A stretch of 64,000 nt of DNA from positions 1 through 64,000 of IMG/VR virus record IMGVR_UViG_2596583652_000001; one strand, 5' to 3'. How positions within the stretch are numbered: the stretch's first letter is position 1; each line of letters begins with the position of its first letter. Below the pieces are notes generated by a model. The model was not told where the DNA came from. It did not search any database and was given only the letters and a program-made list of their open reading frames with translations. Positions 1 to 64,000 of the stretch are shown in pieces. Source of the DNA: a virus. Its lineage: Duplodnaviria; Heunggongvirae; Uroviricota; Caudoviricetes. The translations under genes and the position numbers were made by a program.

Positions 1-128
1 CACGCGCGGAGGCGGCTCAGCGCATCGTCGAGGAAATGGACTCAGCGATCGCCTGGGCCCGGGAATCTCGCCGCAAGGCCATGCGTGTCCTGCGGCGGGA
101 ACGCGCAAAAGGACACGCCAATGACTGA
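1..128 (+). CDS. 3' end of an upstream CDS (partial, hypothetical)
   Basis: Frame 3 is open from base 1 to a TGA at 126-128 with a coherent non-Arg-rich translation (...AEAAQRIVEEMDSAIAWARESRRKAMRVLRRERAKGHAND). Its stop overlaps the next ATG in the ATGACTGA pattern used throughout this operon. Confidence 0.35.
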   Translation, partial: RAEAAQRIVEEMDSAIAWARESRRKAMRVLRRERAKGHAND

Positions 129-441
129 ACAGCACGGTCTGCTCCTGCTGACGCTCCTCGCCGCGCATTGGATCTGTGACTACCCACTGCAGGGCGAGTT
201 CCTGGCGCGCGCCAAGGCCGAGGGTCCGCTGCGCGTCTATCACCTGATCGCACACGCTGGCATTCACGCCGGCGCCGTCGCTCTGATCACCGGATCGCTG
301 GCCCTCAGTCTGATGGAGCTGGTTCTTCACACCATGATCGACCAGCTGAAAATCGCCGGCCGCTATTCGTTCGCCCGCGACCAGTTCATGCACATCATCT
401 GCAAGGTCATCTATGTGGCGATTCTGGCGGCCGCGCCATGA
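121..441 (+). CDS. small polytopic membrane protein, DUF3307-like
   Basis: ORF-track frame 85..441. The ATG at 121 (MTEQHGLLLLTLLAAHW...) is preferred over the GTG at 85. Hydrophobic helices; family assignment is from memory of DUF3307. Confidence 0.45.
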   Translation: MTEQHGLLLLTLLAAHWICDYPLQGEFLARAKAEGPLRVYHLIAHAGIHAGAVALITGSLALSLMELVLHTMIDQLKIAGRYSFARDQFMHIICKVIYVAILAAAP

Positions 442-656
442 ACGCCTATTACGTCCTGAACGGCCACACCCTCGGCTACATTAACCCCGCCCAGCCGAAC
501 GTCTTTGGCATCCTGCACGCATCCGTGCTGCGCGGCAGCACCTTCGGCCGGCTCGACTGGTTCACCATCACGGCGCCAGGTGTCGACCGTCTGGAGCCCG
601 CAACCCTCGCGGACTTCGACGCCTTCCGCGTCTGCCCGAAAGGGCACCTCTCCTGA
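438..656 (+). CDS. hypothetical protein
   Basis: 72-aa ORF whose ATG overlaps the upstream stop (ATGA). Same strand as the rest of the operon. Confidence 0.4.
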   Translation: MNAYYVLNGHTLGYINPAQPNVFGILHASVLRGSTFGRLDWFTITAPGVDRLEPATLADFDAFRVCPKGHLS

Positions 657-715
657 GCACACCTGCGTAGCCGTTGCTTTTCCCTGTCGAGCTCCAACTC
701 AGATCGCTATATCGT

Positions 716-742
716 CTTCTGAGTGAGCACATACTTAGCGAG
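716..742. promoter_or_regulatory. copy of the recurring GTGAGCACATACTTA-type palindromic motif
   Basis: tctgagtgagcacatacttagcgagc lies about 10 bp upstream of the ATG at 752. Confidence 0.4.
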
Positions 743-751
743 CGCACAGTG

Positions 752-979
752 ATGGATGAGCCTCCCTGCAAGATCGGCGACGAGATCGTGCTCGTCTTCA
801 TGGGCAACGATCCGTGCCCGATTCCGCCCGGCACCCGCGGAAGGGTGCGGAGCGTCAACAAGCTCCTCTTCTGTCAGAGCGACCGCTACCAGATCATGGT
901 CGACTGGCAGATCGAGCGCAGCCTGATGCTGGTGTGGCCGGCCGACCAATTCCGGGTGGTGCCACATGCCGCTTCGTGA
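752..979 (+). CDS. DUF4314-like small protein
   Basis: Internal ATG of track ORF 674..979 (MDEPPCKIGDEIVLVFMGNDPCPIPPGTRGRVRSV...). The GD.V.......DP.PIP.GT.G.V signature matches my recollection of DUF4314. Confidence 0.45.
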   Translation: MDEPPCKIGDEIVLVFMGNDPCPIPPGTRGRVRSVNKLLFCQSDRYQIMVDWQIERSLMLVWPADQFRVVPHAAS

Positions 980-1202
980 GCGACTGATCCGGTTTCTCAA
1001 CTGGTGGAATGGCTGGCGCCTCGACCTCGACGATTGGTGGGTTCGGGCCCGGCGCGAGAGTGACCCGTCCAATCTGCCGTCGAGCATCGGCTTCCTGGAA
1101 GAGGCTTGCATCGTCGTGCGGACGCCCGAGCAGGCCCGCGAGGTGGACACCGGCGCGATCGCTGAGCGCGAGGAAGTCTATTACGAGCCGCGGGAGTTGT
1201 GA
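966..1202 (+). CDS. hypothetical protein
   Basis: 78-aa ORF overlapping the upstream stop. The competing 1009..1470 frame is Arg/Ser-rich and read as an artefact. Confidence 0.35.
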   Translation: MPLRERLIRFLNWWNGWRLDLDDWWVRARRESDPSNLPSSIGFLEEACIVVRTPEQAREVDTGAIAEREEVYYEPREL

Positions 1203-1203
1203 C

Positions 1204-1470
1204 ATGGCATTCGACAAAGAGCCTCGCACTGGCTTTGACGGCGGCGCTGCGATAGCGGCGGTCTGCCTGCTCGCGATCGGCGCATTCTTCTACAGCGCTG
1301 CTGATTTTGGCGAGCGGGAGGCAAGATACGCCGAGCAGCAGCGCCAGAAGGAAGCCATCTGCGGACGGATCGGCGCTGAATATGTGGAGCAGCGCAAGGG
1401 TATGCCGCTCTGTGTGTTGGCCGACGGTCAAGTGTTCCTCTTTCGATCTGTTAAGGAGCGATTCCAATGA
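1204..1470 (+). CDS. hypothetical N-terminally membrane-anchored small protein
   Basis: ATG at 1204 in frame with track ORF 1009..1470 (MAFDKEPRTGFDGGAAIAAVCLLAIGAFFYS...). One transmembrane helix. Confidence 0.4.
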   Translation: MAFDKEPRTGFDGGAAIAAVCLLAIGAFFYSAADFGEREARYAEQQRQKEAICGRIGAEYVEQRKGMPLCVLADGQVFLFRSVKERFQ

Positions 1471-1892
1471 TCTCCAAGCACTTCGTCGAGTTCCACTCGC
1501 CGGGCACGTTCCTCAGTGAGGTCTCCACCCGCGAGGTCGAGTCCTGGAACGTCGAGCTTGCCCTCGAGATGGCGAAGACGATCAAGGAGGGGCACGGCGC
1601 CGTGCCCTATGGCTTCTGCTTCACGACCCGCTCGCGTGGCGACAAGGATCTCGACAGCTCGGAGTCGGCGCGCAGCCATTTCCACTACCTCGGCGGCACC
1701 GTGCGGACCTATGAGCAGGTCGTGGCAGACGATCTGCCCGATGAGAAGGACCTTCGCGCCTACATGAAGCGCCGCGAGATCGACCGGATCATCGTGAACA
1801 CCAACTCCTGGAAGACCACCCGGCCGCTGGAGCCTGATGATGTGGTGCTGGAGTGGCCGCCGGCACCCGTCGAGAAACCTTCAGCCGCCTGA
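1467..1892 (+). CDS. hypothetical protein
   Basis: 141-aa ORF with ATGA overlap to the upstream gene. Normal composition. Confidence 0.5.
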   Translation: MISKHFVEFHSPGTFLSEVSTREVESWNVELALEMAKTIKEGHGAVPYGFCFTTRSRGDKDLDSSESARSHFHYLGGTVRTYEQVVADDLPDEKDLRAYMKRREIDRIIVNTNSWKTTRPLEPDDVVLEWPPAPVEKPSAA

Positions 1893-1910
1893 ATCGATCC
1901 ATCGTGCTCG

Positions 1911-1936
1911 CTGTTATAAGTGAGCAGTCACTTACG
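1911..1936. promoter_or_regulatory. palindromic motif copy (TTATAAGTGAGCAGTCACTTA)
   Basis: Perfect inverted repeat TAAGTGA-gcag-TCACTTA in the gap between 1892 and 1954. An identical 23-mer recurs at 7363. Confidence 0.5.
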
Positions 1937-1953
1937 AGACGAGAGCGCAGAGC

Positions 1954-2370
1954 ATGTGGATCAACCTGACAGACCAGGAGCGCGGGCTCATTAGCGTGTG
2001 TCTCAACGCACTCACGGTGCCCGAAGCCAAGGCGCTGATCGCGCGCCTCAACGAGCCGGCCGATCCCACGGACGGGACTTTCGTCGAGCGAGCGCGCGAG
2101 GACTACGAGTTCGGCTCGGATGGCGATGTGGACATTGACGATACGCCGGTCGTCTCGCGCAGCGAGAATGGCGCCTACGTCATGATGTGGGGCTGGGTGT
2201 CCAACGAGGACGCCGGCCTTGATGACGAGAGCGAGGACTTCTCGGTCGAGGCGCTGCAGGACGGCCGCTGGAAGTCGATCTTTCCCAAGCGCCTCTCCCA
2301 CCTCAATTCCGAACACGCGACCCATGCGGAAGCCTGGGCGCACATTCAGGAGCACGAAGACAATGAGTGA
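1954..2370 (+). CDS. hypothetical acidic protein
   Basis: 138-aa ORF. Confidence 0.5.
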   Translation: MWINLTDQERGLISVCLNALTVPEAKALIARLNEPADPTDGTFVERAREDYEFGSDGDVDIDDTPVVSRSENGAYVMMWGWVSNEDAGLDDESEDFSVEALQDGRWKSIFPKRLSHLNSEHATHAEAWAHIQEHEDNE

Positions 2371-3082
2371 CCCGAAGGCGCCCGTGGCGCACCCCACCCT
2401 TCCCGGCTTCATCGAGATGGGCCACGTCGATGTGGACGCTGGCTCCATCTGGATCGGCGACGGCTGCTACGTGCTGAAGGACGCGGACGAAAAGCGCCCC
2501 ACGGACCTCGGCGAGGACTGGCACGGCATATGTGAGCGGTTCTTCGGCCGGAGCGGTTACCGGCATCAACAGATCGAGTGGAGCCGCTGGTCCGGCGCGC
2601 GAGAACGGGATCTTTTTGACAGCCCGGAGTGGAAAGCCTGGGTCGAGAAGTGGGGTTTGAGACATCCCGACACCCACAAGTCCGACACCATCTGCTACGC
2701 CGAGAAGCACGAGGCGATGCAGCGGCACTACGAGCGCTATTCCGCGGAGCATCCGTTCCAGCCGACGTCCGTCGACACCGGCTTCGCCCAGTTCAACCAC
2801 GATCTCGGTCATGCCGGCATGGGTGTGATGGTCTCGACCTTCTACGGCGACGGGACCTACCCCGTCTATGTCGAGTATGGCGAGGGCGGTCGCCCGCGGC
2901 GCGTGCTGATCGACTTCGATCCCGGCGCCGAGAATGAGCTGGTGCGCGGGTCGCCGGCGGACATCTTCCGGGTGCTCAGCAGCCATTATCCCGAGCTTGC
3001 TTCCGGCGATCGCAACATCGCGCCGATGTGCAGGAAGATCTCCGACATCGGCTTCCCCGATCTTTCCGCCGAGGCGGCGTAA
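2363..3082 (+). CDS. hypothetical protein
   Basis: ATG at 2363 (MSDPKAPVAHPTLPGF...) in frame with track ORF 2219..3082. ATGAGTGA overlap with the upstream stop. The upstream extension is Arg/Ser-rich. Confidence 0.5.
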   Translation: MSDPKAPVAHPTLPGFIEMGHVDVDAGSIWIGDGCYVLKDADEKRPTDLGEDWHGICERFFGRSGYRHQQIEWSRWSGARERDLFDSPEWKAWVEKWGLRHPDTHKSDTICYAEKHEAMQRHYERYSAEHPFQPTSVDTGFAQFNHDLGHAGMGVMVSTFYGDGTYPVYVEYGEGGRPRRVLIDFDPGAENELVRGSPADIFRVLSSHYPELASGDRNIAPMCRKISDIGFPDLSAEAA

Positions 3083-3349
3083 GTGCAGCGCTTCCTACTC
3101 GCCGTCAGCCCATCCGGCCACTCGATGGTGCTGGGCCTCGAGGCCCGCACCAAAGCTGAGTGCGACCAGGTCATCCGATGGATGCACATCGCCCAGTTCC
3201 AGATGGACTACGTCATCGCGACCTATGACCGCGAGCACGATCACTTCGTCAGCGAAAGCGGACGTTCCTACCGGCCCGGCTCGTCGTTCTACACGGCGCA
3301 GGCTTGGGCCCGCTTCCAGCAATCACTCAGAGGAGAAAAGCATGCCTGA
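3083..3349 (+). CDS. hypothetical protein
   Basis: 88-aa ORF with a GTG start immediately after the upstream TAA (TAAGTG). Confidence 0.35.
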   Translation: MQRFLLAVSPSGHSMVLGLEARTKAECDQVIRWMHIAQFQMDYVIATYDREHDHFVSESGRSYRPGSSFYTAQAWARFQQSLRGEKHA

Positions 3350-3857
3350 CGTGAATTCGGTTGTCGCCGACAGCCTGGCCTCGATCCTGGCGATCAACAC
3401 CAAGATCGAACGCCTCAACGAAGAAGCCAAGACCGAGCGCCAGAAGGCCCTCGCTCCGTTCCTCGAGGCTCTGGCGAAGTCCGGCGAGGTCTCGGCGATC
3501 ATCGTCCGCGGCTACACGCCGGGCTTCAATGACGGCGAGCCCTGCGAGCACTCCGCGGACGTCTTCGTCAATATCGAGGAGATCTACGGAGAAGACCTGC
3601 AGGATACTGATGCCGGCGGCAACCTGCCGGAAGAGCTCTTCGAGGAACTCTCCTATGGCTCCGCCGACGCCAATCGGGAGCTGTGCACCAAGTTCGGCCA
3701 TGTCTACGACAAGCCGTCGGCGGAGATCATGAACGCCATCCGGACCCTGATCTTCGCGACCGCCGAGGAGGAGAACAGCACCAACTACTTCCTCTCTTAC
3801 GTGCTCAAGGACGGCAAGTTCGAGATCGCCTCGGGCGAATACGACTGCGGCTATTGA
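3342..3857 (+). CDS. hypothetical protein
   Basis: ATG at 3342 preceded by AGGAGAAAAG. In frame with track ORF 2934..3857 (MPDVNSVVADSLASILAINTKIERLNEEAK...). Confidence 0.5.
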   Translation: MPDVNSVVADSLASILAINTKIERLNEEAKTERQKALAPFLEALAKSGEVSAIIVRGYTPGFNDGEPCEHSADVFVNIEEIYGEDLQDTDAGGNLPEELFEELSYGSADANRELCTKFGHVYDKPSAEIMNAIRTLIFATAEEENSTNYFLSYVLKDGKFEIASGEYDCGY

Positions 3858-3878
3858 TCGAGCGCGGGTAGACGCACC

Positions 3879-4478
3879 ATGACCAAGATGATTTTCAACG
3901 CCCACAAGCCAGTCGTCACCCATTTGGGCGCCTTGCCTGCGATCGGTGACGACTGGCCGGTCGATGATTGGAAATATGCGGACGTGGAGTTCGTCTACCC
4001 GCGCACGACCGATCTTGTCCGGACGGTCATCGACCGTGCGCCGATCACGGGCAAGTTCAAGCGGGTCCTGATCGACGTGAAGGTGCAGGATCTCACACCC
4101 GAGTTCTGCTCCTGCATTCCCGGTTGGCATCTCGACGGCGCTTTTCCCAAGCCGGGTGCGCTGCCAGACCATCACCACCTGTTCGTGATGAACGGGCCGC
4201 TGACCGAGTTCATCGACGAGCCAGTGGCCTGCGAGGTGAGCTATCCCGTCGACATGCCGGCGATCCTGCGGCAGATCCCGCGGAATGTCCGGATCGGCAC
4301 CTGCGCGCCGAATGCCATCACGACCTTCACCAGCTACGACTTCCATCGTGGCGTCACGGCGAGCGCGCCAACGCGCCGCCTGCTTGTGCGGCTGACCGAG
4401 ACGAACACGGTCTTCGCAAGGAACACTCCGAAGGCGCCGAGCCAGGGCGCCCGGACACTCATTGGAGAGGCCGCATGA
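3879..4478 (+). CDS. hypothetical protein
   Basis: 199-aa ORF. Confidence 0.5.
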   Translation: MTKMIFNAHKPVVTHLGALPAIGDDWPVDDWKYADVEFVYPRTTDLVRTVIDRAPITGKFKRVLIDVKVQDLTPEFCSCIPGWHLDGAFPKPGALPDHHHLFVMNGPLTEFIDEPVACEVSYPVDMPAILRQIPRNVRIGTCAPNAITTFTSYDFHRGVTASAPTRRLLVRLTETNTVFARNTPKAPSQGARTLIGEAA

Positions 4479-4699
4479 TTGGGGAGTCTCGCTCATCCAG
4501 GCGGCGCTTCTTCATTAGGTTCGCCTGGCAGGAAAAGGCCGGCGATCACTACAAGCTCCGCAAGTTCGCCGTCTGGCCCATCCTGTTCGAGACCGCGGCG
4601 GATGCCTGGGCCTTCCTCAGCAGTTTGCCGGACCCGTTCCGGAACCTGCACGGGCGGCGAAAGCTGTCCCTCACCGTGAGATCTGTGAAGCTGCCATGA
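4475..4699 (+). CDS. hypothetical protein
   Basis: ATG at 4475 overlapping the upstream stop, in frame with track ORF 3968..4699 (MIGESRSSRRRFFIRFAWQEKAGDHYKLRKFAVWPILFE...). Confidence 0.4.
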   Translation: MIGESRSSRRRFFIRFAWQEKAGDHYKLRKFAVWPILFETAADAWAFLSSLPDPFRNLHGRRKLSLTVRSVKLP

Positions 4700-5148
4700 C
4701 CAAGATCTGCCAACCCGGCACCCTCGAGCGTGCCATCGTCATCGCGACCGAGGCGCATGCCGGTCAGACTGACAAGGCGGGCCAGCCTTACATCCTGCAT
4801 CCGCTACGGGTCATGACGAGCCTCGGCGTGAATGCTGGGCAGCCTTTGCGCATCGTGGCTGTGCTTCATGACGTGCTTGAGGACTGCGAAGCCTGGACGC
4901 CCAACCTGTTGCGCGCCGAGGGCTTTGACCCGCGGATCGTCGAGGCGGTCGAGGCGATCACCAAGCGCAAGCACGTCGAGACCTATGGCGAGTATATCCA
5001 GCGAGTTCGGGCTAACCCCCTCGCTCGCCTCGTGAAGATCGCCGACATCGAGGACAATCTGCATCCCGATCGCGCGTGGAGACTGAACCCTGATCAATGC
5101 TGGAAGTATGGACTCGCTATTGGCGAACTGCGCCGGCCCAACCTCTGA
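4696..5148 (+). CDS. HD-domain hydrolase of the RelA/SpoT type (small alarmone hydrolase-like)
   Basis: Translation carries the HD hydrolase signature: EAHAGQTDKAGQPYILHPLRV...AVLHDVLED...LVKIADIEDNL, corresponding to the H..HD..D metal-binding motifs of SpoT/Mesh1-type hydrolases. 150 aa with no synthetase domain. Confidence 0.7.
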   Translation: MTKICQPGTLERAIVIATEAHAGQTDKAGQPYILHPLRVMTSLGVNAGQPLRIVAVLHDVLEDCEAWTPNLLRAEGFDPRIVEAVEAITKRKHVETYGEYIQRVRANPLARLVKIADIEDNLHPDRAWRLNPDQCWKYGLAIGELRRPNL

Positions 5149-5155
5149 GGAAAAC

Positions 5156-6595
5156 ATGATCAACGGAAACACCCTCATCGAGTGGGGCTTCGAGCCGGGC
5201 CCGCTCTTTGGCCAGATGCTGCGCGACGCCAAGGCCCTCGCCGAGATCGGGATGACCAACGAAATGATCCGCGAGGAGCTGCGCATGCGCACGCCGGCTC
5301 CCGTGCCCGAGATCGCCTATCGCACCAACTCCATCCCGTTCAACGTCTTCCTCGACGCTGAGAATGACGACGAGCGCGCCAACAAGGCCGCGGTCGAGGC
5401 GCACATGGACGTGCTGATGCGCGTGCCGACGATCAAGCACGGCGCAGTGATGCCCGACGCCTGCCCGTCCGGCAGCGCGCCCGGCACCATTCCCGTCGGT
5501 GGCGTCGTCGCCGCGGAGAACGCGATCCATCCGGGGTTTCACTCGGCCGACATCTGCTGCTCGATGGCGATCTCCGTCTTCAAGCGCGACATGCCCATCA
5601 GCACGGTGATGGACACGGCGATGAAGACCACCCATTTCGGGTTCGGGCTCAACCCGCACCATGACCGCAGCGAGCTGCCGCCGGCGCTCGTCGGTCTGGT
5701 CAACCAGTTCGCCGACAACCCCTTCCTGAAGGATCTCGAGCGCTATGCGGTCGACCTGTTGCTGACCCAGGGCGACGGCAACCACTTCCTCTATGTCGGC
5801 CATCTCAGGTCGACCGGGCAGCTGGCGCTCGTCACGCACCACGGCTCGCGCGGCCTGGGCGCCCAGCTCTACAAGCGCGGCATGGCCGCGGCGCAGAAGC
5901 ACACCGCGAAGGTCGCTCCGCGCGTTCCGCTGCACAATGCCTGGCTCGAGGCATTCTCGGAAAGCGGCCAGCACTATTGGAAGGCCCTGCAGATCGTGCG
6001 GGAGTGGACGCGGCTGAACCACTTCGCGCTGCACCGCCTGATGCAGCAGCGGCTCGGGAATGCCATCGTCCACCAGTTCTGGAACGAGCACAATTTCGTC
6101 TTCCAGAAGTCGGATGGGCTGTTCTATCACGCCAAGGGCGCGACGCCCGCCTACAAGGGCTTCAGCAGCGACGACAGCGGCCAGACGCTCATTCCGCTGA
6201 ACATGGCCGAACCGATCCTGATCGCCAGTCCCTGGCCGGTTATGCGGCCCACAGCGCTGGAATTCGCACCGCATGGTGCCGGCCGCAACCTTTCGCGCTC
6301 CGGCCATATGCGCAAGCTGGCCGAGGAGTTCGGCGCCGACTCCCGCGGGCTCTCGGCGCGCGACAAGCTCGCCGTCGCCATGCGTGAGGTCACGGCGCGC
6401 GGTGTGGACGCCCGCTTCTACTGCGGCCACATCGACCTGTCGGAGCTGCCCAGCGCCTACAAGAACGCCCAGGCGGTGCAGGCGCAGATCGAGAAGTATC
6501 GGCTGGCCCATATCGACGACATGGTGCTGCCGGGCGGCGCGATCATGGCCGGCGATATCCAGCCCACCTGGCGCAAGAAGAAGCCGGCGAAATAG
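5156..6595 (+). CDS. rtcB: RtcB-family RNA ligase
   Basis: ATG at 5156 with a GAGGAAAA ribosome-binding site, in frame with track ORF 5108..6595. RtcB hallmarks are present: the Cys/His metal-site region MPDACPSG, HHGSRGLG, and the C-terminal APHGAGRN motif containing the guanylylated His. 479 aa. Confidence 0.75.
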   Translation: MINGNTLIEWGFEPGPLFGQMLRDAKALAEIGMTNEMIREELRMRTPAPVPEIAYRTNSIPFNVFLDAENDDERANKAAVEAHMDVLMRVPTIKHGAVMPDACPSGSAPGTIPVGGVVAAENAIHPGFHSADICCSMAISVFKRDMPISTVMDTAMKTTHFGFGLNPHHDRSELPPALVGLVNQFADNPFLKDLERYAVDLLLTQGDGNHFLYVGHLRSTGQLALVTHHGSRGLGAQLYKRGMAAAQKHTAKVAPRVPLHNAWLEAFSESGQHYWKALQIVREWTRLNHFALHRLMQQRLGNAIVHQFWNEHNFVFQKSDGLFYHAKGATPAYKGFSSDDSGQTLIPLNMAEPILIASPWPVMRPTALEFAPHGAGRNLSRSGHMRKLAEEFGADSRGLSARDKLAVAMREVTARGVDARFYCGHIDLSELPSAYKNAQAVQAQIEKYRLAHIDDMVLPGGAIMAGDIQPTWRKKKPAK

Positions 6596-6681
6596 CCTGC
6601 GCTTTGGCGCATAGCGCCTCCCGAAATCCAATCTGAAATGCAGCATCTTGATAGTCGACGCTATCGAGACAGGAGAGCTCT

Positions 6682-7335
6682 ATGAGCTACACTTACGTCA
6701 TTGGCGATATTCACGGCCGCGCCGATCTCCTCACGCTCGCCCTGCGCAAGATCGCCGACCATGCCCAGGAGCCGGGCACCATCATTACGCTCGGCGACTA
6801 CACCGACCGCGGCCCGGACAGCAAAGGCGTGGTGACGCGCCTGATGGCTGGCGTCAGCGACGGCTGGAAGATGATCAACCTCATGGGCAACCACGAGCAG
6901 ATGGTCTTCTGGACCTACCGCGGGAAGACCAAGCCCGATTGGTGGATCGACAACGGCGGCGACGCGACGATCGCCTCCTATGGCGGATCCCGCGAGAACA
7001 TCCCGGTGGAGCACATCGAGTGGATGGAGCAGCTGCCGCTCTTCCACGAGGATGAGCACCGGGTCTATGTCCACGCCTGGGTGGATCCCCACCTGCCCCT
7101 CAAAGAGCAGTCGGATTCCAGCATGCTCTGGGTGCGCTATCGCACGCCCTGGGAAGGCGGTTGGAACGACAAACACGTCGTTCACGGCCACACGCCGGTG
7201 CGGGGCGGACCTGCCATCTTCGAGCATCGCACCAATCTCGACACCGGCGCATTCGCCAGCGGTCTCCTCGCCGTGGGTGTTTTCGATGACGCCAAGCCGG
7301 GCGGACCTGTTCTCATTTTCAACATGACCGCCTGA
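6682..7335 (+). CDS. Ser/Thr protein phosphatase, lambda-phosphatase-like metallophosphoesterase
   Basis: The GDIHG, GDYTDRG and GNHE motifs in canonical order. Ribosome-binding site AGGAGA upstream. Confidence 0.8.
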   Translation: MSYTYVIGDIHGRADLLTLALRKIADHAQEPGTIITLGDYTDRGPDSKGVVTRLMAGVSDGWKMINLMGNHEQMVFWTYRGKTKPDWWIDNGGDATIASYGGSRENIPVEHIEWMEQLPLFHEDEHRVYVHAWVDPHLPLKEQSDSSMLWVRYRTPWEGGWNDKHVVHGHTPVRGGPAIFEHRTNLDTGAFASGLLAVGVFDDAKPGGPVLIFNMTA

Positions 7336-7362
7336 CGCCTGCGCGATCCCAGCACGCTCATC

Positions 7363-7388
7363 GTTATAAGTGAGCAGTCACTTATTAA
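7363..7388. promoter_or_regulatory. palindromic motif copy (GTTATAAGTGAGCAGTCACTTATTAAATGAGAG)
   Basis: Identical to the 1913 copy. Lies 12 bp upstream of the ATG at 7400. Confidence 0.5.
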
Positions 7389-7399
7389 ATGAGAGCCCG

Positions 7400-7513
7400 A
7401 TGCAGTTCCTCGCCGCCATTGGCGCCCTCGTGGTCGCCACCCTCCTTCTGGCCGGCGCGATCAAGATCGCGTCCGAGCTGACCTTCAAGCCTGACAAGAA
7501 AGGGAAGAAATGA
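7400..7513 (+). CDS. 37-aa hydrophobic peptide
   Basis: MQFLAAIGALVVATLLLAGAIKIASELTFKPDKKGKK. Below the ORF-track cutoff. Its stop overlaps the ATG of the SPFH gene (ATGA) and it directly follows the motif site. Confidence 0.3.
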   Translation: MQFLAAIGALVVATLLLAGAIKIASELTFKPDKKGKK

Positions 7514-8364
7514 AGCGCTTTACCCTCGGCCTGTTCGCCTTTGGCGCCCTCGCCGTTCTCGTGACCATCCTCGGCACCTACTACACCATCAATGAACGCG
7601 AGCGCGGCGTCATCCTGCGCAACGGCGCTGTCGTCGGTGACGCCGGCCCGGGCGCTCACCTCAAGGTGCCGTTCATCGACGACGTGGTCACGGTCTCGAT
7701 CGAGACCCAGAAGCAGCTCTACACCACGGCCGCCTACACGTTCGACCAGCAGCCGACGGATATCGCCCTGTCGGTCATCTACAGCGTGCCGGCCAGCCAG
7801 GTGAAGGCGCTCTATGCGCGCTTTGGCAGCATTGAGCGGATGATCGACAGCGTGGTCACGCCCAAGGTCATGGAGCAGACCAAGAACGTCCTCGGCGGCT
7901 ACACCTCGACGACGGCGGTGCAGAACCGCGCCAAGCTCAACAATGACGTCACCACGGCCATCTATCACGCCATCAAGGAGCTCAACGCGCCGATCCTCGT
8001 CGAGGCGGTGCAGATCGAGAACATCGACCAGAGCGACGCCTTCGAGCGGTCGGTCGAGGAACGCATGCTGGCCCAGGTCGAGGTCGAGAAGCTCAAGCAG
8101 AACGCGGAGCGCGAGAAGGTGCAGGCGCAGATTGTCGTCACCAAGGCCCAGGCTCAGGCGGACAGCCAGTTGGCCGTGGCAAAGGCGACCGCCGATGCCA
8201 CTCGTCTGCAGGGTGAAGCGGCCGCTGATGCGATCCGGGCCCGGTCCAAGGCACTCGCCGACAATCCGGCGCTGATCGAGCTCACCAAGGCCGAGAAGTG
8301 GAACGGAGCGATGCCGACCACCATGCTCCCCAACACGGCGATGCCCTTCTTCTCCCCGAAGTAA
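7510..8364 (+). CDS. SPFH/band-7 (prohibitin/HflKC-like) domain membrane protein
   Basis: N-terminal transmembrane helix. SPFH core (ERGVILRNGAVVG...LKVPFIDDV...) followed by a long Ala/Gln/Glu-rich coiled coil. Confidence 0.7.
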   Translation: MKRFTLGLFAFGALAVLVTILGTYYTINERERGVILRNGAVVGDAGPGAHLKVPFIDDVVTVSIETQKQLYTTAAYTFDQQPTDIALSVIYSVPASQVKALYARFGSIERMIDSVVTPKVMEQTKNVLGGYTSTTAVQNRAKLNNDVTTAIYHAIKELNAPILVEAVQIENIDQSDAFERSVEERMLAQVEVEKLKQNAEREKVQAQIVVTKAQAQADSQLAVAKATADATRLQGEAAADAIRARSKALADNPALIELTKAEKWNGAMPTTMLPNTAMPFFSPK

Positions 8365-8440
8365 GCCAGCATCGCCGGATCCACCACTATCAAGCGAGGG
8401 CGCCTCCGGGCGCCCTTTTCTTTTAGCTCGCGAACAGGGG

Positions 8441-8656
8441 TTGGAAATGTCCCGCCATACAGAGTGCGAGGCGCGTGTCCTTGGTCACGCCGATCAGCTG
8501 ATCCATCGGATCAAGGGCGGATCCCTTAACCGATCAGCATTCGAGCATCTGATGGAGAGTTTCGTGGAGGTGCCGGGTATCGACGCGATCTGGCGCGGGC
8601 GCCTGGTCGACGCAGCGCTTGCCCGGCTTGATGCCGCCGTCCCGGAGGGTGCATAA
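8441..8656 (+). CDS. hypothetical protein
   Basis: 71-aa ORF, the last before a terminator-like hairpin. Confidence 0.3.
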   Translation: MEMSRHTECEARVLGHADQLIHRIKGGSLNRSAFEHLMESFVEVPGIDAIWRGRLVDAALARLDAAVPEGA

Positions 8657-8837
8657 CCCTGCCGCGCTCCAAACGTCGATGCGCTATGATTGAGAGATTC
8701 GAGAGCGAAAGCAGCAGCGCCGGTCAAGGGCGGCGCGACCGGGAAGATGGGCTTTCCCGGCTGTGGCGACAGCCTCGCTCTCGAGACTGGAGGTGCGCTG
8801 TGTGGTTCCCACTTAGCATCACCTTAGTGTGGGAAAA

Positions 8838-8880
8838 GACCCGGACGTCCCTGAAAATGACCGTCCGGGTCCAATTCTTC
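8838..8880 (+). terminator. hairpin, candidate intrinsic terminator
   Basis: Perfect 10-bp stem GACCCGGACG-(14 nt)-CGTCCGGGTC followed by the T-rich run caattcttcat. A second hairpin CCCAC...GTGGG sits immediately upstream (8803-8836). Confidence 0.4.
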
Positions 8881-9027
8881 ATCTAAGAAACGAGGGGTCG
8901 GGCGAAAGCTCGGCCTCTCACTCCAGACTGAAATATAGCACTACCGAGCGGGCTTTCAATGCCGCTCGACACCAGCCGCTTTCGTGCATCGCTCATGCGA
9001 CAATGACAAGTCATCAGGAGACTTGCG

Positions 9028-9303
9028 ATGCACTTCTATTCCCCAACACCAGAGCCCCTGGGCCATGCGATCGATACTCACCGCATGGACGGAACAAAGC
9101 AGTGGTTGAAGCACTACAGCAACCTGCTGGTCCTATCGTTCTTTGCTAAGAACGGCACACGCAAAGAGCGTGCCGACGCCGAAGCCGAGATCATTATTTG
9201 CAGACGCAAGCTGACTTACTGGGAGCGGCATCATAATTACGATGCGGCTGCGGCACGCGAGGGAGCGATGGCGCTAAAGAAGACCTGGGAGGCTCCTCGC
9301 TAG
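9028..9303 (+). CDS. hypothetical protein in a lower-GC island
   Basis: AGGAGA ribosome-binding site 8 bp upstream of the ATG. Codon usage is visibly more A/T-rich than the flanks. Confidence 0.45.
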   Translation: MHFYSPTPEPLGHAIDTHRMDGTKQWLKHYSNLLVLSFFAKNGTRKERADAEAEIIICRRKLTYWERHHNYDAAAAREGAMALKKTWEAPR

Positions 9304-9595
9304 CGAAAACCTCGGCGCCATAGAACAGAGCCTCGGCACACGTCTGGGTTAGATCCGCAGACGTGTGCCGGAGGAACAGCGCGGCGTCGAAGCGGTGCCC
9401 CATTTGGGTGATCTCGTTCTGGATCGTGGCGAGCACGCTGCTGCGCAGCCTGGCGACCATGAGATTTATTTCCTCAACCGTCATTCCCCTCATCATCCTC
9501 AGCCTCATCTAGGAGTTTGTTCCTACTATGTTCTCATAGCCGCCGCAAGCCCCGGCGATTCATTCCTGAACGCACCAGAGTCATCCCAAGTCTAG

Positions 9596-9645
9596 ATCAT
9601 GTATTTATCTAGATATCATAAATGCAGATTTAGCTAATTAGCTAA
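9596..9645. promoter_or_regulatory. operator-like palindromes in an AT-rich promoter region
   Basis: TCTAGAT-N9-ATCTAGA followed by the perfect 16-bp palindrome TTAGCTAATTAGCTAA, just upstream of the 9650 ORF. Shares GATTTAGCTA with the repeats at 21750. Confidence 0.45.
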
Positions 9646-9649
9646 TTCC

Positions 9650-10072
9650 TTGCGTGTCATGGAGATAATCGTGCGTCTTACAGATTTTCGGAACGCGAGT
9701 CACCGCATTCTTTCAAAGGCAATCGCTGAGGCGCTCGAGCCCGTTGCGGCCAAATACGGAGTGACTCTTACCCCCAACGGCGGCTTGATTGGCGCCTCGA
9801 GCGGCATGATTAAGATCAAGGTGGAACTCGAGGCGGCTCCTGGTCAACCGGCGCGCTCGGACACCCTCTTTGGCTATCACGCCCCGCTGCTCGGCCTGCA
9901 GGCGTCCGACAAGGGGCGCTCCTTCTCCTACAAGAGCGTCCTCTACACCATCAAGGATCTCAACCCCCGCGCGCCGAAGTTCCCGGTCATCGCCGAGCGC
10001 GTCCGGGACGGCGCTCCCTTCAGATTCCCCATCGACGTCGTCAAGCGCGGGCTGCCGGCGCGCGCGGCCTGA
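9650..10072 (+). CDS. hypothetical protein
   Basis: 140-aa ORF. Confidence 0.5.
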   Translation: MRVMEIIVRLTDFRNASHRILSKAIAEALEPVAAKYGVTLTPNGGLIGASSGMIKIKVELEAAPGQPARSDTLFGYHAPLLGLQASDKGRSFSYKSVLYTIKDLNPRAPKFPVIAERVRDGAPFRFPIDVVKRGLPARAA

Positions 10073-10075
10073 CGC

Positions 10076-10306
10076 ATGAACACGGTTCTGGTTCTCGCGA
10101 CCATCATCACGATCTTCCAGGGCGGCAAGCTGGAACCCCGCGTGACCGTGGTGGAAGCGATGACCCCGGCGCAGTGCGAAAGCTGGAAGTCGATGAGCCG
10201 CGGCAAGACGCCGCTTGTCGACTACAGCACCAACCGGGCGGTCTCGGCGCAGCACTATGTCTGCGCCGCGGTCGACGCGAAGGTGCTGCCGGCCGGCGTG
10301 CGCTGA
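10076..10306 (+). CDS. hypothetical protein
   Basis: 76-aa ORF with an N-terminal hydrophobic segment. Confidence 0.4.
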   Translation: MNTVLVLATIITIFQGGKLEPRVTVVEAMTPAQCESWKSMSRGKTPLVDYSTNRAVSAQHYVCAAVDAKVLPAGVR

Positions 10307-10710
10307 TGGAACTTTCTCAGCTCCATCAGCGCCTCGCTATATCTGAACAAGACGCACTCACGCGCATGCAGGACACGTTCATGACCAACCAGCCGGCAAA
10401 TGCTCTCACCGCCCTTCGCCCGGACGCCAAGAAGCCGGACAGGGTGTTTGATGATGGCGATGTTGCCCTGATCCTCAAGGCCGACGGCTCGATCAACATG
10501 CTCACCAGCAACATTGATCCGTCGCGGCTCGCGGCCGATCCCGCGACGTGGACGGAAGCGGACCACAAGGCGGCGCTCGCCGGCTCGAGGATCTTCGCGC
10601 TCAGCTTCGCCGCCGGCCATCCGGTGCTGATGGACATGCTCATGCAGATCGCCAACGACCCGGAGATCGTGGACTTTGACAAGCTCGCCCAGTCCACCCG
10701 GCCCCACTGA
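10306..10710 (+). CDS. hypothetical protein
   Basis: ATG at 10306 overlapping the upstream TGA, in frame with track ORF 10174..10710 (MELSQLHQRLAISEQDALTRMQ...). Confidence 0.45.
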   Translation: MELSQLHQRLAISEQDALTRMQDTFMTNQPANALTALRPDAKKPDRVFDDGDVALILKADGSINMLTSNIDPSRLAADPATWTEADHKAALAGSRIFALSFAAGHPVLMDMLMQIANDPEIVDFDKLAQSTRPH

Positions 10711-11065
10711 CCTCGAGACGGCGGCGCAGGTGATCCGCGCCGCGCTCGACGCCAATCCTCGCCTGGCATCATCCCTGGTGCCGGGCTGGGTTCTGGTCCG
10801 CCCAACCCGGCCCAAGCGCGTGGCCTCGGCCGGCAATCTGAGCGTGGCGCGCGCCGCGCGCACAGCGGCGATCCGGCGCCATGCCACGGAGACGATGAGC
10901 ATCATCCGCGGCATTCGCAGTGACCACCCCGGCATCAGCGTCGCCGGGCTCTACTACGAGCTGAACAAGGCTCGCCACCTGACCTTCAACAAGCAAGCCT
11001 GGACGGTCAGCCGCGTCCAGCGGTTCCTGGAGACCTATGATGACGATCAATCGCCAGCGCCTTGA
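10676..11065 (+). CDS. hypothetical protein (start uncertain; TTG at 10676 or GTG at 10730)
   Basis: 129-aa track ORF with no ATG near its 5' end. Confidence 0.35.
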   Translation: MTSSPSPPGPTDLETAAQVIRAALDANPRLASSLVPGWVLVRPTRPKRVASAGNLSVARAARTAAIRRHATETMSIIRGIRSDHPGISVAGLYYELNKARHLTFNKQAWTVSRVQRFLETYDDDQSPAP

Positions 11066-11306
11066 GTTCGCCGTCGCCGGGCTGATGGCCGAGATGCGGC
11101 GGCAGTTCATGACGATCCAGCCGGAGAGGGAGTGTCCGATCAAGCCGCTCGCTGCCTACAGCCCGCAGCACCGCTCGGCGCTCATGGCCGGCGTCGCCAA
11201 GGCCATTGAGCTGGCCGGCGCCGAGCACGACAAGACCTTCGAGGCGTGGGTCGCCCGAAGCCGGGAAGAAGCCGCCGCTGCCCAGCAGCAACCCAATTTC
11301 GGCTGA
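11037..11306 (+). CDS. hypothetical protein
   Basis: 89-aa ORF. Confidence 0.45.
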   Translation: MMTINRQRLEFAVAGLMAEMRRQFMTIQPERECPIKPLAAYSPQHRSALMAGVAKAIELAGAEHDKTFEAWVARSREEAAAAQQQPNFG

Positions 11307-11310
11307 GCTA

Positions 11311-11335
11311 CATTATCAGTATGTGCATACTTCGG
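11311..11335. promoter_or_regulatory. palindromic motif copy (CAGTATGTGCATACTTCGG)
   Basis: Fills the 31-bp gap between the stop at 11306 and the ATG at 11338. Confidence 0.45.
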
Positions 11336-11337
11336 AG

Positions 11338-11688
11338 ATGAAGATGCTTGAAGCCCTACTTGGAAAAGCCGTCGCCGAGCGGCGCCTGACGTTCGCCGTC
11401 GTCAACAACGAGGCGACGCTGTTTGTGCGCCTGTGCGGCGTCACGGTGCCGCTCGTGCGAGTGACGCGGGCCGAGCTCGACACGGGCGAGCTGACCATCG
11501 TGCCCTACGCGCCGCCGCGCGGACGCGGCACCATCCGGCATGCCGCGCCGCCCGCGCCGGCGCCGGCAGCCTGGCCGCTGCGCGCCGTGGTCAAGCGCCT
11601 TGTCGAGAAGGGCGACAACGTGCTCGCCTTCTGCCAGCGCCAGCCCGTCAATCCCTACGCGCCGAACGGCGGAGGAGACGCGGCATGA
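11338..11688 (+). CDS. hypothetical protein
   Basis: ATG at 11338 (MKMLEALLGKAV...) in frame with track ORF 11206..11688. The upstream extension would read through the motif. Confidence 0.45.
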   Translation: MKMLEALLGKAVAERRLTFAVVNNEATLFVRLCGVTVPLVRVTRAELDTGELTIVPYAPPRGRGTIRHAAPPAPAPAAWPLRAVVKRLVEKGDNVLAFCQRQPVNPYAPNGGGDAA

Positions 11689-12206
11689 CAGCATTTCGCG
11701 GCTCGGTGCTGACGGTCGAGACTCTGCGTGAGATAGAGCGCTCAATGGCCGCCTCTTTGGAAAGGGCTTACTACGTCGAACCCATGCGCCTCTGGGGCAA
11801 GAGCGTGGCGCCCTTAACCCAGTCGATCGCCGGAATCGACACTGCCTTCCGCTCGGCTGATAGCGCCCTTCGCGGCATGAGTGCCCAGCTGGTGCTCGAA
11901 GATGAGCTGGCAGGCTATCGACCCAGACGCTCGATCTCCCCTGCAGCCTCCTTTTCCGATCCGCATCTGGCCGGCACCAAGGTCGAGCTCTTCCTCGAGG
12001 AGATGGGCAAGCGCGATCCGCGCCATCCTAACCCAAAGGCGGGCCCGATCCAGATCGTCACCCTGATGGTGAACGGCGAGCGCCGCCCTGCCGGCCAAAT
12101 GTCCATGAAACGAGCCGTCAACCTGGCAAAGGCTACTCACCTGCGACTGGTGAAGGACGCCAAGGCCCGGCTCGCGGCCAACAATCCGAACTATGGGAGG
12201 TTCTGA
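11685..12206 (+). CDS. hypothetical protein
   Basis: ATG at 11685 with a GGAGGAGACG ribosome-binding site and ATGA overlap (MTAFRGSVLTVETLREIER...). Confidence 0.45.
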   Translation: MTAFRGSVLTVETLREIERSMAASLERAYYVEPMRLWGKSVAPLTQSIAGIDTAFRSADSALRGMSAQLVLEDELAGYRPRRSISPAASFSDPHLAGTKVELFLEEMGKRDPRHPNPKAGPIQIVTLMVNGERRPAGQMSMKRAVNLAKATHLRLVKDAKARLAANNPNYGRF

Positions 12207-12544
12207 TGAGCAACGACCCCGCGATCGTGGCCAAGATCCGCGAGCTGAACGACCAGCTCCGCACGACGGCAACCGGCGGCAAGATCGTAATCGTTGGCGC
12301 CCTGAGCGGTCAGCCGCTCTCGGAACACGCCGCGGCGTTGTCGCATGTCCGGCGCTTCGACAAGTTCGACGAGGGCAATGATCCCTATGGCGAACACGAC
12401 TTCGGCGCGTTCGAGATCGACGGGCAACGCTATCACTGGAAGATCGACTATTTCGCCCTCGACGAGATGTCGGGCTCGGAACACCCCGAGGATCCCAATG
12501 TCACCGTGCGGGTGCTCTCGATCTATTACGCCGAGGACCAGTGA
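12206..12544 (+). CDS. DUF3768-like protein
   Basis: 112 aa; ...SGSEHPEDPNVTVRVLSIYYAEDQ resembles the conserved C-terminus of DUF3768 plasmid/phage proteins. Recalled, not searched. Confidence 0.45.
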   Translation: MSNDPAIVAKIRELNDQLRTTATGGKIVIVGALSGQPLSEHAAALSHVRRFDKFDEGNDPYGEHDFGAFEIDGQRYHWKIDYFALDEMSGSEHPEDPNVTVRVLSIYYAEDQ

Positions 12545-12573
12545 GGGCCGTCCGGCACAGCCCTGCGCCCCAT

Positions 12574-12595
12574 CATCCGTATGTGCATACTGAAC
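12574..12595. promoter_or_regulatory. palindromic motif copy (CCGTATGTGCATACTGAAC)
   Basis: 8 bp upstream of the ATG at 12604. Confidence 0.45.
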
Positions 12596-12603
12596 TGGCT
12601 CCC

Positions 12604-12837
12604 ATGAACGACACACGGCGAAGACGCGAGATCCTGGACCTGGCCCGGAGCTTCTGCCCGACCGCCGTCGGCGAGATGACGCGCCGCGGGCATTTCCGGA
12701 TCACCTTCCGCGGACCTGCGGGCAAGCGGGTGCTTATCGCCTCAATGACCCCGTCCGACCACCGAGGCGACCTCAATATGAGGACATCCATGCGCCGGGC
12801 CGCCCAAGCGTGTGGTCTAGCCGAGCAGGAGGGATAG
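12604..12837 (+). CDS. hypothetical basic protein
   Basis: ATG at 12604 (MNDTRRRREILDLARSF...) in frame with track ORF 12541..12837. Confidence 0.4.
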   Translation: MNDTRRRREILDLARSFCPTAVGEMTRRGHFRITFRGPAGKRVLIASMTPSDHRGDLNMRTSMRRAAQACGLAEQEG

Positions 12838-13374
12838 ATGAGCACGTCAGAGGATGAGGTTCTCGAGACCCAGACCGATGGGGTCTATACCCTGTCGCTG
12901 ATCTCGAGATCCTCGACCGAATTTGCCGGGGTCGCCACCTATATCGTCCGGATCGAAAAGGACGGCGGCGAGGGTGAGCGCAGCTTCCCGGACCACGAAA
13001 CGGCATGCCGCGCCTATCACGAGACACGGATCCTATGCGGCCTCCCCTACCGCGCGCCGGTCTTCGCCTCACCCCCGGCGCCGCAGGTCGAGCCCACTTT
13101 GCTCAACTGCGCCACGGCGGAAGAGGTGATCGCCCACTTCACGCGCAAGCTCCGGCGCTACCGCCCCGGCAGCGAGGAGGTGTTTGCGATCCGGGAGGAA
13201 ATGATCGCGTGCGAGGCGCTGCGCGCCAATACCGGCGAGATCGCCGCGCTTTGCGTTGGCAGCGACTGGGCCGCTGCCACGATCCGCGTCGTGTGCAAGC
13301 GCCTTGGCCTCACCCAGCAGCAGGCGGCCGTCGACAAGCTCTCCTCGGTGCCGGGCTTTGGCGCCTTCGGCTGA
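12838..13374 (+). CDS. hypothetical protein
   Basis: 178-aa ORF starting 1 bp after the upstream stop. Confidence 0.5.
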   Translation: MSTSEDEVLETQTDGVYTLSLISRSSTEFAGVATYIVRIEKDGGEGERSFPDHETACRAYHETRILCGLPYRAPVFASPPAPQVEPTLLNCATAEEVIAHFTRKLRRYRPGSEEVFAIREEMIACEALRANTGEIAALCVGSDWAAATIRVVCKRLGLTQQQAAVDKLSSVPGFGAFG

Positions 13375-13428
13375 GCGCCGCCCATCAACCCATAAATGCG
13401 TAACTAGCTATCCAAGGATTTACAGATC

Positions 13429-13650
13429 GTGGTCGACCTCATTCGTGACTACCTGCCGTGGCTACTCTCGCTGATCACCTTGTGGTCGATCGTTCTCGCC
13501 GGCCACGGCCAGCCCGGCGCCTGGCTCCTCGGCGCCGCCAACCAGGTGCTGTGGATGATCTGGATCGTCGCCAGTGCCAGCTGGGGTCTGATGCCGCTCA
13601 CCGTGGCGCTGGGCGCCGTCTACCTGCGCAACCACTTCAAGCAAGGGTGA
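13429..13650 (+). CDS. small membrane protein with two transmembrane helices (GTG start)
   Basis: LPWLLSLITLWSIVLAG...LWMIWIVASASWGLMPLTVALGAV. Confidence 0.4.
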   Translation: MVDLIRDYLPWLLSLITLWSIVLAGHGQPGAWLLGAANQVLWMIWIVASASWGLMPLTVALGAVYLRNHFKQG

Positions 13651-13653
13651 GCC

Positions 13654-13962
13654 ATGCGCGCGGGAACGCCTGATCTCCCTGACGGCTGGGAGCGCCGGCG
13701 CGGCATCACCGGCGGCGGTTGGGAGATCTATGCCTGCCTCGCACCGCACGGGCACATCGCCTACCAGCACGCGATCTGGTGGCGCAACGCCACGAGCGAG
13801 GGCTGGCACAAGGGCCGCACTTACCAGACCCTACGCGACGCCTTCGATGCGATCGAGGACGTAAAGAGCCAGGTGCATCACCTGGGCTTTGCTGACCTCG
13901 ACCACGATGCACTGCGTCTGGAGGACGCGCCGCTCGACGTGGCCGGCTTCGGTCGGTTCTAG
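13654..13962 (+). CDS. hypothetical protein
   Basis: 102-aa ORF. Confidence 0.45.
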   Translation: MRAGTPDLPDGWERRRGITGGGWEIYACLAPHGHIAYQHAIWWRNATSEGWHKGRTYQTLRDAFDAIEDVKSQVHHLGFADLDHDALRLEDAPLDVAGFGRF

Positions 13963-14305
13963 GGCTTCCCAATACCGGCGGCGGCATCAGCAGCAGCGGC
14001 CGCGCTGGTCGCCGGCCAGCAGCTGGCGAAGACCAGCTTGTCTCCGTTCTGCACACCAGGCGTGGCGCGCATGTGCTGACCCACGGCATCGCAAAGCGCG
14101 CGCGTCTCAAACGGGCCCGTCGACATGGACGTCTGCACCTCGTTGCGCGCCCCAATGACGATGAAAACCAGAAACCAGCCCATGACGCTCTCCCTAGGGT
14201 AACAGGCCGCGAATCCCACATCGCGGCGCCGATTACAACCTGCCGCTTTCCATTCTTCGACATGCGACACTTTCAAGTATAGCGAAGCAACGGAGAGACT
14301 TTCGC

Positions 14306-14446
14306 ATGAACAATATTTCCGTTTATATCACCGAGGGCTTTAAGCTCTGCGTTGTGCTTGCCCTTGGCTTCGGGCTCTACATCGCCACGCCCGCGGACGA
14401 CGAAGTCGCCAATGCCGGCGCCAAGCAGGTGATCGTTAAGCGCTGA
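14306..14446 (+). CDS. 46-aa hydrophobic peptide
   Basis: MNNISVYITEGFKLCVVLALGFGLYIATPADDEVANAGAKQVIVKR. Below the track cutoff, with GGAGAG upstream. Confidence 0.2.
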   Translation: MNNISVYITEGFKLCVVLALGFGLYIATPADDEVANAGAKQVIVKR

Positions 14447-14604
14447 CCTCGAACCGGACCAGGAGCCACGCCGCTATAAATGACCCAAGGCATCCGCCGG
14501 CCGGGTTCTATGTGAGCGCATCCTTATGTCCAGCGAAGACCCCTGCCGCGTTCCATCTGTGCAGATGCTAGAAGTAATATAGTAGTCACAGAGAGTTAAC
14601 GGCA

Positions 14605-14919
14605 ATGAACTCAGCGCACTACGTCTCCTTCGAGCGCCGTTTCAACGGCGCAGGACTCGTCCGCCAGCTGCTGCTGGATGCCGAAGCCGTTGGCTTCCGG
14701 TTCAAGGTCCGGCATGGCGATCGGGTCGACTATGTCGGCGCGCGCCGCGCCGAAGCCTTCGAGTCCATCACCGCCCAGATGCAGCCCGAGCTGGAGCTGA
14801 TCGACGGCGATGGCTTCCCGGTCGGCGCCGTCGCGCTCGATGGAACGCGCGAGGGAATGGACGCCGTGCGCCGCTGGTGCGGCGGCTGGATCACCGCCTG
14901 GCTGCGCCGGCGCCGGTGA
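14605..14919 (+). CDS. hypothetical protein
   Basis: 104-aa ORF with a GAGAG ribosome-binding site. Confidence 0.45.
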   Translation: MNSAHYVSFERRFNGAGLVRQLLLDAEAVGFRFKVRHGDRVDYVGARRAEAFESITAQMQPELELIDGDGFPVGAVALDGTREGMDAVRRWCGGWITAWLRRRR

Positions 14920-15037
14920 TGGGTCATCGCCACCACACCCACTGCGCCTGGGACCACAACACGAGCGGGCTTGGCCTGCTCGCCGTGCTGATCCTCGGCG
15001 TCATTCTGCTCTGTTTCCTCAACCTGTGAGGCCCGCT

Positions 15038-15391
15038 ATGGACATCCAAGCCCTGAAGATCCTCGTCGAAGTCGCCGAGACCATGATGCCGGATGAGGAT
15101 CCCGGCGAGGGCCTGCCGACCGTGGAGCAGATCCAGAACGCCGTGGCGCGCGCCAAGGAGCAGATCGCGGAAGCGGCCGGGCCGGCCCAGTTCACCACGG
15201 CGGATCTCGGCTTCGCCATTCGTGACAGCATCGAAAATGCCCTCATCACCCAGATCACGTTCGACTCCAACGACGTTCCGCATGAGGGCGTGCAGGGCGA
15301 CATCAGCTTCGTGGATGTCGGCGATCCGAACAATCCCGAGGTGGAGCTGTCCAGTGGTCAGCGCTTCCGGATCTCGATCGTCGCCATCTGA
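15038..15391 (+). CDS. hypothetical acidic protein
   Basis: ATG at 15038 (MDIQALKILVEVAETMMPDED...) in frame with track ORF 14810..15391. The upstream part is Arg/Pro-rich. Confidence 0.45.
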   Translation: MDIQALKILVEVAETMMPDEDPGEGLPTVEQIQNAVARAKEQIAEAAGPAQFTTADLGFAIRDSIENALITQITFDSNDVPHEGVQGDISFVDVGDPNNPEVELSSGQRFRISIVAI

Positions 15392-15453
15392 TCCCTCCCG
15401 ATCTCCAGCGCTGACGATGCGACACTCGATCATCAGCAATGAGGAGCCGAGAC

Positions 15454-15711
15454 ATGACGGATTCGCCTCTCAAAGGCGCTCTCAACGGCAACTGCAATCT
15501 CTCGGCGTGCCAGAGACCCGGCGCCGCCTACTTTAACACCTCGACACGCGCCTACTATTGCCGGAGCTGCGCCGAGAGCATCAACGGCTGGGCGAAGCGC
15601 GACGCGGGTTTCTTCATCTGCTTCCTGACCCAAGGAGCCGAGGCGGATCAGCGTCTCAAATATGGGCCCGAAGCCGAGCGCCAGCTTCTCGCGACGGAGA
15701 GCCAGCCATGA
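15454..15711 (+). CDS. Cys-rich small protein (possible zinc ribbon)
   Basis: ATG at 15454 with GAGGAG upstream. Contains CNLSAC...CRSC. Confidence 0.4.
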   Translation: MTDSPLKGALNGNCNLSACQRPGAAYFNTSTRAYYCRSCAESINGWAKRDAGFFICFLTQGAEADQRLKYGPEAERQLLATESQP

Positions 15712-15989
15712 ACGTCGCCAAGGAAATCATCAAGCGCGCCTTCGACCAGGGGCTCATTGTCCTCGTGGATGACGGCGACGGCTCCAAGATCGCCTACGGC
15801 TCGCTCGGGGAAGCCTGGGCCGCCATCGAGGCGGTCGAGGAGGCCGACGTGTTCGTCAGGATGCCCGGCGCCGAGAACGCCGAGGAGTGGATGAAGGTCA
15901 TCCCGCACGGCGTCGCCGAGGATGAGACGGTCTGCAACTGCACCGCGGATGGGTGGATCGATGCCCTTCATCACGATCTGATCTTCTAA
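15708..15989 (+). CDS. hypothetical protein
   Basis: ATG at 15708 overlapping the upstream stop (ATGA) (MNVAKEIIKRAFDQGLIVLVDDGDGSK...). Confidence 0.4.
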   Translation: MNVAKEIIKRAFDQGLIVLVDDGDGSKIAYGSLGEAWAAIEAVEEADVFVRMPGAENAEEWMKVIPHGVAEDETVCNCTADGWIDALHHDLIF

Positions 15990-16194
15990 GGCGAGCAATG
16001 ACCGATAATGGAAGGTTATCGGACATTGCTGCCGCCTGACATGTCGTGCGGTTTCAGGGCCCATAGAGCCCCCTAAGCGCACGGCGCCTGGGCGATTAGG
16101 TCATGGGCGGATCGTGCTCTGCCTATACGCACCAGTCTCATTCCATTGTTCTTGCTGTCATATTCTCAATATCAGCAACAGAGAGACGACGCCG

Positions 16195-16500
16195 ATGCTC
16201 TTCAAGGACGAGAATTTCTGGGACATCGATGTCCATGCGTCGTCGGAATGCTGCGAGCTTTTCCTGCGCGAACTCGGGCTGCACCTCGAAACGAGCTGCT
16301 GCGGAAACGACGAGGGACTGTTCTACCTCACCGAGGTCGCGATCGTTCCCATCTCGTCGGGCATCATTCGCCTGTCCGAGGGCGGTGTCGATCCGCATCG
16401 CACGCCGATCAGCTATCACCGGCACACCTCGCTGCCGGAGGTCCACGCCTTCTACCTCACCCAGATGCAACTGATGAAGGCTCCGGAGGTGGACATATGA
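16195..16500 (+). CDS. hypothetical protein
   Basis: ATG at 16195 with GAGAGACGAC upstream (MLFKDENFWDIDVHASSECCELF...). Confidence 0.4.
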   Translation: MLFKDENFWDIDVHASSECCELFLRELGLHLETSCCGNDEGLFYLTEVAIVPISSGIIRLSEGGVDPHRTPISYHRHTSLPEVHAFYLTQMQLMKAPEVDI

Positions 16501-16700
16501 GGACGACCCTCATCACCAGTATCGAGCTGCTCGCGCCTGGTCAGGGCGCGACGGACAGCTTCAAGTTCCGCGGGGTCGCCTCAACCGCCGAGGGCGAGGT
16601 GATCCAGATCGTCGAAGCCGACACCTTGGATGTCGTCGTTGAGACGCTCACCGAGGCTCTCAAGAGCCAGTTCGAGAACGCCATCGAGGAGAGTGCGTGA
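16497..16700 (+). CDS. hypothetical protein
   Basis: ATG at 16497 with ATGA overlap, in frame with track ORF 16146..16700. Confidence 0.35.
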   Translation: MRTTLITSIELLAPGQGATDSFKFRGVASTAEGEVIQIVEADTLDVVVETLTEALKSQFENAIEESA

Positions 16701-16974
16701 TCGCACCCCGAGCGGGCAGCGGGCGGATCCCGCTGCCCCTTCCGTTCAGTTTCGGAGGGTTCGTTCCCCTCCCGTGCGCAGCCGCCGGTCGTGCGACCCA
16801 ACAACAGCGGCAGCCCGAGGCTGTGTGTCTCCGCAGCTGATCGAGCCGAGTGGCGCCGTATAGCGCCGGGCACCTGGAGACGACATCGCCTCCAGGTGCC
16901 CTCTTCCCATTTTCAACCCGTGCTGGCCTGTGGCATGAAACTGAGAGTTGTCAGTTTCGAGCAGGACAGTGCCG

Positions 16975-17418
16975 ATGAATATCCGCCTCGCCGTCGCCCT
17001 CTGCAGCGTCCTGCTGGTCTCCCCTACCCTCGCCCAGAACGCCACGCGGCCCAAGGGCGACCTGTTCGGGAACATCACGTCCAAGCAGGAGGCACTCTCC
17101 ACGGCGCGGCCGGCGTCACCGCAGATCCGCATGGCGATCGTCGAGGCGGCCAGGAACTTCCTGTTCGACCCCTACTCCATCCGCGACGTGCAGATCTCGC
17201 CGCAGGTCGATCTCAGGGTCGACGGGAGCTACTCCATCGTGTGCGTGCGCTACAACGCCAAGAACCGCATGGGCGCCTATGCCGGCCGCACCACGACCGG
17301 AATCTTCATCGGCGATCGCGGTCAGATTCTGAACTCCACGGACAGGGCGCCCGGGTGCTTCTGGCCGGAGATGCCCTATGGTCCCTTCCCGGAGTCGGAC
17401 ATCCTGAAGAAGCTGTAA
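16975..17418 (+). CDS. secreted/periplasmic protein with a cleavable signal peptide
   Basis: MNIRLAVALCSVLLVSPTLAQ-NAT... The hairpin TGAAACTGA-gagttg-TCAGTTTCGA (16936-16960) sits just upstream. Confidence 0.5.
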   Translation: MNIRLAVALCSVLLVSPTLAQNATRPKGDLFGNITSKQEALSTARPASPQIRMAIVEAARNFLFDPYSIRDVQISPQVDLRVDGSYSIVCVRYNAKNRMGAYAGRTTTGIFIGDRGQILNSTDRAPGCFWPEMPYGPFPESDILKKL

Positions 17419-17429
17419 GGAGAACGCCA

Positions 17430-17696
17430 GTGACGGCCACCCGAGCCAAATGCGCGACGATCGCTTGGAAGCAAGGCGAAGGCGCCACTATCGAGCTCCA
17501 GCTCGCCGACGGCAGCACGACCTCCTTTCTGATCGACCACCCCGACGCGGATTTCGGGATGAGGATCCAGCCAGGCCACCCAAAGCCCACGGAGCAAATG
17601 GCCGCGATCATCAGCCACGGGCTATCGAGGGATGAAATGCGGGGCGTGCTGGACGCGGTCGCTCCGCTGAATGGTCCGATGGCTGTCGTCGAATGA
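17430..17696 (+). CDS. hypothetical protein (GTG start)
   Basis: AAGGAG ribosome-binding site 7 bp upstream of the GTG at 17430. Confidence 0.4.
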   Translation: MTATRAKCATIAWKQGEGATIELQLADGSTTSFLIDHPDADFGMRIQPGHPKPTEQMAAIISHGLSRDEMRGVLDAVAPLNGPMAVVE

Positions 17697-17989
17697 ACCC
17701 GCACGACATCCAGCCAACCGGCGCCTGGACCAAGCCCTTTCCCGAGAGCGTCTGCATCCTGCTCAGCTATAAGGATTACGAGGCGAGGGTCATCGATCAC
17801 GGCACACTGGGTTTTCTCGCTATGGTCTCGCACGGCCTCGAGTGCCTCTATGAGGCGCGGTTCACCGTCGAGCAGGGCCAGCTACGCGCTCAGAAATGGG
17901 CCGAGAGCGCTCTCCGCGCCCACTTGAAGAAGGACTCGCCGCCGGCTCCGGCCGCTCTCACCGCCCTCCCCAACTTCGGCAGGTTCTGA
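17693..17989 (+). CDS. hypothetical protein
   Basis: 98-aa ORF with ATGA overlap. Confidence 0.45.
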   Translation: MNPHDIQPTGAWTKPFPESVCILLSYKDYEARVIDHGTLGFLAMVSHGLECLYEARFTVEQGQLRAQKWAESALRAHLKKDSPPAPAALTALPNFGRF

Positions 17990-18027
17990 TACCACCGGGT
18001 TCTCTCCATGGAAGAAGCCGAGGGCAT

Positions 18028-18306
18028 ATGAGCGCCGCCGAGATTGCCCAGCTCCATCAGACCATCCGCCAGCACCGGGCCCGACTGATCGACCTGCTCC
18101 AGAACGATCCCGTCCTGGTTCTTGAGCATGACGGCCTTCGGCTGCCCATTCTGCCCGGCAGAGATCTCCTCCATCCGGCAACCGGTCTGGCCTTCTCCTA
18201 CGAAGAGGCGCGCCGGGAGGAGCTGACGCACGAACTCAACCAGATCACCATGGCTCTCACCCGGCTGAAGGAGCTCGACGCGCCCACTCTCCTCGGGAAG
18301 ATCTAG
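18028..18306 (+). CDS. hypothetical protein
   Basis: ATG at 18028 in frame with track ORF 17896..18306 (MSAAEIAQLHQTIRQHRARLIDLLQ...). Confidence 0.4.
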   Translation: MSAAEIAQLHQTIRQHRARLIDLLQNDPVLVLEHDGLRLPILPGRDLLHPATGLAFSYEEARREELTHELNQITMALTRLKELDAPTLLGKI

Positions 18307-19458
18307 CCCACGGGATCCGCCCGCACACCTTCCCGGCGCCAACATAATGTAAAGCTCTGCGTCAAACTCCGCCTCACCAGGCCCGAAAAGACCCCTCCCC
18401 TCTTCCCCGGAAATTCTCCGTCTATCTACCCGGATAGATAGAAGTGTTACGCTATGTTGTCGGAGTTTTACCTAAATCGGCCATTTCGGCCCTTTTCAGC
18501 GAAATGACCCAGTTTCGCGTCGTCACTCTAGAGCGATAGATAGACGCGAACCTGATTTACAGATCTAGCTAGATAGCTAGAGACGCATGCACAGCGTCGG
18601 GATGCACTCAGAGCAGCGCAGATAGCTATCGACGCATCCGCAGCGCTCAGCGACGCGCTCTGACGATCTCAGCACGCGAACCACTGAGAAAGCTAGACCT
18701 GCATCTAGCTAGATAGCTATTCCCTCAGAGAGCACAGACACGAGAGAGCGCGACGCTCAGACGGTGTGCCTCTAGTGAGAGAACGGCCATATGCGTGCAC
18801 TGGACGTGTGACGAGAGCCGGTCGCGAGTGTGTAGCCGCTCGGTGTGAGCAGATATGAGATCGGTGTGAGAGAGTGGTGGGTTCCGCGCCGCGGTTCTCC
18901 TAGGCTTCCCACGGCAAACCATGGCACCTCCGAAAACCCAACCGGACCCATGGAACCGGAATGGCTCGCTCCGCACCTAGGCCCAGCCAGACCCGTCGCC
19001 GCAGCGGAACAGGCAGTCCTGAGCCGGAGAGTCTCTACGCCGGAACATCGCCAGGCTTCTACGCCGGAGAGCCTCGGGAAAGAGGAGGTTTTCCTGACTA
19101 ATTACAAACCCTTTAAGAAGCATACATACTATACAGGCGATGGCACGGGACGTTAGGTCCGGATCGGTCCTATTCCGCACGAGCGGTCCATGGCACATCC
19201 ATGGCTCTCCATGGTTCCGGCTCGCGCGACGGCGGCGCTCCATGGATCAGACCCTTTCGGTGCAGTCATTCCATGGTGAACCATGGGCCGCACAGTATCG
19301 GTTACAGGTTTCGGCGGCTCCCATGCGTGCGCCCTGCGTATTACGACCCTGCCTGCACCTGTCCAACCCAAATATTCACCCATGATTGTTTCGTCTATTC
19401 TCTAATCATCGAAACGCAAGACGCTTTCGACGCAACAGAGAGAAAACGGAGCAAGACA
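18307..19458. repeat. ~1.15-kb noncoding repeat tract (iteron-like; candidate origin or immunity region)
   Basis: No credible ORF. Contains the palindrome TCTATCTAcccggaTAGATAGA (18421-18443), GCGATAGATAGACGCG, three copies of CTAGCTAGATAGCTA-type repeats (18561-18582, 18619-18638, 18689-18720), a CCATGG array (18920-19290), and composite element A (19035-19152). Confidence 0.55.
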
Positions 19459-20316
19459 ATGAGCGACAACACCACCACCGAGAACGAAGCCCTACTGAAC
19501 GTCGCCGATCTCCTCGCCATCGAGGACATCGTGTCCGGTCTCGAGAACGAAGCCGAAGCGCTCGCCGAGACCGAACGCCTGCAGCAGGCTGAGAGCCAGG
19601 CCCAGGCCGAGGTTCAGAACCAGGCCAGCACGGACGAGGCCTCGGCCGAGGCGGGCGACACCGAAGAGCCGGTGCCCACCGAGGCCACCCATGTGCCCGG
19701 CGACCTCAAGGAGATGATGGACGCGGTGCCCCAGGAGGACGTCGACATCAAGATCGCCGCCACTGAGACCGAGTTCAGCGTCCGCGCCGCCTTCGAGAAG
19801 GCGAAGAACCCCTCGAACCTGAAGATGCAGCAGAACCTCACCGCCTACGGCAAGCGGCTCGCTTCGCCGATCGCCGCCAAGGTGCTGTGTGCGACCGATG
19901 TCGATCCGGAGTTCCTCAACCGCGAGATCTCGAACGGCTCGCGCTTCAACGTCTACGCGATGGACAAGGTCGCGGACCTGGTGACGGCACTCTCCGGCGG
20001 CGTGATGCAGAACGCGATCAATCGCGCGATCACCCGCTCGATGTTCAAGTTCCGGGCGGCCGGTGTTCCCTTCACCGGGATCGCGGCCCAGGCGGCGTCC
20101 TCGGACAAGGTGAAGGTCGATCGCAAGCTCGCCCAGCTCCTGATCCGGCACACGGTGAGCGCCGCGACCGCGCCCACCCAGACCTCGAGCACCATGTCGG
20201 CGCTCGCCGTCATGGGCATCGTGCGCAACACGGGCTCGCAGAAGTATCCGGTCTACGAGCTGACCGACACGCCCCAGACGCGGCGTCTGGAGGAAGTGCT
20301 CGCCAAGGCGGCGTAA
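19459..20316 (+). CDS. hypothetical protein with an acidic low-complexity N-terminus
   Basis: ATG at 19459 in frame with track ORF 19201..20316. Preceded by the leader ATCGAAACGCAAG...GAGCAAGACAATG that is shared with the next two cassettes. Confidence 0.55.
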   Translation: MSDNTTTENEALLNVADLLAIEDIVSGLENEAEALAETERLQQAESQAQAEVQNQASTDEASAEAGDTEEPVPTEATHVPGDLKEMMDAVPQEDVDIKIAATETEFSVRAAFEKAKNPSNLKMQQNLTAYGKRLASPIAAKVLCATDVDPEFLNREISNGSRFNVYAMDKVADLVTALSGGVMQNAINRAITRSMFKFRAAGVPFTGIAAQAASSDKVKVDRKLAQLLIRHTVSAATAPTQTSSTMSALAVMGIVRNTGSQKYPVYELTDTPQTRRLEEVLAKAA

Positions 20317-20340
20317 GACCGCACACGAGCACAGCGCGAA

Positions 20341-20368
20341 GGGCGAGGGTTTCTCTCGCCCTTTTTGC
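20341..20368 (+). terminator. rho-independent terminator
   Basis: GGGCGAGGGtttctCTCGCCC stem followed by TTTTTG, directly after the stop at 20316. Confidence 0.6.
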
Positions 20369-20559
20369 GTTGCGGGCGGACGGGACGGGGAACGGCGCAC
20401 CATATGGGCTCCGCCGAAGGGTGGGGAACGGGGAATGGCTCGCTCCGGGCCTAGGGGCGATCAGGTCCCCATTTCCATGGTTCGCCGTGGAGATCCATGG
20501 GTGCGGCGCCGGATGAGGGCACGGATAAGGGTTCCGGGGGTGTGGCCGGCGCCCTGGCT

Positions 20560-20639
20560 GCGCCGTTACACACCTGCCGCAATCCGTGACGTGCGCTCGC
20601 TATAGTTTCAGCATCGAAACACAAACGAGAGACACGACA
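20560..20639 (+). promoter_or_regulatory. promoter/leader cassette copy 2
   Basis: CCGCAATCCG-N-GCGCTCGCTATAGTTTCAGCATCGAAACACAAACGAGAGACACGACAATG, about 85% identical to 21038-21107. TATAGT resembles a -10 hexamer. Confidence 0.4.
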
Positions 20640-20939
20640 ATGCAAGAGATCAGCCGTCAGCAGTTCGATGAAGCTCTGTCCGTTTCGCTGACTGAAGTGT
20701 TCGACGGATTCTTCGGCCGTCATCACATCGAAGTTCTCAAAGGCGACGAGAGGCTCGTCATGCTCGTCGCTGACTGCGAGAAAACCGACTATCACAACTC
20801 GTCATATTTCTACGCGCAGGGCGCGCGTGAGCGCAGCGAGAAGCTGATCGTCACCCGCTACTACGCGCTCAATGCCCTGAGCGAAGCGTATGAGCTGATC
20901 GCCCGCATCACGAACGCGCATTACGAACAGGTCCTGTGA
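20640..20939 (+). CDS. hypothetical protein
   Basis: ATG at 20640 in frame with track ORF 20586..20939. Confidence 0.5.
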   Translation: MQEISRQQFDEALSVSLTEVFDGFFGRHHIEVLKGDERLVMLVADCEKTDYHNSSYFYAQGARERSEKLIVTRYYALNALSEAYELIARITNAHYEQVL

Positions 20940-21037
20940 CCTGTTCGAGCCGCTGCTGGCCACAGGGCGTCACTGCCCTGTGGCCGATCCCTGTTCCTGG
21001 CGCGCCCTCTCCTCACCTGCCGGCGCCTGGCTGACCC

Positions 21038-21107
21038 TCCCGCAATCCGCAGATGCGCTCGCTATAGTTCAATCATCGAAACGCAAGAGCGAGACGCGAG
21101 AAACGCC
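21038..21107 (+). promoter_or_regulatory. promoter/leader cassette copy 3
   Basis: CCGCAATCCGCAGATGCGCTCGCTATAGTTCAATCATCGAAACGCAAGAGCGAGACGCGAGAAACGCCATG. Confidence 0.4.
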
Positions 21108-21404
21108 ATGTCCAAGATCTTCATCACCGATGTCGAGCACGATCACGAAGAAGACCACACCGACGTCATCCTGACCAACGAGCACGACAACGAAGTCGCC
21201 GTGCGCATGAGCTATGACGAGAACCTGCGCGTGACCATCACCGTGCTGCGCTCCGAGAAGTTCGCCGCCTTCCCCACGCCCTACGTCAACGACGCCGTCT
21301 TCGCCGCCGCCGTGATCATGAAGCTCAACGAGCTGACGACGCCCGAGACCGCGATTCCCCTCGTCGTCGACATCACCGAGCCCTTGCTGCTCGTCGAGTT
21401 CTGA
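21108..21404 (+). CDS. hypothetical acidic protein
   Basis: 98-aa ORF. Confidence 0.5.
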   Translation: MSKIFITDVEHDHEEDHTDVILTNEHDNEVAVRMSYDENLRVTITVLRSEKFAAFPTPYVNDAVFAAAVIMKLNELTTPETAIPLVVDITEPLLLVEF

Positions 21405-21822
21405 ACCGGCCACCATCAGGCCAAGGCGAGGCCAGGCCATTGCGGACCAGGCCAGCCACCTCTCCGGTGGAGCAGGCATCGCCTCCCCTGCCCCACTGAG
21501 CGCCCTGCCGGGTCATGGACCGCCCGGCAGGGTATTTCGCACCTCGGGCAACAGGGCACAGGGCGGATCCCTTGGATTTCCATGGGTGCCCAGAAATGGC
21601 CGCTGACGGGCGCCCGGCATTTGCGGCCCGTTGCTGCTCGCGACCCCTCCTTGCCAGCCAGCGCCCGGCTGTGGCGTCCCCTGCCCCAATATCACGCCCA
21701 CAGCTCGCCCTACCCTGCCGAGCCCGCACAGACCCCTCCGCCACCCAGATTTAGCTAGATACAGATTTAGCTAAACTGTGACTGTCAGCGAATGAGCGCT
21801 GACATCAATCGGAGCAACGACA

Positions 21823-22137
21823 ATGAACCGCACTCTCGACACGCTCGCCGCTCGTGCCGCCAACGACCTCGACATCCTCGAGGCGTGCAAGAACCACACG
21901 GTGCCGCCGGTCGCCGAGAAGCGCCGGGCGCTCGCCGATCTCGTGCGCAAGTCGGGCGACAGCTTCCGGGCAGCGCACGAGCAGTCGGGCGTGACGCTCA
22001 CCGAGTTCCTCGATCTCGCGAGCACGAAGCTGCGTGACATCCGGCGCGGCCGGGCGGCGCTCGCCAAGGAACGCCTCGCGCGCATCGAGCAGGCGAAGCT
22101 CGAGCGGGAAGAGCTGATGGCCGGGCTCGCCGTCTGA
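21823..22137 (+). CDS. hypothetical protein
   Basis: 104-aa ORF. Upstream direct repeats GATTTAGCTAGATACAGATTTAGCTAAA (21750-21778). Confidence 0.45.
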   Translation: MNRTLDTLAARAANDLDILEACKNHTVPPVAEKRRALADLVRKSGDSFRAAHEQSGVTLTEFLDLASTKLRDIRRGRAALAKERLARIEQAKLEREELMAGLAV

Positions 22138-22711
22138 CGCAGCGATGGGGCGCTCGACATGGGCGCCCCTTCATTGCGCCAGGGCAACAGGGCACGGTTC
22201 AGGGCTCCGCCGATTAGGTATGGCTTGGATCAGTGGGATCCCTGGTCGGGCCGCCCGCGCGCCGTGCAGGTCACGGGCGCCGCAGGGGCCCGGGGAAGGT
22301 TCTTGTGAACCTTCCCCTTAGGCGAAGGGCACCCTGAAGACGCCCGAAAGCCGCGGTCCAGGCGAACCGCGGCTTTACAGATTCAGCTATTTGCAGGAAT
22401 GCAGGTTCAGCTATTCAGCTGGAATGGCGCATGTGGCGCCCAGCCCGACCAGGCGGTAGACATCGTCCAGCTCCGGGCCGGCGAGACCGTCTTCCAGGCA
22501 GTCATCGCTCGGCAGCCGGCTCGGCGTGGCAAGGCTGGTCTGCCGGCGCCAGCGGTCGAGATGCCGGCGCTCGGACGTGGTGGTGGCGAGGCTGGAGCGC
22601 ATGCCATCGCCATAGGCGGTGCGCTTGCTGGCGTGTGGGGTTCTAGGCATTTCTGTATCCAGCTATTTGCAGGAATGGCTATATGCAGGAATGGCTGAAG
22701 CTGGATGCCGG

Positions 22712-22903
22712 TCAGGCCAGGCCGAGGTCCTGAAGGATGCGCCGGCGCTTGGCCTCCAGGCTCATGCGCTGGCTCATGAGGCGAAACACGCCATAGACGT
22801 CCTGACTGTTGCAGGCTTCCCGGGCCTGGTTGGTGATGGCGTTGGCGATGGTGTCGAATGCCTTGGTGATTTCGTTCTCGGTCTTGGTGCGGTGCATAGC
22901 CAT
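22712..22903 (-). CDS. small protein, candidate DNA-binding regulator
   Basis: 63-aa minus-strand ORF with GGAGAC upstream. It is the only coding sequence inside a ~1.3-kb tract of GATTYAGCTA, TTCAGCTAT and GCAGGAATG repeats (22375-22700). Confidence 0.35.
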   Translation of the reverse strand: MAMHRTKTENEITKAFDTIANAITNQAREACNSQDVYGVFRLMSQRMSLEAKRRRILQDLGLA

Positions 22904-23055
22904 GGTGGTGTCTCCGGTTGGTGTGCCCGTGGGACGCCCGGTAGGGCGTAGGGGTGAGGTCTGGCTGGCTTTTGGGGCAGGGCAGGCGAGGGAGGCGGGG
23001 ATGCGCTTTTCGAGAGAGCTAGAGCGCTTTGCAGCGCTCTAGCGTGTCTCGCGCG

Positions 23056-23616
23056 TCACGCGTCGACTTTCTCGCTCTGAATATCGAACGCTTCACAGAG
23101 CGCTTTCGCGAGCTTGTTCACGTTGACGCGATACGTTGCGCGCTTGTCTGCAACGTCAACGAGAATGTTCAGCGTCTTAAGAGCGTCGATCGACGTTTGA
23201 ACTTGCGCAGCGATCGTGCTTTCGTCTTGCGTCACGTTACGCTGATAGACAAGCGCACTCTTGTCATCAGCGATCTTGCGAGACTTTGAAAGCGACGCTT
23301 CGCAATCGCTCTTAGTCAGTTCAAGCGACGATTGAGCGTGCAACATTGCAGTTCTGAAGATCGCATACGTGTTTTCGTTAAGATCGCTCGCGTCGCGCAC
23401 GATAGCTTGATGCGCGAACTTGACGACTTTCTCGCTCGCATACATTGCGCGAGCGAAGCGCTGCGCGTCGACTTTTGCGCTTGTCATGAGCTTCACAAAC
23501 TTGTCATTCGTGAAACGCTTAATCATGTTTTCGAGTTTCTTAATATTCGTCGCGCTTGCATTCTTCTCTTTCGCAACGACGATGCGAGCTTCGAGTGCAG
23601 CGATATAAGCGTTCAT
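23056..23616 (-). CDS. hypothetical all-helical protein encoded in a low-GC island (moron)
   Basis: 186-aa minus-strand ORF. A/T-rich codons, clearly lower GC than the flanks. Convergent with surrounding + strand genes. Confidence 0.5.
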   Translation of the reverse strand: MNAYIAALEARIVVAKEKNASATNIKKLENMIKRFTNDKFVKLMTSAKVDAQRFARAMYASEKVVKFAHQAIVRDASDLNENTYAIFRTAMLHAQSSLELTKSDCEASLSKSRKIADDKSALVYQRNVTQDESTIAAQVQTSIDALKTLNILVDVADKRATYRVNVNKLAKALCEAFDIQSEKVDA

Positions 23617-23905
23617 GATCTTGTCTCTCGTTTGCTTGTCTGCAATGCGTCATTGCTTGCTGACAATTTGATAATAGCGAAGTCTTAGAACGGAACAATG
23701 CAGTTGATGGGGATGCCTATACAACCCCGCGACTTCCCCGGTCCTATCCTCCACTATGCGAGACCGTGTCACCCCGCTGCCCGACGCCCTCTGCCCAGCT
23801 GTCCGCCCTTGCGCACATGAGGCGGCTCCCACCCCAGGAACCGATGCGAGATTTCATGGAACCTCCGCTCTAGCTATCTAGCTGGATAGCTGAATCTGCA
23901 TCGCC

Positions 23906-23933
23906 GAATGTAAGTATGTATTGACTTACTTTC
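23906..23933. promoter_or_regulatory. palindromic motif copy (GTAAGTATGTATTGACTTAC)
   Basis: Lies between the low-GC island and the ORF at 24015. Confidence 0.4.
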
Positions 23934-24014
23934 TGACGGGGAATAGCGTCCTCACCCGTTGCAAATGCTCACTCTGCGCAGCCGCTGCTGCCCGCTCCAG
24001 CACAGGACCCGCCC

Positions 24015-24401
24015 ATGTCCATCACCGATCCGTTCGCCGGCAAGCCGCCCTACCGCGATGACGAGACGCCCCTTCCCTTCGTGCCGTCGATCGAGAAGCA
24101 GCTGCTGGCCGAGCGCCGAGCCCAGATCGCCCAGCTGGGTCGTCCCATCAAGCACCCGGGCCTGCCCGTCGCCGGCTACACCGCCCAGGACCCGGCCAAG
24201 ATCGCCGCGGTGAACGTCAACAAGGAGCTCGAGGAGCGCGTCCTGCGCCAGATCGACAAGCTCAAGCTCGACCAGGAGGGCCTCGAGCCCGATCAGTGCC
24301 TCATCGCCATCGCCCACACCCACATGCAGATCGCCTTCATGGTGCTGAACCGGGCGATCTTTAAGCCCGAGCGCATCAAGCTGCCGGAGGACGGCCAGTG
24401 A
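24015..24401 (+). CDS. hypothetical protein
   Basis: 128-aa ORF. Confidence 0.5.
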   Translation: MSITDPFAGKPPYRDDETPLPFVPSIEKQLLAERRAQIAQLGRPIKHPGLPVAGYTAQDPAKIAAVNVNKELEERVLRQIDKLKLDQEGLEPDQCLIAIAHTHMQIAFMVLNRAIFKPERIKLPEDGQ

Positions 24402-24598
24402 CCCTCATCGGCTGGTGGCTGCTGCCGCTCGTCATCACCGTGCTCGCCTATGGCTGGGCGCTCACCCACATCCTCTCCCTGCGCCAGCTGCTGGCTGATC
24501 CGCTAGGGCCGTTCCTCGTGATCGTGGTCGGCGTGTTCTGCGTCAGCATCGCGACCATCATCACCTTCGCCGCCTGGGCGCTTTGGGCCGTGGCATGA
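24398..24598 (+). CDS. small membrane protein with two transmembrane helices (GTG start)
   Basis: MTLIGWWLLPLVITVLAYGWAL...FLVIVVGVFCVSIATIITFAAWALW. Confidence 0.4.
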   Translation: MTLIGWWLLPLVITVLAYGWALTHILSLRQLLADPLGPFLVIVVGVFCVSIATIITFAAWALWAVA

Positions 24599-25155
24599 GC
24601 ACCATCGCCTATCGCGCCGGCGTCATGGCCGCCGACACAAGGGCCTATTCGGGCTCCAAGGTGCCGATCGGCAACAAGGTGAAGATCTGGCGCATCGAGG
24701 GCGGTGCGCTCATCGGCGTGGCCACAGCCAAGCCCGGGCAGGGCGAGATGTTCGTTCAGTGGGTGCGCGACGGCGCGGACCCGCACAATGCACCCACGAG
24801 CGCGCCGGACTTCGAGGCGCTGCTGGTGCGGCCCAATGGCGAGGCGCTGTTCTTCTACGACAGCTTCCTGCCGTCCGGGCCGCTCATTGCGCCCTACTTC
24901 GCCATCGGCTCGGGCTCGCAATACGCGCTGGGTGCCCTGGCCGTCGGTGCTGGCGCCGAGGCGGCCGTGGCTGCGGCCGTCGAGCTCGACCAGTTCACCG
25001 GCGGTCTGGTGACGCGCCTGGAGCATTTCGAGCCGCTGCCGGACGAGCCGGAGTGTCGCACTGGTGATGATTGGAGTGATCCGGACAGCGATGCCTCTCA
25101 CGAGATCGGCGCCAATCCCGCTTTCGACCCGGTGCCCGCCGATGCCGGCTCCTGA
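24595..25155 (+). CDS. proteasome/HslV-like Ntn-hydrolase family protein
   Basis: ATG at 24595. N-terminus MSTIAYRAGVMAADTRAYSG parallels the 20S beta/HslV signature (TTI....GVVLAADTRAT). AIGSGSQYALGAL parallels HslV AIGSGGPYA. Acidic C-terminal tail. Confidence 0.55.
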   Translation: MSTIAYRAGVMAADTRAYSGSKVPIGNKVKIWRIEGGALIGVATAKPGQGEMFVQWVRDGADPHNAPTSAPDFEALLVRPNGEALFFYDSFLPSGPLIAPYFAIGSGSQYALGALAVGAGAEAAVAAAVELDQFTGGLVTRLEHFEPLPDEPECRTGDDWSDPDSDASHEIGANPAFDPVPADAGS

Positions 25156-25351
25156 CGTCGAAGCGGTTCATCTCGCGCGCCGGCTGGTGCTGCTCGACAA
25201 CGGCACGGTGCGGCCGATCGCGACGCTGCTGGATTGTCTGGGAGAGGAGACGGCGGCCGAGCGCGAGGCGGTGTCGGCGATTGTCGAGGCAATGCCAGGT
25301 GTCTGGCTATGTGTGGATCTCCGGACGTTCGAGGCCGCGCCGCTGCACTAG
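25142..25351 (+). CDS. hypothetical protein
   Basis: ATG at 25142 in frame with track ORF 25064..25351. Confidence 0.3.
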   Translation: MPAPDVEAVHLARRLVLLDNGTVRPIATLLDCLGEETAAEREAVSAIVEAMPGVWLCVDLRTFEAAPLH

Positions 25352-25430
25352 CTAGATAGCTATTCCTGCATTCAGTCATTTCTGTATCTAGCTGGAGCTG
25401 GGTTCAGCTATCGAGCTAGATGCGATCGAA
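25352..25430. repeat. centromere-like repeats (candidate parC/parS)
   Basis: CTAGCTAGATAGCTATTCCTGCATTCAGTCATTTCTGTATCTAGCTGGAGCTGGGTTCAGCTATCGAGCTAGATGCGATCG, immediately downstream of the ParG-like gene. The same repeat families occur at 18561-18720, 23865-23895, 26405-26440 and 27485-27520. Confidence 0.45.
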
Positions 25431-25490
25431 CGTCCGGAGATCACCGAGTCTGCGAGGGGAGGGTGGGGGCTCCTACCCATGATCGACAGC

Positions 25491-25757
25491 TCAGTCCTTC
25501 AGCTCCTTCTGCCGTGCTTCCCACGCCTCGAAGGACTGAATCAGGAGATCCTTCATGGACAGGTCGTGCATCGAAGCCGTCGCCTTGAACCGGCGGTGCC
25601 AGGTCTTGGGCATGTTGAAGGTCATGGCGGTGTAGGGCTCACCGTTCATGTTGTTCGCCGCTTCCTTCGGCGCCGCGGCGATCGCGGCCGCGCCTAGGAA
25701 AGACGCCTTCTGCGGCCGCACCGGCGCCGCCTTCGTCTTCGGCTTTTCCTCGCTCAT
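25491..25757 (-). CDS. small basic partition protein, ParG/ribbon-helix-helix-like centromere binder
   Basis: 88 aa with a Lys/Ala/Pro-rich flexible N-terminus and a short C-terminal structured region. Overlaps parA by 4 bp (ATGA). Confidence 0.5.
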   Translation of the reverse strand: MSEEKPKTKAAPVRPQKASFLGAAAIAAAPKEAANNMNGEPYTAMTFNMPKTWHRRFKATASMHDLSMKDLLIQSFEAWEARQKELKD

Positions 25758-26404
25758 AGTCGGTTCTCCGTCAGTCGGTTGACCCGGTCGACGATCTCCG
25801 CAGCAAGGGTGTCCGCCTTGTCGTTCAGGCTGGGGTATTTGCTCTCGGAAGGAGCGCGACCGGTGTTTTGGGCCATCGCGTAGCCCGTTTTGGCGGATAG
25901 ATCCTGCTCGGCCACCAGATAGAGCGACCCCTGCAGGATATATTGCCGCGCTTCGCTCACCGCCAAGTCGCTGTCCGTGGTCTTGTTGAGCACGAACATG
26001 ATCCGCTCCCTGGCGATGCCTTTGGCCACCAGCTCATTGGCAAATAGGAGCTGGGGCTTCAGATCGTCCAGCGTGAGGCCGGTCGGCACGACCACGAGCG
26101 TGGCCGCGCGAGCGATCTCGAGGCTCGACTGATCCGAATCCGGACGTCCGTCCGCCACGACGCAGTCGAAAGGCTCGCGCTTCATGGAGGAGGGGGAGTT
26201 GTAGGGCTCGGCGACGATGATGGGTTCGACGCCTTGAGCCGCGCGCATGGCGCACCAGTCGACAGAGGTCTTCTGCCGCGTGTTGAAGTCGCAGATCTTC
26301 ACCGACCAGCCCGCTGCGGCATAGGTGCGGGCCATGAGCCGGGCGATGGTCGATTTCCCGACCCCGCCTTTCTGCGAGAGACACCCGATGATCAGGTCAG
26401 CCAT
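25754..26404 (-). CDS. parA: ParA-family (type Ib, small) partition ATPase
   Basis: Deviant Walker A GCLSQKGGVGKST. 216 aa with no N-terminal HTH, i.e. the short ParF/Soj-like form. Confidence 0.85.
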   Translation of the reverse strand: MADLIIGCLSQKGGVGKSTIARLMARTYAAAGWSVKICDFNTRQKTSVDWCAMRAAQGVEPIIVAEPYNSPSSMKREPFDCVVADGRPDSDQSSLEIARAATLVVVPTGLTLDDLKPQLLFANELVAKGIARERIMFVLNKTTDSDLAVSEARQYILQGSLYLVAEQDLSAKTGYAMAQNTGRAPSESKYPSLNDKADTLAAEIVDRVNRLTENRL

Positions 26405-26464
26405 TTCTGTATTTACCTATTCAGCTATAGCTGTATATGGCTACCCGATTTGCGTTAACGATGT

Positions 26465-26707
26465 CTATACCGGATCGAAGTCCTTGTAATCGAACAGCTT
26501 TTCATAGGTCGCCGCATCGGTGCCCAGATCGAGGCAGTCCCATTCGAGAATGGTCCGGTCCCGCACCGGATCCTTAATGGTGGTTAATCCCTCGGCCGGG
26601 ATCTTGTTCGCACGGCCGAACTGGACCAGGGCGTTCGGATCAACCGTAAGCCGGTAGTTGTCGATGGCGAGGCGCCGCTTGCGAATGGGCACCTCGTAGC
26701 TGCTCAC
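26465..26707 (-). CDS. hypothetical protein (GTG start)
   Basis: 80-aa ORF. GTGA overlap with the upstream small ORF. Confidence 0.35.
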   Translation of the reverse strand: MSSYEVPIRKRRLAIDNYRLTVDPNALVQFGRANKIPAEGLTTIKDPVRDRTILEWDCLDLGTDAATYEKLFDYKDFDPV

Positions 26708-26865
26708 GCTTGCCTCGATCTGGGCCCGGACGGGGTGTCATAGATCTCCCAGATGTCGCCCGGGTCAGGAATATCGGACACCACCCAACGAAAGGCGCGC
26801 CGTGCCATGCTCTCGCGTGGCACGCGCAGCTCGCCGACCAACTGGTCGCGGTAATAGACCTGCAT
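26704..26865 (-). CDS. 53-aa hypothetical protein
   Basis: MQVYYRDQLVGELRVPRESMARRAFRWVVSDIPDPGDIWEIYDTPSGPRSRQA. Its ATG overlaps the kinase stop (ATGA) and its TGA overlaps the next GTG. Below the track cutoff. Confidence 0.25.
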   Translation of the reverse strand: MQVYYRDQLVGELRVPRESMARRAFRWVVSDIPDPGDIWEIYDTPSGPRSRQA

Positions 26866-27413
26866 CACAGGGCCAGCGCGCGCACGAGCTTGGCCCGCAG
26901 ATCGGCCCGAGCCTCCTCGACCGGCAGATGCCGGGCCAGACCGTTATTGATGATCACCGAATGCACGGCGCTGCGGTCGAAGCTGTCGAACTCGAAGGCG
27001 GAAGGGCCGGCGAGGGGATTGACGATCTCGAGGACGCGCGCGCCCTGCTTGCGCCAGAACAGACCCTGCTTCCGGCGCACCGAGCCGAACACGTAGCGCT
27101 TGGCCGGATCCAGCAGCCGGGAGGACATCAGCGGGATGATGTCGCCGCCGAACTTCTCCTCGAAGGCGTTGCCGAGCTCGCCGAGGATCTCGCGCACCTG
27201 GATACGCCGGCCGTTCAGCTCGACGAATTCCAGCTTGCCTTCCTGGGTGTAGACCTGGTCGCGGGTGAGGCCGAGATACTCGATGGCGATCTGGCGCAGC
27301 GGCCGGCCGTCATCGACGAGTTCATAGCCGAACTCGGCGAGAATGCGCGCGGCTTCGGTCTTGCCGGAGGTGGGATTGCCGCACAGGGCGACGAGACGGG
27401 GAGGGAAGGGCAT
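26865..27413 (-). CDS. P-loop NTPase, deoxynucleoside monophosphate kinase-like
   Basis: N-terminal Walker A LCGNPTSGKT at residues 9-18. ~180 aa, typical of phage dNMP kinases. Confidence 0.5.
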   Translation of the reverse strand: MPFPPRLVALCGNPTSGKTEAARILAEFGYELVDDGRPLRQIAIEYLGLTRDQVYTQEGKLEFVELNGRRIQVREILGELGNAFEEKFGGDIIPLMSSRLLDPAKRYVFGSVRRKQGLFWRKQGARVLEIVNPLAGPSAFEFDSFDRSAVHSVIINNGLARHLPVEEARADLRAKLVRALAL

Positions 27414-27426
27414 AGCAAGCTCTCAA

Positions 27427-27455
27427 CAAAGTATGTGATTGCTTACTTATATCGG
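27427..27455. promoter_or_regulatory. palindromic motif copy (AAGTATGTGATTGCTTACTTAT)
   Basis: 14 bp upstream (minus-strand sense) of the kinase-like gene start at 27413. Confidence 0.4.
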
Positions 27456-27512
27456 TGCCCCTCAGAGCTTGATTTTCCCGATGCAGAACCAGCTATTCAG
27501 CTAGACCTGCAT

Positions 27513-27743
27513 CTAGCTAACGCTGTGATTACCGCTTTCTGTATCGTCGGCGTCGTCCTCGGCCTCGCCGGCGCCCAGCAGCTTCAGCCGCCGGACCATG
27601 CGAGCGAGCTTGCCGCGCAGCTCCTCATTCTCGTCGGTGAGCCGATCATTCTCCTCCGAGAGCCAGGCGAGGGTGACGACCGGCTCGCCGAGCTCGTTGA
27701 AGAAGTGGATCGGGTCGATCTTGCGGGAGGGGAGGGCGCTCAT
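27513..27743 (-). CDS. hypothetical protein, acidic with a coiled coil
   Basis: 76-aa ORF overlapping the helicase stop by 4 bp. Confidence 0.4.
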   Translation of the reverse strand: MSALPSRKIDPIHFFNELGEPVVTLAWLSEENDRLTDENEELRGKLARMVRRLKLLGAGEAEDDADDTESGNHSVS

Positions 27744-29336
27744 GCGGCAATTCCTTCAGCGGCGCCGCGGTTGGCAGCAAAGATGGACCAGTCGAAGTCC
27801 TGCCCGGCCGGCAGAATGCCCTCGACGAAGCCGGGCGTGTTGCGAACGATGTTCTCGCGCTGCCGGGCGTGGTCGCGCAGATAGGTGTTCAGGTTGCAGC
27901 TGTAGTCGGCGATGAAGGTGACGTTCGGCCCGCGCTTCTTGCGCCGCAGACCGCGGCCGATCCGCTGGCGCAGCTGCACCTCGGCCTTCATGCCGCCGAT
28001 GAGCTGGACGAGGGCGATCGCCGGCACGTCGACGCCGACGTCAAGAATGGTGGTGCCGATCACGCCATCGAGCTTGCCGGCGGCGAGGCGCTTGAGCTGG
28101 GTGCGCCGGGCGTCCTGGTCATCCTCGCCCTTGAGGAACTCGTAGGTGAGCCCGGCGTCCTTGTAGAGCTTGAGCAGGTTCGTGCCGTGCTTCTTGCGCG
28201 CGATCAGCGTGAGCACCGGCAGCCGGTAGATCGCGGCCATCTTGGCGTCGGTCACGGCCTGGGCGTGCATGTGCGGGTTCTCGACATAGCCGAGCTCATA
28301 GGCGCGCTCGAAGGGCGAGGTCTTGCGCAGCTTCTCGGGCGCGGGCACGTCGGCGAACTTGAAGATCGGCTTGGCGAGAATGCCGCGCTGGATGAGCAGC
28401 TCCTCGGGGATATTGATGAGGATCGGCCCGAAGGCGGCCATCAGGCGCATATTGTCGGCCGCCGAGTCGCGCATGAACGGCGTCGCCGTGAGCGCGACCC
28501 GGATCGTGGCGTTCTTGCAGTGGCGCAGGATCTCGTAATAGCTGTCGCCGCCGGCCTCGTGCGCCTCCTCGCCGATGACGACCTCGATCAGGGACAGGAT
28601 CTGGAGCACCTCGTTGCGCCGGCGCGTCTTGCGATCGAACGCCTCCTGGGCGAGCCGGGTGATCTCCTCATTGCTCATGTCGGCGTTCTTGTTCTTCGAC
28701 AGGTGGATCGATTTCACGATCGCCCGGCGCTCGACGCCGAGATCGGGCACCTGCAGCGCCTGCACCAGCGTCTGAACCATGCCGAGATTGACGCCGCGCA
28801 CGACGCGCATCTCGCCGTCGCCGATCTGCCCGGTGTTGAGGCCGATCGCCTTGAGCTGGTCGTCCATCTGGTAGAGGAGAATGCCGCGCGTGGTCAGGAA
28901 CAGCGTCATGCGTCGGTAGCGCGCCATGATCAGCTTGGCGATCTTCGACTTGCCGCCGCCGGTCGCCACCCGAATGATGCCGGCCCCGTGCTTCTCGACC
29001 TGGCGCAGCGCCTTCATCTGGTAGTCGTAGTCGGGATCGTCATTGCCGAACTCGTCGACGATCGGATTCTCCGGACCGAGCGGGCTCGCATGCGGCCGGC
29101 AGATACGGTTGACCGTGTGCCCGATGCGCGTCAGCTCCGCCTGCATCAGATGCACGAAGCCGGCCGGAAAGGTGTTCGTGATCACGTCGTAGAAGGACGA
29201 CTTGCCGCTCCAGGAGCCGCCCAGCCCCGCATCGACCTGATAGGACAGCAGCGATGTGGCGAATGCGGCGACCTCGCGGGACGGGTCGATCAGCTTCGCA
29301 ACGACCGCATTATGAGCGAGCTGGACGGTGGCCATG
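27740..29336 (-). CDS. DEAD/DEAH-box (SF2) helicase
   Basis: ATG at 29336 (MATVQLAHNA...). Walker A VATGGGKSKI, DEAH box IGEEAHEAG, motif III LTATP, and a C-terminal RecA-like domain with QLRQRIGRGLRR. Confidence 0.8.
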
Positions 29337-29373
29337 GAGATTCCTTCGGGTTGCCTATTGCCTTGTGGTCCGA

Positions 29374-29400
29374 ATATAGTAAGTAAGCACATACATCATT
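29374..29400. promoter_or_regulatory. palindromic motif copy in a divergent promoter region
   Basis: TAGTAAGTAAGCACATACATCAT lies between the minus-strand helicase start (29336) and the + strand ATG at 29415. Confidence 0.45.
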
Positions 29401-29414
29401 TGGACCTATTCCGC

Positions 29415-30143
29415 ATGCTCAAGCCTGAATTTTCCAGCGTTTCCGTCGGGCTCCTGCGGCCGAATCCCTGGAACACCAACCGCGTCGCCGCCGACAATGA
29501 GGCCAAGATCCGCGCCTCGATCGAGCGCAACGGTCTGTTCAAGCCGATCGTCGTCCGCCAGGTGAAGGATGTTGCGGGCTACGAGATCATCGGCGGCGAG
29601 CATCGCTGGGAGCAGGCCAAGGAACTCGGCATGACCGAGGTCCCGATCTGCAATCTCGGCTTCATCAGCGAGAAGCAGGCCAAGGAAATCGGCGTCATCG
29701 ACAATGCGCGCTACGGCGCCGATGACACGCTGTCCTTCGCCGAACTTCTGAAGGAGCTCGGCGATGCGGATGAGCTGCAAGAATTCCTTCCCTACGGCGA
29801 GACCGATCTGAATGCGATCTTCTCTGCATCAGATATAGCGCTGGACTCGTTGGAAATTGACGAGAGCTTCGAGCGCGAGGCCGAGGCCGCCGAGGAGGAA
29901 GGTCCCGTCACCCGCCCGGCCAAGACCCATGCCGTGATGCGCTTCAAGCTCAGCCTGGGCGACGCCGAGCGCGTCACTGCCCTGATCTCCCGGACCCAGA
30001 AGGAGCAGGGCCTCACCACGGCCGACGACCTCACCAATGCCGGCGACGCTCTCGTTCACCTGCTGCAGAGCCTTCTGCCCAAGCCCGTTCACCTCGCGGA
30101 CGAAGACGAGATCGACGCCGCGCTCCAGGAAATCGCGTCATGA
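29415..30143 (+). CDS. ParB-like nuclease domain protein (paralog 1)
   Basis: ATG at 29415 in frame with track ORF 29328..30143. ParB/Srx fold signature: PNPWNTNRV...IIGGEHRWEQAKELG. Confidence 0.65.
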   Translation: MLKPEFSSVSVGLLRPNPWNTNRVAADNEAKIRASIERNGLFKPIVVRQVKDVAGYEIIGGEHRWEQAKELGMTEVPICNLGFISEKQAKEIGVIDNARYGADDTLSFAELLKELGDADELQEFLPYGETDLNAIFSASDIALDSLEIDESFEREAEAAEEEGPVTRPAKTHAVMRFKLSLGDAERVTALISRTQKEQGLTTADDLTNAGDALVHLLQSLLPKPVHLADEDEIDAALQEIAS

Positions 30144-30814
30144 GCCACACGTCGTCGATCGAGATTTGGGATATCGAGAAGATCATCCCCTATGAGGCGA
30201 ACGCCAAGAAGCACCCCAAGGAGCAGGTGAAGAAGCTTGCCCAGGCAATCACCAAGTTTGGCTGGACTCAGCCGATCGTGGTCGATGTTGATGGCGTGAT
30301 CATCGCCGGCCACGGCAGGCGTCTCGCCGCGCTGGAGCTGAAGCTCACCAAGGTGCCGGTCATTCACCGGGCCGACCTGACCAAGGCCGAGGCGGACGCG
30401 CTGCGCCTCGCCGACAACCGGGTGGCCTCGACCGATTACGACCAGGCGCTGATCCAGGACGAACTGCGCCGGCTCGCGGATGAGCTCGAGGGCTCCCAGA
30501 TCACGCTCCTCGATATCGGCTTCGACGAGAAGGAGCTCGAATTCACCATGAGCGACCTGGGCGAGGTCAATGACGACTTCTTCGTCGAGGACGTCGGCGA
30601 GGCGGTCGAGCAGCAGAAGAAGGAGAACGCCAAGGCGATCGAGGCGACGGACGACGTCGCCGCGCCGATCGGTGACGCCTTCGGCTTCAAGCGTGTCTCC
30701 ATTGCCCAGTCGCGCGCCATCCGCGAAATGATGAGCACCATCGAGACCTCGACCGGCAAGGTGGGGCCCGAGGCGCTGATCCTGTTCCTTTCCGACGCCC
30801 TCAATCGTAAGTGA
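30140..30814 (+). CDS. ParB-like nuclease domain protein (paralog 2)
   Basis: IIPYEANAKKHPKEQ...IIAGHGRRLAALEL is the classic ParB N-terminal box. ATGA overlap with paralog 1. Confidence 0.65.
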   Translation: MSHTSSIEIWDIEKIIPYEANAKKHPKEQVKKLAQAITKFGWTQPIVVDVDGVIIAGHGRRLAALELKLTKVPVIHRADLTKAEADALRLADNRVASTDYDQALIQDELRRLADELEGSQITLLDIGFDEKELEFTMSDLGEVNDDFFVEDVGEAVEQQKKENAKAIEATDDVAAPIGDAFGFKRVSIAQSRAIREMMSTIETSTGKVGPEALILFLSDALNRK

Positions 30815-30828
30815 GCGCATACTTATGG
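30804..30828. promoter_or_regulatory. palindromic motif copy (CGTAAGTGAGCGCATACTTATGG)
   Basis: Occupies the whole 10-bp gap between the stop at 30814 and the ATG at 30825. It overlaps both codons. Confidence 0.45.
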
Positions 30829-31241
30829 ACCCGATGCCGGCCAGCAATGTCATCTCGCTGAAGTCCCGCAAGCCGCTCGAGGTCGAGCAGGCCGAGCTCC
30901 TCGCCGCGGCCGAGATCAATGCCGCCGAAGCGGCCCTGCAGCAGGCCGACTGTGAGGAGCACCAGCTCCAGGCGCTCACCGACATCCGCGAGCGCCTGAT
31001 GAAGGGTGATATCACCGGCTTTGTCGTGGTCGCGCTGTCGCCGAGCGGCGTCTTTCTCACCGAGGTCGCCATTCCCGCCTCCGCCAAGCCGGTCGAGGTC
31101 ATGGCCTATTCGGGCGCGCTCAACGCGGTGAACCTCGAGCTCACCGACATGGCCCAGATGCTGCCCCAGATGCTCAATGACGGCAGCATCATCACGCCGG
31201 AGGAGCCGATCTACGAGGAAGCCTACGAGGATGACGTCTGA
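30825..31241 (+). CDS. hypothetical acidic protein
   Basis: 138-aa ORF. Confidence 0.5.
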   Translation: MDPMPASNVISLKSRKPLEVEQAELLAAAEINAAEAALQQADCEEHQLQALTDIRERLMKGDITGFVVVALSPSGVFLTEVAIPASAKPVEVMAYSGALNAVNLELTDMAQMLPQMLNDGSIITPEEPIYEEAYEDDV

Positions 31242-31900
31242 TGGCCCGCTACGTCATCAATCGCTCCTTCACCTCCTCGGTCATGCGCACGCCGCGCGTG
31301 CTGGAGATCGCCGAAGGTTTCGGGCTCGGTCTCACCGACAAGCAGTTCGTCGTCTATGACAACCTCGAGCTCGAGATCGAGCAGGGCGACGTCGTCTACA
31401 TCAACGGCCAGTCCGGCTCGGGCAAGTCGCTCCTGCTGAAGGATCTTGCGACTCAGATGCGCCGGGACGGACTGCGCGTCACCGACCTCAACGAGGTGGT
31501 GCTGGAGGAAAAGCCGGTCATTGAGCTGGTCGGCCGCACCATCAGCGAGGCGACCGATCTCCTGGCCAAGGCCGGCATCTCCGACGCCTGGATCTACATC
31601 CGCAAGCCCAGCGAGCTCTCGGACGGCCAGCGCTATCGGCTCAAACTCGCCAAGGTCATGGAATCCGACGCCGATGCCTGGATCGCCGATGAGTTCGGCG
31701 CCGTGCTCGACCGCGTCACCGCCCGCGTCGTCGCCTTCAACATGACCAAGGTCGCCCGACGCATGGGCAAGACGCTCATGGTCGCCACCACCCACACCGA
31801 TCTCAAGGACGAGCTGGCGCCCAGCCTGATCGTGACCAAGCGCTTCCGCGAGAAAGTCGAAACCGAGCGCGGTGTCGCTCAGCTTGGAGAAGCAGCATGA
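31241..31900 (+). CDS. ABC-type ATPase domain protein
   Basis: Walker A GQSGSGKS, ABC signature LSDGQRYRLKLA, Walker B DAWIADEF, and an H-loop ATTHTD. Confidence 0.65.
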   Translation: MARYVINRSFTSSVMRTPRVLEIAEGFGLGLTDKQFVVYDNLELEIEQGDVVYINGQSGSGKSLLLKDLATQMRRDGLRVTDLNEVVLEEKPVIELVGRTISEATDLLAKAGISDAWIYIRKPSELSDGQRYRLKLAKVMESDADAWIADEFGAVLDRVTARVVAFNMTKVARRMGKTLMVATTHTDLKDELAPSLIVTKRFREKVETERGVAQLGEAA

Positions 31901-32199
31901 ATTTCGGCGAAGCACTGAAGCAGGTGAAGCTCGGCTATCGGGCAGCGCGCGGGTCCTGGAACGGCAAGGGCATGTTCGTCTATCTCGAGCATGGCTCGGC
32001 GCCGACCAGCTTCCACCAGCTTGCCGAGCGCGGCACCATCAATGGCGTCTCCTCGCTGCTGTTCGAGGTCGGCCATGAGGGCACGACCGTCCGCATGCCG
32101 CATCTCAGCCTGAAGGCCGCCGACGGCTCGCGCGTCACCGGCTGGCTCGCCTCCCAGACCGACCTGCTGGCCGAGGACTGGGTGGTCTATCCCGGCTGA
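31897..32199 (+). CDS. DUF2829-family small protein (Tad2-like candidate)
   Basis: 100 aa. N-terminus MNFGEALKQVKLGYRAARGSWNGKGMFVYLEHGS matches the DUF2829 hallmark (M.F.EAL.A.K.G..V.R..W.GK..F) as I recall it. Confidence 0.55.
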   Translation: MNFGEALKQVKLGYRAARGSWNGKGMFVYLEHGSAPTSFHQLAERGTINGVSSLLFEVGHEGTTVRMPHLSLKAADGSRVTGWLASQTDLLAEDWVVYPG

Positions 32200-32480
32200 T
32201 GCGCGGCTATCTCCTCACTCTCGGCACGGCGCTGAGTGTCCTCGTCAACGCGCTGCTCGCCGGGCAGCCGACCGAGACGCTCTGCTACCGCGCGGCCAAG
32301 GCACGGCGAGCCGGGCGAGGGTGGGGCTGCGTCTTCTGCCAGCTGGCCGACCTGTTCGACCGCGACCATTGCGGGAACACGCTGCGCTGGTGGGAGACGC
32401 GACGCGAGCGCGACATGCAGAGCAATGATCGCGCGGACGCAGCAGGGATCGACAGGGATGAGCGAGGGCTGGCGCCGTGA
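32199..32480 (+). CDS. hypothetical protein
   Basis: 93-aa ORF with an N-terminal hydrophobic helix and several Cys. Confidence 0.35.
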   Translation: MRGYLLTLGTALSVLVNALLAGQPTETLCYRAAKARRAGRGWGCVFCQLADLFDRDHCGNTLRWWETRRERDMQSNDRADAAGIDRDERGLAP

Positions 32481-33349
32481 TGCTTTCTGACACCGAGACA
32501 CTGATCGAGCGCATCGACAGCCCTCGCGCGTTCTTCTCGCTCGCGGACGAGATGTTCGTGGAGCGCGGAACCATCGACGACTGGTATCTGCTCCACGATC
32601 TCCACTACAAGGCCGAGAAGCTGCCCATTGGCCCGCGCTTCTGGCGCCTGGTGCTCGCCGGCCAGACCATCGGCGTCCTCGTCACCGGCACGCCCAAGGG
32701 CATGCTGCGCGAGCGGCACATCGTGTTCCCGAACCTGAAGCCACGCTCGGGCGACACGCGGCTGACCAACACCAACCGCTACCACTACATCAACGCCAAT
32801 TTCCGGGTGATCTCGCGCTTCGTGATCGACACGATGTTCCGCGGCATCGGCGCCGGCTACCGGATGATGAACCTGGTCTCGCGCATGGAGGGCAACACCT
32901 TCATGGAGATCCAGTCGTCCATGTCGAAGTTCAACGCCTTCGGCCAGAAGGCCGGCTTCAAGTTCGTCAAGCCGATGAACGCCAACAAGTATGACCAGGT
33001 GCTGCGGTTCTTCCGCTCGCACTTTGCCGCCAGCCCGCAGGATTTCGAGGCCATTCTCGCCGAGATCGCTGCCAAGCCGCCGGCCGAGCAGCAGCGGCTC
33101 GCCGAGATCTGCACCGACTTCTATTTCCGCAACTCAGCGCTCGAGAACACCTCCAATGGCGGCGCGGCGATGGAGCAGCGCCGGGCGTCGATGAGCCTGC
33201 GCGATGCGGTGAAGGGCATTCAGCAGATCGGGCTTGCCTCGCCCATGTATGGGATCTGGAAGTGCCCGGACCCGAAGGGCAGCGTTCCTGAGCGCCTCGC
33301 TCTGACCCAGTTCGACCGGCAGGGGCCAAGCGAGAGGCTGCGCCTGTGA
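32477..33349 (+). CDS. hypothetical protein with a GNAT-like motif
   Basis: 290 aa. VIDTMFRGIGAGYRMMNLV resembles the acetyl-CoA-binding motif A of GNAT acetyltransferases. Confidence 0.45.
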   Translation: MMLSDTETLIERIDSPRAFFSLADEMFVERGTIDDWYLLHDLHYKAEKLPIGPRFWRLVLAGQTIGVLVTGTPKGMLRERHIVFPNLKPRSGDTRLTNTNRYHYINANFRVISRFVIDTMFRGIGAGYRMMNLVSRMEGNTFMEIQSSMSKFNAFGQKAGFKFVKPMNANKYDQVLRFFRSHFAASPQDFEAILAEIAAKPPAEQQRLAEICTDFYFRNSALENTSNGGAAMEQRRASMSLRDAVKGIQQIGLASPMYGIWKCPDPKGSVPERLALTQFDRQGPSERLRL

Positions 33350-33597
33350 TCAAGACCCGCAAGCAGCGCGAGATCATGAGCCTCATCCTGGCCGGTGTGG
33401 CCAGGTGCAAGCTCTACACCGCCGAGGAGATCAACCAGAAGGTCTCCTTTGCGTGCAGCGAGGGTGCGACCCGTGTCTCGCTTCGCTTCCTCGTCGCGCA
33501 CGGCATCCTGGTGAAGAAGAGAGTGGGCCGGAACGTGATCTACAGTCCAACGCCGCAGGCGTATGTGGATTTCTATGTGCTTCCAGAGCACGCATGA
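33346..33597 (+). CDS. winged-helix DNA-binding protein
   Basis: 83 aa (GTG at 33346 or ATG at 33376). ...VSLRFLVAHGILVKKRVGRNVIY is a typical wHTH recognition helix plus wing. Confidence 0.4.
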   Translation: MIKTRKQREIMSLILAGVARCKLYTAEEINQKVSFACSEGATRVSLRFLVAHGILVKKRVGRNVIYSPTPQAYVDFYVLPEHA

Positions 33598-33601
33598 GGA
33601 T

Positions 33602-33726
33602 CCAACGCCGGAACCTCATCCCGTTCCTTCGCCTGTCTTATAATAGAATATAAGTTACAACATACTTATATTAGTATATAGACAGGCGAAGGAACGGGAT
33701 TTCCTGGTCCAACTCTCCGGCGTTGG
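33602..33726. repeat. composite palindromic element B (GC-rich arms, AT-rich core with TATAAT)
   Basis: Outer arms CCAACGCCGG/CCGGCGTTGG. Inner 21-bp perfect arms ATCCCGTTCCTTCGCCTGTCT (33618-33638) and AGACAGGCGAAGGAACGGGAT (33680-33700). The 41-bp core is cttataatagaatataagttacaacatacttatattagtat. It lies 60 bp upstream of terS. Confidence 0.6.
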
Positions 33727-33759
33727 AAATACGTATGCGGTAACTTACATGGTGAAGAG

Positions 33760-34440
33760 ATGACGTCTCCGGCGGAGGAAGAGAACGAGGTTGAAGGAAC
33801 CGGCGCTGAAGACGCATCCGGTCCCGGCCGGCGTTTGACCGATGCCGAGTTTGCCGAGATCCGGGAGCTCTATGAGCTCGGCAAGGCCGGGCTGAGCGAG
33901 CTCGCCACCACCTACAAGATCTCGCGCCAGACGCTCTCCCGGCGTTTCAAGGATGTCGGCGCTAAGAAGGGCTCGCGGGCCCATGAGCTGGCTGCTGCGG
34001 CCAAGAAGGCCGCGGTCGCGGCGACGGGTGTTTCCGCCGGCGCCACCATCGAGCGCTTCGCCGACCGGCGCGCCGAGTGGATCGAAGAGACCCGGATGAA
34101 CGGCTACCAGGCGCTCAAGGAAGCGCGCCTGATCGGCCGCAAGATCATGTCGGAGAACCTGCGCGCGACGCCTCCGCGGCCGATGGCGCATATCGACGAC
34201 GATCTGAAGGCGCTCGCCCGCTACAACAAGCTGCTGATCGACAACATCGCCGCCAGCATCGAGCTGCTGCAGGCCAACGACCATGTCGATGAGACCACGC
34301 TGCCCTCGCTGTCGATCGAGGATCTCACCGACGACGACATCCTCGAGCACCACAAGAACATCGGCGCGCTCCCCGAGGATGCGACGGTCGCCGACATGCT
34401 CGCGGAGAATGATGAGGATGGCGAGGAGGGCTCGCCGTGA
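33760..34440 (+). CDS. terS: terminase small subunit (candidate)
   Basis: 226 aa. N-terminal HTH (LSELATTYKISRQTLSRRFKDVG). Its stop overlaps the GTG start of terL. Confidence 0.55.
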   Translation: MTSPAEEENEVEGTGAEDASGPGRRLTDAEFAEIRELYELGKAGLSELATTYKISRQTLSRRFKDVGAKKGSRAHELAAAAKKAAVAATGVSAGATIERFADRRAEWIEETRMNGYQALKEARLIGRKIMSENLRATPPRPMAHIDDDLKALARYNKLLIDNIAASIELLQANDHVDETTLPSLSIEDLTDDDILEHHKNIGALPEDATVADMLAENDEDGEEGSP

Positions 34441-35705
34441 GGAGCGGGCTCTCGCTGAAGCTGCACAAGCTCCAGAAGCTGGTCCTGCGCGATCCCCGGC
34501 GCTTCCGGGTGATCGTCGCCGGCCGGCGCTGGGGCAAGACGCAGCTCTCCAAGATCTCCCTGATCCGCTTCGCCACCGAAAAGCAGAAGCAGCTGGTCTG
34601 GTATGTGGCGCCGACCTATCAGATGGCGCGCGACATTCTCTGGGACGACCTGAAGGCGTCGATCCCGGCCCAGTGGGTCCTGAAGATCCACGAGACCCGT
34701 ATGGTCATCTGGCTGATCAACGGCTCGCGCATCCATCTCAAGGGGGCCGACAAGCCCGACACGCTGCGCGGCGTCGGCCTGAACTTCCTCGTCATGGACG
34801 AGGCCCAGGACGTCAAGCAGGAGACCTGGGAGCTGGTGCTGCGCCCCACGCTCGCCAGCACCGGCGGCCGGGCGCTGTTCATCGCCACCCCGAAGAACTT
34901 CAACTGGCTCCACGCCATCTATGTGCTCGGTCAGCGCGGCGCCATCGTCGAGGATGAGCGCGGGCGCCGGGTGCCCAATGACTGGAAGAGCTGGCAGTTC
35001 CCGACCATCACCTCGCCCTTCATCCCGAAGAGCGAGATCCGTCAGGCCCGGCGCGACATGGATCCGCGCTCCTTCCGCCAGGAGTTCGAGGCGAGCTTCG
35101 AGACCATGTCCGGCCGGGTCTATTACCCGTTCGAGCGCGGCGAGCATGTGGGCGACTATCCCTACAATCCGGCGCTACCGATCTATGTCGGCATGGACTT
35201 CAACATCGACCCGATGTCGATGATCATCATCCAGGAGCAGCACAATGGCGAGATCTGGGTGGTGGATGAGGCGGTGCTGCCGGGCTCCAACACCCAGGAA
35301 GCGGCCGACGAGCTCGGCCGGCGCTACTGGAAGCGGATGAACGCACTCTCGATCTATCCCGATCCGGCCGGCAACAATCGCAACCATGACCGTGGCGAGT
35401 CCTCGCTCGACATTCTGCGCGAGGCCGGCTTCCGCAACATCTACTACAAGCGCAAGCATCCGCTGGTCATGGACCGGGTGAACGCCGTCAATCGCCTGCT
35501 GCGCACGGCCGAGGGTCAGGTCCGCCTGCGCGTCGATCGCAAGTGCCGCAAGTTCATCGATAGCCTCGAGCAGACCATCTACAAGGAAGGCTCGCGCGAG
35601 GTCGACAAGAGCAAGGGCACCGAGCACGCGGCGGACGCTTTCGGCTATTACGCTGACTTCCGGCACCCGGTGATCAAGCCGAAGATCCTCGGCATATCTC
35701 TTTGA
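34437..35705 (+). CDS. terL: terminase large subunit
   Basis: Walker A VIVAGRRWGKTQ, Walker B LNFLVMDEAQDV, and a C-terminal RNaseH-like nuclease region with acidic residues (GMDFNIDP...DEAV). Confidence 0.9.
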   Translation: MRSGLSLKLHKLQKLVLRDPRRFRVIVAGRRWGKTQLSKISLIRFATEKQKQLVWYVAPTYQMARDILWDDLKASIPAQWVLKIHETRMVIWLINGSRIHLKGADKPDTLRGVGLNFLVMDEAQDVKQETWELVLRPTLASTGGRALFIATPKNFNWLHAIYVLGQRGAIVEDERGRRVPNDWKSWQFPTITSPFIPKSEIRQARRDMDPRSFRQEFEASFETMSGRVYYPFERGEHVGDYPYNPALPIYVGMDFNIDPMSMIIIQEQHNGEIWVVDEAVLPGSNTQEAADELGRRYWKRMNALSIYPDPAGNNRNHDRGESSLDILREAGFRNIYYKRKHPLVMDRVNAVNRLLRTAEGQVRLRVDRKCRKFIDSLEQTIYKEGSREVDKSKGTEHAADAFGYYADFRHPVIKPKILGISL

Positions 35706-35708
35706 GCT

Positions 35709-35736
35709 TGCTTATAAGTGAGCACATACTTATTAT
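35709..35736. promoter_or_regulatory. palindromic motif copy (CTTATAAGTGAGCACATACTTATTATG)
   Basis: Lies between terL and portal. Confidence 0.5.
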
Positions 35737-35765
35737 GACGGCTCTTTAGGCAGGGTGATTGAACA

Positions 35766-37403
35766 ATGTCGGGTCCAGATCAGGATGTTCTGCGGGCGTT
35801 TTACGAGCGCCGGCACCCGGCCTATGCCGATCTTGTTCATCACTGGTATTTCCTCGAGGCGGCCTATCGCGGCGGCCGCGCCTGGTTCGAGACCAATATC
35901 TTCCGCTATTACAAGGAAGGCTCGAAGGAATTTAAGGCCCGTCTCGACCGGGCCTATCGCTTCAACCACACCCGCGAAGTCGTCGAGCTCGTCCAGAAAT
36001 ACCTGTTCAAGGCATCCGCCTCGCGCAATTCCGATGCGCCCCAGGTCATTGTGGATTTCTGGAAGAAGGCGACCCTGTCAGGGCTGCCGATCGACCAGCT
36101 GATGCGCTCGGCCTCCGTCGCCAACTCGATTGGCGGCCGCGTGGCCATCGTGGTGGACAACAACTTCGTCAATCAGGTCGAGGTCGCAGGGGAGGGCGGT
36201 CAGGTTCGCCGGCGCGCTCTGTCGATCGCCGAGGCCAAGCAGCAGAAGTTCTCGATCTACGCCTATCTCGTCGCCACCAAGGACATCCTGGACTATGCCT
36301 GGGATGAGGATGGCTCGGGCGGCCTGCTGTGGATCAAGCTGCGCGAGACCGTTCGCGACGACGCCGACCCGATCCATTCGAGCGGTGACCTGATCGACCG
36401 CGTCCGGCTGTGGACGCGCACCGACGTTACGCTGTTCGAGGAGCGTGACACCGGCCAGACCAAGATCGTCAACGGCCGCTCCGTGCCGGTGAAGACCATC
36501 AATGTGCTCGAGCATCGCCAGCACGATCTCGGCATGGTGCCGGTGGTGCTGGCCGATCACACGATCGGTGAGGATCCCTACCGGGTTCCCGGCCTGATCG
36601 ATGACATCGCCTATCTGGACCGCGCCGTCGCCAATTATCTGTCCAACCTCGACGCCATCATCCAGGACCAGACCTTCTCGCAGCTGGCTATTCCCGCCCA
36701 GTCGCTGCTGCCGGGCGAAGACGCCTACAAGAAGATGCTGGAGATGGGCACCAAGCGGGTGTTCGTGTTCGACGCCTCCGCCGGCTCGGCGCGCCCGGAA
36801 TATCTCTCGCCCGATCCCAAGCAGGCCGGCGTGATCCTCACGGTGATCAACAAGATCATCAACGAGATCTACCACACGATCGGACTCGCCGGAGAGCGCA
36901 CGAAGGAAGACAACGCGGTTGGTATCGACAATTCGTCGGGCGTCGCCAAGGCGTATGACTTCGAGCGCGTCAACTCGCTGCTCCTGTCCAAGGCGCAGTC
37001 CTGCGAGTCGGTCGAGAACAAGCTGATCAACATCGTGCTTGCCTGGGCCGGCGAGGCGCCGCCCAAGGACAAGCTCGTCTCCTATCCCACCACGTTCGAC
37101 GTGATGCGCCTGGTTGACGATCTCGTCACCGCCGAGGCGCTCGCCAAGCTCGCCGCGCCCGTGGAGGTCCGGCGCGAGCAGATGCGCGGTCTTGTCGACA
37201 AGCTGTTCCCGCAGCTGAAGGCGGACCTGCGCTCCAAGCTCGCCGCCGACATCGAGACCTGGCTCGACGACGCGGACATCGCTCTCACCCCTCCGACCAA
37301 CTTCGGCAGCTCCAAGCCTGCTGCGTCACCCAATCGCCAGGGCGAGGTGACGGCTGACACCCCCTCGAAGACCAAGGGCGCCGCTTCCCGCAAGGCGTCC
37401 TGA
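35766..37403 (+). CDS. portal protein
   Basis: 545 aa, placed between terL and scaffold/capsid. Typical size. Assigned on position and size, not on motif. Confidence 0.7.
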   Translation: MSGPDQDVLRAFYERRHPAYADLVHHWYFLEAAYRGGRAWFETNIFRYYKEGSKEFKARLDRAYRFNHTREVVELVQKYLFKASASRNSDAPQVIVDFWKKATLSGLPIDQLMRSASVANSIGGRVAIVVDNNFVNQVEVAGEGGQVRRRALSIAEAKQQKFSIYAYLVATKDILDYAWDEDGSGGLLWIKLRETVRDDADPIHSSGDLIDRVRLWTRTDVTLFEERDTGQTKIVNGRSVPVKTINVLEHRQHDLGMVPVVLADHTIGEDPYRVPGLIDDIAYLDRAVANYLSNLDAIIQDQTFSQLAIPAQSLLPGEDAYKKMLEMGTKRVFVFDASAGSARPEYLSPDPKQAGVILTVINKIINEIYHTIGLAGERTKEDNAVGIDNSSGVAKAYDFERVNSLLLSKAQSCESVENKLINIVLAWAGEAPPKDKLVSYPTTFDVMRLVDDLVTAEALAKLAAPVEVRREQMRGLVDKLFPQLKADLRSKLAADIETWLDDADIALTPPTNFGSSKPAASPNRQGEVTADTPSKTKGAASRKAS

Positions 37404-37481
37404 CCGACCAAGGCATACCGGATCGAGACACTGATCCATCACGACCGAAGCGCCCGAGATAATGGGCAAAGGAGAAGACCG

Positions 37482-38408
37482 ATGATGAAGACTCGCATGA
37501 CTGCGCTCGCGTCCACGCGCATGTTCTTTCCCGAGCTGCCCGGCATGCCGCGTGTGGCCTACGACAAGGATGATGGCGCCGGCGCCGGCGGTGATGCCAA
37601 TGAGACGAATGCTGCCGCGGAAGCCGCCGCGGCTGAAGAGACCGCTGCTCGCGAGCTCGCCGAGGCTGAAGCCGCGGCCGAGGCGGCCGCCGAAGCGCTT
37701 GCCGCCGGCTCCGACACGTCGAAGGACGGCAAGGAGAAGGCCGCTCTCCTGCGCGAGGTGATGGACAAGAAGAGCAAGCTGAAGGACGCCGAAAAGCGCG
37801 CCACTGATGCCGCTGCCGCGCTCGCCGCCTATGGCGGCGTCGATCCGCAGAAGGTGCGCGACCTGATCAAGCGCGAAGAGGAGGCCGAGCGTGCGGCGGC
37901 CGAGGCCAAGGGCGACTTCGATCGCGTCAAGGCCATGATGATCGAGGAGCACAACAAGGAGAAGTCGACGCTTCAGTCCGAACTTGAGGCTGAGCGCGCC
38001 GCCCGCGCGGTCGATCAGAAGCGCATCGATGACCTGACCGTCGGCAATGACTTCGGCAACTCCAAGTTCATCCAGGAAAATCTGACCCTGACGCCGGCCA
38101 AGTCGCGCAAGCTCTACGGCGCCCATTTCGAGGTCGTCGACGGGCGCACCGTCGGCTACGACAAGCCGGCCGGCGCGAAGGATCGCACGATGCTCGTCAA
38201 TGCAAAGGGCGATCCTCTGGGTTTCGATGAAGCATTCAAGCGGATCATCGACGCCGATCCGGAGAAGGAGACGCTGCTGAAGGCGAAGATCTCGCCCGGC
38301 GCGGGCTCTCGCTCGGAGAACCTGCTGAAGACTCCGGCCAAGAAGAGCGCCGATAACCTGTTCGGCATGGCCCGTCTTCGCGCTGCGTTGGACAACGACG
38401 TAGACTAG
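37482..38408 (+). CDS. scaffolding protein (candidate)
   Basis: AAGGAG ribosome-binding site. Long Ala/Glu-rich coiled coil between portal and capsid. Confidence 0.55.
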   Translation: MMKTRMTALASTRMFFPELPGMPRVAYDKDDGAGAGGDANETNAAAEAAAAEETAARELAEAEAAAEAAAEALAAGSDTSKDGKEKAALLREVMDKKSKLKDAEKRATDAAAALAAYGGVDPQKVRDLIKREEEAERAAAEAKGDFDRVKAMMIEEHNKEKSTLQSELEAERAARAVDQKRIDDLTVGNDFGNSKFIQENLTLTPAKSRKLYGAHFEVVDGRTVGYDKPAGAKDRTMLVNAKGDPLGFDEAFKRIIDADPEKETLLKAKISPGAGSRSENLLKTPAKKSADNLFGMARLRAALDNDVD

Positions 38409-38472
38409 GCGAAGAATTATAGCGGGTTCGGTTCTGGGTTCGGATTTTTTTCCTTGCCATTCTGTCGCTCTT

Positions 38473-38500
38473 GGATAATAAGTGAGCACATACTTATTCT
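38473..38500. promoter_or_regulatory. palindromic motif copy (GGATAATAAGTGAGCACATACTTATTCT)
   Basis: 28 bp upstream of the capsid ATG. Confidence 0.5.
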
Positions 38501-38528
38501 CCACGGGACAAGATAGGAACCGAACCCA

Positions 38529-39431
38529 ATGCCGCTTCTCATGACCGAAGCCGCAAAGCTGGCGGAAGATGACCGGCAGCGCGGTATTATCGAAGAGCTG
38601 ATCGACAAGGACGAGCTGTTCGCCCTTGTCCCGTTCGTCCGCTCCAAGGATGACGTCTACGCCTATGATCGTGAGAAGACCCTGCCGGGCGCGGGCTGGA
38701 TCGATCCGTATGACGACATCGAGGAGAGCACCGCGACCTTCGAGCCCGTCACCGCGCGCATCAAGATTCTGGCTGGCCAGGTCGACATCGCCAACTTCAT
38801 CTCCGAAGTGAAGTCCGACCTTTACGACCAGGTCGCCGTGCAGCTCGCTGCCAAGGCCAAGGGCGTCGGTCGCGACTTCCGTCAGGCTCTGGTGAACGGC
38901 GACAGTGCCGTCAATCCGAAGCAGTTCGACGGCCTGAAGAAGTTCGTGACCGCGGGTCAGACCCTGACCGCCGGCGCCAACGGCAACGCCCTGTCCTACT
39001 CCATGCTCGACGAGCTGAAGGACGCGGTGAAGCTCGGCGCGGACTGTCTGATGATGCGCCAGGGCACCTGGCGTGCGCTGCGCCAGCTCAATCGTCTTCA
39101 GGGCGGCAACACCGCCGACATGATGATGATCGAGAACTTCGGCGTCCCGGTGAAGGCGTATGATGGCACCCCGGTGATCATCAACGACTATATCGGCGCC
39201 GACGAGACGCAGGGCGACAACGACGCCACGACCTCGATCTACGCGCTGCGCCTGAATGAGGCCGATGGCTTCCACGGCCTCTATGCGGGCGACGCCGCCG
39301 GCATCCGGGTCGAGAAGGTCGGTCTGAACTTCGGCAAGGACAGCACCCGCTGGCGTCTGAAGTGGTATTGCGCCGCGGCGCTCAAGGCCACGCATGCGGT
39401 CGCCCGCCTCAAGGGCGTTACCAACATTTGA
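38529..39431 (+). CDS. major capsid protein (HK97-fold size class)
   Basis: 300 aa directly after the scaffold gene. Assigned on position and size. Confidence 0.7.
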   Translation: MPLLMTEAAKLAEDDRQRGIIEELIDKDELFALVPFVRSKDDVYAYDREKTLPGAGWIDPYDDIEESTATFEPVTARIKILAGQVDIANFISEVKSDLYDQVAVQLAAKAKGVGRDFRQALVNGDSAVNPKQFDGLKKFVTAGQTLTAGANGNALSYSMLDELKDAVKLGADCLMMRQGTWRALRQLNRLQGGNTADMMMIENFGVPVKAYDGTPVIINDYIGADETQGDNDATTSIYALRLNEADGFHGLYAGDAAGIRVEKVGLNFGKDSTRWRLKWYCAAALKATHAVARLKGVTNI

Positions 39432-39435
39432 TCTT

Positions 39436-39464
39436 GCACATAAGTATGTGCATACATAGTATGG
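39436..39464. promoter_or_regulatory. palindromic motif copy (CACATAAGTATGTGCATACATAGTATGG)
   Basis: Immediately downstream of the capsid stop. Confidence 0.45.
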
Positions 39465-39506
39465 GCGGGAGCAATCCCGCCCATTGCTGTTTGCGGACCT
39501 CTTTTC

Positions 39507-40175
39507 ATGGACAACGAACCAATGAAGCATCTCAAGATCGTCGACGGCGCGTGGGCAGGCTATACCGGCATCCTCGGCCGGTTCGAGTTCGTCGAGGGCG
39601 TCTCGGTGCTGAAGCTGCATCGCTGCGACCGCGATCTCCTCGCTTCCGTCGCCAACTTCGTGGAGCTCGAGGACGACGGCGGTGAAACCCCGGCCGGCGT
39701 GACCCATCGTCTGGCCACAGAGGCGCAGCTTCGTGCGCCGGTCGCCGCGCCGCTTGCGCGGCAGACGGAGACTGACAAGAAGGCTGAGGCCATCATGGCC
39801 GCCGCCGCGGCCAACAAGGCCCCGACCGAGTTCCACACCAAGCCTGAGCTCGAGGCTGTGGCCGACAAGTCCGGCATCAAGGGTCTGCGCGCGATCGGTG
39901 ACAAGTGGAACGTCAAGAGCCGCTCCATTCCGATCCTGATCGAGATGATCCTCGACGCCCAGGCCAAGTTCATCCTCAAGCGTGATCAGCGGATGCAGAG
40001 CGAACCGGCGCCGGCCACCGAGCCCGCTCCGGTGGAGACGCCCGCATCTGCGCCCGCTGCTGAAGTGGAGGAGGACTTCACCGAAGCCCAGATCGAGACG
40101 ACCGAGGTGTCGCTCGAGGAGGCCGCGGCGACCGGCAATCTCGCCGCAGCGATCAGCGACGACGGTCAGGAGTGA
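39507..40175 (+). CDS. head protein with a Rho-N-like / Ala-Pro-rich region
   Basis: 222 aa, with a low-complexity acidic C-terminus. Confidence 0.45.
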   Translation: MDNEPMKHLKIVDGAWAGYTGILGRFEFVEGVSVLKLHRCDRDLLASVANFVELEDDGGETPAGVTHRLATEAQLRAPVAAPLARQTETDKKAEAIMAAAAANKAPTEFHTKPELEAVADKSGIKGLRAIGDKWNVKSRSIPILIEMILDAQAKFILKRDQRMQSEPAPATEPAPVETPASAPAAEVEEDFTEAQIETTEVSLEEAAATGNLAAAISDDGQE

Positions 40176-40178
40176 TCC

Positions 40179-40979
40179 ATGAACGTCTATCCGGAGGATT
40201 ATGAGGTTCGCCTGACCGTCGCCTTCACGGACCTGAACGGCGCGCCGGTGCTACCGAGCGCGATCCGCGCGGCTCTCTATGACGGCGAGGATCGGCTCCT
40301 GGTCGATTTCGGTGACCTGCCCTTCGACACCGAGCTCGGGCACAAGGAGATCGTCATCCCGGCGGCGTTCAATGCGCTGTCGGCCGGCGAGCTCTCCAGC
40401 CCGCGCATCCTCCGGGTTCAGATCGTCACGGCTGCCGGCATCATCCGGCGGCCCTTCTCCTATCTGATCGAAGGCGAGTTCCGGCTCGCGCTGCTCGAGA
40501 ACACCTTCATCACCTATGAGGCGGCCGAACTGCTGGCGCGCGACATGGCCGACACCTCGGCCTGGGACAATGCCGAGCCCGATCGCCGCCAGGCCGCCCT
40601 GATCGAGGCGTTTCGCCGTCTCTCGGCTATCCCGCTGCGCTTTGCCCATGAAGATGAGCACGGCCGGATCATCGACGAGGAGGAGACCATCCTCATCAGC
40701 GGCGCCTGGGACAATATCAGCGAGGAGGAGTATTTCGGGTTCCCCGCGCGCTTCCGGCGTCTGCTGCGCACCGCCCAGCTGGTGGAGGCGATCGAACTGC
40801 TGGCCGGCGACACCACGGCGCGCAAGCATCGGGCCGGCATCGTGTCCGAGACGATCGGCGAAAGCTCCGTGCGGCTCCAGCCGGGCGCCGGCGGCGCCGT
40901 CGACTATGGCGTGTCGGCCCAGACCCTCTCCCACCTCAAGGGCTACGTCTATTACAGCTCGCGGATCTTCCGGGCATGA
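40179..40979 (+). CDS. head-tail connector/adaptor (candidate)
   Basis: Assigned by position after the head genes. 266 aa. Confidence 0.4.
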   Translation: MNVYPEDYEVRLTVAFTDLNGAPVLPSAIRAALYDGEDRLLVDFGDLPFDTELGHKEIVIPAAFNALSAGELSSPRILRVQIVTAAGIIRRPFSYLIEGEFRLALLENTFITYEAAELLARDMADTSAWDNAEPDRRQAALIEAFRRLSAIPLRFAHEDEHGRIIDEEETILISGAWDNISEEEYFGFPARFRRLLRTAQLVEAIELLAGDTTARKHRAGIVSETIGESSVRLQPGAGGAVDYGVSAQTLSHLKGYVYYSSRIFRA

Positions 40980-41737
40980 TCGCCAACCGGCTGAGCGAGG
41001 AGGCCGAGCGCGCCGCCGAGCGCTACGCTCTGGTCACGAAGGAGTGGCAGCGCCTCTATGACGAAGCGCTCGGCGCCGACGACTTCGGTTCGGCCGCTCT
41101 TACGGCCCGCATCATGGCCGCGGCCTATCAGGTCAGCCTCCGGCACATCGCCGATGAGGATGCGCACATCGAAGGCGCTCTTAGCGCCATTGCCCAGAGC
41201 GCACGCGAGACGACGCTTTCACAGATCGCGAGCATCGAAGCGTCTGACCTGTCGGACGACGCCCTCGAGCACCTGGCGCAATCCCAGAGCTATCTCATCA
41301 ACGAGATCGCAGCCCAGATGCAGCGCGATCTCGCGACGCTGCGTCAGAAGCTGCAGGCCGCGGCGCTCGCTGTTCGCGCGAGCGTTCGCACGCGGCGCAT
41401 GAATGAGCGCATGGCGATGCTCGACTACCGGATGTCCTCCTTCGGCAAGCTGGAATTCACCTTCTACGACCGGCGCTCCTATCGCTGGATCTCGCGCAAG
41501 TTCGTTCGCACCGTTTGGCGTCACACGCTGCTCGCCGCCTACAACGAGATGGTCCTGATGACGGCTGCCGATCACGGCCATGCCGAGATCGCCGTGGTTA
41601 CCGAGAGCGAGGGCGTTCTCCAGACCCAGGGTCAGGTGTCGCTGCGCGATGACGCGCTGGGCTACGCCGCGGCGTGCGAGCACTTCTTCCATCCGAACAG
41701 CACCTGTTTCCTGTCGATGGAGGCGGGCCATGTTTGA
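40976..41737 (+). CDS. hypothetical structural protein
   Basis: 253-aa ORF in the head-tail joining region with ATGA overlap. Confidence 0.45.
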   Translation: MIANRLSEEAERAAERYALVTKEWQRLYDEALGADDFGSAALTARIMAAAYQVSLRHIADEDAHIEGALSAIAQSARETTLSQIASIEASDLSDDALEHLAQSQSYLINEIAAQMQRDLATLRQKLQAAALAVRASVRTRRMNERMAMLDYRMSSFGKLEFTFYDRRSYRWISRKFVRTVWRHTLLAAYNEMVLMTAADHGHAEIAVVTESEGVLQTQGQVSLRDDALGYAAACEHFFHPNSTCFLSMEAGHV

Positions 41738-42074
41738 GCCCAACAATGTCGGCTGGCTCTCGCGCAAGATCGGCCGGAATGTCCATGCCCAGGTGACCTA
41801 CGCGCCGCCGGTGAAGTGCCCCTTCGCGCCGGTGAACCTCAGCGTCGGTGCCCAGAAGACCTCGGTGCGCGCCGACAGCTCCGCCTCGCGCGGCGCCGCC
41901 GATGAAATGGCCGCCATGCGCGCCAAGATCCTCGTCGCCAATTTCGTGAAGATCGAGATCGGCGATCGCTTCGAGTTCGACGGTCAGACCTACCGCATCG
42001 AGACCAAGCACACCCGGCGCTCGGTCGCCGGCGTCATCGACCATTTCGAGTGCGATATGGAGCTGCTGCCGTGA
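41730..42074 (+). CDS. head-tail joining protein (candidate)
   Basis: ATG at 41730 in frame with track ORF 41580..42074. Confidence 0.4.
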   Translation: MFEPNNVGWLSRKIGRNVHAQVTYAPPVKCPFAPVNLSVGAQKTSVRADSSASRGAADEMAAMRAKILVANFVKIEIGDRFEFDGQTYRIETKHTRRSVAGVIDHFECDMELLP

Positions 42075-42544
42075 TCAAGATGAAGGTCACGGGCCTGGCG
42101 CCGGCGATCCTTCGTCTGCGCAACATCGCCGACACGGTGCCCTCGACCGCACGCAAGCAGATGACGCGCTCGGCCGAGCGCATCGTGAAGGTGGCCAAGA
42201 TCCTGGTGCCTCGCGATACGGGTCTGCTGGAGGAGTCGATCCGGATCGAGAAGAGCTATGGCACGCGCGGCCGCCTGCAGATCGACATCGTCGCCGGCGG
42301 CACGGGCGAGGTGCTTCGCGGTGATGGCTACATCACTCTGGACCAGTATGCCTCCGTGGTTCATGAGCACTATGAGGACTGGGTCATTCGAACGAACGGC
42401 ATGGGTCCGAATACGCTGGCCAAGCAGGCCGCGAACCCCGAGCACGTCATCGGCTCGAAATTCCTTGAGCGCGCGGCCGTGGCGGAAGAGCCGAAGCTCG
42501 AGCGCAACATCATCCAGTCCATTCTGCAGGTGACCGAGCAATGA
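42071..42544 (+). CDS. HK97 gp10-like tail component
   Basis: ILVPRDTGLLEESIRIEKS matches the PRDTG.L..S motif of the HK97 gp10 family. Confidence 0.55.
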   Translation: MIKMKVTGLAPAILRLRNIADTVPSTARKQMTRSAERIVKVAKILVPRDTGLLEESIRIEKSYGTRGRLQIDIVAGGTGEVLRGDGYITLDQYASVVHEHYEDWVIRTNGMGPNTLAKQAANPEHVIGSKFLERAAVAEEPKLERNIIQSILQVTEQ

Positions 42545-42954
42545 TCTTCGACATCCTTGAGCACAAGATCGCCGCCGCCGGCCTTGGCGTGCCAGGTGAA
42601 AGCCTGTTTCGCGGCACCATGCCGGCCGAATGCACGGTTGGCGTGCTCTTTCGCATGCCGCTCGAGGGCATCCCCGTCGATCCGCACATTGTCGGCTGGC
42701 ACAAGCCGCGTCTGCAGGTGATCGTGCGCCACACCGACCCGGTCCAGGGCGAGGCGCTCGCCAACAAGGTCATCAAGACGCTGCTGGTCGAGCACCCGGA
42801 AGATCACCCGGCGACCGCGGAGCGGGGCAGGGCGCGCATCACGGTGTTCTACCCGGCCCAGCTGCCGATCCAGTTTCCGATGCTGGAAGGCAATGCCATC
42901 GAGTGGTCGCTGAACTTCCGCACGGCCTTTTCTGTCGAGCCGGCCTGGAAATAG
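42541..42954 (+). CDS. tail completion protein (candidate)
   Basis: Assigned by position immediately before the major tail protein. Confidence 0.45.
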   Translation: MIFDILEHKIAAAGLGVPGESLFRGTMPAECTVGVLFRMPLEGIPVDPHIVGWHKPRLQVIVRHTDPVQGEALANKVIKTLLVEHPEDHPATAERGRARITVFYPAQLPIQFPMLEGNAIEWSLNFRTAFSVEPAWK

Positions 42955-42996
42955 CTACATACAGGTGTAGCTATTTGCGTGGACTTCCCACGGATG

Positions 42997-43026
42997 TTAA
43001 AGTATGTATGTGCATACTTTCTAATT
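42997..43026. promoter_or_regulatory. palindromic motif copy (AAAGTATGTATGTGCATACTTTCT)
   Basis: 26 bp upstream of the major tail protein ATG. Confidence 0.5.
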
Positions 43027-43051
43027 CCGCTTCTACAGAGGATCTCCGTCC

Positions 43052-43885
43052 ATGCCTTCGTCCGCCGAAAACGTTAAGCTCGGCGTCTGCAACGTTCTCT
43101 TCGACGGCCGCAACCTGGGCTATACCAAGGGCGGTGTCGAGGTGGAGGTGACGACGTCGACCCATCCCGTGACCGTCGACCAGACCGGCGAGACGCCGAT
43201 CGGCGAGCTCGTCACCGGTCGTCAGGTCAAGGTGACCGCGCCGCTCGCCGAGACCACGCTCGACAATCTCGTGGCTGTGATGCCTGGCTCGACCCTGATC
43301 ACCGACGGCGCTAAGGCGTCGGGCTCCGTGACCTTCAAGACCGCGGCCCCGGTCAATGGCGACAAGATCGTTCTGGCCAGCACCACGATCACCTTCAAGA
43401 CCGTTCCCGCGGGTCCGTTCGATCTGCCGATTCCGGCGACCATCGGCGCTGCGGCCTCGGCGCTTGCTGATGTGATCAACGCCTCCAACCTGCCCTTCGT
43501 CGCCTCGGCAAATGCGGGGGTCACCACGATCACCGCCAAGACGCGCGGTGTGGCCGGCAACGTCGCCCTGGTTGCCACCTTCGTAACCGCGGCCAACGTC
43601 ACGGCCGTGGCCCTGACCGGCGGTGTCGATGTCACCAAGGCACAGGTGAAGGTCTCGACCGGCGTGAACATCAACCTGCTGTCGGTGGCCAAGACTCTGG
43701 TCCTGCGCCCGATCGGCACCACGGGCGCTGACGACTTCACCGTCTACAAGGCCGCCTGCCCGGGCGCGATCAACTTCACCTACCAGCAGGACGCCGAGCG
43801 CATCTATTCGGCGGTCTTCACCGGCTACGCCGCCGACGACGGCGGTCTGTTCGCCGTCGGCGACGTGACCGCCACGGGCGCCTGA
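43052..43885 (+). CDS. major tail (tube) protein
   Basis: 277 aa, Thr/Val/Ala-rich and beta-type, followed by the chaperone with frameshift and the tape measure gene. Canonical order. Confidence 0.7.
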   Translation: MPSSAENVKLGVCNVLFDGRNLGYTKGGVEVEVTTSTHPVTVDQTGETPIGELVTGRQVKVTAPLAETTLDNLVAVMPGSTLITDGAKASGSVTFKTAAPVNGDKIVLASTTITFKTVPAGPFDLPIPATIGAAASALADVINASNLPFVASANAGVTTITAKTRGVAGNVALVATFVTAANVTAVALTGGVDVTKAQVKVSTGVNINLLSVAKTLVLRPIGTTGADDFTVYKAACPGAINFTYQQDAERIYSAVFTGYAADDGGLFAVGDVTATGA

Positions 43886-43973
43886 CCTTTGGCCCTTCAG
43901 GGCTGATGCCAGTCAACGGCCGGCGCTCACGAACAGGGCGCCGGCCATTTTGTTCTCCACCAGCGGATCCATC

Positions 43974-44315
43974 ATGACCAAGATCATCAACCTCGATGCC
44001 TTCGTGAAGCCGAGCCCCGTCACCCTCGACATTGACGGGGTCAAGCACCCCATGGCGACGGCCACCCTCGATACCTTTTTCGCCAATGCCAAGGATCTCG
44101 AGGATCTGAAGCTGGATGGCGGCCCGGTGAAGGAGCTCCAGGTCATGATCCGCATGATCAACCGCGCCTTCCCCTCGCTCACCGAAGCGCAGATCCGCTC
44201 CTGGAGCCTCGAGCAGCTGAACGGCATCGCCGAGATCGCCCGCACGGCCAGCGGCGAGGTCGTCGAGGAGGCGCCGGCGGCGGACCAGGTGGGAAAGGCC
44301 CCCAGCGCGAGCTGA
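43974..44315 (+). CDS. tail assembly chaperone (lambda G equivalent)
   Basis: ATG at 43974 in frame with track ORF 43950..44315. Ends at ...VGKAPSAS with the slippery heptamer near its 3' end. Confidence 0.65.
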   Translation: MTKIINLDAFVKPSPVTLDIDGVKHPMATATLDTFFANAKDLEDLKLDGGPVKELQVMIRMINRAFPSLTEAQIRSWSLEQLNGIAEIARTASGEVVEEAPAADQVGKAPSAS

Positions 44316-44677
44316 AGTCCGCTGATCTCGGATTTCTGTTCGCCAAGGTCCTGCGGGAGTTCCGGCTCTCCTGGGACGAGATGATGGCGATGCCGGTGCG
44401 TCGCTTCTGGTTCCTCCTGAGCCAGATCGACCGACTCCGGGCGGAGGATGGCCTCGAACAGCTGGCGCTGCTGGCCGCCGTGACCAACGAGGAGGGCTAC
44501 AAATCCCTTCACGGAAGTCTCGGGAAGCAGATCGGGGAGATCTACGTCTACGAGCCGATCCGCACTGGCGAGATCCAGATCGTGGGTGGTGTGGCGCTCA
44601 CTGACGAGGGTCTTGATCCCAGCTTCGACCGCGCCGGGCTCATGGCGCTCAAACGGCGCATTCAGTCCGGCGGGTAA
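44291..44677 (+). CDS. -1 frameshift extension of the tail assembly chaperone (lambda GT equivalent)
   Basis: Slippery heptamer G GGA AAG at 44291-44297, identical to lambda G/T. The -1 frame is open from 44282 through the track ORF 44381..44677 (...GKGPQRELKSADLGFLFAKVLREFRLSWDEMMAMPV...). Confidence 0.6.
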   Translation, partial: GKGPQRELKSADLGFLFAKVLREFRLSWDEMMAMPVRRFWFLLSQIDRLRAEDGLEQLALLAAVTNEEGYKSLHGSLGKQIGEIYVYEPIRTGEIQIVGGVALTDEGLDPSFDRAGLMALKRRIQSGG

Positions 44678-44703
44678 TATCAGTATCTACATACTTACTT
44701 TGG
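44676..44703. promoter_or_regulatory. palindromic motif copy (ATCAGTATCTACATACTTACTTTGG)
   Basis: 11 bp upstream of the tape measure ATG. Confidence 0.4.
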
Positions 44704-44713
44704 TGCAGGGATA

Positions 44714-47700
44714 ATGACGGCAATCCGCGTTGAACTCACGCTCGCAGACGGCTCGTTCGTTACGGGAATGCTGCGCGCTGGCCAGACGATGGCCGACTTC
44801 AACAAGCAGCTTCTCCTCACCAATCCTGCCCTGCAGAACCTGGCGGCCGCGAACGGCAACGTCGTTCGCACCATCAATCGTGCCGAGGTGGCCTCCAAGG
44901 GCTTCCTCGGCACTCTGCGCGACGTCTCGATCGTTGCCGGCCTGGTCTCGCTCGGCCTGTCTAAGGCATCCGGCGCTGCCAATGGCTGGCTCGGCGACAT
45001 CGTGCGCGTCAATGCCGAGATGGAGCGCCTGACGTTCCAGATGCGCGGCATGTCGGACGCCGCCGATCCGATCAAGGACGCGGCCGACAGCGTGGCTTAC
45101 CTGCGCGAGCAGGCCAAGCAGATGCCGTTCTCGCTGAAGACCATCACCAACGGCTTCGTGAAGCTGAAGGCCACGGGAACCGACCCGCTCGACGGCTCGC
45201 TCAAGGCGATCGCCGACGGTGTGGCTGCCTTCGGCGGCAGTGACGACGCCTTCAACCGGATCGTGCTGGGTATCTCCCAGATGTCCGGCAAGGGCGTCAT
45301 CCAGATGGAAGAAATGCGCCAGCAGCTCGCGGAATCGATGCCGCGGGCGATGGAGCTGATGGCGCGCTCCATGGGCGTGTCCATGGGCGATCTGGTGACC
45401 GCTATCGGCTCGGGCACGGTCGCGGCAAAGCCCGCTCTCGAGGCATTCTACGCCGAGATCGAGCGCACCTTCGGCGGTCGCGCCAAGGCGATGATGATGA
45501 CCTTCGACGGTCAGATCTCGCAGATGAAGACCTCGCTGCAGAACCTGGCGACAGGGGAGGGTGGTGGCGCCTTCTTCGCCCAGGTGAAGAACCAGCTGGT
45601 CGACCTGAACGACTTCCTCGCCGGCCCGGTCGCCCGGACGCTGGCGACGGATATGGGCAATGCGCTCGGCCGGATGATCGCCGGCCTGCGCGAGACGATC
45701 GATTTCGTCGTTACCTTCCGCGGCGAGATCGGCCGCACGGCTCAGGTGCTCGCTGCGGGTTTCGGCATCATGGCGGCGACGCGCGCGCTGGGCAGCCTGC
45801 GCCTGGCCCTGCAGGGCAACATCGCCGATCTGCGCATGTTCGCGACCAACTGGCGCTCGGCGGCGGCCGATATCGCCCTGGGCGCTTCCGGGCTGCGCAA
45901 TATGTCGACCGCCTCCACAGGCGTGGGCGTCGCTCTGATGGGTGCGCGCGGGGCCATGGCTGCGCTGCTCACCGGTGCCGGCGCGATCATGCCCTGGATC
46001 ACCGCGCTCGGCCTCGCGGTCTATGGAGCGTCCGAATATTTCGGCCTGATGTCGAACAAGGTCGACGACGCCTACGAGTCGCTGAAGAAGTATGGCGCCG
46101 AGAGCCGCCGTCAGGCCGAGACCGCAGTCTCCGACAAGCGCAAGGAGATCGAGGACAGGATCGGCGGCCTGCAGTCGCGGCTCCGCGATACCAACGACCC
46201 CAATTCCGGCCTTCTCCGGCGCTACTCGCCCGTAACGGTCGCCAAGATGCGGGCGGAGGTGGCGCAGCTGCTGGCCGACGCCCGCCAGGAGCTCTACGAG
46301 CTGGAGCGCTCGGCTCCCGACCTCATCGGTGATGCTGTCGAGCGCCAGGATGCCACGGCGCTGCGCCAGCTTCAGCGGCGCGCTGATGAGCGCCAGGCTG
46401 AAATCTCCCGTGAGTATGACGAGCGCGGCAAGGCACTTCAGGAGGAGATGCTCCGCGAGCGCGAGCTTGCGGTGAAGAACGGAACGGCGATCGTCGAGGT
46501 CGAGCGCGAGAACACCAGCAAGATCCTCGAAAACCGGCTCGACCGGAATAGCAAGATCCGCGAGTTCATCGCGCAGGAGACCGCCTACGCCAAGCGCGAG
46601 ATGGAAACTGGCGACGTCGATCGCCAGCGCCAGATGCAGAAGTGGGTCAATCAGCTCGCGCAGATGGACACGACGGCCATCGCCGAGCGCAACGAGATCC
46701 TCAGCACCAAGCTCGGTATCCAGCACCTCGACAAGCTCCCCAGTGAGGAGAAGTCGATCGATCGCGGCCGCAAGCAGCTCGGTTCCCTCACGCAGGAGGT
46801 CGCCGGGCTCGAGGCCAAGCTGAAGGGCACGTCGTCCACCTTTGCCGAGCTCCAGGCGCGCATCTCGCGCGGCGACTTCGGCACGATCAAGGAAGGCGGC
46901 GAGGCCGTCCGGCAGATGCACGAGGAGATGCTCTCCCTCGCGCGTCAGTCCGACATTCTGAACAAGCTCGCCAAGGGGCAGTCGAAGGCTGACAACGACG
47001 TCCAGTCCGCGCGTATGAAGCTCCTCGAGGAGGAGATGGAGCTGCGTGAGAAGCTCGCCGGTCGGGATCTGACCGAGGGCGAGCGTATCCAGCTGCGGCT
47101 CGACAATGGCTATTACGAGGGCCTTGGCCCGACCGACAAGATCCAGCAGGCGCTGAGCGAGGTCATCACCTCCTTCACCGCGCAGGGCGAGCTTGCCAAC
47201 CGCGTCGGCGAGGTGATCCGGTCGAATACCTTCGGCCAGCAGACGGTGCAGCGGGTCGATACGGTCACGGCAGCCCTGGCCCGCATGACGGCGGAGCTCG
47301 GCAACATCCAGAGTGGCCTGCTCGGCGCGAACTTCTCCCAGCTCGGTCGCGGCCTGTCGACCGACCTCATGACGGCCATGCAGGGCGGCATGACGCCGGC
47401 CATCGACAGCCTGTCGCAGGAAGTCGTCACCCGCATGCAGGTCGCCATGCAGCACCTGCAGGCGAAGGGGTGGTCGCGCACGGTCGCCTCCGGCATCGTC
47501 GGCAATCTGGTTGCCGAAAGCGGCATGAACCCGAATGCGATCGGGGATAATGGCAACGCCTTTGGCCTTGCCCAGTGGAACGACCGCGCCGACGAGATGA
47601 AGGCGTTCCTGACCGCACAGGGCAAGCAATGGAACGACTTCCTCGGCCAGCTGGACTTCGTGGATTACGAGCTGCGCAACAAGGAGCGCAAGGCCGCCGC

Positions 47701-49345
47701 CGTAGCCGGTCTGTCGGCCAATCCCGCCCAGGCTGCCAATGCCATCATGGACCATTACGAGCGCCCGGCCGACTGGGCGAAGATGGAGTCCATGGGACGC
47801 CGGCAGAGCGCCGCGCAGCGTGCCTACGACATGGCCGGCAGTGCCGTGCCGACCTTCAATGCCGCCGAGGTCCCTGGGCTTCGCACCTACAACGAGCTTC
47901 TCGAGAACCGCAAAAAGGCGACCGAGGGCATCCGCAAGGCTGCCGAGGAGCTGACCCAGCAGGAGCGCAACACCAATGAGCCGCTGCGCTATCAGGAAGC
48001 GCGCGTCGAGTTCCTGAAGGAAACCCAGGCCCAGATCGAGAATGTCGGCCAGGACGCCGACGAGCTCGGCCGGAACTTCGCGCGCCTGCAGAAGCAGGTC
48101 AGCGCCGGCAAGTTCGGCAAGAGCACCGATATCAACGCCGACGAATACAAGGACATCGTCGCGGCGGTGAAGGAGCTCGACGCGGTCGAGAAGACCCGCG
48201 CCGAGACCAAGCGCGCCCAGAGCGCCTCCGAGGAGCAGCTGAAGAAGCTCGAGGAGCAGCGCCTCGACATCAACCGGCAGCTCGCCGAGGCCCAGAAGCA
48301 GGCGCAGAACCCCGACTATCAGGGTGACACGGATCAGTATCGCCGGCTGAACCAGGAGCTTGAGAGCTACCTGGACAACGTCAAGCACGTCTACGGGCAG
48401 GACAGCGCCGCCTACCGGCAGGCGATGCAGGTCAAGCAGGGCATGCTCTCCGGCCAGCTTCAGCTGGAGACCACGCAGACGCTGGCCGCCTACAATCTGC
48501 GCACGCGCGAGTTTCAGGACTCGCTGCTGACCCAGACCCAGTTGCGCCAGGTCCAGATGGAGCGTGACTTTGCTCTCATCGACCAGTGGGCCGAGCGCAT
48601 GCGCCGGGCCGGCATGAGCGAAGTCGATATTGTCCGCGAGGTCGAGGCGCAAAAGGGCAGTATTCGGGCCCAGTATGCCGCCCAGGCCAATCCGCTGCAG
48701 CGTCAGATGCGCGAATGGAGCGATATCCAGGGGCAGCTGGCGCAGCAGTCCACCCAGTGGATGGATAACCTCGCCGGTGGTGTCAGCGGCCTGATCATGG
48801 GCACGGGCGACCTGCGCACGGCGATCAACGGCATCATCCAGGATCTGTTGAATGTCAGCCTGAAGGGCATGCTGTCCAGCGTCGTCGGCAAGGGTGGATC
48901 GGGCAAGCTGCTCAACCTGTTCGAGGAGGGTGGCTACACCGGTGACGGCAATCGCTCGGCGCCGGCCGGTGTCGTGCACCGCGGCGAATATGTGATGCCG
49001 AAGAAGGTGGTCGAGCGCATCGGCCTCAAGAACCTCGAGGCGATGCACATGGGCGCACTCCGTGGCTACGCCTCTGGTGGCCTTGTCACCAGCGTTCCTG
49101 CTCCCCGCACGTCAAGCCTGGCAGCCCGGCCGACCGCTATGCCGGCTCTGGTGCCGGGCGCGAGCGGCGGCATGACGATCAACGCACCGATCACGGTCAA
49201 TGGCAGCGCCGGGACGCCGGAGCAGAACAACGACCTCGCCAAGAAGATGGCCAAGCAGATGGAGAACACGATGCGCGGCGTTGTCGTGGACGAAATCCGC
49301 AAGCAGCAGCGGCCCGGCAACCTCTTCAACAACCGCGGTTTGTGA
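44714..49345 (+). CDS. tail tape measure protein with an internal lytic transglycosylase-like domain
   Basis: 1543 aa with long coiled coils. Around 47440-47800, GWSRTVASGIVGNLVAESGMNPNAIGDNGNAFGLAQW resembles a phage tail lysozyme/transglycosylase domain. Confidence 0.85.
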   Translation: MTAIRVELTLADGSFVTGMLRAGQTMADFNKQLLLTNPALQNLAAANGNVVRTINRAEVASKGFLGTLRDVSIVAGLVSLGLSKASGAANGWLGDIVRVNAEMERLTFQMRGMSDAADPIKDAADSVAYLREQAKQMPFSLKTITNGFVKLKATGTDPLDGSLKAIADGVAAFGGSDDAFNRIVLGISQMSGKGVIQMEEMRQQLAESMPRAMELMARSMGVSMGDLVTAIGSGTVAAKPALEAFYAEIERTFGGRAKAMMMTFDGQISQMKTSLQNLATGEGGGAFFAQVKNQLVDLNDFLAGPVARTLATDMGNALGRMIAGLRETIDFVVTFRGEIGRTAQVLAAGFGIMAATRALGSLRLALQGNIADLRMFATNWRSAAADIALGASGLRNMSTASTGVGVALMGARGAMAALLTGAGAIMPWITALGLAVYGASEYFGLMSNKVDDAYESLKKYGAESRRQAETAVSDKRKEIEDRIGGLQSRLRDTNDPNSGLLRRYSPVTVAKMRAEVAQLLADARQELYELERSAPDLIGDAVERQDATALRQLQRRADERQAEISREYDERGKALQEEMLRERELAVKNGTAIVEVERENTSKILENRLDRNSKIREFIAQETAYAKREMETGDVDRQRQMQKWVNQLAQMDTTAIAERNEILSTKLGIQHLDKLPSEEKSIDRGRKQLGSLTQEVAGLEAKLKGTSSTFAELQARISRGDFGTIKEGGEAVRQMHEEMLSLARQSDILNKLAKGQSKADNDVQSARMKLLEEEMELREKLAGRDLTEGERIQLRLDNGYYEGLGPTDKIQQALSEVITSFTAQGELANRVGEVIRSNTFGQQTVQRVDTVTAALARMTAELGNIQSGLLGANFSQLGRGLSTDLMTAMQGGMTPAIDSLSQEVVTRMQVAMQHLQAKGWSRTVASGIVGNLVAESGMNPNAIGDNGNAFGLAQWNDRADEMKAFLTAQGKQWNDFLGQLDFVDYELRNKERKAAAVAGLSANPAQAANAIMDHYERPADWAKMESMGRRQSAAQRAYDMAGSAVPTFNAAEVPGLRTYNELLENRKKATEGIRKAAEELTQQERNTNEPLRYQEARVEFLKETQAQIENVGQDADELGRNFARLQKQVSAGKFGKSTDINADEYKDIVAAVKELDAVEKTRAETKRAQSASEEQLKKLEEQRLDINRQLAEAQKQAQNPDYQGDTDQYRRLNQELESYLDNVKHVYGQDSAAYRQAMQVKQGMLSGQLQLETTQTLAAYNLRTREFQDSLLTQTQLRQVQMERDFALIDQWAERMRRAGMSEVDIVREVEAQKGSIRAQYAAQANPLQRQMREWSDIQGQLAQQSTQWMDNLAGGVSGLIMGTGDLRTAINGIIQDLLNVSLKGMLSSVVGKGGSGKLLNLFEEGGYTGDGNRSAPAGVVHRGEYVMPKKVVERIGLKNLEAMHMGALRGYASGGLVTSVPAPRTSSLAARPTAMPALVPGASGGMTINAPITVNGSAGTPEQNNDLAKKMAKQMENTMRGVVVDEIRKQQRPGNLFNNRGL

Positions 49346-49353
49346 GAGAATAA

Positions 49354-49707
49354 ATGTCCCTTCGCACCTTCAAGCCGCCGGTCGGACCCTCTCCGGGCAC
49401 GGCCCACAAGCCGAAGATCAACCTCTACAAGGCCGAGTTCGGGGAGGGCTACACCCAGCCCACCCCGGCCGGCATCAACCACATCCGCAAGACCGTGGCG
49501 CTGCGCTGGGAGGCGCTGCTCGAAGACCAGATGCACGCCATCATCGACTTCTTCGAGCTGCACCAGGGCACACGCGCTTTCTATTTCGCGCCCTATGGCG
49601 AACGCTCGCCGCGCAAATGGACCTGCGAGGAGTGGGACGCCAAGACAGAGGATGGCATCTGGATGGTGACGGCCAACCTTGTTCAGTCCTTCACGCACGA
49701 GACCTGA
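49354..49707 (+). CDS. minor tail protein, lambda M homolog
   Basis: FGEGYTQPTPAGIN aligns with lambda M FGDGYSQRAPAGLN. Size is similar. Confidence 0.7.
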   Translation: MSLRTFKPPVGPSPGTAHKPKINLYKAEFGEGYTQPTPAGINHIRKTVALRWEALLEDQMHAIIDFFELHQGTRAFYFAPYGERSPRKWTCEEWDAKTEDGIWMVTANLVQSFTHET

Positions 49708-49740
49708 CCGTGAAGTAAGCAGGTGCTTATTTCGTCCTTG

Positions 49741-49769
49741 CTATATGTGAGCACATACTTATTATGAGG
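49741..49769. promoter_or_regulatory. palindromic motif copy (CTATATGTGAGCACATACTTATTATGAGG), with a second, degenerate copy at 49709-49733
   Basis: Overlaps the ATG at 49764. Confidence 0.45.
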
Positions 49770-50501
49770 ACTCCGCAGAGAGCCCTCATGACCAGTCAGA
49801 TCAACGCCGAATCCCAGAGCCTGCAACCGAGCGCCACCATCTCGCTGTTCGTCCTGGACACGAGCTTTCTTGGCGGCCCGCTGCTCTATTTCGTCCAGGG
49901 TAGCGAGCACCGCGGCAATGTGCGCTTTGGCGGCATCGAATATGTCGCGATGGATGTCGAGTTCTCTGGGCTCGAGGTATCGGGCGCTGGCGGTCTTCCC
50001 ACGCCCAAGATCCGGCTCGCCAACACTGACGGCCTGATCCAGGCGATCATCAACACCTGGGGCGATCTCGTCGGCTGCACGCTTCACCGCGTCCGGACCT
50101 TTGAGCGCTTTCTCGACGGACGCCCGGACGCCGATCCTGAAGCCTTCTACGGCCCCGACACCTTCCGTATCGAGCGGAAGGCGCTCGAAACCCAGCCCTT
50201 CATTGAATGGGACCTGTCGGCGGCGATCGACCAGGAGGGCAAGCAGATCCCGGGCCGGCAGGTGATCCGCGATACCTGCCTGTGGCGCTACCGGATCTGG
50301 AACGAGAACACGCACGCCTTCGACTACGCCAAGGCCCAGTGCCCCTACGCGGGCCTTCAGTCCTACGACATTAACGACCAGCCGATCTCTGATCCGTCCA
50401 AGGACGTGCCCTCGCGGCGGCTGAGCTGCTGCCGGGCCCGCTTCGGCGCCGGCAATCCGCTGCCCTTTGGCGGCTTCCCGGGTGTGGCGAGGACCAGCTG
50501 A
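49764..50501 (+). CDS. minor tail protein, lambda L homolog
   Basis: IRDTCLWRYR...AQCPYAG and C-terminal SRRLSCCRARFGAGNPLPFGGFPG parallel lambda L LANTCTWTYRGDECGYSG and CSKCLSGCKFRNNVGNFGGF. Confidence 0.75.
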   Translation: MRTPQRALMTSQINAESQSLQPSATISLFVLDTSFLGGPLLYFVQGSEHRGNVRFGGIEYVAMDVEFSGLEVSGAGGLPTPKIRLANTDGLIQAIINTWGDLVGCTLHRVRTFERFLDGRPDADPEAFYGPDTFRIERKALETQPFIEWDLSAAIDQEGKQIPGRQVIRDTCLWRYRIWNENTHAFDYAKAQCPYAGLQSYDINDQPISDPSKDVPSRRLSCCRARFGAGNPLPFGGFPGVARTS

Positions 50502-51274
50502 TGATTGACCGTTTCCCGGAGGCGTTCGCCGCCGCCGCCGCGCACGCGCGCGCTGAGTATCCCAAGGAGTCCTGCGGCCTCATCGTCGCCGGCGTCTATC
50601 AGCCGGCGGCCAATCTCGCCGACGACCCCATGAACGACTTCGTCCTCGATCCTGCTGTCATCAATCCGCTTCTGTTCGCCGGCGCAATGCGAACCGTTGA
50701 CGCGATCGTTCATTCGCATCCGGGCGGCCCGCACTGGCCCTCGAAGGCCGACATGGAAGGTCAGATCCAGACCGATCTTCCCTGGGCGATCATCCCGCTC
50801 GACGAGGACCGCACCTACAAGCCGCTGGTCTGGGGCGCCAGCACGCCGATCCCGCCGATGATCGGTCGTGAATTCGTTCATGGCGTCACCGATTGCTACT
50901 CGCTGATCCGCGACTGCTTCCGGTTGGGCGCTGACGCACTGGCCGCCCAGGGCGTCACGAATGCCTGGCCGTTCATTCCGATCGAGCTGGAAGAGATCCC
51001 GCGCGAGGATAGTTGGTGGGCCGGCGACGCCGACCTCTACTCCGGCAATTTCGCGCGTATGGGCTTCGTCGTGGTGAAGATGCCCGACGTCCGGCCGGGT
51101 GACGTGTTCCTCACGAAGATCCGCTCGGAGAAGTTCAATCACGGCGGCCTGCTCGTCGGTAACGACCTGATCCTGCATCACCTTCCGGCCCGCCTCTCGC
51201 GCCGGGAGCCGGCCGGACTTTGGGGGCGCCAGGCTGGACTGTGGATCCGCTACGAGGGTCCGACCGATGCGTAA
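50501..51274 (+). CDS. tail assembly protein, lambda K homolog (JAB/MPN plus NlpC/P60 domains)
   Basis: ESCGLIVAG...HSHPGG is the JAMM motif. C-terminal Cys/His region (TDCYSL...H) is consistent with NlpC/P60. Confidence 0.8.
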   Translation: MIDRFPEAFAAAAAHARAEYPKESCGLIVAGVYQPAANLADDPMNDFVLDPAVINPLLFAGAMRTVDAIVHSHPGGPHWPSKADMEGQIQTDLPWAIIPLDEDRTYKPLVWGASTPIPPMIGREFVHGVTDCYSLIRDCFRLGADALAAQGVTNAWPFIPIELEEIPREDSWWAGDADLYSGNFARMGFVVVKMPDVRPGDVFLTKIRSEKFNHGGLLVGNDLILHHLPARLSRREPAGLWGRQAGLWIRYEGPTDA

Positions 51275-51911
51275 GGTCCATCTGCACGGCTCGCTCGGCA
51301 AGACCTATGGCCGCACGTTCGAGCTCGAGGTGGCGACGGCCGGCGAGGCTATTCGCGCGCTCTCGGTGAACTTCCCGGGCTTCCTGCAGACCATTCGCGA
51401 CGGCGCCTGGCACATCGTGCGCGGCAAGAGCGTCGATAAGGGCTTCGACCTTGGCGAAGCGGAGATCGGCACGTTTCGGCTGGGTAAGGGCGATCTGCAC
51501 ATTGTGCCCGTTGTCGCCGGCTCCAAGCGCTCGGGCATGCTCAAGATCGTGCTGGGTGTTGCGGTCGCCGGCGCCGCCTTCTTTCTGGCGCCCGCTGCCG
51601 GCGGCCTGTCCGCCGCTATCGGCCCGGGCATGCTGTCCGGCATCACCTACGGCAATATGGCGATGTTTGGCGCCGCCCTCGCGCTTGCCGGCGCCTCGAG
51701 CCTGCTCTCGCCTGAAGAGAAGGACAACGGCGACGATAGCGGCTCCTTCACCTTCACCGGGCCCGGCAATGCCTATGCTCAGGGATCGCCGGTGCCGCTC
51801 GTCTATGGCGAGGTCATCACCGGCGGCGTGATGATCTCCGGCGGCATGGATGTCGAGCGCATCCCGGTCGGGAACGGCGCTTATGTCGGCTCCTATGGAG
51901 GCAAGAAGTGA
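51267..51911 (+). CDS. tail assembly protein, lambda I homolog
   Basis: By position after K. Gly-rich membrane-like C-terminal half as in lambda I. Confidence 0.65.
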   Translation: MRKVHLHGSLGKTYGRTFELEVATAGEAIRALSVNFPGFLQTIRDGAWHIVRGKSVDKGFDLGEAEIGTFRLGKGDLHIVPVVAGSKRSGMLKIVLGVAVAGAAFFLAPAAGGLSAAIGPGMLSGITYGNMAMFGAALALAGASSLLSPEEKDNGDDSGSFTFTGPGNAYAQGSPVPLVYGEVITGGVMISGGMDVERIPVGNGAYVGSYGGKK

Positions 51912-54900
51912 ACGCCCATACCCCCATGGGCGCGCGCGCTCTTGCCGATGCTGTTCCTCTCGTGCGGGGCTCTGGCGGCTCCAGCAAGGGCGGTGCCGCT
52001 CCGAACGCCCCCAATACGCTGCGCTCGCGCGCCCGGGCCAAGTTCATTGAGGCCATCTCGGAGGGTCCGATATGGGGCCTTGTTGACGGCGAGCGCTCGA
52101 TCTTCTTCGACCAGACCCCGATCCGAAACGCGGACGGCACCTACAACTTCAAGGATGTCATCTGGGAGGACCGCAAGGGCAACCCCGACGACGCGCACTT
52201 CACCGGCCATTCGGCCGTGGAGACGCCCTTTGACGTCGAGGTGCAGGTCAAGAACGCCAACGGGCCGACCCAGCGCACCATCGTTGATCAGAACGCCGAT
52301 GCCGTCCGGCTGATCCTTCGGATCCCGGCTCTCTTTCGCGCGGATGAAGAGACCGGCGCCATGCTGCCGGCCTCGCTCTCCTACGCCATCGACGTGCGCG
52401 CCTATGGCGGCGAATGGCAGGAGATGGTGGTCAAGCACTGGTTCAACCAGAAGACCACCTCGCCGTTCCAGGTGGCTCACCGCATCGATCTGCCGTTCCA
52501 GGGCTCGCCCTGGGATGTGCGCGTGCGCCGGCTGACCGCCGACTCGCCGACCGACAAGCTGCAGAACGAGCTCTACTGGGAGAGCTACATCACCCTCGTC
52601 GAGGGCAAGTTCACCTATCCCTTCACCGCGGCCGTCGGCATCGAGGTCAATGCGGAGGATCTGGGCTCCTCGATCCCGGCGCGGTCTTACCATGTCAAGG
52701 GCCTGCTGATTAACGTGCCCTCCAACTACGACCCGGAGACCCGCATCTATTCGGGCATCTGGGATGGCACGTTCAAGATCGCCTGGACCAATAACCCGGC
52801 CTGGGTCTTCTACGATCTCATCGTCAATGACCGCTACGGGCTCGGTGAGTTCATCTCGGCGGCTATCGTCGACAAGTGGTCGCTCTATACAATCGCCCAG
52901 TATTGCGATCAGCTGGTGCCGTCCGGCTACAAGAATGGCGACACGCAGGACGATATTTACGAGCCGCGCTTTACTTTCAACGGCGTGATCAACTCGCGCG
53001 ACGATGCCTTCAGTGTGCTTCAGAGCATCACGAAGGTCTGGCGCGGCATGGGCTACTGGTCGCTCGGTCAGCTTTTCGCCACGGCCGACATGCCGGCCGA
53101 TCCGGTCAAGGTGATCTCGCCGGCCAACATAATTGGTGGCGAGATCACCTATTCCGGCACCGCGATGAAGGCCCGGCACTCGGTCGTGGTCGTCTCCTGG
53201 AACGATCCGAACGACTTCTTCCGGCCGTCCAAGGAAGTCGTGATCAATCAGCAGATGCTCAACCGCTTTGGCTGGCGCGAGAAGTCGCTCCAGCTGACCG
53301 GCTGCACCTCGCGCGGTCTCGCCCATCGATACGGTAAGTGGGTCCTCGACACCGAGCAGAACGAGACCGAGACAGCTGAATACCAGGCGAGCTGGGACCA
53401 CGCCGACGTCCGCCCGGGCGACATTATTGCGGATGCGAACCCTCACAGGGCGCGGGTTCGCCTGGGTGGCCGCATTGTTAGTCATCGCGGCCTGCGTGTC
53501 GAGCTCGACCACGATTTCGAGCCGGGCGAGGGCCACACCTACAAGCTCAAGCTCACCATGCCCGATGGGGCACTGGTGACGCGCGACATCGCGTCCTTTC
53601 TCGATGGACGCAATCTGCTGCTGGCGGACCCGTTTCCAGCCGAAGCCCTGCCGAATGCGATGTTCGCCATCACCGGCACGGACATCACGCCGCCTCTCTT
53701 CCGCGTGATTGCGCGCGAGGAGGTTGAGCCGAACATCTTCAAGATCTCGGCGCTTCAGCATGACCCGCAGAAGTTCGACCGCATCGAGCGCGGCATCGTT
53801 TTTGAGCCGCTGCCGGTGTCGCGACCCTCGACCACCGTGCCGGCGCCGACCAATCTGTCCGTGCGCGAGACCGGCTATGTCACCAACGGCCAGAGCTACC
53901 ACTCACTGCTGCTCTCCTGGACGCCGCCGATCGACGTCGTCACCCGCGGCTTTCTCGTCTCGGCCGACACGCCCGAGGGGCAGCACATTGTTCTCGGCAC
54001 GGTGCAGGGCTCCTCGCTGGAGCTGAGCAACACTCTGTCGGGTGAATACAAGTTCTACGTCCAGACCATCAACTTCACCGGCGTCGTCTCCGATCCGGCG
54101 GAGTTCGTGTTCGAGGCCGCGGGTCCACTCGGCTTCGCCCCGCCCGTCGTCACGGATTTGCGGCTGACGGAGCACCCGACGGCGAGCGAGTTCGCCGGCC
54201 GCGACCTGCGCGTGACCTGGCACAACCTGTTCGCCAATTCGACCGATGCCACGAGCGAGGGCGGGGCGCCGGCGCATGTCGTCTCGCCGAACTACTCCCA
54301 CAACGTGGTCAGCGTCTACCACGGCGGCACGGGCGAGCTGCTGCGCCAGGTGACGGTGCGCGCCGAGGAGTTCCTCTACGACTACGGCTCCAACACGCTC
54401 GACAATGACGCCCTGGGTCGCGCCTATCCCTCGCGCTCCATCCGCATCGATGTGCAGGCGTTTGACGTCTTCGGCCGCTCCTCTGCCGTTGTCTCGCGGG
54501 TCTTTTCCAATCCCGTGCCGATGGCGATCGTGCCGAGCTACAATGTCGTCGGCTCGACCATCTTCCTGAGCTACTCGAAGGTCCCCGATCCTGACTTCGA
54601 GGGTATCCTGCTGTGGCGCTCGACCACGCCCGGCACGATCAATGTCCTGACCGACGCACCCTATTACGACGGTGCCAACAACCCGCTCACCATCTCTGGC
54701 GAGCCGGAGACCGGCTACTATTTCCGCATCGCCGCCTATGACGGCTTCGGCCCGGTCGATCTGAACTACTCGACCGAATTCACCATCACCACGCTGAGCG
54801 AGGGTGCTGATCTCGACCCCCCGGCCGTGCCGACGGGTCTTGCTGCGACCTCGGCCCTCCTGTCGAACGGCCGGGCCCGGGTGGGTGTCACCTGGAACGC

Positions 54901-56593
54901 CAACACCGAAGATGACCTCGCTGGCTATGACCTCGAGGTGCGCCAGAGCGGCGGCGCCTATGTCGCCTTTCCGACGACCACCAATCGCTACGAGTTCGAT
55001 GGGCTGCCGGGCATCGTCTATCAGATGCGCCTGCGGGCCCGCGACAAGGCCGGCAATGCGTCGAACTTCACCGCGGTGCTCAACCACACCGCGTTCAAGG
55101 ATGAGGTCGCGCCGGCGGCCGTGACGGCGGTCAGCGTGCAGCCGGGTCTGACCTCGCTCTGGCTGACCTGGACCAATCCGGCCGACGCGGATTTCGCCCA
55201 TGTCGAGGTCTGGGAAGGCGCGAGCGCCCAGCAGTCGTCGGCGACCCTCATCGGCACCACCTCGTCGGGCTCCTTCCCGCGCACGGGCCTTGGGCACAAC
55301 GTCCAGCGCTTCTATTTCCTGCGCGCGGTCGACACGTCCGGCAACAAGAGCGGCTTCGTTACGGCATCGGGCACCACGGCCCAGATGACGGCGCCCACGC
55401 GCTTGTCGATCAACGGCCTGGTGCTGACACCAAACAGCCCGGACGAAAACCGCGTCGCCTGGCCGACCTTCTCCATCACCTATGGCGAGCCCGGTCTTGC
55501 GCCGACCACGCGCGTGGTCGCCGCCGGCAATGCGCTGTGGACGGCGAACTCGCTGCATCTCTTCTATGTCGAGGGCGAGACGGTTCTGCGCGCCAGCACC
55601 AACGTCGCCGACGTCTTCACCAATCGCGGCTACCTGATCGGCATCTACCGCGGCGGCACCGATGTGCAGCTCGCCGAGGGCAAGGCGATGATCGACGGCG
55701 CCAATGTGCTCGCCGGCACGGTCGGCGCCAATCAGCTGGTGGCGAACGACGCCATCATCACCAACACGCTGCAGCTCGCCAATGGCATCATCACCGACGC
55801 CAAGATCGAGAGTCTCGATGCGTCCAAGCTGAAGGCGAACAGCGTTCTCGCCGACACCATCCAGGTGGGCGGCAGCACGCTCGGTGACATCCGGGAGTGG
55901 GCAAGTGACCCCGCGGCGCAGGTGAATGCCGGCGTGACCGCGATCGCGCCGGGCCGCATTCTGATCGGCGGCACGACCACCCTGTCGAACTGGATCTCGG
56001 GCTCCGACGTCACCAAGATCGACGGTGGCTCGATCGCGGCGAATTCGATCGCAGCGAACGCCGTCACCATCGGCATGCGCGGCCTGACGCTCGAGGGTAT
56101 CGAGTTCGAGCACAACAAGCCGGCGGTGAATGACGTCGCCTGGACGGCCGGCACCATTTTCTACACGGACGACACCGGCGCGAACGCATCGGCGGCGATC
56201 GCCGCCGGCTCGGTCAGCTGGACGGCCGGGATCGTCTATATCTACTGGACGCAGGGCGCGGCGGCGCTCTCGACCACGACCTCCTTTGCGACGGCGAACG
56301 CCGCCAACAACGTGATCCTGGCGACCTATCGCGGCGCGGCGTGGCTGTTTGCCTCCTATGGCCGCACCGTCATTGACGGTGGCCAGATCAAGGCCCAGTC
56401 GATCGATGCTGCCCAGCTGAAGGCTGGCTCCATCACGGCGCAGATGCTGAGCGTCACCTCGCTCTCTTCGCTATCGGCGAACCTCGGCACGGTCACGGCC
56501 GGCCGGATCATGAGCGCCGACGGGTCGGTCGACTTCAATCTGGACGAGAAATACCTCGATTTCTGGTCCATGCCGCCGGGGACAGGCGCATGA
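51908..56593 (+). CDS. central tail fiber / host specificity protein, lambda J homolog
   Basis: 1561 aa. N-terminus ...KFIEAISEGPIWGLVDGERSIFFDQTPI parallels lambda J VIDAISEGPIEGPVDGLKSVLLNSTPV. Fibronectin-III-like repeats sit mid-protein. Confidence 0.85.
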   Translation: MNAHTPMGARALADAVPLVRGSGGSSKGGAAPNAPNTLRSRARAKFIEAISEGPIWGLVDGERSIFFDQTPIRNADGTYNFKDVIWEDRKGNPDDAHFTGHSAVETPFDVEVQVKNANGPTQRTIVDQNADAVRLILRIPALFRADEETGAMLPASLSYAIDVRAYGGEWQEMVVKHWFNQKTTSPFQVAHRIDLPFQGSPWDVRVRRLTADSPTDKLQNELYWESYITLVEGKFTYPFTAAVGIEVNAEDLGSSIPARSYHVKGLLINVPSNYDPETRIYSGIWDGTFKIAWTNNPAWVFYDLIVNDRYGLGEFISAAIVDKWSLYTIAQYCDQLVPSGYKNGDTQDDIYEPRFTFNGVINSRDDAFSVLQSITKVWRGMGYWSLGQLFATADMPADPVKVISPANIIGGEITYSGTAMKARHSVVVVSWNDPNDFFRPSKEVVINQQMLNRFGWREKSLQLTGCTSRGLAHRYGKWVLDTEQNETETAEYQASWDHADVRPGDIIADANPHRARVRLGGRIVSHRGLRVELDHDFEPGEGHTYKLKLTMPDGALVTRDIASFLDGRNLLLADPFPAEALPNAMFAITGTDITPPLFRVIAREEVEPNIFKISALQHDPQKFDRIERGIVFEPLPVSRPSTTVPAPTNLSVRETGYVTNGQSYHSLLLSWTPPIDVVTRGFLVSADTPEGQHIVLGTVQGSSLELSNTLSGEYKFYVQTINFTGVVSDPAEFVFEAAGPLGFAPPVVTDLRLTEHPTASEFAGRDLRVTWHNLFANSTDATSEGGAPAHVVSPNYSHNVVSVYHGGTGELLRQVTVRAEEFLYDYGSNTLDNDALGRAYPSRSIRIDVQAFDVFGRSSAVVSRVFSNPVPMAIVPSYNVVGSTIFLSYSKVPDPDFEGILLWRSTTPGTINVLTDAPYYDGANNPLTISGEPETGYYFRIAAYDGFGPVDLNYSTEFTITTLSEGADLDPPAVPTGLAATSALLSNGRARVGVTWNANTEDDLAGYDLEVRQSGGAYVAFPTTTNRYEFDGLPGIVYQMRLRARDKAGNASNFTAVLNHTAFKDEVAPAAVTAVSVQPGLTSLWLTWTNPADADFAHVEVWEGASAQQSSATLIGTTSSGSFPRTGLGHNVQRFYFLRAVDTSGNKSGFVTASGTTAQMTAPTRLSINGLVLTPNSPDENRVAWPTFSITYGEPGLAPTTRVVAAGNALWTANSLHLFYVEGETVLRASTNVADVFTNRGYLIGIYRGGTDVQLAEGKAMIDGANVLAGTVGANQLVANDAIITNTLQLANGIITDAKIESLDASKLKANSVLADTIQVGGSTLGDIREWASDPAAQVNAGVTAIAPGRILIGGTTTLSNWISGSDVTKIDGGSIAANSIAANAVTIGMRGLTLEGIEFEHNKPAVNDVAWTAGTIFYTDDTGANASAAIAAGSVSWTAGIVYIYWTQGAAALSTTTSFATANAANNVILATYRGAAWLFASYGRTVIDGGQIKAQSIDAAQLKAGSITAQMLSVTSLSSLSANLGTVTAGRIMSADGSVDFNLDEKYLDFWSMPPGTGA

Positions 56594-57912
56594 GCCTTGG
56601 TCAGTCCCTCGTCGAGATCAATGGCATCCTTCGCTACCGCACGGTGCTTCCTGGTTACAACGCCAAGGATCCGGCCCTCGATCCGCGCTATGTCACCTTC
56701 GACAGCACCTGGCAGAATACGCTGAGGCTGATGGCGAGCGGGACAGTCGCCGGATCCAGTCTTTCGACGAGCATCTACCAGTTCCGGAACAGCGCGATAG
56801 GCGGCACGGTCATTGCCAACCGCATCGTGCGTGTAATCCCGGTGCCTGGTGCAACTGTCAAAACGCCGGCCCTGGTGTGGGCGGTCGCACCAGCTGGTAA
56901 CGTGCAGAAGTTGACGGTTGTCGGCAACCAAGTATTTCAGACCCCGGTGCCCTTTCAGAAGGGGTATCGCATGTGCTCGGTCAACTTGAAGAACGACGCC
57001 ATTCATGTGTCGCCCTCCTACAATAATCGGGACTACACCTACCTCGTCTTCAAGACCGACCCGACAACCACCGAGGAATCGGGTGGGAACGGCGCGCGTA
57101 TTGGCCTGCATCCGCTCTATGGTATGGGCGCGTTCTTCTCAAGACCGGGCTTCAATCATCTCACCTGTTCGCTCGATGACATGATGCTGACGAGCGCCCG
57201 CAACATGGCGCAGGTCTATGAGACTGGCTATGTGACGGTGGATGCAACCTATTCGGGGGAGCCTTTCGGCAATAGCGGTGGTGGCGGGACGATCGTGAAC
57301 CTGCGCGGCTCCTATCCCGACTTTCCGCCTGTCATTGCCTTTCGGACCTCTACGGGCGCTATCAGCCGGCTGATGTCCGTCTTCTGGCTGAGCCCGAGCC
57401 AGATTTTGGTCACGGGTGCTTCGAGCGGCAATCAGGTTCGCTTTGCTGTTCTCTCGGCTACGCCCGACTACATTCCTGATCCCGACACGCGCGCGGTCAG
57501 GCGCGTTCGTATGGTGAATGGCTCACTCGACATCACCAAGCGAAACATCGACTGGTCGGAGGCGACGAGCGACGCGGATTTTCTGTTCCGCTCGAGCCGC
57601 CAGACAGCGCAGTTCAACGGTATGCTGCCCTTTCCGACGGTCCTGAACAGCGGCTTCTACCCGCTGCACACCCCTTCTCCGGCAGGCGCCGGCCCGCCCT
57701 TCGTGTTCATGCTCGCCTTTGAGGCGACCTGTGGCTGGTGGTGTGGCTGTGGTTATGTCGACACTCAGGATATCGTCGGTATTACCCAGCAGTTCAATCC
57801 GCGCTTCCGCGGCGCCGTGATCAGCAACACCCATTATCAGTGGTATCGCGACTCGCAATACAGCAACAACATCAACGGCTGGGTCACCACGATGAACATC
57901 TCGGACTTCTAG
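56590..57912 (+). CDS. tail fiber-associated protein (hypothetical)
   Basis: 440-aa ORF coupled to J (ATGA overlap). Confidence 0.45.
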   Translation: MSLGQSLVEINGILRYRTVLPGYNAKDPALDPRYVTFDSTWQNTLRLMASGTVAGSSLSTSIYQFRNSAIGGTVIANRIVRVIPVPGATVKTPALVWAVAPAGNVQKLTVVGNQVFQTPVPFQKGYRMCSVNLKNDAIHVSPSYNNRDYTYLVFKTDPTTTEESGGNGARIGLHPLYGMGAFFSRPGFNHLTCSLDDMMLTSARNMAQVYETGYVTVDATYSGEPFGNSGGGGTIVNLRGSYPDFPPVIAFRTSTGAISRLMSVFWLSPSQILVTGASSGNQVRFAVLSATPDYIPDPDTRAVRRVRMVNGSLDITKRNIDWSEATSDADFLFRSSRQTAQFNGMLPFPTVLNSGFYPLHTPSPAGAGPPFVFMLAFEATCGWWCGCGYVDTQDIVGITQQFNPRFRGAVISNTHYQWYRDSQYSNNINGWVTTMNISDF

Positions 57913-57993
57913 GCGTGGCGCGATACCTCTGGCGATGAAAAGGCACGGCCGCGTGAGTGTTCTGCAGCCGTGCTTATGGACACTCCTCACCAT

Positions 57994-58024
57994 CTAATGT
58001 ATGTGTGTGCATACTTACTTTGAC
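57994..58024. promoter_or_regulatory. palindromic motif copy (CTAATGTATGTGTGTGCATACTTACTTTGAC)
   Basis: 15 bp upstream of the first lysis-cassette ORF. Confidence 0.5.
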
Positions 58025-58038
58025 GGGTGATTAGGGTC

Positions 58039-58341
58039 ATGCCAAGCGAGCCGAGCATCAGCCTGAACCAGAAGACGCTCGGCTTCTTCCTGGCCCTGGT
58101 CGCGGTCGTGACCCTGGGCTGGAACGCCGTCGCCTACTTCAAGGGCATCGAGCACAAGAACGTCGAGCAGGACATTCGCCTCGATCGCACCGACGAAGAC
58201 CGACAGATCCAGAAGGAGCTGATCAAGGAGACCGGCGCCCTCAAGGAAGCAGTTGTGAAGCTCACCGGCGTCATCGAGCAGGCGCCGGGCCGCAAGGCGG
58301 AGATCCGCCCCAGCTCGCCCTCCTTCTTCGGGATGCCGTGA
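58039..58341 (+). CDS. membrane protein with one transmembrane helix, holin/antiholin candidate
   Basis: ATG at 58039 (MPSEPSISLNQKTLGFFLALVAVVTLGWNAVAYF...). First gene of the lysis cassette. Confidence 0.4.
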   Translation: MPSEPSISLNQKTLGFFLALVAVVTLGWNAVAYFKGIEHKNVEQDIRLDRTDEDRQIQKELIKETGALKEAVVKLTGVIEQAPGRKAEIRPSSPSFFGMP

Positions 58342-58342
58342 C

Positions 58343-58561
58343 ATGAAGCTCCTTCCGAACTGGCGCGAGATTCTCTTCAAGGCGTGGAGCGTGCGGCTCC
58401 TGATGCTCGCCATGCTGCTGACGGCCATCGAGGCCGTCCTGCCGCTCATCACCTTCATCCCCATTCCGCCTGGCTATTTCGCCGTCCTCTCCGGCCTCGT
58501 GACCGGCGCCGCCTTTGGCGCCCGGCTGCTCGCCCAGAAGAACCTCAGCGCCGGCGAGTGA
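58343..58561 (+). CDS. holin candidate with two transmembrane helices
   Basis: 72 aa. LLMLAMLLTAIEAVLPLITFIPIPPGYFAVLSGLVTGAAFGA. Confidence 0.5.
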   Translation: MKLLPNWREILFKAWSVRLLMLAMLLTAIEAVLPLITFIPIPPGYFAVLSGLVTGAAFGARLLAQKNLSAGE

Positions 58562-58595
58562 CCGCCCTGTAGCCCTTGCACCAACAGGAACCCTG

Positions 58596-59183
58596 ATGCC
58601 CGTCTCCAAGCTCCGTCCCACCAAGCGCGCCTCCGCTGCGATCGCCGCTGTCATGGCCATGGCGGTGTCGATCGGTGGCGCCCTGTTCGTGACGGCTCCT
58701 AACGGCAAGCAGTATCCCGCAGCCGTCGTGCTGGCCGCCGAGCACATCGTCAAGGACTGGGAGGGCCTGCACCTCACCGCCTATCGCGACATGGTCGGCA
58801 TCTGGACCATCTGCTACGGCGAGACGCTCGGTGTGAAGCCGGGAATGCGCAAGACCCGCGCCGAGTGTGAGGCGATGCTCTATGAGCGCCTCCATCGCGA
58901 CTTCTACCTCGCCATCGTCAAATGCGCGCCCCAGCTCGCCGCAGCGCCGATCTCCGTGCAGGCGTCCATGCTGTCGGGCTCCTTCAATTTCGGCGTCGGC
59001 GCCTGGTGCCGCTCGACCGCCTCGCGGCACATCCGGGTCCGGGCATGGCGTCCGGCCTGTGACGCCCAGACCCTCTTCAACCGCGCCGGCGGCCGCGTCG
59101 TTCAGGGTCTCGTGAACCGCCGTGAGATGGGCGATGCCCAGCGTCTTGGCGAAGGCGAACTCTGCGTGTCGGGAATCAAGTGA
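58596..59183 (+). CDS. GH24 lysozyme with an N-terminal signal-anchor-release (SAR) domain
   Basis: ATG at 58596 in frame with track ORF 58515..59183. SAR helix ASAAIAAVMAMAVSIGGALFVTA, then the T4/P21-type lysozyme core EGLHLTAYRDMVGIWTICYGET. Confidence 0.8.
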   Translation: MPVSKLRPTKRASAAIAAVMAMAVSIGGALFVTAPNGKQYPAAVVLAAEHIVKDWEGLHLTAYRDMVGIWTICYGETLGVKPGMRKTRAECEAMLYERLHRDFYLAIVKCAPQLAAAPISVQASMLSGSFNFGVGAWCRSTASRHIRVRAWRPACDAQTLFNRAGGRVVQGLVNRREMGDAQRLGEGELCVSGIK

Positions 59184-59581
59184 TGCTGTCGTTTCTCGGT
59201 ATTTCCCCGCTCAAGCTTGCCGTCGCCTGCGGCGCGATTCTGGTAGTCCTCGCCAGCATCTTTGGCGCCTTTTCCTATGTGCGCTCGCTCACCCGCGAAC
59301 TCGCCAGCACGCAGTCCCAGCTCGCCGTGGAAACCCAGCTGCGTGAGCGCACCCAGGCCGAGCTCACCCTCGTGCGCGCCGCCCAGCTGAAGCAGATCCA
59401 GGACATCAAGACCCTCGACGCGCTCAATACGGCCTCGGCCGTCGCTTGGGGCGAGGTCGAGCGCGAGGTCGAAACCATCAACACGAAAGGGCCGGCCGAT
59501 GCGCTCGCTGCTGATCTCAACCGTCTCAATCGCGCTGCTAACGGCATGCTCCGGAAAGCCGCCGGAGCCGGTGACCGCTGA
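59180..59581 (+). CDS. inner-membrane spanin (Rz-like)
   Basis: N-terminal transmembrane helix then a long coiled coil. Contains an embedded out-of-frame lipoprotein gene. Confidence 0.65.
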   Translation: MMLSFLGISPLKLAVACGAILVVLASIFGAFSYVRSLTRELASTQSQLAVETQLRERTQAELTLVRAAQLKQIQDIKTLDALNTASAVAWGEVEREVETINTKGPADALAADLNRLNRAANGMLRKAAGAGDR

Positions 59582-59777
59582 GCCGATCGCGCGCTATCAC
59601 CCGCCCGTTCCGGCGGCGCCGCGGCTGGACGATGTCGATTACAAGTCCTGTGAGAGCGGAAAGATGATCTGCCTCACGCCGGAAGAGGCGCGAACCGAGA
59701 TCGCCAACAAGGTGCGCGTCGGGGTGTTTATCGACAAAGCGATGAACGTGATCCGCTATTACCGCCTGCAGGACTAG
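59499..59777 (+). CDS. outer-membrane spanin lipoprotein (Rz1-like), partly embedded in the Rz-like gene
   Basis: Lipobox LLTAC-SGKPPEP; Pro-rich. Overlaps the C-terminus of the Rz-like gene in another frame. Confidence 0.65.
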   Translation: MRSLLISTVSIALLTACSGKPPEPVTAEPIARYHPPVPAAPRLDDVDYKSCESGKMICLTPEEARTEIANKVRVGVFIDKAMNVIRYYRLQD

Positions 59778-59780
59778 ACT

Positions 59781-59866
59781 ACGCCGGAACATCCCGTTCC
59801 ATCGCGTGTCTATTACTGTAATCTCTTAGATAACTATTATACTATACAGGCGAAGGAACGGGATGA
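59781..59866. repeat. composite palindromic element C
   Basis: CTACGCCGGAACATCCCGTTCCATCGCGTGTCT - AT-rich 32 bp - ATACAGGCGAAGGAACGGGATG. The right arm abuts the ATG at 59867. Related to elements B (33602) and A (19035). Confidence 0.5.
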
Positions 59867-61783
59867 ATGCCCGGTAACGAGTTCGAGAACCGCTTCGCCC
59901 AGATCTACAACGACATCTCTGCCTACCCGACGCTCCGGGATGTGGCCCGCGGCCTCGGCAAGAGCGTCAAGACCGTGCGCAACTACTCGGCGCTGCTGCG
60001 CCGGCGCACGGAGGCGGGCAGGGCGGTTCCCGGGCTAATCTGGCGTGGCCCGGCGAGTGATGCGCCGGCCTATGCCCTGAAGATCGACGCGGCGCCCGAA
60101 TTGTCCTCGGCCGATCATGCCCACCGGCGTGCCAGCCAGCTCGCCAACGACGTCTCCTCGCTTCTCCTGGCCTCGCGTTATCCGGTCATCAACCCTGAAG
60201 CCATGGTGGTGCGCTCGCACATGGTCCGGCGCTACGACCGCGCGCTCGGCGACTATGTCGAGGTTGAAGGATCTCCGCGGACCTGGCTGACCGACACGCT
60301 GCGTGTCGCCGGCGTAGACAAGCCGGCCGGCCGGACCTTCCTGTTCACCGGCGCCCAGAACGATGCTCCGGTGGATCAGGACTTCTGGCGCAACCTCAAC
60401 GCCTATGCCCAGTGGCTTGGCGCGGAGATCGTCGTAGGACCCTGGACCTACGAGACCAATTGGTGGGATGAGAACAACCCGGCCAGTCGTGACTACGACC
60501 CGGTCCTGATGCCGCATCTGTGCTTCGGCCAGATGGAGATCGGCCCGGATTTCGTCTTCTGCGGCGAGATGAACACGCTGCCGACGGCCGCGCGGCCAAT
60601 CTCGGATCTCACCACCTATTCGCGCGGGCGCTGGGCGGTGTTTCCGCACGCCAAGCTCCAGCTGCTCTCGATCCCCTCGACCGATCCGCACACGCCCGCC
60701 CATCAGATCATGACGACCGGGTCGGTCACTCGGCCAATGGTGATCCCGCGCAAAGCCGGCGTGAAGTCGCTGTTCCATCACGTCATCGGCGCCACCATCG
60801 TAGAGTTCGACGAGGACGGCACCTTCTTCTGCCGCCAGCTCAGCGCGGATGAGAACGGATCCTTCTACGATCTGGACGTGCTGGTGAAGGCGGGAGAGAT
60901 CTCGACCGGGCACCGCGCGCTCGCCATGACCGCGGCCGACATTCATGCCGCCAAGCTCGACCGCGGCAATTGTCTGACCACATTCGGCTTCGACCCGAAG
61001 ACCCAGGCGCGGCGCTCGGACAGCCTGCTGGATACGGTTCGGCCCGAGCACCTGCTGATCCACGATCTCCATGACCAGGAGAGCCGGAACCATCATCACG
61101 AGGACGACGTCAGCCACAATTTCGAGATGGCCGTGCGCGGCCGCGAGAGCGTGATGGGCGAGGTGCAGCGCGCCGTCGACTTCCTTTTGAGCATCAAGGC
61201 GCCCGAGACAGAGATCATCGTCGTGGAGTCGAACCATGACTTGGCGCTGGAGCGCTATGTGAGGGAAGGGCGCTACCGCATGGACGGTGTGAACTTCCGG
61301 GTGGGACTGACCCTGGACGCGGCCTATCACGACTGGCGCGCCGAAGTCGCAAAGGCGCTTGACGGCAATCTGCCGGCGCCGACCTTCTCGCTGCTCGAAT
61401 GGACCATGCGCTTTCTCGCGGGTCCGAAGCTGCACCACGTCAAATGGGTGCATGACGGCCAGTCCCTTGTCATCGATGGCGTTCAGGTCGGCGCACACGG
61501 CTTCCGCGGCGCCAATGGAGCCAAGGGCACGGTCGCCGGCTATGCCCGGCTCGGTCAGAAGATGTCGATCGGCGACAAGCACTCGCCGGCGATCCTGGAC
61601 GGGGTCTACGTCGCCGGCGTGATGCAGCTGAACCACGGTTACAACAAGGGTCCGTCCGGCTGGTCGGTGACCCATATCCTGCAGTATCGCAACGGGAAGC
61701 GGGCGCTCGTCACACTGCGCAACGGGCGCTTTCGGGCGTCGCGCCCGCGCATAAGCCTTGCAAATCCGTGCCCTGCTGTGTAA
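59867..61783 (+). CDS. large protein with an N-terminal HTH and a C-terminal metallophosphoesterase-like motif set
   Basis: 638 aa. HTH TLRDVARGLGKSVKTVRNY. Later HDLHD...HEDD...VVESNHD...GAHGF resembles the calcineurin-like phosphoesterase motifs D.H / GD / GNH[DE] / GH. Confidence 0.55.
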   Translation: MPGNEFENRFAQIYNDISAYPTLRDVARGLGKSVKTVRNYSALLRRRTEAGRAVPGLIWRGPASDAPAYALKIDAAPELSSADHAHRRASQLANDVSSLLLASRYPVINPEAMVVRSHMVRRYDRALGDYVEVEGSPRTWLTDTLRVAGVDKPAGRTFLFTGAQNDAPVDQDFWRNLNAYAQWLGAEIVVGPWTYETNWWDENNPASRDYDPVLMPHLCFGQMEIGPDFVFCGEMNTLPTAARPISDLTTYSRGRWAVFPHAKLQLLSIPSTDPHTPAHQIMTTGSVTRPMVIPRKAGVKSLFHHVIGATIVEFDEDGTFFCRQLSADENGSFYDLDVLVKAGEISTGHRALAMTAADIHAAKLDRGNCLTTFGFDPKTQARRSDSLLDTVRPEHLLIHDLHDQESRNHHHEDDVSHNFEMAVRGRESVMGEVQRAVDFLLSIKAPETEIIVVESNHDLALERYVREGRYRMDGVNFRVGLTLDAAYHDWRAEVAKALDGNLPAPTFSLLEWTMRFLAGPKLHHVKWVHDGQSLVIDGVQVGAHGFRGANGAKGTVAGYARLGQKMSIGDKHSPAILDGVYVAGVMQLNHGYNKGPSGWSVTHILQYRNGKRALVTLRNGRFRASRPRISLANPCPAV

Positions 61784-61812
61784 GTATGCCCTCACTTATT
61801 TCATGAGTGAGC
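61778..61812. promoter_or_regulatory. palindromic motif copy (TAAGTATGCCCTCACTTATTTCATGAGTGAG)
   Basis: Lies between 61783 and 61820. Confidence 0.4.
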
Positions 61813-61819
61813 CAGCCCG

Positions 61820-62170
61820 ATGGATTACACCCAGTATCTGCCCGGCAAGGCCATTCAGACCGGCTGCGAGTGGCGTCTGAAGATCAAGATCACTTCCGCC
61901 GCGCTGGAAGCGTTTCCGGAGACCGCGACCTTTCTGGCTCAGATTCGTGATGACGTTGAAGGCCCAATAAAAGCCGCTCTCTCGACCGCACTCGGCTCTA
62001 TCGTGCGTGCTGATGCCAATACAATCGAACTGCGGCTGAGCGGCGCGGCCACGACCGAGTGGCGCGCAGGAACTGTGGTGATGGACGTCGTTCGGACTGA
62101 TCTTGTGCAGCCTGTTCATCTCGGCTTCGACCTCGAGATCCCGGTCAAGCGCTCCATTACGAGGCTCTAA
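61820..62170 (+). CDS. hypothetical protein
   Basis: 116-aa ORF. Confidence 0.45.
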   Translation: MDYTQYLPGKAIQTGCEWRLKIKITSAALEAFPETATFLAQIRDDVEGPIKAALSTALGSIVRADANTIELRLSGAATTEWRAGTVVMDVVRTDLVQPVHLGFDLEIPVKRSITRL

Positions 62171-62637
62171 TGACCGATACGCTCGCCATCAATTATTCAT
62201 CCGACATTGTGGTGCGCACGCGTCACAATCAGGAAGTCTATGTCGAGCTCTCCAAGGAAGGTGTCGAGGGCCCTCGTGGAATTCAGGGCCCCAAGGGAGA
62301 CCCCGGTTCGCCGGGCGAGCCGCTGGTGCTGGCGGTGAGCGATGCGGCGGACATCGCGCCGGGCGGCTGGTGGGCGACGCGGGATTATCATGGCGTTGCG
62401 ACCTTCACTCGCCTCCGCGCGGAAATGCTGGCCGGCGCCGCCGAAGGCGTGAGTCTCTATATCGAGAAGAACGGCCTGCCCTTCGCCGGCCCATTTGCAC
62501 TCTCCAGCGCGGCGCCGACGATTATCACCGGCCTGACCCTCGTCCTCGCGCCCGGCGACAATGTCTCGGCCTATCGCGTGGGCGGCACGCTGGCCGGGCC
62601 GTGGCTGATGCTCCTGCAGCTGGACGGGAGGTCCTGA
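62170..62637 (+). CDS. collagen-repeat (G-X-Y) fiber-like protein
   Basis: GPRGIQGPKGDPGSPGEP triple-helix repeat near the N-terminus. ATGA overlaps on both sides. Confidence 0.55.
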   Translation: MTDTLAINYSSDIVVRTRHNQEVYVELSKEGVEGPRGIQGPKGDPGSPGEPLVLAVSDAADIAPGGWWATRDYHGVATFTRLRAEMLAGAAEGVSLYIEKNGLPFAGPFALSSAAPTIITGLTLVLAPGDNVSAYRVGGTLAGPWLMLLQLDGRS

Positions 62638-63899
62638 TGCCGTCGATTAATTACAATGGCCTCGGCAAGCCGGCCCTCGAGCTGCCCGTCGCTGAAATGC
62701 TGCGGGGTCAGCCGGGCCTCGCTCTCGATTTCTCCAATCAGCGGCGCGCGCTCTCAACCATCCCCGGCACCGAGTATCTTGGCCCGGTGGCCGGCCTGCC
62801 GGGTCTGAGCTTCGTCCGCGCCTCGGCCGCCTCTTACATTGATGCAGCTGGTCAGATCCAGTTTGCGGCGAGCGGTCAGCCGCGCTTCGATCATGACGCG
62901 ACGACCTTGGCGCCGCTCGGCTTTTTGGCCGAGGCGGCCCGGGCGAATGCACTCGTAAATCCCACCTGGAGCGGGCCGATCATCCCGACGTCGTGGAATT
63001 CCTATGATCCTGCGGGCGTGTCGATCGTCCCGTCTAAATTCGGACCAGCCGTCTCTGCGCGCAGGTTCACGGCCGAGTCCAGTCGCCCGCGACTGCACCA
63101 GGCAGTGACCCTGTCGGCCGGCGTCACCTATACCTTCAGTATCGAGGTGGAGAGTGTAAGCGGCGGTATAGCCACCGGGCACGCGGTCAACACCTTGACA
63201 CCCGGCACGACGGTGACCTTCCCGGTATGCCCCGCGAATCCTGCGGGGGGCACGAGCGGGGCGGTAGGTGCGGGGAAGCTGGTCTACACCGTGGTGTCCG
63301 CTACAACGCAGGCGGTGTCCATTCAGATGGGCGCCGGCATCATGCACAATCTCGTCGGCATGGTTATTGATTTCTCGATGCCGCAGCTAGAAGCTGGCGG
63401 CTGGCCGACGTCTTTTATCCCAGGTGGGGCAAGGGCGGGCGAGCGGCTTTCCACGGCACTTCCCGATGGCCTCGATACCGAAGGTTTCACCTTGGCCATT
63501 CGCGGACGAGGGCCCCGCGATTATTCCCCAAGCGGAAACATGTTGGTGGCTTTCAGCCAAGGCGGCTCATTCACCAATCGGTTTCAGATCTATGGCCTGA
63601 ACGGGTCAGTTGTTCTCCAACCAAACCCGACGGCCTATCCGACGACGGGCCTTAATGTCGGTGCGGTAAGGTCTCAGGATTTCCGCCTAGTCCTCGACTG
63701 GACCCCCGGTCGCCCTTGGCGGGCTTCACTGAATGGCGGAGCTATCCTCGAGCTCGCCGGGACGCCCTTGGCGTCCGGTCTCGATACGTGGGACTTCGGC
63801 GGGCTCAACACTTTGCAATGGGGTGGAAGCATCGCGGCGCAAGCCCTTTGGCGCGGTGCGCCGTTCAGTGAGACCGAGCTCAGGGGGCTGCTGGTATGA
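62637..63899 (+). CDS. tail fiber / receptor-binding-like protein (hypothetical)
   Basis: ATG at 62637 in frame with track ORF 62103..63899. Gly/Thr/Ser-rich beta-type composition. Confidence 0.5.
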   Translation: MPSINYNGLGKPALELPVAEMLRGQPGLALDFSNQRRALSTIPGTEYLGPVAGLPGLSFVRASAASYIDAAGQIQFAASGQPRFDHDATTLAPLGFLAEAARANALVNPTWSGPIIPTSWNSYDPAGVSIVPSKFGPAVSARRFTAESSRPRLHQAVTLSAGVTYTFSIEVESVSGGIATGHAVNTLTPGTTVTFPVCPANPAGGTSGAVGAGKLVYTVVSATTQAVSIQMGAGIMHNLVGMVIDFSMPQLEAGGWPTSFIPGGARAGERLSTALPDGLDTEGFTLAIRGRGPRDYSPSGNMLVAFSQGGSFTNRFQIYGLNGSVVLQPNPTAYPTTGLNVGAVRSQDFRLVLDWTPGRPWRASLNGGAILELAGTPLASGLDTWDFGGLNTLQWGGSIAAQALWRGAPFSETELRGLLV

Positions 63900-64000
63900 T
63901 CGACCATCTCCTGCGGTATCCCGACGAGGCGACGGCCATGGCCGCGCTGCCGGCCTATGCGAGCGAGGGCATCGAGCCGGGCGTCCGGATCTGGGACATG
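63896..64000 (+). CDS. 5' end of a downstream CDS (partial)
   Basis: ATG at 63896 overlapping the upstream stop (MIDHLLRYPDEATAMAALPAYASEGIEPGVRIWDM...). Runs off the window. Confidence 0.35.
   Translation, partial: MIDHLLRYPDEATAMAALPAYASEGIEPGVRIWDM

What the first reader, a model, noticed from the sequence alone, without database searches (positions are those of the whole stretch)
716..61812. A ~20-bp imperfect palindrome (about ATAAGTGAGCACATACTTAT) recurs at around 18 intergenic sites across the whole phage
Reading the intergenic gaps, the same AT-rich palindrome appears at 716, 1913 and 7363 (identical 23-mers TTATAAGTGAGCAGTCACTTA), 11311, 12574, 23906, 27427, 29374, 30804, 33651, 35709, 38473, 39436, 42997, 44676, 49709, 49741, 57994 and 61778. 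It is always outside or at the very edge of coding sequence, usually 8-30 bp upstream of a start codon. It heads every major module: portal, capsid, major tail, tape measure, L, lysis, and the divergent helicase/ParB promoter. In a genome of roughly 65% GC, an AT-rich 20-mer recurring this often by chance is very unlikely. Its position next to start codons argues for a shared cis element. Candidates are an operator or promoter recognised by a phage-encoded regulator or sigma-like factor, or an RNA-level element such as a processing or translation-initiation hairpin in the polycistronic transcript. The copy at 30804 fills a 10-bp gap between a stop and a start codon, which favours an RNA-level or very compact promoter role.
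Basis: seen in the sequence. Interest (0 to 1): 0.8.

Follow-up and report, generated by a model that had tools for sequence, protein, structure and literature searches.

The report
Phage-plasmid's dispersed palindromic operator sites
An 18-base palindrome that recurs 21 times between the genes of this plasmid-like phage sits on its promoters. It is most likely the site through which one phage-encoded repressor keeps the whole virus silent, and related phage-plasmids from Rhizobium, Acinetobacter, Klebsiella and Yersinia carry their own versions at the same places.

Summary
All 19 listed copies are real and two more exist (14509, 33730). That gives 21 copies of an 18-bp dyad, TAAGTRWG-NN-CWYACTTA, all outside coding sequence, against about 0.16 expected by chance.

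The window is part of a roughly 115-120 kb phage-plasmid of the pLM21S1/RHEph10 group. Complete relatives carry about 40-53 copies at the same intergenic positions, with lineage-specific half-sites (TAAGTAAG, TAAGTCAG, TCAGTCAAT). The same 18-bp frame recurs in Acinetobacter, Klebsiella SSU5-like and Yersinia pMT plasmids.

Departures from symmetry are not compensated and RNA folds are weak, so it is not a hairpin. The dyad lies on sigma-70-like promoters in three registers:
- inside a conserved TTGnnn-17-TAnnAT spacer;
- abutting a -10 hexamer;
- just downstream of an alphaproteobacterial GCTAnAW -10.

Best reading: it is the operator of a dimeric, phage-encoded global repressor that silences nearly every operon in the plasmid state, like P1 C1 operators or L5 stoperators. 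The likeliest binder is a conserved XRE-family protein next to repC, the orthologue of Cyrano CYRAN_45. It is encoded outside this window, and this assignment is inferred. No paper found describes the motif.

The parts
720..737 (.). Dyad copy TGAGTGAGCACATACTTA. An alpha-type -10, GCTATAT (706-712), lies 7 nt upstream (class I). The next start codon is at 752.
1917..1934 (.). Dyad copy TAAGTGAGCAGTCACTTA. The -10-like GTTATAA (1913-1919) overlaps its first 3 nt (class I). The start codon at 1954 lies 19 nt downstream.
7367..7384 (.). Dyad copy identical to the one at 1917. GTTATAA (7363-7369) overlaps it (class I).
11316..11333 (.). Dyad copy TCAGTATGTGCATACTTC. GCTACAT (11307-11313) lies 2 nt upstream (class I). 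A ribosome-binding site and the start codon at 11344 follow directly.
12576..12593 (.). Weaker dyad copy TCCGTATGTGCATACTGA. No promoter element was recognised.
14509..14526 (.). No promoter element was recognised.
23911..23928 (.). Dyad copy TAAGTATGTATTGACTTA. The -10-like GAATGT (23906-23911) ends on its first T. It lies 86 nt upstream of the Acb2/Tad1-like gene at 24015.
27432..27449 (.). Dyad copy between two minus-strand genes. Read on the minus strand, TATAA precedes TAAGTAAGCAATCACATA. It lies 18 nt from the start codon at 27413.
29380..29397 (.). Dyad copy in the 79-bp divergent region between the helicase gene (start 29335, minus strand) and the ParB_N gene (start 29415). The -10-like TATAGT (29375-29380) ends on its first T (class III). 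The site is syntenic in all relatives.
30808..30825 (.). Dyad copy filling the gap between the stop of the second ParB_N gene (30814) and the next start codon (30825). It is syntenic in B1VFA, Shinella, pLM21S1 and Methylobacterium.
33651..33668 (.). Dyad copy TAAGTTACAACATACTTA in the loop of a perfect 19-bp inverted repeat (33620-33638 / 33680-33698), upstream of the terS-like gene.
   Evidence: relatives
33730..33747 (.). It lies 12 nt upstream of the terS-like start codon at 33760 and is syntenic in relatives.
35708..35736 (+). Class II promoter-like unit between the terminase and portal genes. It reads TTGCTT (35708-35713), a 17-nt spacer, then TATTAT (35731-35736). The dyad at 35715-35732 fills the spacer and its last TA begins the -10.
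   Evidence: The TTGnnn-17-TAnnAT architecture is present in 7 of 7 genomes, with a different dyad in each lineage.
38479..38496 (.). Dyad copy upstream of the major capsid gene (start 38529). GATAAT (38474-38479) ends on its first T. An alternative reading is TTGGAT-18-TATTCT.
39434..39462 (+). Class II unit after the capsid gene. It reads TTGCAC, a 17-nt spacer, then TAGTAT, with the dyad at 39441-39458 in the spacer. It is directly followed by the terminator-like hairpin at 39461-39484.
43003..43020 (.). Dyad copy upstream of the major tail gene (start 43052). TAAAGT (42998-43003) ends on its first T (class III).
44680..44697 (.). Dyad copy upstream of the tape-measure gene (start 44714). 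TAATAT (44675-44680) ends on its first T (class III).
49712..49729 (.). Weak dyad copy GAAGTAAGCAGGTGCTTA, 32 bp upstream of the next copy. A paired site occupies the same position in pLM21S1.
49738..49765 (+). Class II unit before the minor tail L-like gene. It reads TTGCTA, a 16-nt spacer, then TATTAT, with the dyad at 49744-49761 in the spacer. The probable start codon is at 49788.
58000..58017 (.). Dyad copy heading the lysis region. TAATGT (57995-58000) ends on its first T (class III).
   Evidence: syntenic B1VFA site at 82306
61781..61798 (.). Dyad copy TAAGTATGCCCTCACTTA. Its first TAA is the stop codon of gene 59867-61783. It is the one copy whose asymmetric halves are in the opposite order.

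Best explanation
The 18-bp dyad is the DNA operator of a dimeric, phage-encoded transcription factor that acts as a global repressor of a phage-plasmid. Each half-site is about 7-8 bp and the two centres lie roughly one helical turn apart.

**Mechanism (inferred).** The dyad overlaps the core of most promoters in three registers:
- the -35/-10 spacer plus the first bases of the -10;
- directly abutting the -10, so that it covers +1;
- just downstream of the -10, over the start of the transcript.

A bound dimer would therefore exclude or trap RNA polymerase and keep early, structural and lysis operons off while the element replicates as a plasmid. Copies with no recognisable promoter could act as roadblocks or auxiliary sites. 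Loss of the repressor would release all operons.

**Status of each step.**
- Shown here: the dyad itself, its position on promoter-like elements, its synteny, its lineage-specific divergence, and the absence of base-pair covariation.
- Inferred: that binding represses transcription.
- Inferred: that the binder is the conserved XRE-family HTH protein encoded next to repC. This gene lies outside the window and is the orthologue of Cyrano CYRAN_45.
For: **1. It is real and non-coding.** There are 21 sites against about 0.16 expected, and none lies inside coding sequence.

**2. Positions are conserved while the sequence diverges by lineage.**
- B1VFA has 39-40 sites of TAAGTAAG-NN-CTTACTTA. All are intergenic or at gene edges by its GenBank annotation.
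- The Shinella plasmid has 51-53 sites.
- pLM21S1 has the same type. The Methylobacterium plasmid has TAAGTCAG-CG-CTGACTTA. RHEph10 and the Pararhizobium plasmid have TCAGTCAAT.ATTGACTGA.
- Fifteen IMG/VR contigs carry further variants.
- B1VFA and RHEph10 both infect Rhizobium yet have different dyads, which argues for a phage-encoded reader rather than a host one.

**3. The symmetry comes from two half-sites, not from pairing.**
- Deviations are one-sided and pair-breaking: 16 against 1 compensated in the window, 11 (+3 G:T) against 0 in B1VFA, 82 (+9 G:T) against 3 in Shinella.
- The pair-count test shows 78.2% pairing against 78.5% in shuffles.

**4. Promoter context.**
- The terminase-to-portal gap reads TTGnnn-17 nt-TAnnAT in 7 of 7 genomes, with the lineage-specific dyad as the spacer. 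The post-capsid gap shows this in 4 of 7 genomes and the pre-tail-L gap in 6 of 7, with degenerate -35 elements in the rest.
- Among 98 sites in plus-strand gene regions, an alpha-type -10 (GCTAnAW) lies 0-9 nt upstream in 23 forward cases against 3 reverse. A TAnnnT hexamer ending on dyad position 1 occurs in 17 forward against 5 reverse.
- Registers centred near -20, +1 and +5 are repressor positions.

**5. The lifestyle needs such a switch.** Relatives are phage-plasmids with repC, parA and parB.

**6. Candidate binder.**
- An HTH_3 protein of about 130 aa sits next to repC in every relative and has dyads around it.
- Homologues occur in 775 plasmid records.
- In Cyrano it is CYRAN_45, annotated 'putative repressor'. 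It is one of the few genes expressed in the lysogen, at 10 times background (PMC9928086).
- In Cyrano, a Klebsiella plasmid and Y. pestis pMT, a family-type dyad lies close upstream of the gene. In Cyrano and pMT it follows a TAATAT.
Against: - No binding or transcript data exist for any member of the group. Every promoter is a sequence prediction.
- The E. coli-consensus promoter scan is not enriched in 33-50.5 kb: 4 hits against 2.6 expected.
- Six of the 21 window sites show no recognisable promoter element.
- The XRE recognition helix (xNPNMITMLK) does not track the half-site variants cleanly. For example, L028/L029 carry ENPN with an AGTCA half-site.
- In Acinetobacter, the dyads beside the XRE gene are AGTCA-type, whereas the dispersed ones are AGTAAG-type.
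- The XRE gene of this particular phage could not be retrieved.
- The window's copies are strand-asymmetric: GTGAG on the left and CATAC on the right, giving 9 G:T against 1 A:C mispairs. A purely symmetric homodimer site does not predict this.
- A motif conserved from Alpha- to Gammaproteobacteria is more conserved than immunity operators usually are.
Confidence: 0.62

Rival explanations
1. The dyad is the same DNA operator with the same silencing role, but a different phage protein reads it. One candidate is either of the two conserved ParB_N/Srx-domain proteins encoded in the window (29415-30143, 30140-30814), which would act like KorB of plasmid RK2. Other candidates are the small wHTH-like protein (33346-33597) and the small gene divergent from the XRE gene.
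For: - Both ParB_N proteins sit in the operon that starts at the dyad-bearing divergent promoter, and this arrangement holds in all relatives.
- The second ParB_N protein has homologues in 1,170 plasmid records, giving it the same breadth as the motif.
- Its C-terminal GFKRVTI strand-helix segment is highly conserved and looks ribbon-helix-helix-like by eye.
- ParA here is followed by its own small RHH-like protein (a weak, sub-threshold Pfam hit), so the ParB_N proteins may be free for another role.
Against: - No DNA-binding domain was detected by Pfam beyond ParB_N.
- Their sequences show no clear change matching the dyad variants.
- KorB operators are fewer and often lie far from promoters (my own knowledge).
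- The XRE protein has direct lysogen-expression support in Cyrano.
Confidence: 0.15
2. The dyad is an activator site or a phage-specific promoter element. A phage transcription factor would bind it and recruit host RNA polymerase, or polymerase carrying the phage sigma factor. This would resemble the inverted repeat centred near -22 in the Lpa-dependent late promoters of P1.
For: - In class II units the dyad centre lies about 20 bp upstream of the predicted start, close to the P1 late-promoter geometry (the P1 geometry is from my own knowledge).
- Relatives encode a sigma-70-family factor.
- The motif heads essentially every operon.
Against: - Class II units keep a good -35 (TTGCAA, TTGACG) at 17 bp from a good -10, so they should not need an activator.
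- In classes I and III the dyad lies at or downstream of the -10, covering +1. That is not an activator position.
- The spacing to the -10 varies from overlap up to 9 nt.
- The two halves are too close together to serve as -35 and -10 elements.
Confidence: 0.12
3. The dyad acts in the transcript as an RNA hairpin. It would be a processing site, a 5' stabiliser or a translation-control element bound by a phage RNA-binding protein.
For: - Many copies lie 10-33 nt upstream of start codons.
- In class I and III contexts the copy would be at the 5' end of the mRNA.
- The window copies show G:T rather than A:C mispairs on the coding strand, 9 against 1.
- One copy folds with a z-score of -2.8.
Against: - There is no covariation: 78.2% paired against 78.5% in shuffles, and 207 of 500 shuffles reach the covariation score.
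- Deviations break pairs.
- Minimum free energies are -1.5 to -7.8 kcal/mol, z-scores run from +0.7 to -2.8, and several copies fold some other way.
- Class II copies lie upstream of their own predicted start.
- Copies work in both gene orientations as a dyad.
- Rfam finds nothing.
Confidence: 0.04
4. The dyad is a binding site for a host regulator, such as CtrA, LexA or another global regulator, which the phage uses to sense host state.
For: - The core GTA...TAC is conserved across hosts of two proteobacterial classes.
- Phages of Alphaproteobacteria are known to carry CtrA boxes (PMC9437464, listed).
Against: - The sequence does not fit TTAA-N7-TTAA (CtrA) or GAAC-N7-GAAC (alphaproteobacterial LexA). 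Both consensus sequences are from my own knowledge.
- Two Rhizobium phages, B1VFA and RHEph10, have clearly different dyads at syntenic sites.
- Variants track phage lineage, not host.
Confidence: 0.03

Closest known systems
Phage-plasmid P1: C1 repressor and its dispersed operators
   Same: Both are temperate elements kept as plasmids. In both, one repressor has many operators spread over the whole genome, placed at promoters of separate operons. P1 has 22 operators (PMC8546580).
   Different: - P1 operators are 17 bp and asymmetric (ATTGCTCTAATAAATTT). Here the site is an 18-bp dyad.
- P1 controls its structural genes indirectly through Lpa. Here the dyad sits directly on the capsid, tail, tape-measure and lysis promoters.
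- Complete relatives here have about twice as many copies (about 40-53 per genome).
- No sequence or protein homology to C1 was tested or seen.
Mycobacteriophage L5 / Cluster A repressor sites ('stoperators')
   Same: - Both have 20-30 or more sites throughout the genome in short intergenic gaps.
- In both, some sites lie in promoters and others do not.
- In both, related phages have distinct consensus sequences that go with heteroimmunity (PMC6550527).
   Different: - Stoperators are 13-14 bp, lack dyad symmetry, are bound without cooperativity and point in the direction of transcription.
- Here the site is a dyad, and most copies overlap promoter-like elements rather than acting purely as roadblocks.
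Streptomyces phage phiC31 conserved inverted repeats bound by the c repressor
   Same: Both are dyad-symmetric repeats of about 17 bp at many intergenic sites across the genome, some at promoters.
   Different: The phage lineage and repressor family are different. phiC31 is an integrating phage, not a plasmid, and its copy number is lower.
IncP-1 plasmid RK2: KorB (ParB family) and KorA operators
   Same: Both have palindromic operators at many promoters of a plasmid backbone that give global silencing. ParB-family genes are present in both. This comparison rests on my own knowledge.
   Different: - The RK2 operator OB is a 13-bp palindrome at 12 sites, many of them distant from promoters.
- Nothing here shows that the ParB_N proteins bind the dyad.
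Cluster O mycobacteriophage 17-bp palindromes (TGTTCGG-N3-CCGAACA)
   Same: Both have 30 or more copies of an intergenic palindrome near gene starts, with function unproven. This comparison rests on my own knowledge.
   Different: The sequences and phages are unrelated, and no promoter-register analysis is known to me for Cluster O.

Membership tests
Dispersed immunity-repressor operators of temperate phages and phage-plasmids (P1 C1 type, L5 type) | Many copies of one short site spread over the whole genome, in non-coding DNA | tested here: met
   There are 21 copies in 64 kb, all non-coding. Complete relatives carry about 40-53 copies.
Dispersed immunity-repressor operators of temperate phages and phage-plasmids (P1 C1 type, L5 type) | Sites overlap promoters, or lie between genes in the path of transcription | tested here: inconclusive
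   Comparative promoter-like architecture is strong for class II units. The forward/reverse bias of -10 elements supports classes I and III. No transcription start sites are known, and the generic promoter scan is not enriched.
Dispersed immunity-repressor operators of temperate phages and phage-plasmids (P1 C1 type, L5 type) | Site sequence differs between related phages while positions are kept, as expected for specificity groups | tested here: met
   At least four half-site types occupy syntenic gaps.
Dispersed immunity-repressor operators of temperate phages and phage-plasmids (P1 C1 type, L5 type) | Bound by the element's own repressor, and binding silences transcription | not testable with these tools
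   Support is indirect only. A conserved XRE protein lies next to repC. Its Cyrano orthologue, CYRAN_45, is expressed in the lysogen.
L5-type stoperators specifically | An asymmetric 13-14 bp site oriented with transcription | tested here: not met
   The site is an 18-bp dyad, fully symmetric in B1VFA. Only a partial strand bias is seen in the window.
Structured RNA element or hairpin (processing site, 5' stabiliser, nut-like site) | Base pairs are maintained by compensatory change, and the fold is more stable than chance | tested here: not met
   There is no Rfam match.
Promoter of a phage RNA polymerase or phage sigma factor | A fixed-register recognition element that itself specifies the start site | tested here: not met
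   There are three registers relative to separate -35/-10 elements. No single-subunit RNA polymerase-sized gene was seen in the window or annotated in the relatives.
P1 Lpa-type late promoters | An inverted repeat centred near -22 replaces the -35 element | tested here: not met
   The geometry of class II units is similar, but a good -35 is retained at 17 bp. Other copies lie at or after the -10.
Intrinsic terminators | A G+C-rich stem followed by a T run | tested here: not met
   The dyad is A+T-rich with no T run. Separate terminator-like hairpins lie nearby at 38423-38442, 39461-39484 and 43918-43946.
ParB/KorB-type operators (parS or OB) | A palindrome bound by a ParB-family HTH protein | not tested
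   ParB_N proteins are present, but no binding evidence exists and no covariation is seen.

The most novel reading that the evidence does not exclude
One ancient regulator-operator pair is shared by the whole SSU5 / Acinetobacter AB / pLM21S1 phage-plasmid superfamily. That covers hundreds of clinical Klebsiella, Acinetobacter, Salmonella, Escherichia and Yersinia plasmids, including Y. pestis pMT.

On this reading the pair is wired directly onto nearly every promoter: early, structural, lysis, and the repressor's own. Half-site positions 6-8 would act as an immunity code defining which phage-plasmids exclude or cross-repress each other. Graded operator strength would set the order of gene expression after induction.
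Probability: 0.3. Interest if true: 0.7.

Novelty: new member of a known kind. Interest (0 to 1): 0.55.

Why it matters
- **A missing piece of regulation.** Phage-plasmids of this superfamily are common in rhizobia and in clinical Enterobacteriaceae and Acinetobacter. How they stay silent as plasmids is essentially undescribed. The genome papers for B1VFA, pLM21S1 and the phage-plasmid survey do not mention the repeat, and the exact motif strings occur in no paper of the library.
- **A regulon map from sequence.** The site is easy to recognise. It marks about 40-53 promoters per complete genome and yields predicted operon boundaries from sequence alone.
- **A prediction of immunity groups.** Lineages can be sorted by half-site type, which predicts who is immune to whom.
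- **A direct experiment.** The XRE protein can be tested against the 18-mer.
- **A possible tool.** The pair could serve as a compact orthogonal repressor-operator set for Alphaproteobacteria.

Tried and rejected
- **RNA hairpin.** Rejected on covariation counts and folding energies and the absence of any Rfam match.
- **Sigma-factor or phage-polymerase promoter.** Rejected because the dyad lies in three registers relative to separate -35/-10 elements.
- **Host CtrA or LexA boxes.** The sequence does not fit either consensus (from my own knowledge), and two Rhizobium phages differ.
- **Retrieving the rest of this phage, to read its own XRE gene.**
  - Exact-protein look-ups found only a 15-kb Logan contig from SRR4996318 that lies inside the window.
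  - The one exact motif hit among species-representative genomes is an unrelated Solibacteraceae contig.
  - IMG/VR has no exact hit.
  - The 14 metagenome hits are single copies, at about the number expected by chance for an 18-mer.
- **Identifying the binder by co-variation.**
  - Alignments of the wHTH-like, ParB_N and TerS-like proteins show no change that tracks the dyad type.
  - The second residue of the XRE helix tracks position 6 in about 9-10 of 12 lineages by my own tally (N or R with A; Q, K or T with C). This has exceptions and is confounded by phylogeny.
- **Generic E. coli-type promoter scan.** Not enriched, 4 against 2.6 expected. The promoter argument rests on comparative conservation instead.
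- **Pfam scans.** Thirty-five window ORFs were scanned. They gave no above-threshold helix-turn-helix or winged-helix hit, only two ParB_N proteins and weak sub-threshold HTH_7, wHTH-like and RHH hits.

Full report
**Observation**

A weight matrix built from those copies separates 21 sites (at least 15.8 bits) from everything else in the window (11.6 bits or less).

A symmetric 18-mer matrix gives 20 sites at 18 bits or more. Two hundred dinucleotide-preserving shuffles give a mean of 0.16 sites at 12 bits or more. The matrix-independent pattern AAGT-N8-ACTT occurs 9 times against 0.12 expected.

Conservation is confined to about 24 nt around an 18-bp dyad, TAAGTRWG-NN-CWYACTTA. All copies lie outside coding sequence or touch only a stop or start codon.

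- Only 1913 and 7363 are identical. The copy at 716 is another variant.
- GC content is about 63%.
- The copy at 49709 is weak.

**What the window is**

The window is collinear with the Rhizobium siphophages B1VFA, V1VFA-S and RHph_X66, and more distantly with RHEph10. Nucleotide identity is 74-77% in the terminase, portal and capsid genes.

It is also collinear with plasmids of about 115-120 kb from Rhizobium, Shinella, Sinorhizobium (pLM21S1), Methylobacterium and Pararhizobium. These elements are described as phage-plasmids carrying repC, parA and parB (PMC12509600; PMC4447125; PMC7969092).

The window covers about half of such a genome:
- an early or accessory region;
- the minus-strand helicase-to-parA block;
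- two ParB_N genes;
- the packaging, head, tail and lysis genes.

It does not reach repC or the sigma-factor gene that relatives carry.

**The motif is a family trait with lineage-specific sequence**

| Element | Copies found | Dyad |
|---|---|---|
| B1VFA (whole genome) | 39-40 | TAAGTAAG-NN-CTTACTTA, a perfect dyad |
| Shinella plasmid (whole genome) | 51-53 | same type as B1VFA |
| pLM21S1 | not counted | same type as B1VFA |
| Methylobacterium plasmid | not counted | TAAGTCAG-CG-CTGACTTA |
| RHEph10 and Pararhizobium plasmid | not counted | TCAGTCAAT.ATTGACTGA |
| 15 IMG/VR contigs | not counted | further variants |
| Acinetobacter pA1296_1 (50 kb) | at least 14 | TTAGTAAGCGCTTACTAA |
| Klebsiella SSU5-like plasmid (50 kb) | at least 9 | TATGTAAATACATACATA and TAAGTATGTGTATACTTA |
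| Y. pestis pMT (50 kb) | 3 | family-type |

By its GenBank annotation, every B1VFA copy falls in an intergenic gap or at a gene edge.

The positions are the same across genomes:
- the helicase/ParB divergent region;
- after the second ParB_N gene;
- two copies before terS;
- between terminase and portal;
- before and after the capsid gene;
- before the major tail, tape-measure and tail-L genes;
- before the lysis genes.

The second Klebsiella form is almost the window's own variant.

B1VFA and RHEph10 both infect Rhizobium but have different dyads. The reader of the site is therefore phage-encoded rather than a host factor. This last step is an inference.

**DNA site, not hairpin**

If the symmetry served base pairing, changes in one arm should be compensated in the other. 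They are not.
- One-sided, pair-breaking deviations outnumber compensated doubles 16 to 1 in the window.
- In B1VFA the figures are 11 (+3 G:T) to 0, and in Shinella 82 (+9 G:T) to 3.
- The tool's own count on the 21 aligned copies gives 78.2% paired cells against 78.5% in column shuffles.
- The covariation score is 0.141 against 0.137, reached by 207 of 500 shuffles.

RNA folds of 30-nt windows range from -1.5 to -7.8 kcal/mol, with z-scores from +0.7 to -2.8. Several copies fold in another way. Rfam finds no family anywhere in the window.

Two conserved 7-8 bp half-sites with centres about 10-11 bp apart is the usual layout for a dimeric DNA-binding protein. This rests on established knowledge of HTH dimers.

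**Where it sits on promoters**

*Class II.* In the terminase-to-portal gap, all seven genomes read TTGnnn, a 17-nt spacer, then TAnnAT. The lineage-specific dyad is the spacer and its last TA is the first two bases of the -10. The post-capsid gap shows the same in 4 of 7 genomes and the pre-tail-L gap in 6 of 7, with degenerate -35 elements in the rest. In the window these units are at 35708-35736, 39434-39462 and 49738-49765.

*Class I.* In the early regions, an alphaproteobacterial housekeeping-type -10 (GCTAnAW) lies 0-9 nt upstream of the dyad. Window examples are 720, 1917, 7367, 11316 and, on the minus strand, 27432.

*Class III.* A TAnnnT hexamer ends on the dyad's first T. Window examples are 29380, 43003, 44680, 58000, and probably 38479 and 23911.

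Among 98 sites in plus-strand gene regions of three genomes, these upstream -10 elements are strongly directional. Class I shows 23 forward against 3 reverse, and class III 17 against 5.

The dyad centre therefore lies near -20, +1 or +5 relative to the predicted start. One site at several registers, all overlapping the core promoter, is the signature of a repressor operator. It is not the signature of a promoter element or an activator site. This is an inference, since no start site has been mapped.

The generic E. coli-type scan is not enriched, so the argument rests on comparative conservation. Six window copies (12576, 14509, 30808, 33651, 49712, 61781) have no recognisable promoter element. 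They may be auxiliary or roadblock sites.

**Who binds**

Pfam scans of 35 window ORFs gave no above-threshold helix-turn-helix or winged-helix hit. They found only:
- two ParB_N proteins;
- a weak HTH_7 hit in the terS-like protein;
- a weak wHTH-like 83-aa protein;
- a weak RHH-like protein after parA.

In every relative, an HTH_3 (Cro/CI-type) protein of about 130 aa lies next to repC. It is divergent from a small gene that precedes repC. In B1VFA, Shinella and the IMG/VR loci most like them, dyads lie about 140 bp upstream, just downstream, and about 740 bp downstream of its start.

Homologues covering the full length occur in 775 plasmid records, including Klebsiella, Acinetobacter, Enterobacter, Yersinia, Salmonella and Escherichia.

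In the E. coli LF82 phage-plasmid Cyrano, the homologue is CYRAN_45, annotated 'putative repressor'. It is listed among the few Cyrano genes expressed in the lysogen, at 10 times local background, and Cyrano is induced 39-fold by ciprofloxacin (PMC9928086).

In Cyrano, a Klebsiella plasmid and Y. pestis pMT, a family-type dyad (GGTAAGCACTTACC, GGTAAGTACTTACC, CAGTAAGCACTTACC) lies close upstream of this gene. In Cyrano and pMT it directly follows a TAATAT hexamer. That is the layout expected for negative autoregulation.

This makes the XRE protein the leading candidate, but it is not shown. Its recognition helix does not track the half-site variants cleanly. The gene of this particular phage could not be retrieved.

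**Rivals**

- *Same operator, different binder.* This would be a ParB_N protein acting like KorB, the wHTH-like protein, or the small divergent gene. It cannot be excluded.
- *Activator site like the P1 Lpa-dependent late promoters.* The class II geometry fits. The retained -35 and the class I and III registers do not.
- *RNA element or host-factor site.* Both are unlikely, for the reasons given above.

**Comparison and novelty**

In function, this resembles three known systems:
- the 22 dispersed C1 operators of the phage-plasmid P1 (PMC8546580);
- the 20-30 repressor sites of L5-type mycobacteriophages, whose consensus differs between heteroimmune phages (PMC6550527);
- from my own knowledge, the phiC31 conserved inverted repeats and the RK2 KorA/KorB operators.

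It differs from those systems in four ways:
- it is an 18-bp dyad;
- it is more numerous;
- it sits directly on structural-gene promoters;
- it is shared, with variation, by a superfamily spanning two proteobacterial classes.

The three papers read on these elements do not mention the repeat, and no paper in the library contains the motif strings. Subscription literature was not searchable.

I rate it a new member of a known kind of system: ordinary in principle, but undescribed and directly testable.

**Unexplained**

The window's copies are strand-asymmetric. The left half is GTGAG and the right half CATAC, in the same order at 8 or more sites and reversed only at 61781. This may reflect shared ancestry of promoter cassettes or promoter constraints on the right half. 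A symmetric homodimer model does not predict it.

Noticed in passing
window 33620-33638 and 33680-33698: A perfect 19-bp inverted repeat encloses a 41-nt A+T-rich loop that contains dyad copy 33651-33668. It lies just upstream of the terS-like gene (start 33760). B1VFA, pLM21S1, RHEph10 and the Pararhizobium plasmid have equivalent long hairpins at the same place. It could be a packaging (pac) site or a strong terminator.
   Followed up: partly
window about 685-712, 1880-1919, 7330-7369, 11280-11313; B1VFA early regions (L001, L003): A second conserved block lies upstream of early-region dyads: ..ACCTGA-N4-(A/C)TCCCAA-N~11-GCGCTATAA. The -10 is of the alphaproteobacterial housekeeping type, but the -35 position holds a non-canonical TCCCAA. 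Relatives encode a sigma-70-family factor (B1VFA_132, RHEph10 gp045, Shinella WP_306031467) that might read it.
   Followed up: partly
window 9631/9639, 18566-18714, 21752/21768, 23860-23885, 25349/25357, 27490-27520, 42952/42968: Clusters of (A/T)AGCT(A/T) repeats are spaced 8 or 16 bp apart, some as inverted pairs (AAATAGCTAC-N8-GTAGCTATTT). Similar TAGCTA or TAGCGA clusters occur in B1VFA and RHEph10. They look like iterons or centromere-like sites. The overall count is not above chance; only the clustering stands out.
   Followed up: partly
window 24015-24401 and 31897-32199: Two anti-defence-like genes. One protein has an Acb2/Tad1 hairpin domain (E = 4.6e-15) and lies directly downstream of dyad 23911. 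The other is a Tad2-like (PF11195) protein in the ParB_N operon.
   Followed up: no
window 25491-26404 (minus strand) and 29415-30814: A small ParA is followed by an 88-aa protein with a weak ribbon-helix-helix hit, as in a type Ib partition pair. The two ParB_N/Srx proteins lie in a different operon, and their conserved C-terminal segments (KTHxxMRFK, GFKRVTI) look RHH-like. Their role is unknown.
   Followed up: partly
window 38423-38442, 39434-39484, 43918-43946: The major capsid gene is bracketed by terminator-like hairpins. The predicted promoter at 39434-39462 would start transcription inside the 5' arm of the hairpin at 39461-39484. Read-through from the capsid gene would terminate there, but transcripts from this promoter would not. 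The hairpin is conserved in all relatives. A strong terminator also follows the major tail gene.
   Followed up: partly
window-wide, e.g. 720, 14509, 30808, 35715, 38479, 49744 versus 61781: The dyad copies are strand-asymmetric, with GTGAG on the left and CATAC on the right. This gives 9 G:T against 1 A:C mispairs on the plus strand. The feature is absent from B1VFA, whose copies are symmetric. It is unexplained.
   Followed up: partly
window 8364-9363, 18306-19459, 22903-24015: Stretches of about 1 kb have no confident ORF and lower third-position GC. No tRNA or Rfam match was found, although B1VFA has tRNAs in the equivalent region.
   Followed up: no
L035 (Y. pestis pMT) 30092-30109, 33033-33050, 43425-43442; L034 (Cyrano) 1460-1477: Family-type dyads survive in Y. 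pestis pMT and in E. coli phage-plasmid Cyrano. In each, one lies close upstream of the XRE 'putative repressor' gene, after a TAATAT hexamer.
   Followed up: partly
L004 2231-2249; L036-L049: The exact 18- or 19-mer also occurs once each in an unrelated Solibacteraceae MAG contig and in 14 metagenome contigs. L004 showed no similarity to the window. L036-L049 were checked only for further dyads and had none. The number of hits matches chance for an 18-mer in a collection of that size.
   Followed up: yes

Follow-up and report, generated by a model that had tools for sequence, protein, structure and literature searches.

Organization of the locus

The window, i.e., the whole stretch of 64,000 nucleotides analyzed here, carries at 4696-7335 three consecutive + strand genes encoding an HD hydrolase (150 aa), an RtcB protein (479 aa), and a metallophosphatase (MPP; 217 aa) (Table 1). 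All three ORFs lie where an earlier note on this DNA had placed them, and the motifs quoted there are present. Their GC content is 0.76 to 0.90 at the third codon position versus 0.42 to 0.44 at the second, which marks them as real genes and not chance ORFs. By the same codon-position measure, two antisense ORFs (5117-6646 and 3327-4496, both on the - strand) were dismissed as high-GC shadows.

The three genes are part of a longer co-directional and tightly packed string, in the order p199, p74, HD, RtcB, MPP, small transmembrane ORF, SPFH gene, and terminator-like hairpin. The p74 gene has a 4-nt ATGA overlap with each of its flanking genes, and an ATGA overlap also joins the small transmembrane ORF to the SPFH gene. 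To judge from the sequence, the genes of the string are probably co-transcribed, with transcription probably ending at the hairpin. No Pfam match and no homologue in related loci were found for p74, while ORFs of 37 to 47 aa occupy the position of the small transmembrane ORF in the relatives. Since the window contains no tRNA genes, RtcB is not associated here with a tRNA cluster. Such tight linkage, with ATGA overlaps and 7 nt separating HD from RtcB, would equally be expected of a functional operon, and it counts against the mosaic reading presented in the Discussion.

Table 1. Features of the gene string
Feature	Position	Strand	Basis or remark
p199, small protein with predicted 2OG-Fe(II) oxygenase fold	3879..4478	+	First in the string; context, outside the claimed triplet
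p74, 74-aa ORF	4475..4699	+	Sequence read; gene call on a public contig too
Putative RSH-type HD hydrolase, Aph1/PbcSpo group	4696..5148	+	Pfam HD_4, TIGR00691, 7smg match
Putative RtcB RNA ligase	5156..6595 (from 5108, 495 aa)	+	Pfam RtcB, phrog_1075, catalytic residues
Lambda-phosphatase-like metallophosphatase (PPP/ApaH/PrpA group)	6682..7335	+	Pfam Metallophos, phrog_246, Foldseek
Small transmembrane ORF, 37 aa (ATG 7400) or 47 aa (GTG 7370)	7400..7513	+	Sequence read
SPFH/Band_7 (HflK/C-like) membrane protein	7510..8364	+	Pfam Band_7 (4e-26), phrog_200
Terminator-like GC-rich hairpin and T-run	8396..8417	+	9-bp stem with 7 GC pairs, then TTCTTTT; consensus match only

The HD hydrolase

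The HD protein had been described in the earlier note as a stand-alone RSH-type hydrolase, and our searches placed it in the RelA/SpoT superfamily and narrowed the assignment further. It matched Pfam HD_4 (1.7e-8), phrog_990 (2.7e-43), and, over residues 1 to 86, the N-terminal hydrolase region of TIGR00691 (9e-14). There is a single domain, with no further Pfam match and no synthetase domain, and the residues of the RSH motifs H...HP, HDxxED, and ADxxxN (H21, H35, H58-D59, E62-D63, D117, and D120-N121) are invariant or nearly so. The best solved structure was 7smg, the "(p)ppApp hydrolase" Aph1 (E of 1e-25). Five of the six residues of the Aph1 signature (D24, R96, D116, R119, K133, and Y134 in Aph1 numbering) are kept, as D26, R103, R126, K137, and Y138; at the position of D116 the protein has H123, where 84% of 120 homologues have Asp. 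On these matches the protein is assigned to the Aph1/PbcSpo group of small alarmone hydrolases (SAHs) and is predicted to be a (p)ppApp 3'-pyrophosphohydrolase. It is like Aph1 (PDB 7SMG) and the PbcSpo SAHs in its single HD domain of ~150 aa, its RSH motifs, and its occurrence on a phage, but it differs from Aph1 in the His just mentioned and in its adjoining genes, among which neither a (p)ppApp synthetase nor a MuF toxin was observed. An identical protein (100%) is encoded on a 114,107-bp contig of Ancylobacter rudongensis; the next relative is 56% identical, and gp220 of Salmonella phage PVP-SE1 is 46% identical.

Aph1 was found as an immunity enzyme and also guards against the T6SS toxin Tas1, and its homologues hydrolyze ppApp and protect from Tas1/Apk toxins. 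All 12 of the 12 Aph homologues tested hydrolyzed ppApp and preferred it, and activity of Aph1 on ppGpp required the mutation of two residues, which are D26 and R126 in the protein studied here. The SAHs of phages PVP-SE1 and SSU5 neutralize every toxSAS toxin tested, and the SAH antitoxin ATfaRel and human MESH1 restored the aminoacylation of pyrophosphorylated tRNA. Phage RtcB and HD alarmone phosphodiesterases have earlier been proposed as counter-measures. A counter-toxin role of the HD protein and an RNA-resealing role of RtcB each have a published precedent.

The RtcB ligase

The identification of the second gene as RtcB was borne out by matches to Pfam PF01139 (83.3 bits against a cutoff of 27; 2.8e-23) and phrog_1075 (3.4e-84) and by the presence of all the catalytic residues. 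D101, D132, C135, N209-H210, H228/H229, H312-N313, and H373 (in HGAGR) are invariant in 32 clade members and align with D65, D95, C98, H234, and H404 of the Pyrococcus horikoshii protein, the alignment of H329 being ambiguous by two residues. We place the start at ATG 5156, which yields the 479 aa given in the earlier note, because three indications agree: a GAGGA Shine-Dalgarno sequence that lies 5 nt before it and overlaps the HD stop, an N-terminus that fits the family pattern MIxGxTLIxWGF, and the public gene call, which begins there too. The residues identify the product as a putative 3'-phosphate/2',3'-cyclic phosphate to 5'-OH RNA ligase. RtcB enzymes depend on a 3'-phosphate or 2',3'-cyclic phosphate at the end to be joined, which needs no prior healing.

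The protein belongs to an alphaproteobacterial RtcR-linked clade, which has its own N-terminal extension of ~70 aa (no Pfam match in the N-terminal 80 aa) and whose chromosomal members adjoin RtcR in 45 of 80 loci. It did not reach the NCBIfam equivalogs PRK09588 (54 versus 407 bits) and PrfH-linked release_rtcB (38 versus 272 bits), and the clade is separate from both. Homologues 54 to 71% identical are abundant on contigs of 110 to 120 kb, and the identity to RtcB of Rhizobium phages V1VFA-S, B1VFA, and RHEph10 is 56 to 62%; a scan of IMG/VR with RtcB as a single protein gave no relatives, and these were found by alignment-based scans. All the metal-binding and guanylylation residues are shared with RtcB of the bacterial RtcR-RtcB(A) operon and with phage RtcB (phrog_1075). 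Unlike the bacterial operon, in which same-clade chromosomal members adjoin RtcR, the window locus has no RtcR, RtcA, or archease.

The metallophosphatase

That the third gene encodes a lambda-type phosphatase was sustained by the top structural match. The AF2 model (pLDDT of 93) gave as its best Foldseek hit lambda phosphatase 1g5b (TM of 0.70 to 0.73), followed by RLPH2, 2qjc, the phosphatase domain of CthPnkp (TMq of 0.75), and ApaH. The sequence matched Pfam Metallophos (1e-11) and phrog_246, annotated as "NinI-like" (5e-48), and contains the motifs GDxHG, GDxxDRG, and GNHE plus distal His ligands (D9, H11, D39, R43, N70-H71, H131, H168, and H170); of these, all but R43 were recorded as invariant in the family. 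By its model, MPP thus has a predicted lambda-phosphatase-like fold. It shares this fold, the metal-ligand motifs, and a length of ~220 aa with lambda Ser/Thr phosphatase (NinI, PDB 1G5B) and the ApaH/PrpA/RLPH group of PPP enzymes, but its identity to lambda phosphatase is just 22%, and it lies under every NCBIfam equivalog cutoff: the models for PrpA/PrpB, ApaH, PrpE, and Pnkp all scored below cutoff, the best at 46.7 bits against 326. An AGGAGA Shine-Dalgarno sequence precedes the ATG at 6682, and outside the source contig the closest relatives are bacterial proteins, 55% identical. Among phage enzymes, the metallophosphoesterase Gp48 of a mycobacteriophage is nuclease-like and disrupts the integrity of host genomic DNA. 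The idea that MPP might be the phage "ADPR-1P phosphatase" extending NARP1 was discarded, that enzyme being a Macro-domain protein and not a metallophosphatase.

The phage lineage and its variable slot

The element is a ~114-kb plasmid-like siphophage of the RHEph10/pLM21S1 type in A. rudongensis, with the gene string in its accessory region. The 114-kb source contig sits in a bacterial assembly, many of the relatives are 112- to 122-kb contigs within rhizobial assemblies, and RHEph10 and pLM21S1 have been described as plasmid-like prophages. Other genes of the phage include ParA and two of the ParB_N family, all three in the window, as well as Acb2/Tad1-like and Tad2-like genes.

When homologues of the window genes (1-14 kb) were sought in 87 related loci, RtcB was present in all 87 and SPFH in 15, HD in 2 (32 to 34% identical), MPP in 3, and p199 and p74 in none. 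The closest relatives, RHEph10/B1VFA-like phages of 112 to 122 kb, have in common with the window only RtcB and the downstream SPFH gene. RtcB of V1VFA-S, B1VFA, RHph_N1_10, and four further contigs (L004-L007) is flanked by other genes, neither HD nor MPP. The upstream "HD superfamily" genes of these three named phages proved to be YfbR-like 5'-deoxynucleotidases rather than RSH enzymes and are no counterparts of the HD gene.

In this phage lineage SPFH is the conserved downstream neighbor of RtcB: 13 related loci have it at a distance of 0.56 to 4.8 kb, and the interval between the two genes is a variable slot. In several relatives it holds NadM/Nudix and NAMPT genes, a NARP2-type NAD+ salvage pair known for counter-defence, and in the window it holds MPP. 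The constant RtcB and SPFH flanks with changing cargo recall the variable accessory or anti-defence slots; unlike NARP2, the cargo in the window is a lambda-type phosphatase, whose anti-defence role is at most a candidate one. Because it sits in a slot that houses NARP2-type genes in relatives, MPP is a reasonable candidate for anti-defence screening.

In the RHEph10-type relatives a different HD_4 hydrolase of ~185 aa is encoded downstream of RtcB at a distance of 2.6 kb, flanked by homologues of two genes that abut in the window (11685-12206 and 12206-12544). As this gene lies elsewhere than the window HD gene, the hydrolase function recurs in the lineage through different genes and slots.

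Co-occurrence of HD, RtcB, and MPP

We surveyed up to 80 loci per anchor, retrieved by short peptide patterns from IMG/VR and GTDB genomes (320 loci in total), a scale and method that rare triplets could escape. HD, RtcB, and MPP occurred together in 0 of the 320 loci anchored on RtcB, HD, or MPP. Of the 80 IMG/VR loci anchored on RtcB, 8 had HD and 3 had MPP at a distance of up to 8 kb; at up to 1 kb, the numbers fell to 2 and 0. Loci anchored on HD contained RtcB in 2/80 cases and MPP in 0/80; those anchored on MPP contained HD in 5/80 and RtcB in 1/80; and bacterial loci anchored on RtcB contained HD in 0/80 and MPP in 2/80. Pairs were therefore found in at most 10% of the loci, at a similar frequency whichever gene served as the anchor. 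The one control, the rate of HD near another accessory anchor (MPP; 5/80), resembled the rate near RtcB (8/80). This points to genes that tend to share accessory regions in general rather than to a specific link. An HD_4-type hydrolase lies at most one gene from RtcB in at least three other viral contigs, apparently unrelated (L167, L086, and L046), and a genuine HD-RtcB link may exist.

Discussion

The earlier note had read the three genes as one coordinated system of RNA repair and toxin reversal, which undoes the harm that abortive infection does to the translation machinery; such a pathway would operate in lytic growth. The family assignments on which this reading was built stand, but no support was found for the coordinated module. 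The note had named a lack of the triplet elsewhere as evidence against itself, and that is the outcome of the survey, with the nearest relatives lacking both neighbors of RtcB. The tight co-directional packing and likely co-transcription argue for the pathway, as does the conceivable action of all three enzymes on tRNA ends: ATfaRel and MESH1, both SAHs, remove the 3'-CCA pyrophosphate, RtcB seals breaks, the MPP fold resembles the end-healing phosphatase domain of CthPnkp, and the near-adjacency of HD_4 and RtcB recurs in the three viral contigs. The steps of such a pathway would not fit together, however. The 3'-phosphate on which RtcB depends is the very group that a phosphatase would take off, so that with a 3'-phosphatase or cyclic phosphodiesterase at work the ligase would lose its substrate. 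The T4 Pnkp-Rnl1 and bacterial Pnkp-Hen1 systems likewise pair an RNA ligase with a phosphoesterase in conflicts over tRNA damage, but they use a 5'-kinase and an ATP-dependent ligase on healed 3'-OH/5'-P ends, whereas RtcB takes unhealed ends directly, and neither a kinase nor an ATP-dependent ligase for healed ends was found in the string and its neighbors (1467-8364). Chromosomal RtcB of the same clade pairs with RtcR and never, in 80 loci, with HD, and the PADLOC protein models matched neither the three proteins nor their neighbors, nor did any other system-level model. We regard the single pathway as very unlikely. If the three genes did form one system, the operon would be the first of its kind in a phage, joining alarmone or tRNA 3'-end de-pyrophosphorylation with RNA ligation, and would help to explain how phages withstand abortive infection aimed at translation. 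A looser arrangement, a recurrent two-enzyme kit for tRNA restoration in phages with the lambda-type phosphatase as an optional third activity, is a distinctly doubtful proposition as well. Here the SAH would break down ppApp and clear tRNA of the 3'-CCA pyrophosphates that CapRel/FaRel2-type toxSAS attach, and RtcB would reseal anticodon-loop cuts. The two genes would have come together on several independent occasions: in the window, in the contigs L167, L086, and L046, and in RHEph10-type phages, where they lie within 2.6 kb.

Other readings concern whom the enzymes serve. Because the element is a plasmid-like phage, the cell that carries it may just as well be the beneficiary: the genes would give the lysogen broad enzymatic immunity against toxins from other bacteria or superinfecting phages (e.g., (p)ppApp synthetases of the Tas1/Apk type and RNases of the colicin or CDI type), and not against defences met in lytic growth. 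The partition genes, the residence of the contig and its relatives in bacterial assemblies, the discovery of Aph1 as an immunity enzyme, and the origin of the phage RtcB in a host-type, RtcR-regulated repair clade all fit this idea, but the Tad2-like and Acb2/Tad1-like genes serve the phage, and the idea concerns the beneficiary and not the mechanism, so that it overlaps the explanation favored below; as a separate account we hold it to be unlikely. Immunity to a toxin of the element itself, in the manner of Aph1 and the MuF-fused Apk2 of a Bacteroides prophage, would repeat the founding context of the family. It is nevertheless highly improbable: no RelA_SpoT synthetase domain was among the matches listed (Pfam, 81 ORFs of the 64-kb window of the 114,107-bp contig; 25 of 26 matched families were listed for a batch of 62 ORFs), and just 0.4% of Aph1 homologues adjoin MuF genes, according to the Aph1 paper. 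Host take-over, in which HD would lower alarmones to sustain translation and the phosphatase would reset host phosphoproteins or Ap4A pools, draws on the ability of SAHs to hydrolyze (p)ppGpp and on the weak matches of MPP to the PrpA/PrpB and ApaH models; against it stand the retention of D26 and R126, the preference of all the tested Aph homologues for ppApp, and the distance of MPP from every equivalog cutoff, and we give it little credence.

On balance, the locus is probably a mosaic accessory or counter-defence cluster of independently acting enzymes and not a conserved system. The trio was found together solely in this plasmid-like phage, and its members look like separately acquired accessory genes: RtcB and SPFH would form the lineage backbone, and HD and the lambda-type phosphatase would be separate lineage-specific insertions, one on each side of RtcB. 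Each enzyme most likely works alone. For their substrates and their part in counter-defence or relief from toxins, we infer that HD would hydrolyze the 3'-pyrophosphate from the (p)ppApp that toxSAS or Tas1-type toxins synthesize, possibly acting also on 3'-pyrophosphorylated tRNA; that RtcB would reseal tRNA or rRNA after cleavage by ribotoxins whose products end in 2',3'-cyclic phosphate and 5'-OH; and that MPP may act on a protein, an Ap4A-type nucleotide, or another phosphoester. With this locus, the accessory genes described for the RHEph10/pLM21S1 plasmid-like phages come to include an Aph1/PbcSpo-type hydrolase and a host-type RtcB; the RSH hydrolase function is retained in this lineage by non-orthologous genes that sit in different places.

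Organization of the gene cluster

The genes for an RSH-type HD hydrolase (HD), an RtcB RNA ligase (RtcB), and a lambda-type metallophosphatase (MPP) lie at the positions given in the earlier note and are part of a longer, tightly coupled gene string. It opens with p199, encoding a small protein with a 2OG-Fe(II) oxygenase fold, and ends with SPFH, encoding a Band_7 (HflK/C-like) membrane protein. HD and RtcB are separated by 7 nt, and RtcB and MPP by 86 nt, with AGGAGA ahead of the MPP start. Codon-position GC showed the three ORFs to be real genes (GC3 of 0.76 to 0.90 versus GC2 of 0.42 to 0.44), while the long antisense ORFs, which the same measure marked as shadows of the 63% GC genome, were rejected. 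The start of RtcB is ATG 5156, in agreement with the N terminus of the family and with the public gene call; the GAGGA Shine-Dalgarno sequence before this ATG overlaps the HD stop codon. The SPFH protein gave sub-cutoff matches to the FtsH modulators HflK and HflC; it could have a role in lysis-lysogeny control or membrane stress, given that the phage is plasmid-like and temperate.

Features of the window and of related loci (L numbers, loci retrieved by homologue-anchored searches)
Feature	Position	Strand	Length (aa)	Remark
p199	3879-4478	+		First gene of string; 4-nt ATGA overlap with p74
p74	4475-4699	+	74	4-nt ATGA overlap with HD
HD	4696-5148	+	150
RtcB	5108/5156-6595	+	495/479
RtcB N-terminal region	5156-5395	+	~70-80
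MPP	6682-7335	+	217
Small TM ORF	Between MPP and SPFH			4-nt ATGA overlap with SPFH
SPFH/Band_7	7510-8364	+		Last gene before hairpin
Terminator-like hairpin	8396-8417			3' of SPFH
DUF3768, DUF3307, DUF4314, and DUF4241-like ORFs	12206-12544, 85-441, 674-979, 2366-3082	+
Acb2/Tad1 hairpin-domain protein	24015-24401	+	128	PF24729, 6e-13
ParA-type ATPase	25754-26404	-
ParB_N protein 1	29328-30143	+
ParB_N protein 2	30140-30814	+
Tad2-like protein	31897-32199	+	100	DUF2829, PF11195, 1.6e-20; just 5' of terminase region
HD_4 hydrolase of relatives	L002 9864-10421; L013 12044-12592; L015 and L016, equivalent positions		~185
Conserved protein 5' of RtcB	L012 6815-7228		~137
Metallophosphoesterase-like protein	L189 4528-5781		~417
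ArfA-like ORF	L006 10577-10762; L007 6378-6506			3' of SPFH

Family assignment of the three enzymes

The family labels proposed in the earlier note agreed with the Pfam and PHROG profile matches of all three products: HD_4 (1.7e-8) and phrog_990 (2.7e-43) for HD, RtcB (2.8e-23) and phrog_1075 (3.4e-84) for the ligase, and Metallophos (1e-11) and phrog_246, "NinI-like serine-threonine phosphatase" (5e-48), for MPP.

Judged by its sequence, HD belongs to the SpoT/Mesh1 superfamily, as the earlier note demanded, and more precisely to the Aph1/PbcSpo group of small alarmone hydrolases (SAHs). The closest solved structure was the 149-aa (p)ppApp hydrolase Aph1 (7SMG; E = 1e-25), followed by long RSH enzymes and Mesh1-type SAHs (5e-9 to 1.5e-3). 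Of the specificity signature described in the Aph1 paper (D24, R96, D116, R119, K133, and Y134), HD shares five residues (D26, R103, R126, K137, and Y138) but carries His123 at the D116 position, which is Asp in 84% of 120 homologues. HD is also 46% identical to gp220 of Salmonella phage PVP-SE1, a PbcSpo-type phage SAH that neutralized all five classes of toxSAS (alarmone-synthetase-type toxins) in E. coli.

The 479-aa protein was confirmed as an RtcB also by its metal-binding and guanylylation residues (D101, D132, C135, N209-H210, H228/H229, H312-N313, and H373 in HGAGR), which are invariant throughout its clade. Its score was far under the NCBIfam equivalog cutoffs. In bacteria, the commonest neighbor of this clade was a divergently transcribed RtcR (45/80 loci), which matched Pfam RtcR at 1.7e-75 and also bears a sigma-54 activator domain; the phage enzyme therefore derives from a host-type Rtc RNA-repair ligase. 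Members of the clade, whether from phages or from chromosomes, share a conserved N-terminal region (MIxGxTLIxWGFxPGxWF...), which had no Pfam match and may resemble the helical motif at the C terminus of class II CCA-adding enzymes. Recurrent neighbors of phage RtcB were an RNase_T-type exonuclease and, directly 5', the conserved ~137-aa protein (FVFGSNLAGRHGAGAA...YAIPTKD; 12 of 80 viral loci), whose slot is occupied by HD in the window.

MPP is predicted to be a lambda-phosphatase-like PPP metallophosphatase, with all the PPP metal ligands present. The best structural match of its model (pLDDT of 93) was lambda phosphatase (TM score, 0.70 to 0.73), followed by RLPH2, a trypanosome ApaH-like protein, the phosphatase domain of C. 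thermocellum Pnkp, and ApaH. Directly 3' of the MPP-family gene, 17 of 80 phage loci encode a ~417-aa protein with metallophosphoesterase-like motifs of its own (DNHF..., GNHD), which is absent from the window.

Conservation of the gene triplet

The three genes are best read as a mosaic cluster of accessory genes carried by a plasmid-like phage, made up of new members of enzyme kinds already known. HD, RtcB, and MPP served in turn as anchors, and up to 8 kb on each side was scanned with HMMs (120 homologues per protein) at 80 loci for each protein in IMG/VR plus 80 RtcB loci in bacterial genomes. None of the loci in these four sets contained all three genes, so the conserved synteny looked for was not found. 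Around viral RtcB, HD was present in 8 loci (2 within 1 kb) and MPP in 3 (none within 1 kb); around HD, RtcB occurred twice (once adjacent) and MPP never; around MPP, HD occurred in 5 loci and RtcB in 1. At the bacterial RtcB loci, HD was absent and MPP was found twice, once adjacent on the opposite strand. HD thus lies near MPP about as frequently as near RtcB, the expectation of general co-residence in accessory regions. A tblastn search of 50,697 phage genomes recovered 45 records with RtcB and 235 with the HD family, from largely different host genera.

In a comparison of the window genes at 1 to 14 kb with 87 related loci, homologues of RtcB were present in all 87, of SPFH in 15, of MPP in 3 (up to 43% identity, in L011, where the gene lies 2.2 kb 5' of RtcB), of HD in 2 (32 to 34% identical), and of p199 and p74 in none. 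Small, unrelated genes surround the nearest relatives of this RtcB (61 to 63% identical). The proposal of the earlier note that the triplet is one coordinated RNA-repair and anti-toxin system is therefore not upheld.

A variable slot between RtcB and SPFH

RtcB and SPFH constitute a backbone pair. The stretch separating them (6596-7509 in the window, compared with L001, L003, L005, L006, L009, L011, L014, L033, and L040) ranges in length from 0.56 to 4.8 kb. Its content is a NadM/Nudix plus NAMPT pair in Rhizobium phages V1VFA-S and B1VFA and in L005, L009, L014, and L040, a Nudix gene in L011, and unassigned genes, including a 536-aa ORF, in other relatives, whereas the window carries MPP instead. 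NadM/Nudix plus NAMPT is the canonical salvage pair making up the NAD+ counter-defense pathway NARP2 and has been reported as a variable module in pLM21S1.

In RHEph10-type relatives, an HD_4 (RSH-type) hydrolase of ~185 aa, distinct from HD, is encoded 2.6 kb 3' of RtcB. Its gene sits between counterparts of the window genes at 11685-12206 and 12206-12544 (DUF3768, 1e-24), which abut in the window. This hydrolase is apparently a non-orthologous substitute for the alarmone hydrolase, in a different location. An RSH-type hydrolase is therefore retained in the lineage, though by non-orthologous genes at differing sites, which argues for selection on this single function and not on adjacency to RtcB.

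The host element

HD and MPP of the window each have a 100% identical counterpart in Ancylobacter rudongensis, encoded on a 114,107-bp contig of an assembly of that species. The window encodes a terminase, portal, tape-measure protein, and gpJ-like protein. In some regions, above all RtcB and the terminase-to-capsid block, it shows ~75% nucleotide identity with the 115- to 122-kb Rhizobium phages RHEph10, B1VFA, and V1VFA-S and the RHph_N1_10 group. Many RtcB relatives lie on 112- to 122-kb contigs of rhizobial assemblies. A ParA and two ParB_N genes coexist with the full set of siphovirus structural genes, which, with the A. rudongensis contig and those of the RtcB relatives, fits the plasmid-like prophage group whose described archetypes are RHEph10 and pLM21S1.

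Judging by its domain, the Acb2/Tad1-like product may be a sponge that captures cyclic-nucleotide immune signals; with the Tad2-like gene in the same phage, it indicates that the phage invests in counter-defense. Four ORFs in the arm of the triplet bear DUF domains, that of DUF4241 type being a C-terminal region. In a related 115-kb phage contig, a small ORF 3' of SPFH has a weak precomputed match to ArfA (alternative ribosome-rescue factor A), which hints at another translation-rescue gene in this arm.

Possible roles of the enzymes

By established biochemistry, RtcB seals 3'-phosphate or 2',3'-cyclic phosphate ends onto 5'-OH ends directly, without a healing step, and a lambda-type phosphatase is able to remove a 3'-phosphate or to open a cyclic phosphodiester. 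The three enzymes therefore do not add up to a coherent pathway of three steps: acting in this way, the phosphatase would destroy the RtcB substrate, and profile and Pfam scans of the gene string and its neighbors (1467-8364) found no kinase or ATP-dependent ligase able to use the healed ends. Each enzyme could plausibly act alone, in a role with precedent. Aph-family enzymes hydrolyze ppApp and protect from Tas1/Apk toxins; phage SAHs neutralize toxSAS toxins, including those pyrophosphorylating tRNA; and tRNA that carries a 3'-pyrophosphate can be aminoacylated again after the action of the SAH antitoxin ATfaRel or human MESH1. Since the element is plasmid-like, the enzymes might equally well shield the carrier cell from interbacterial toxins. 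That HD confers self-immunity, countering a (p)ppApp synthetase encoded on the same element, is unlikely, because no synthetase domain was among the Pfam matches listed for the ORFs of the window, ~50 kb of the element lying outside it.

Elsewhere, the RtcB ligases and HD alarmone phosphodiesterases of phages have been put forward as countermeasures to ribotoxins and alarmone-based immunity. That HD and RtcB together form a two-enzyme "tRNA restoration" pairing seems improbable to us. Three further viral contigs, apparently unrelated, have an HD_4-type hydrolase no more than one gene away from RtcB: RtcB is followed by an Aph-like HD after 5 nt in L167 and by a 93-aa ORF and then HD in L046, and HD is followed by a 67-aa ORF and then RtcB in L086.
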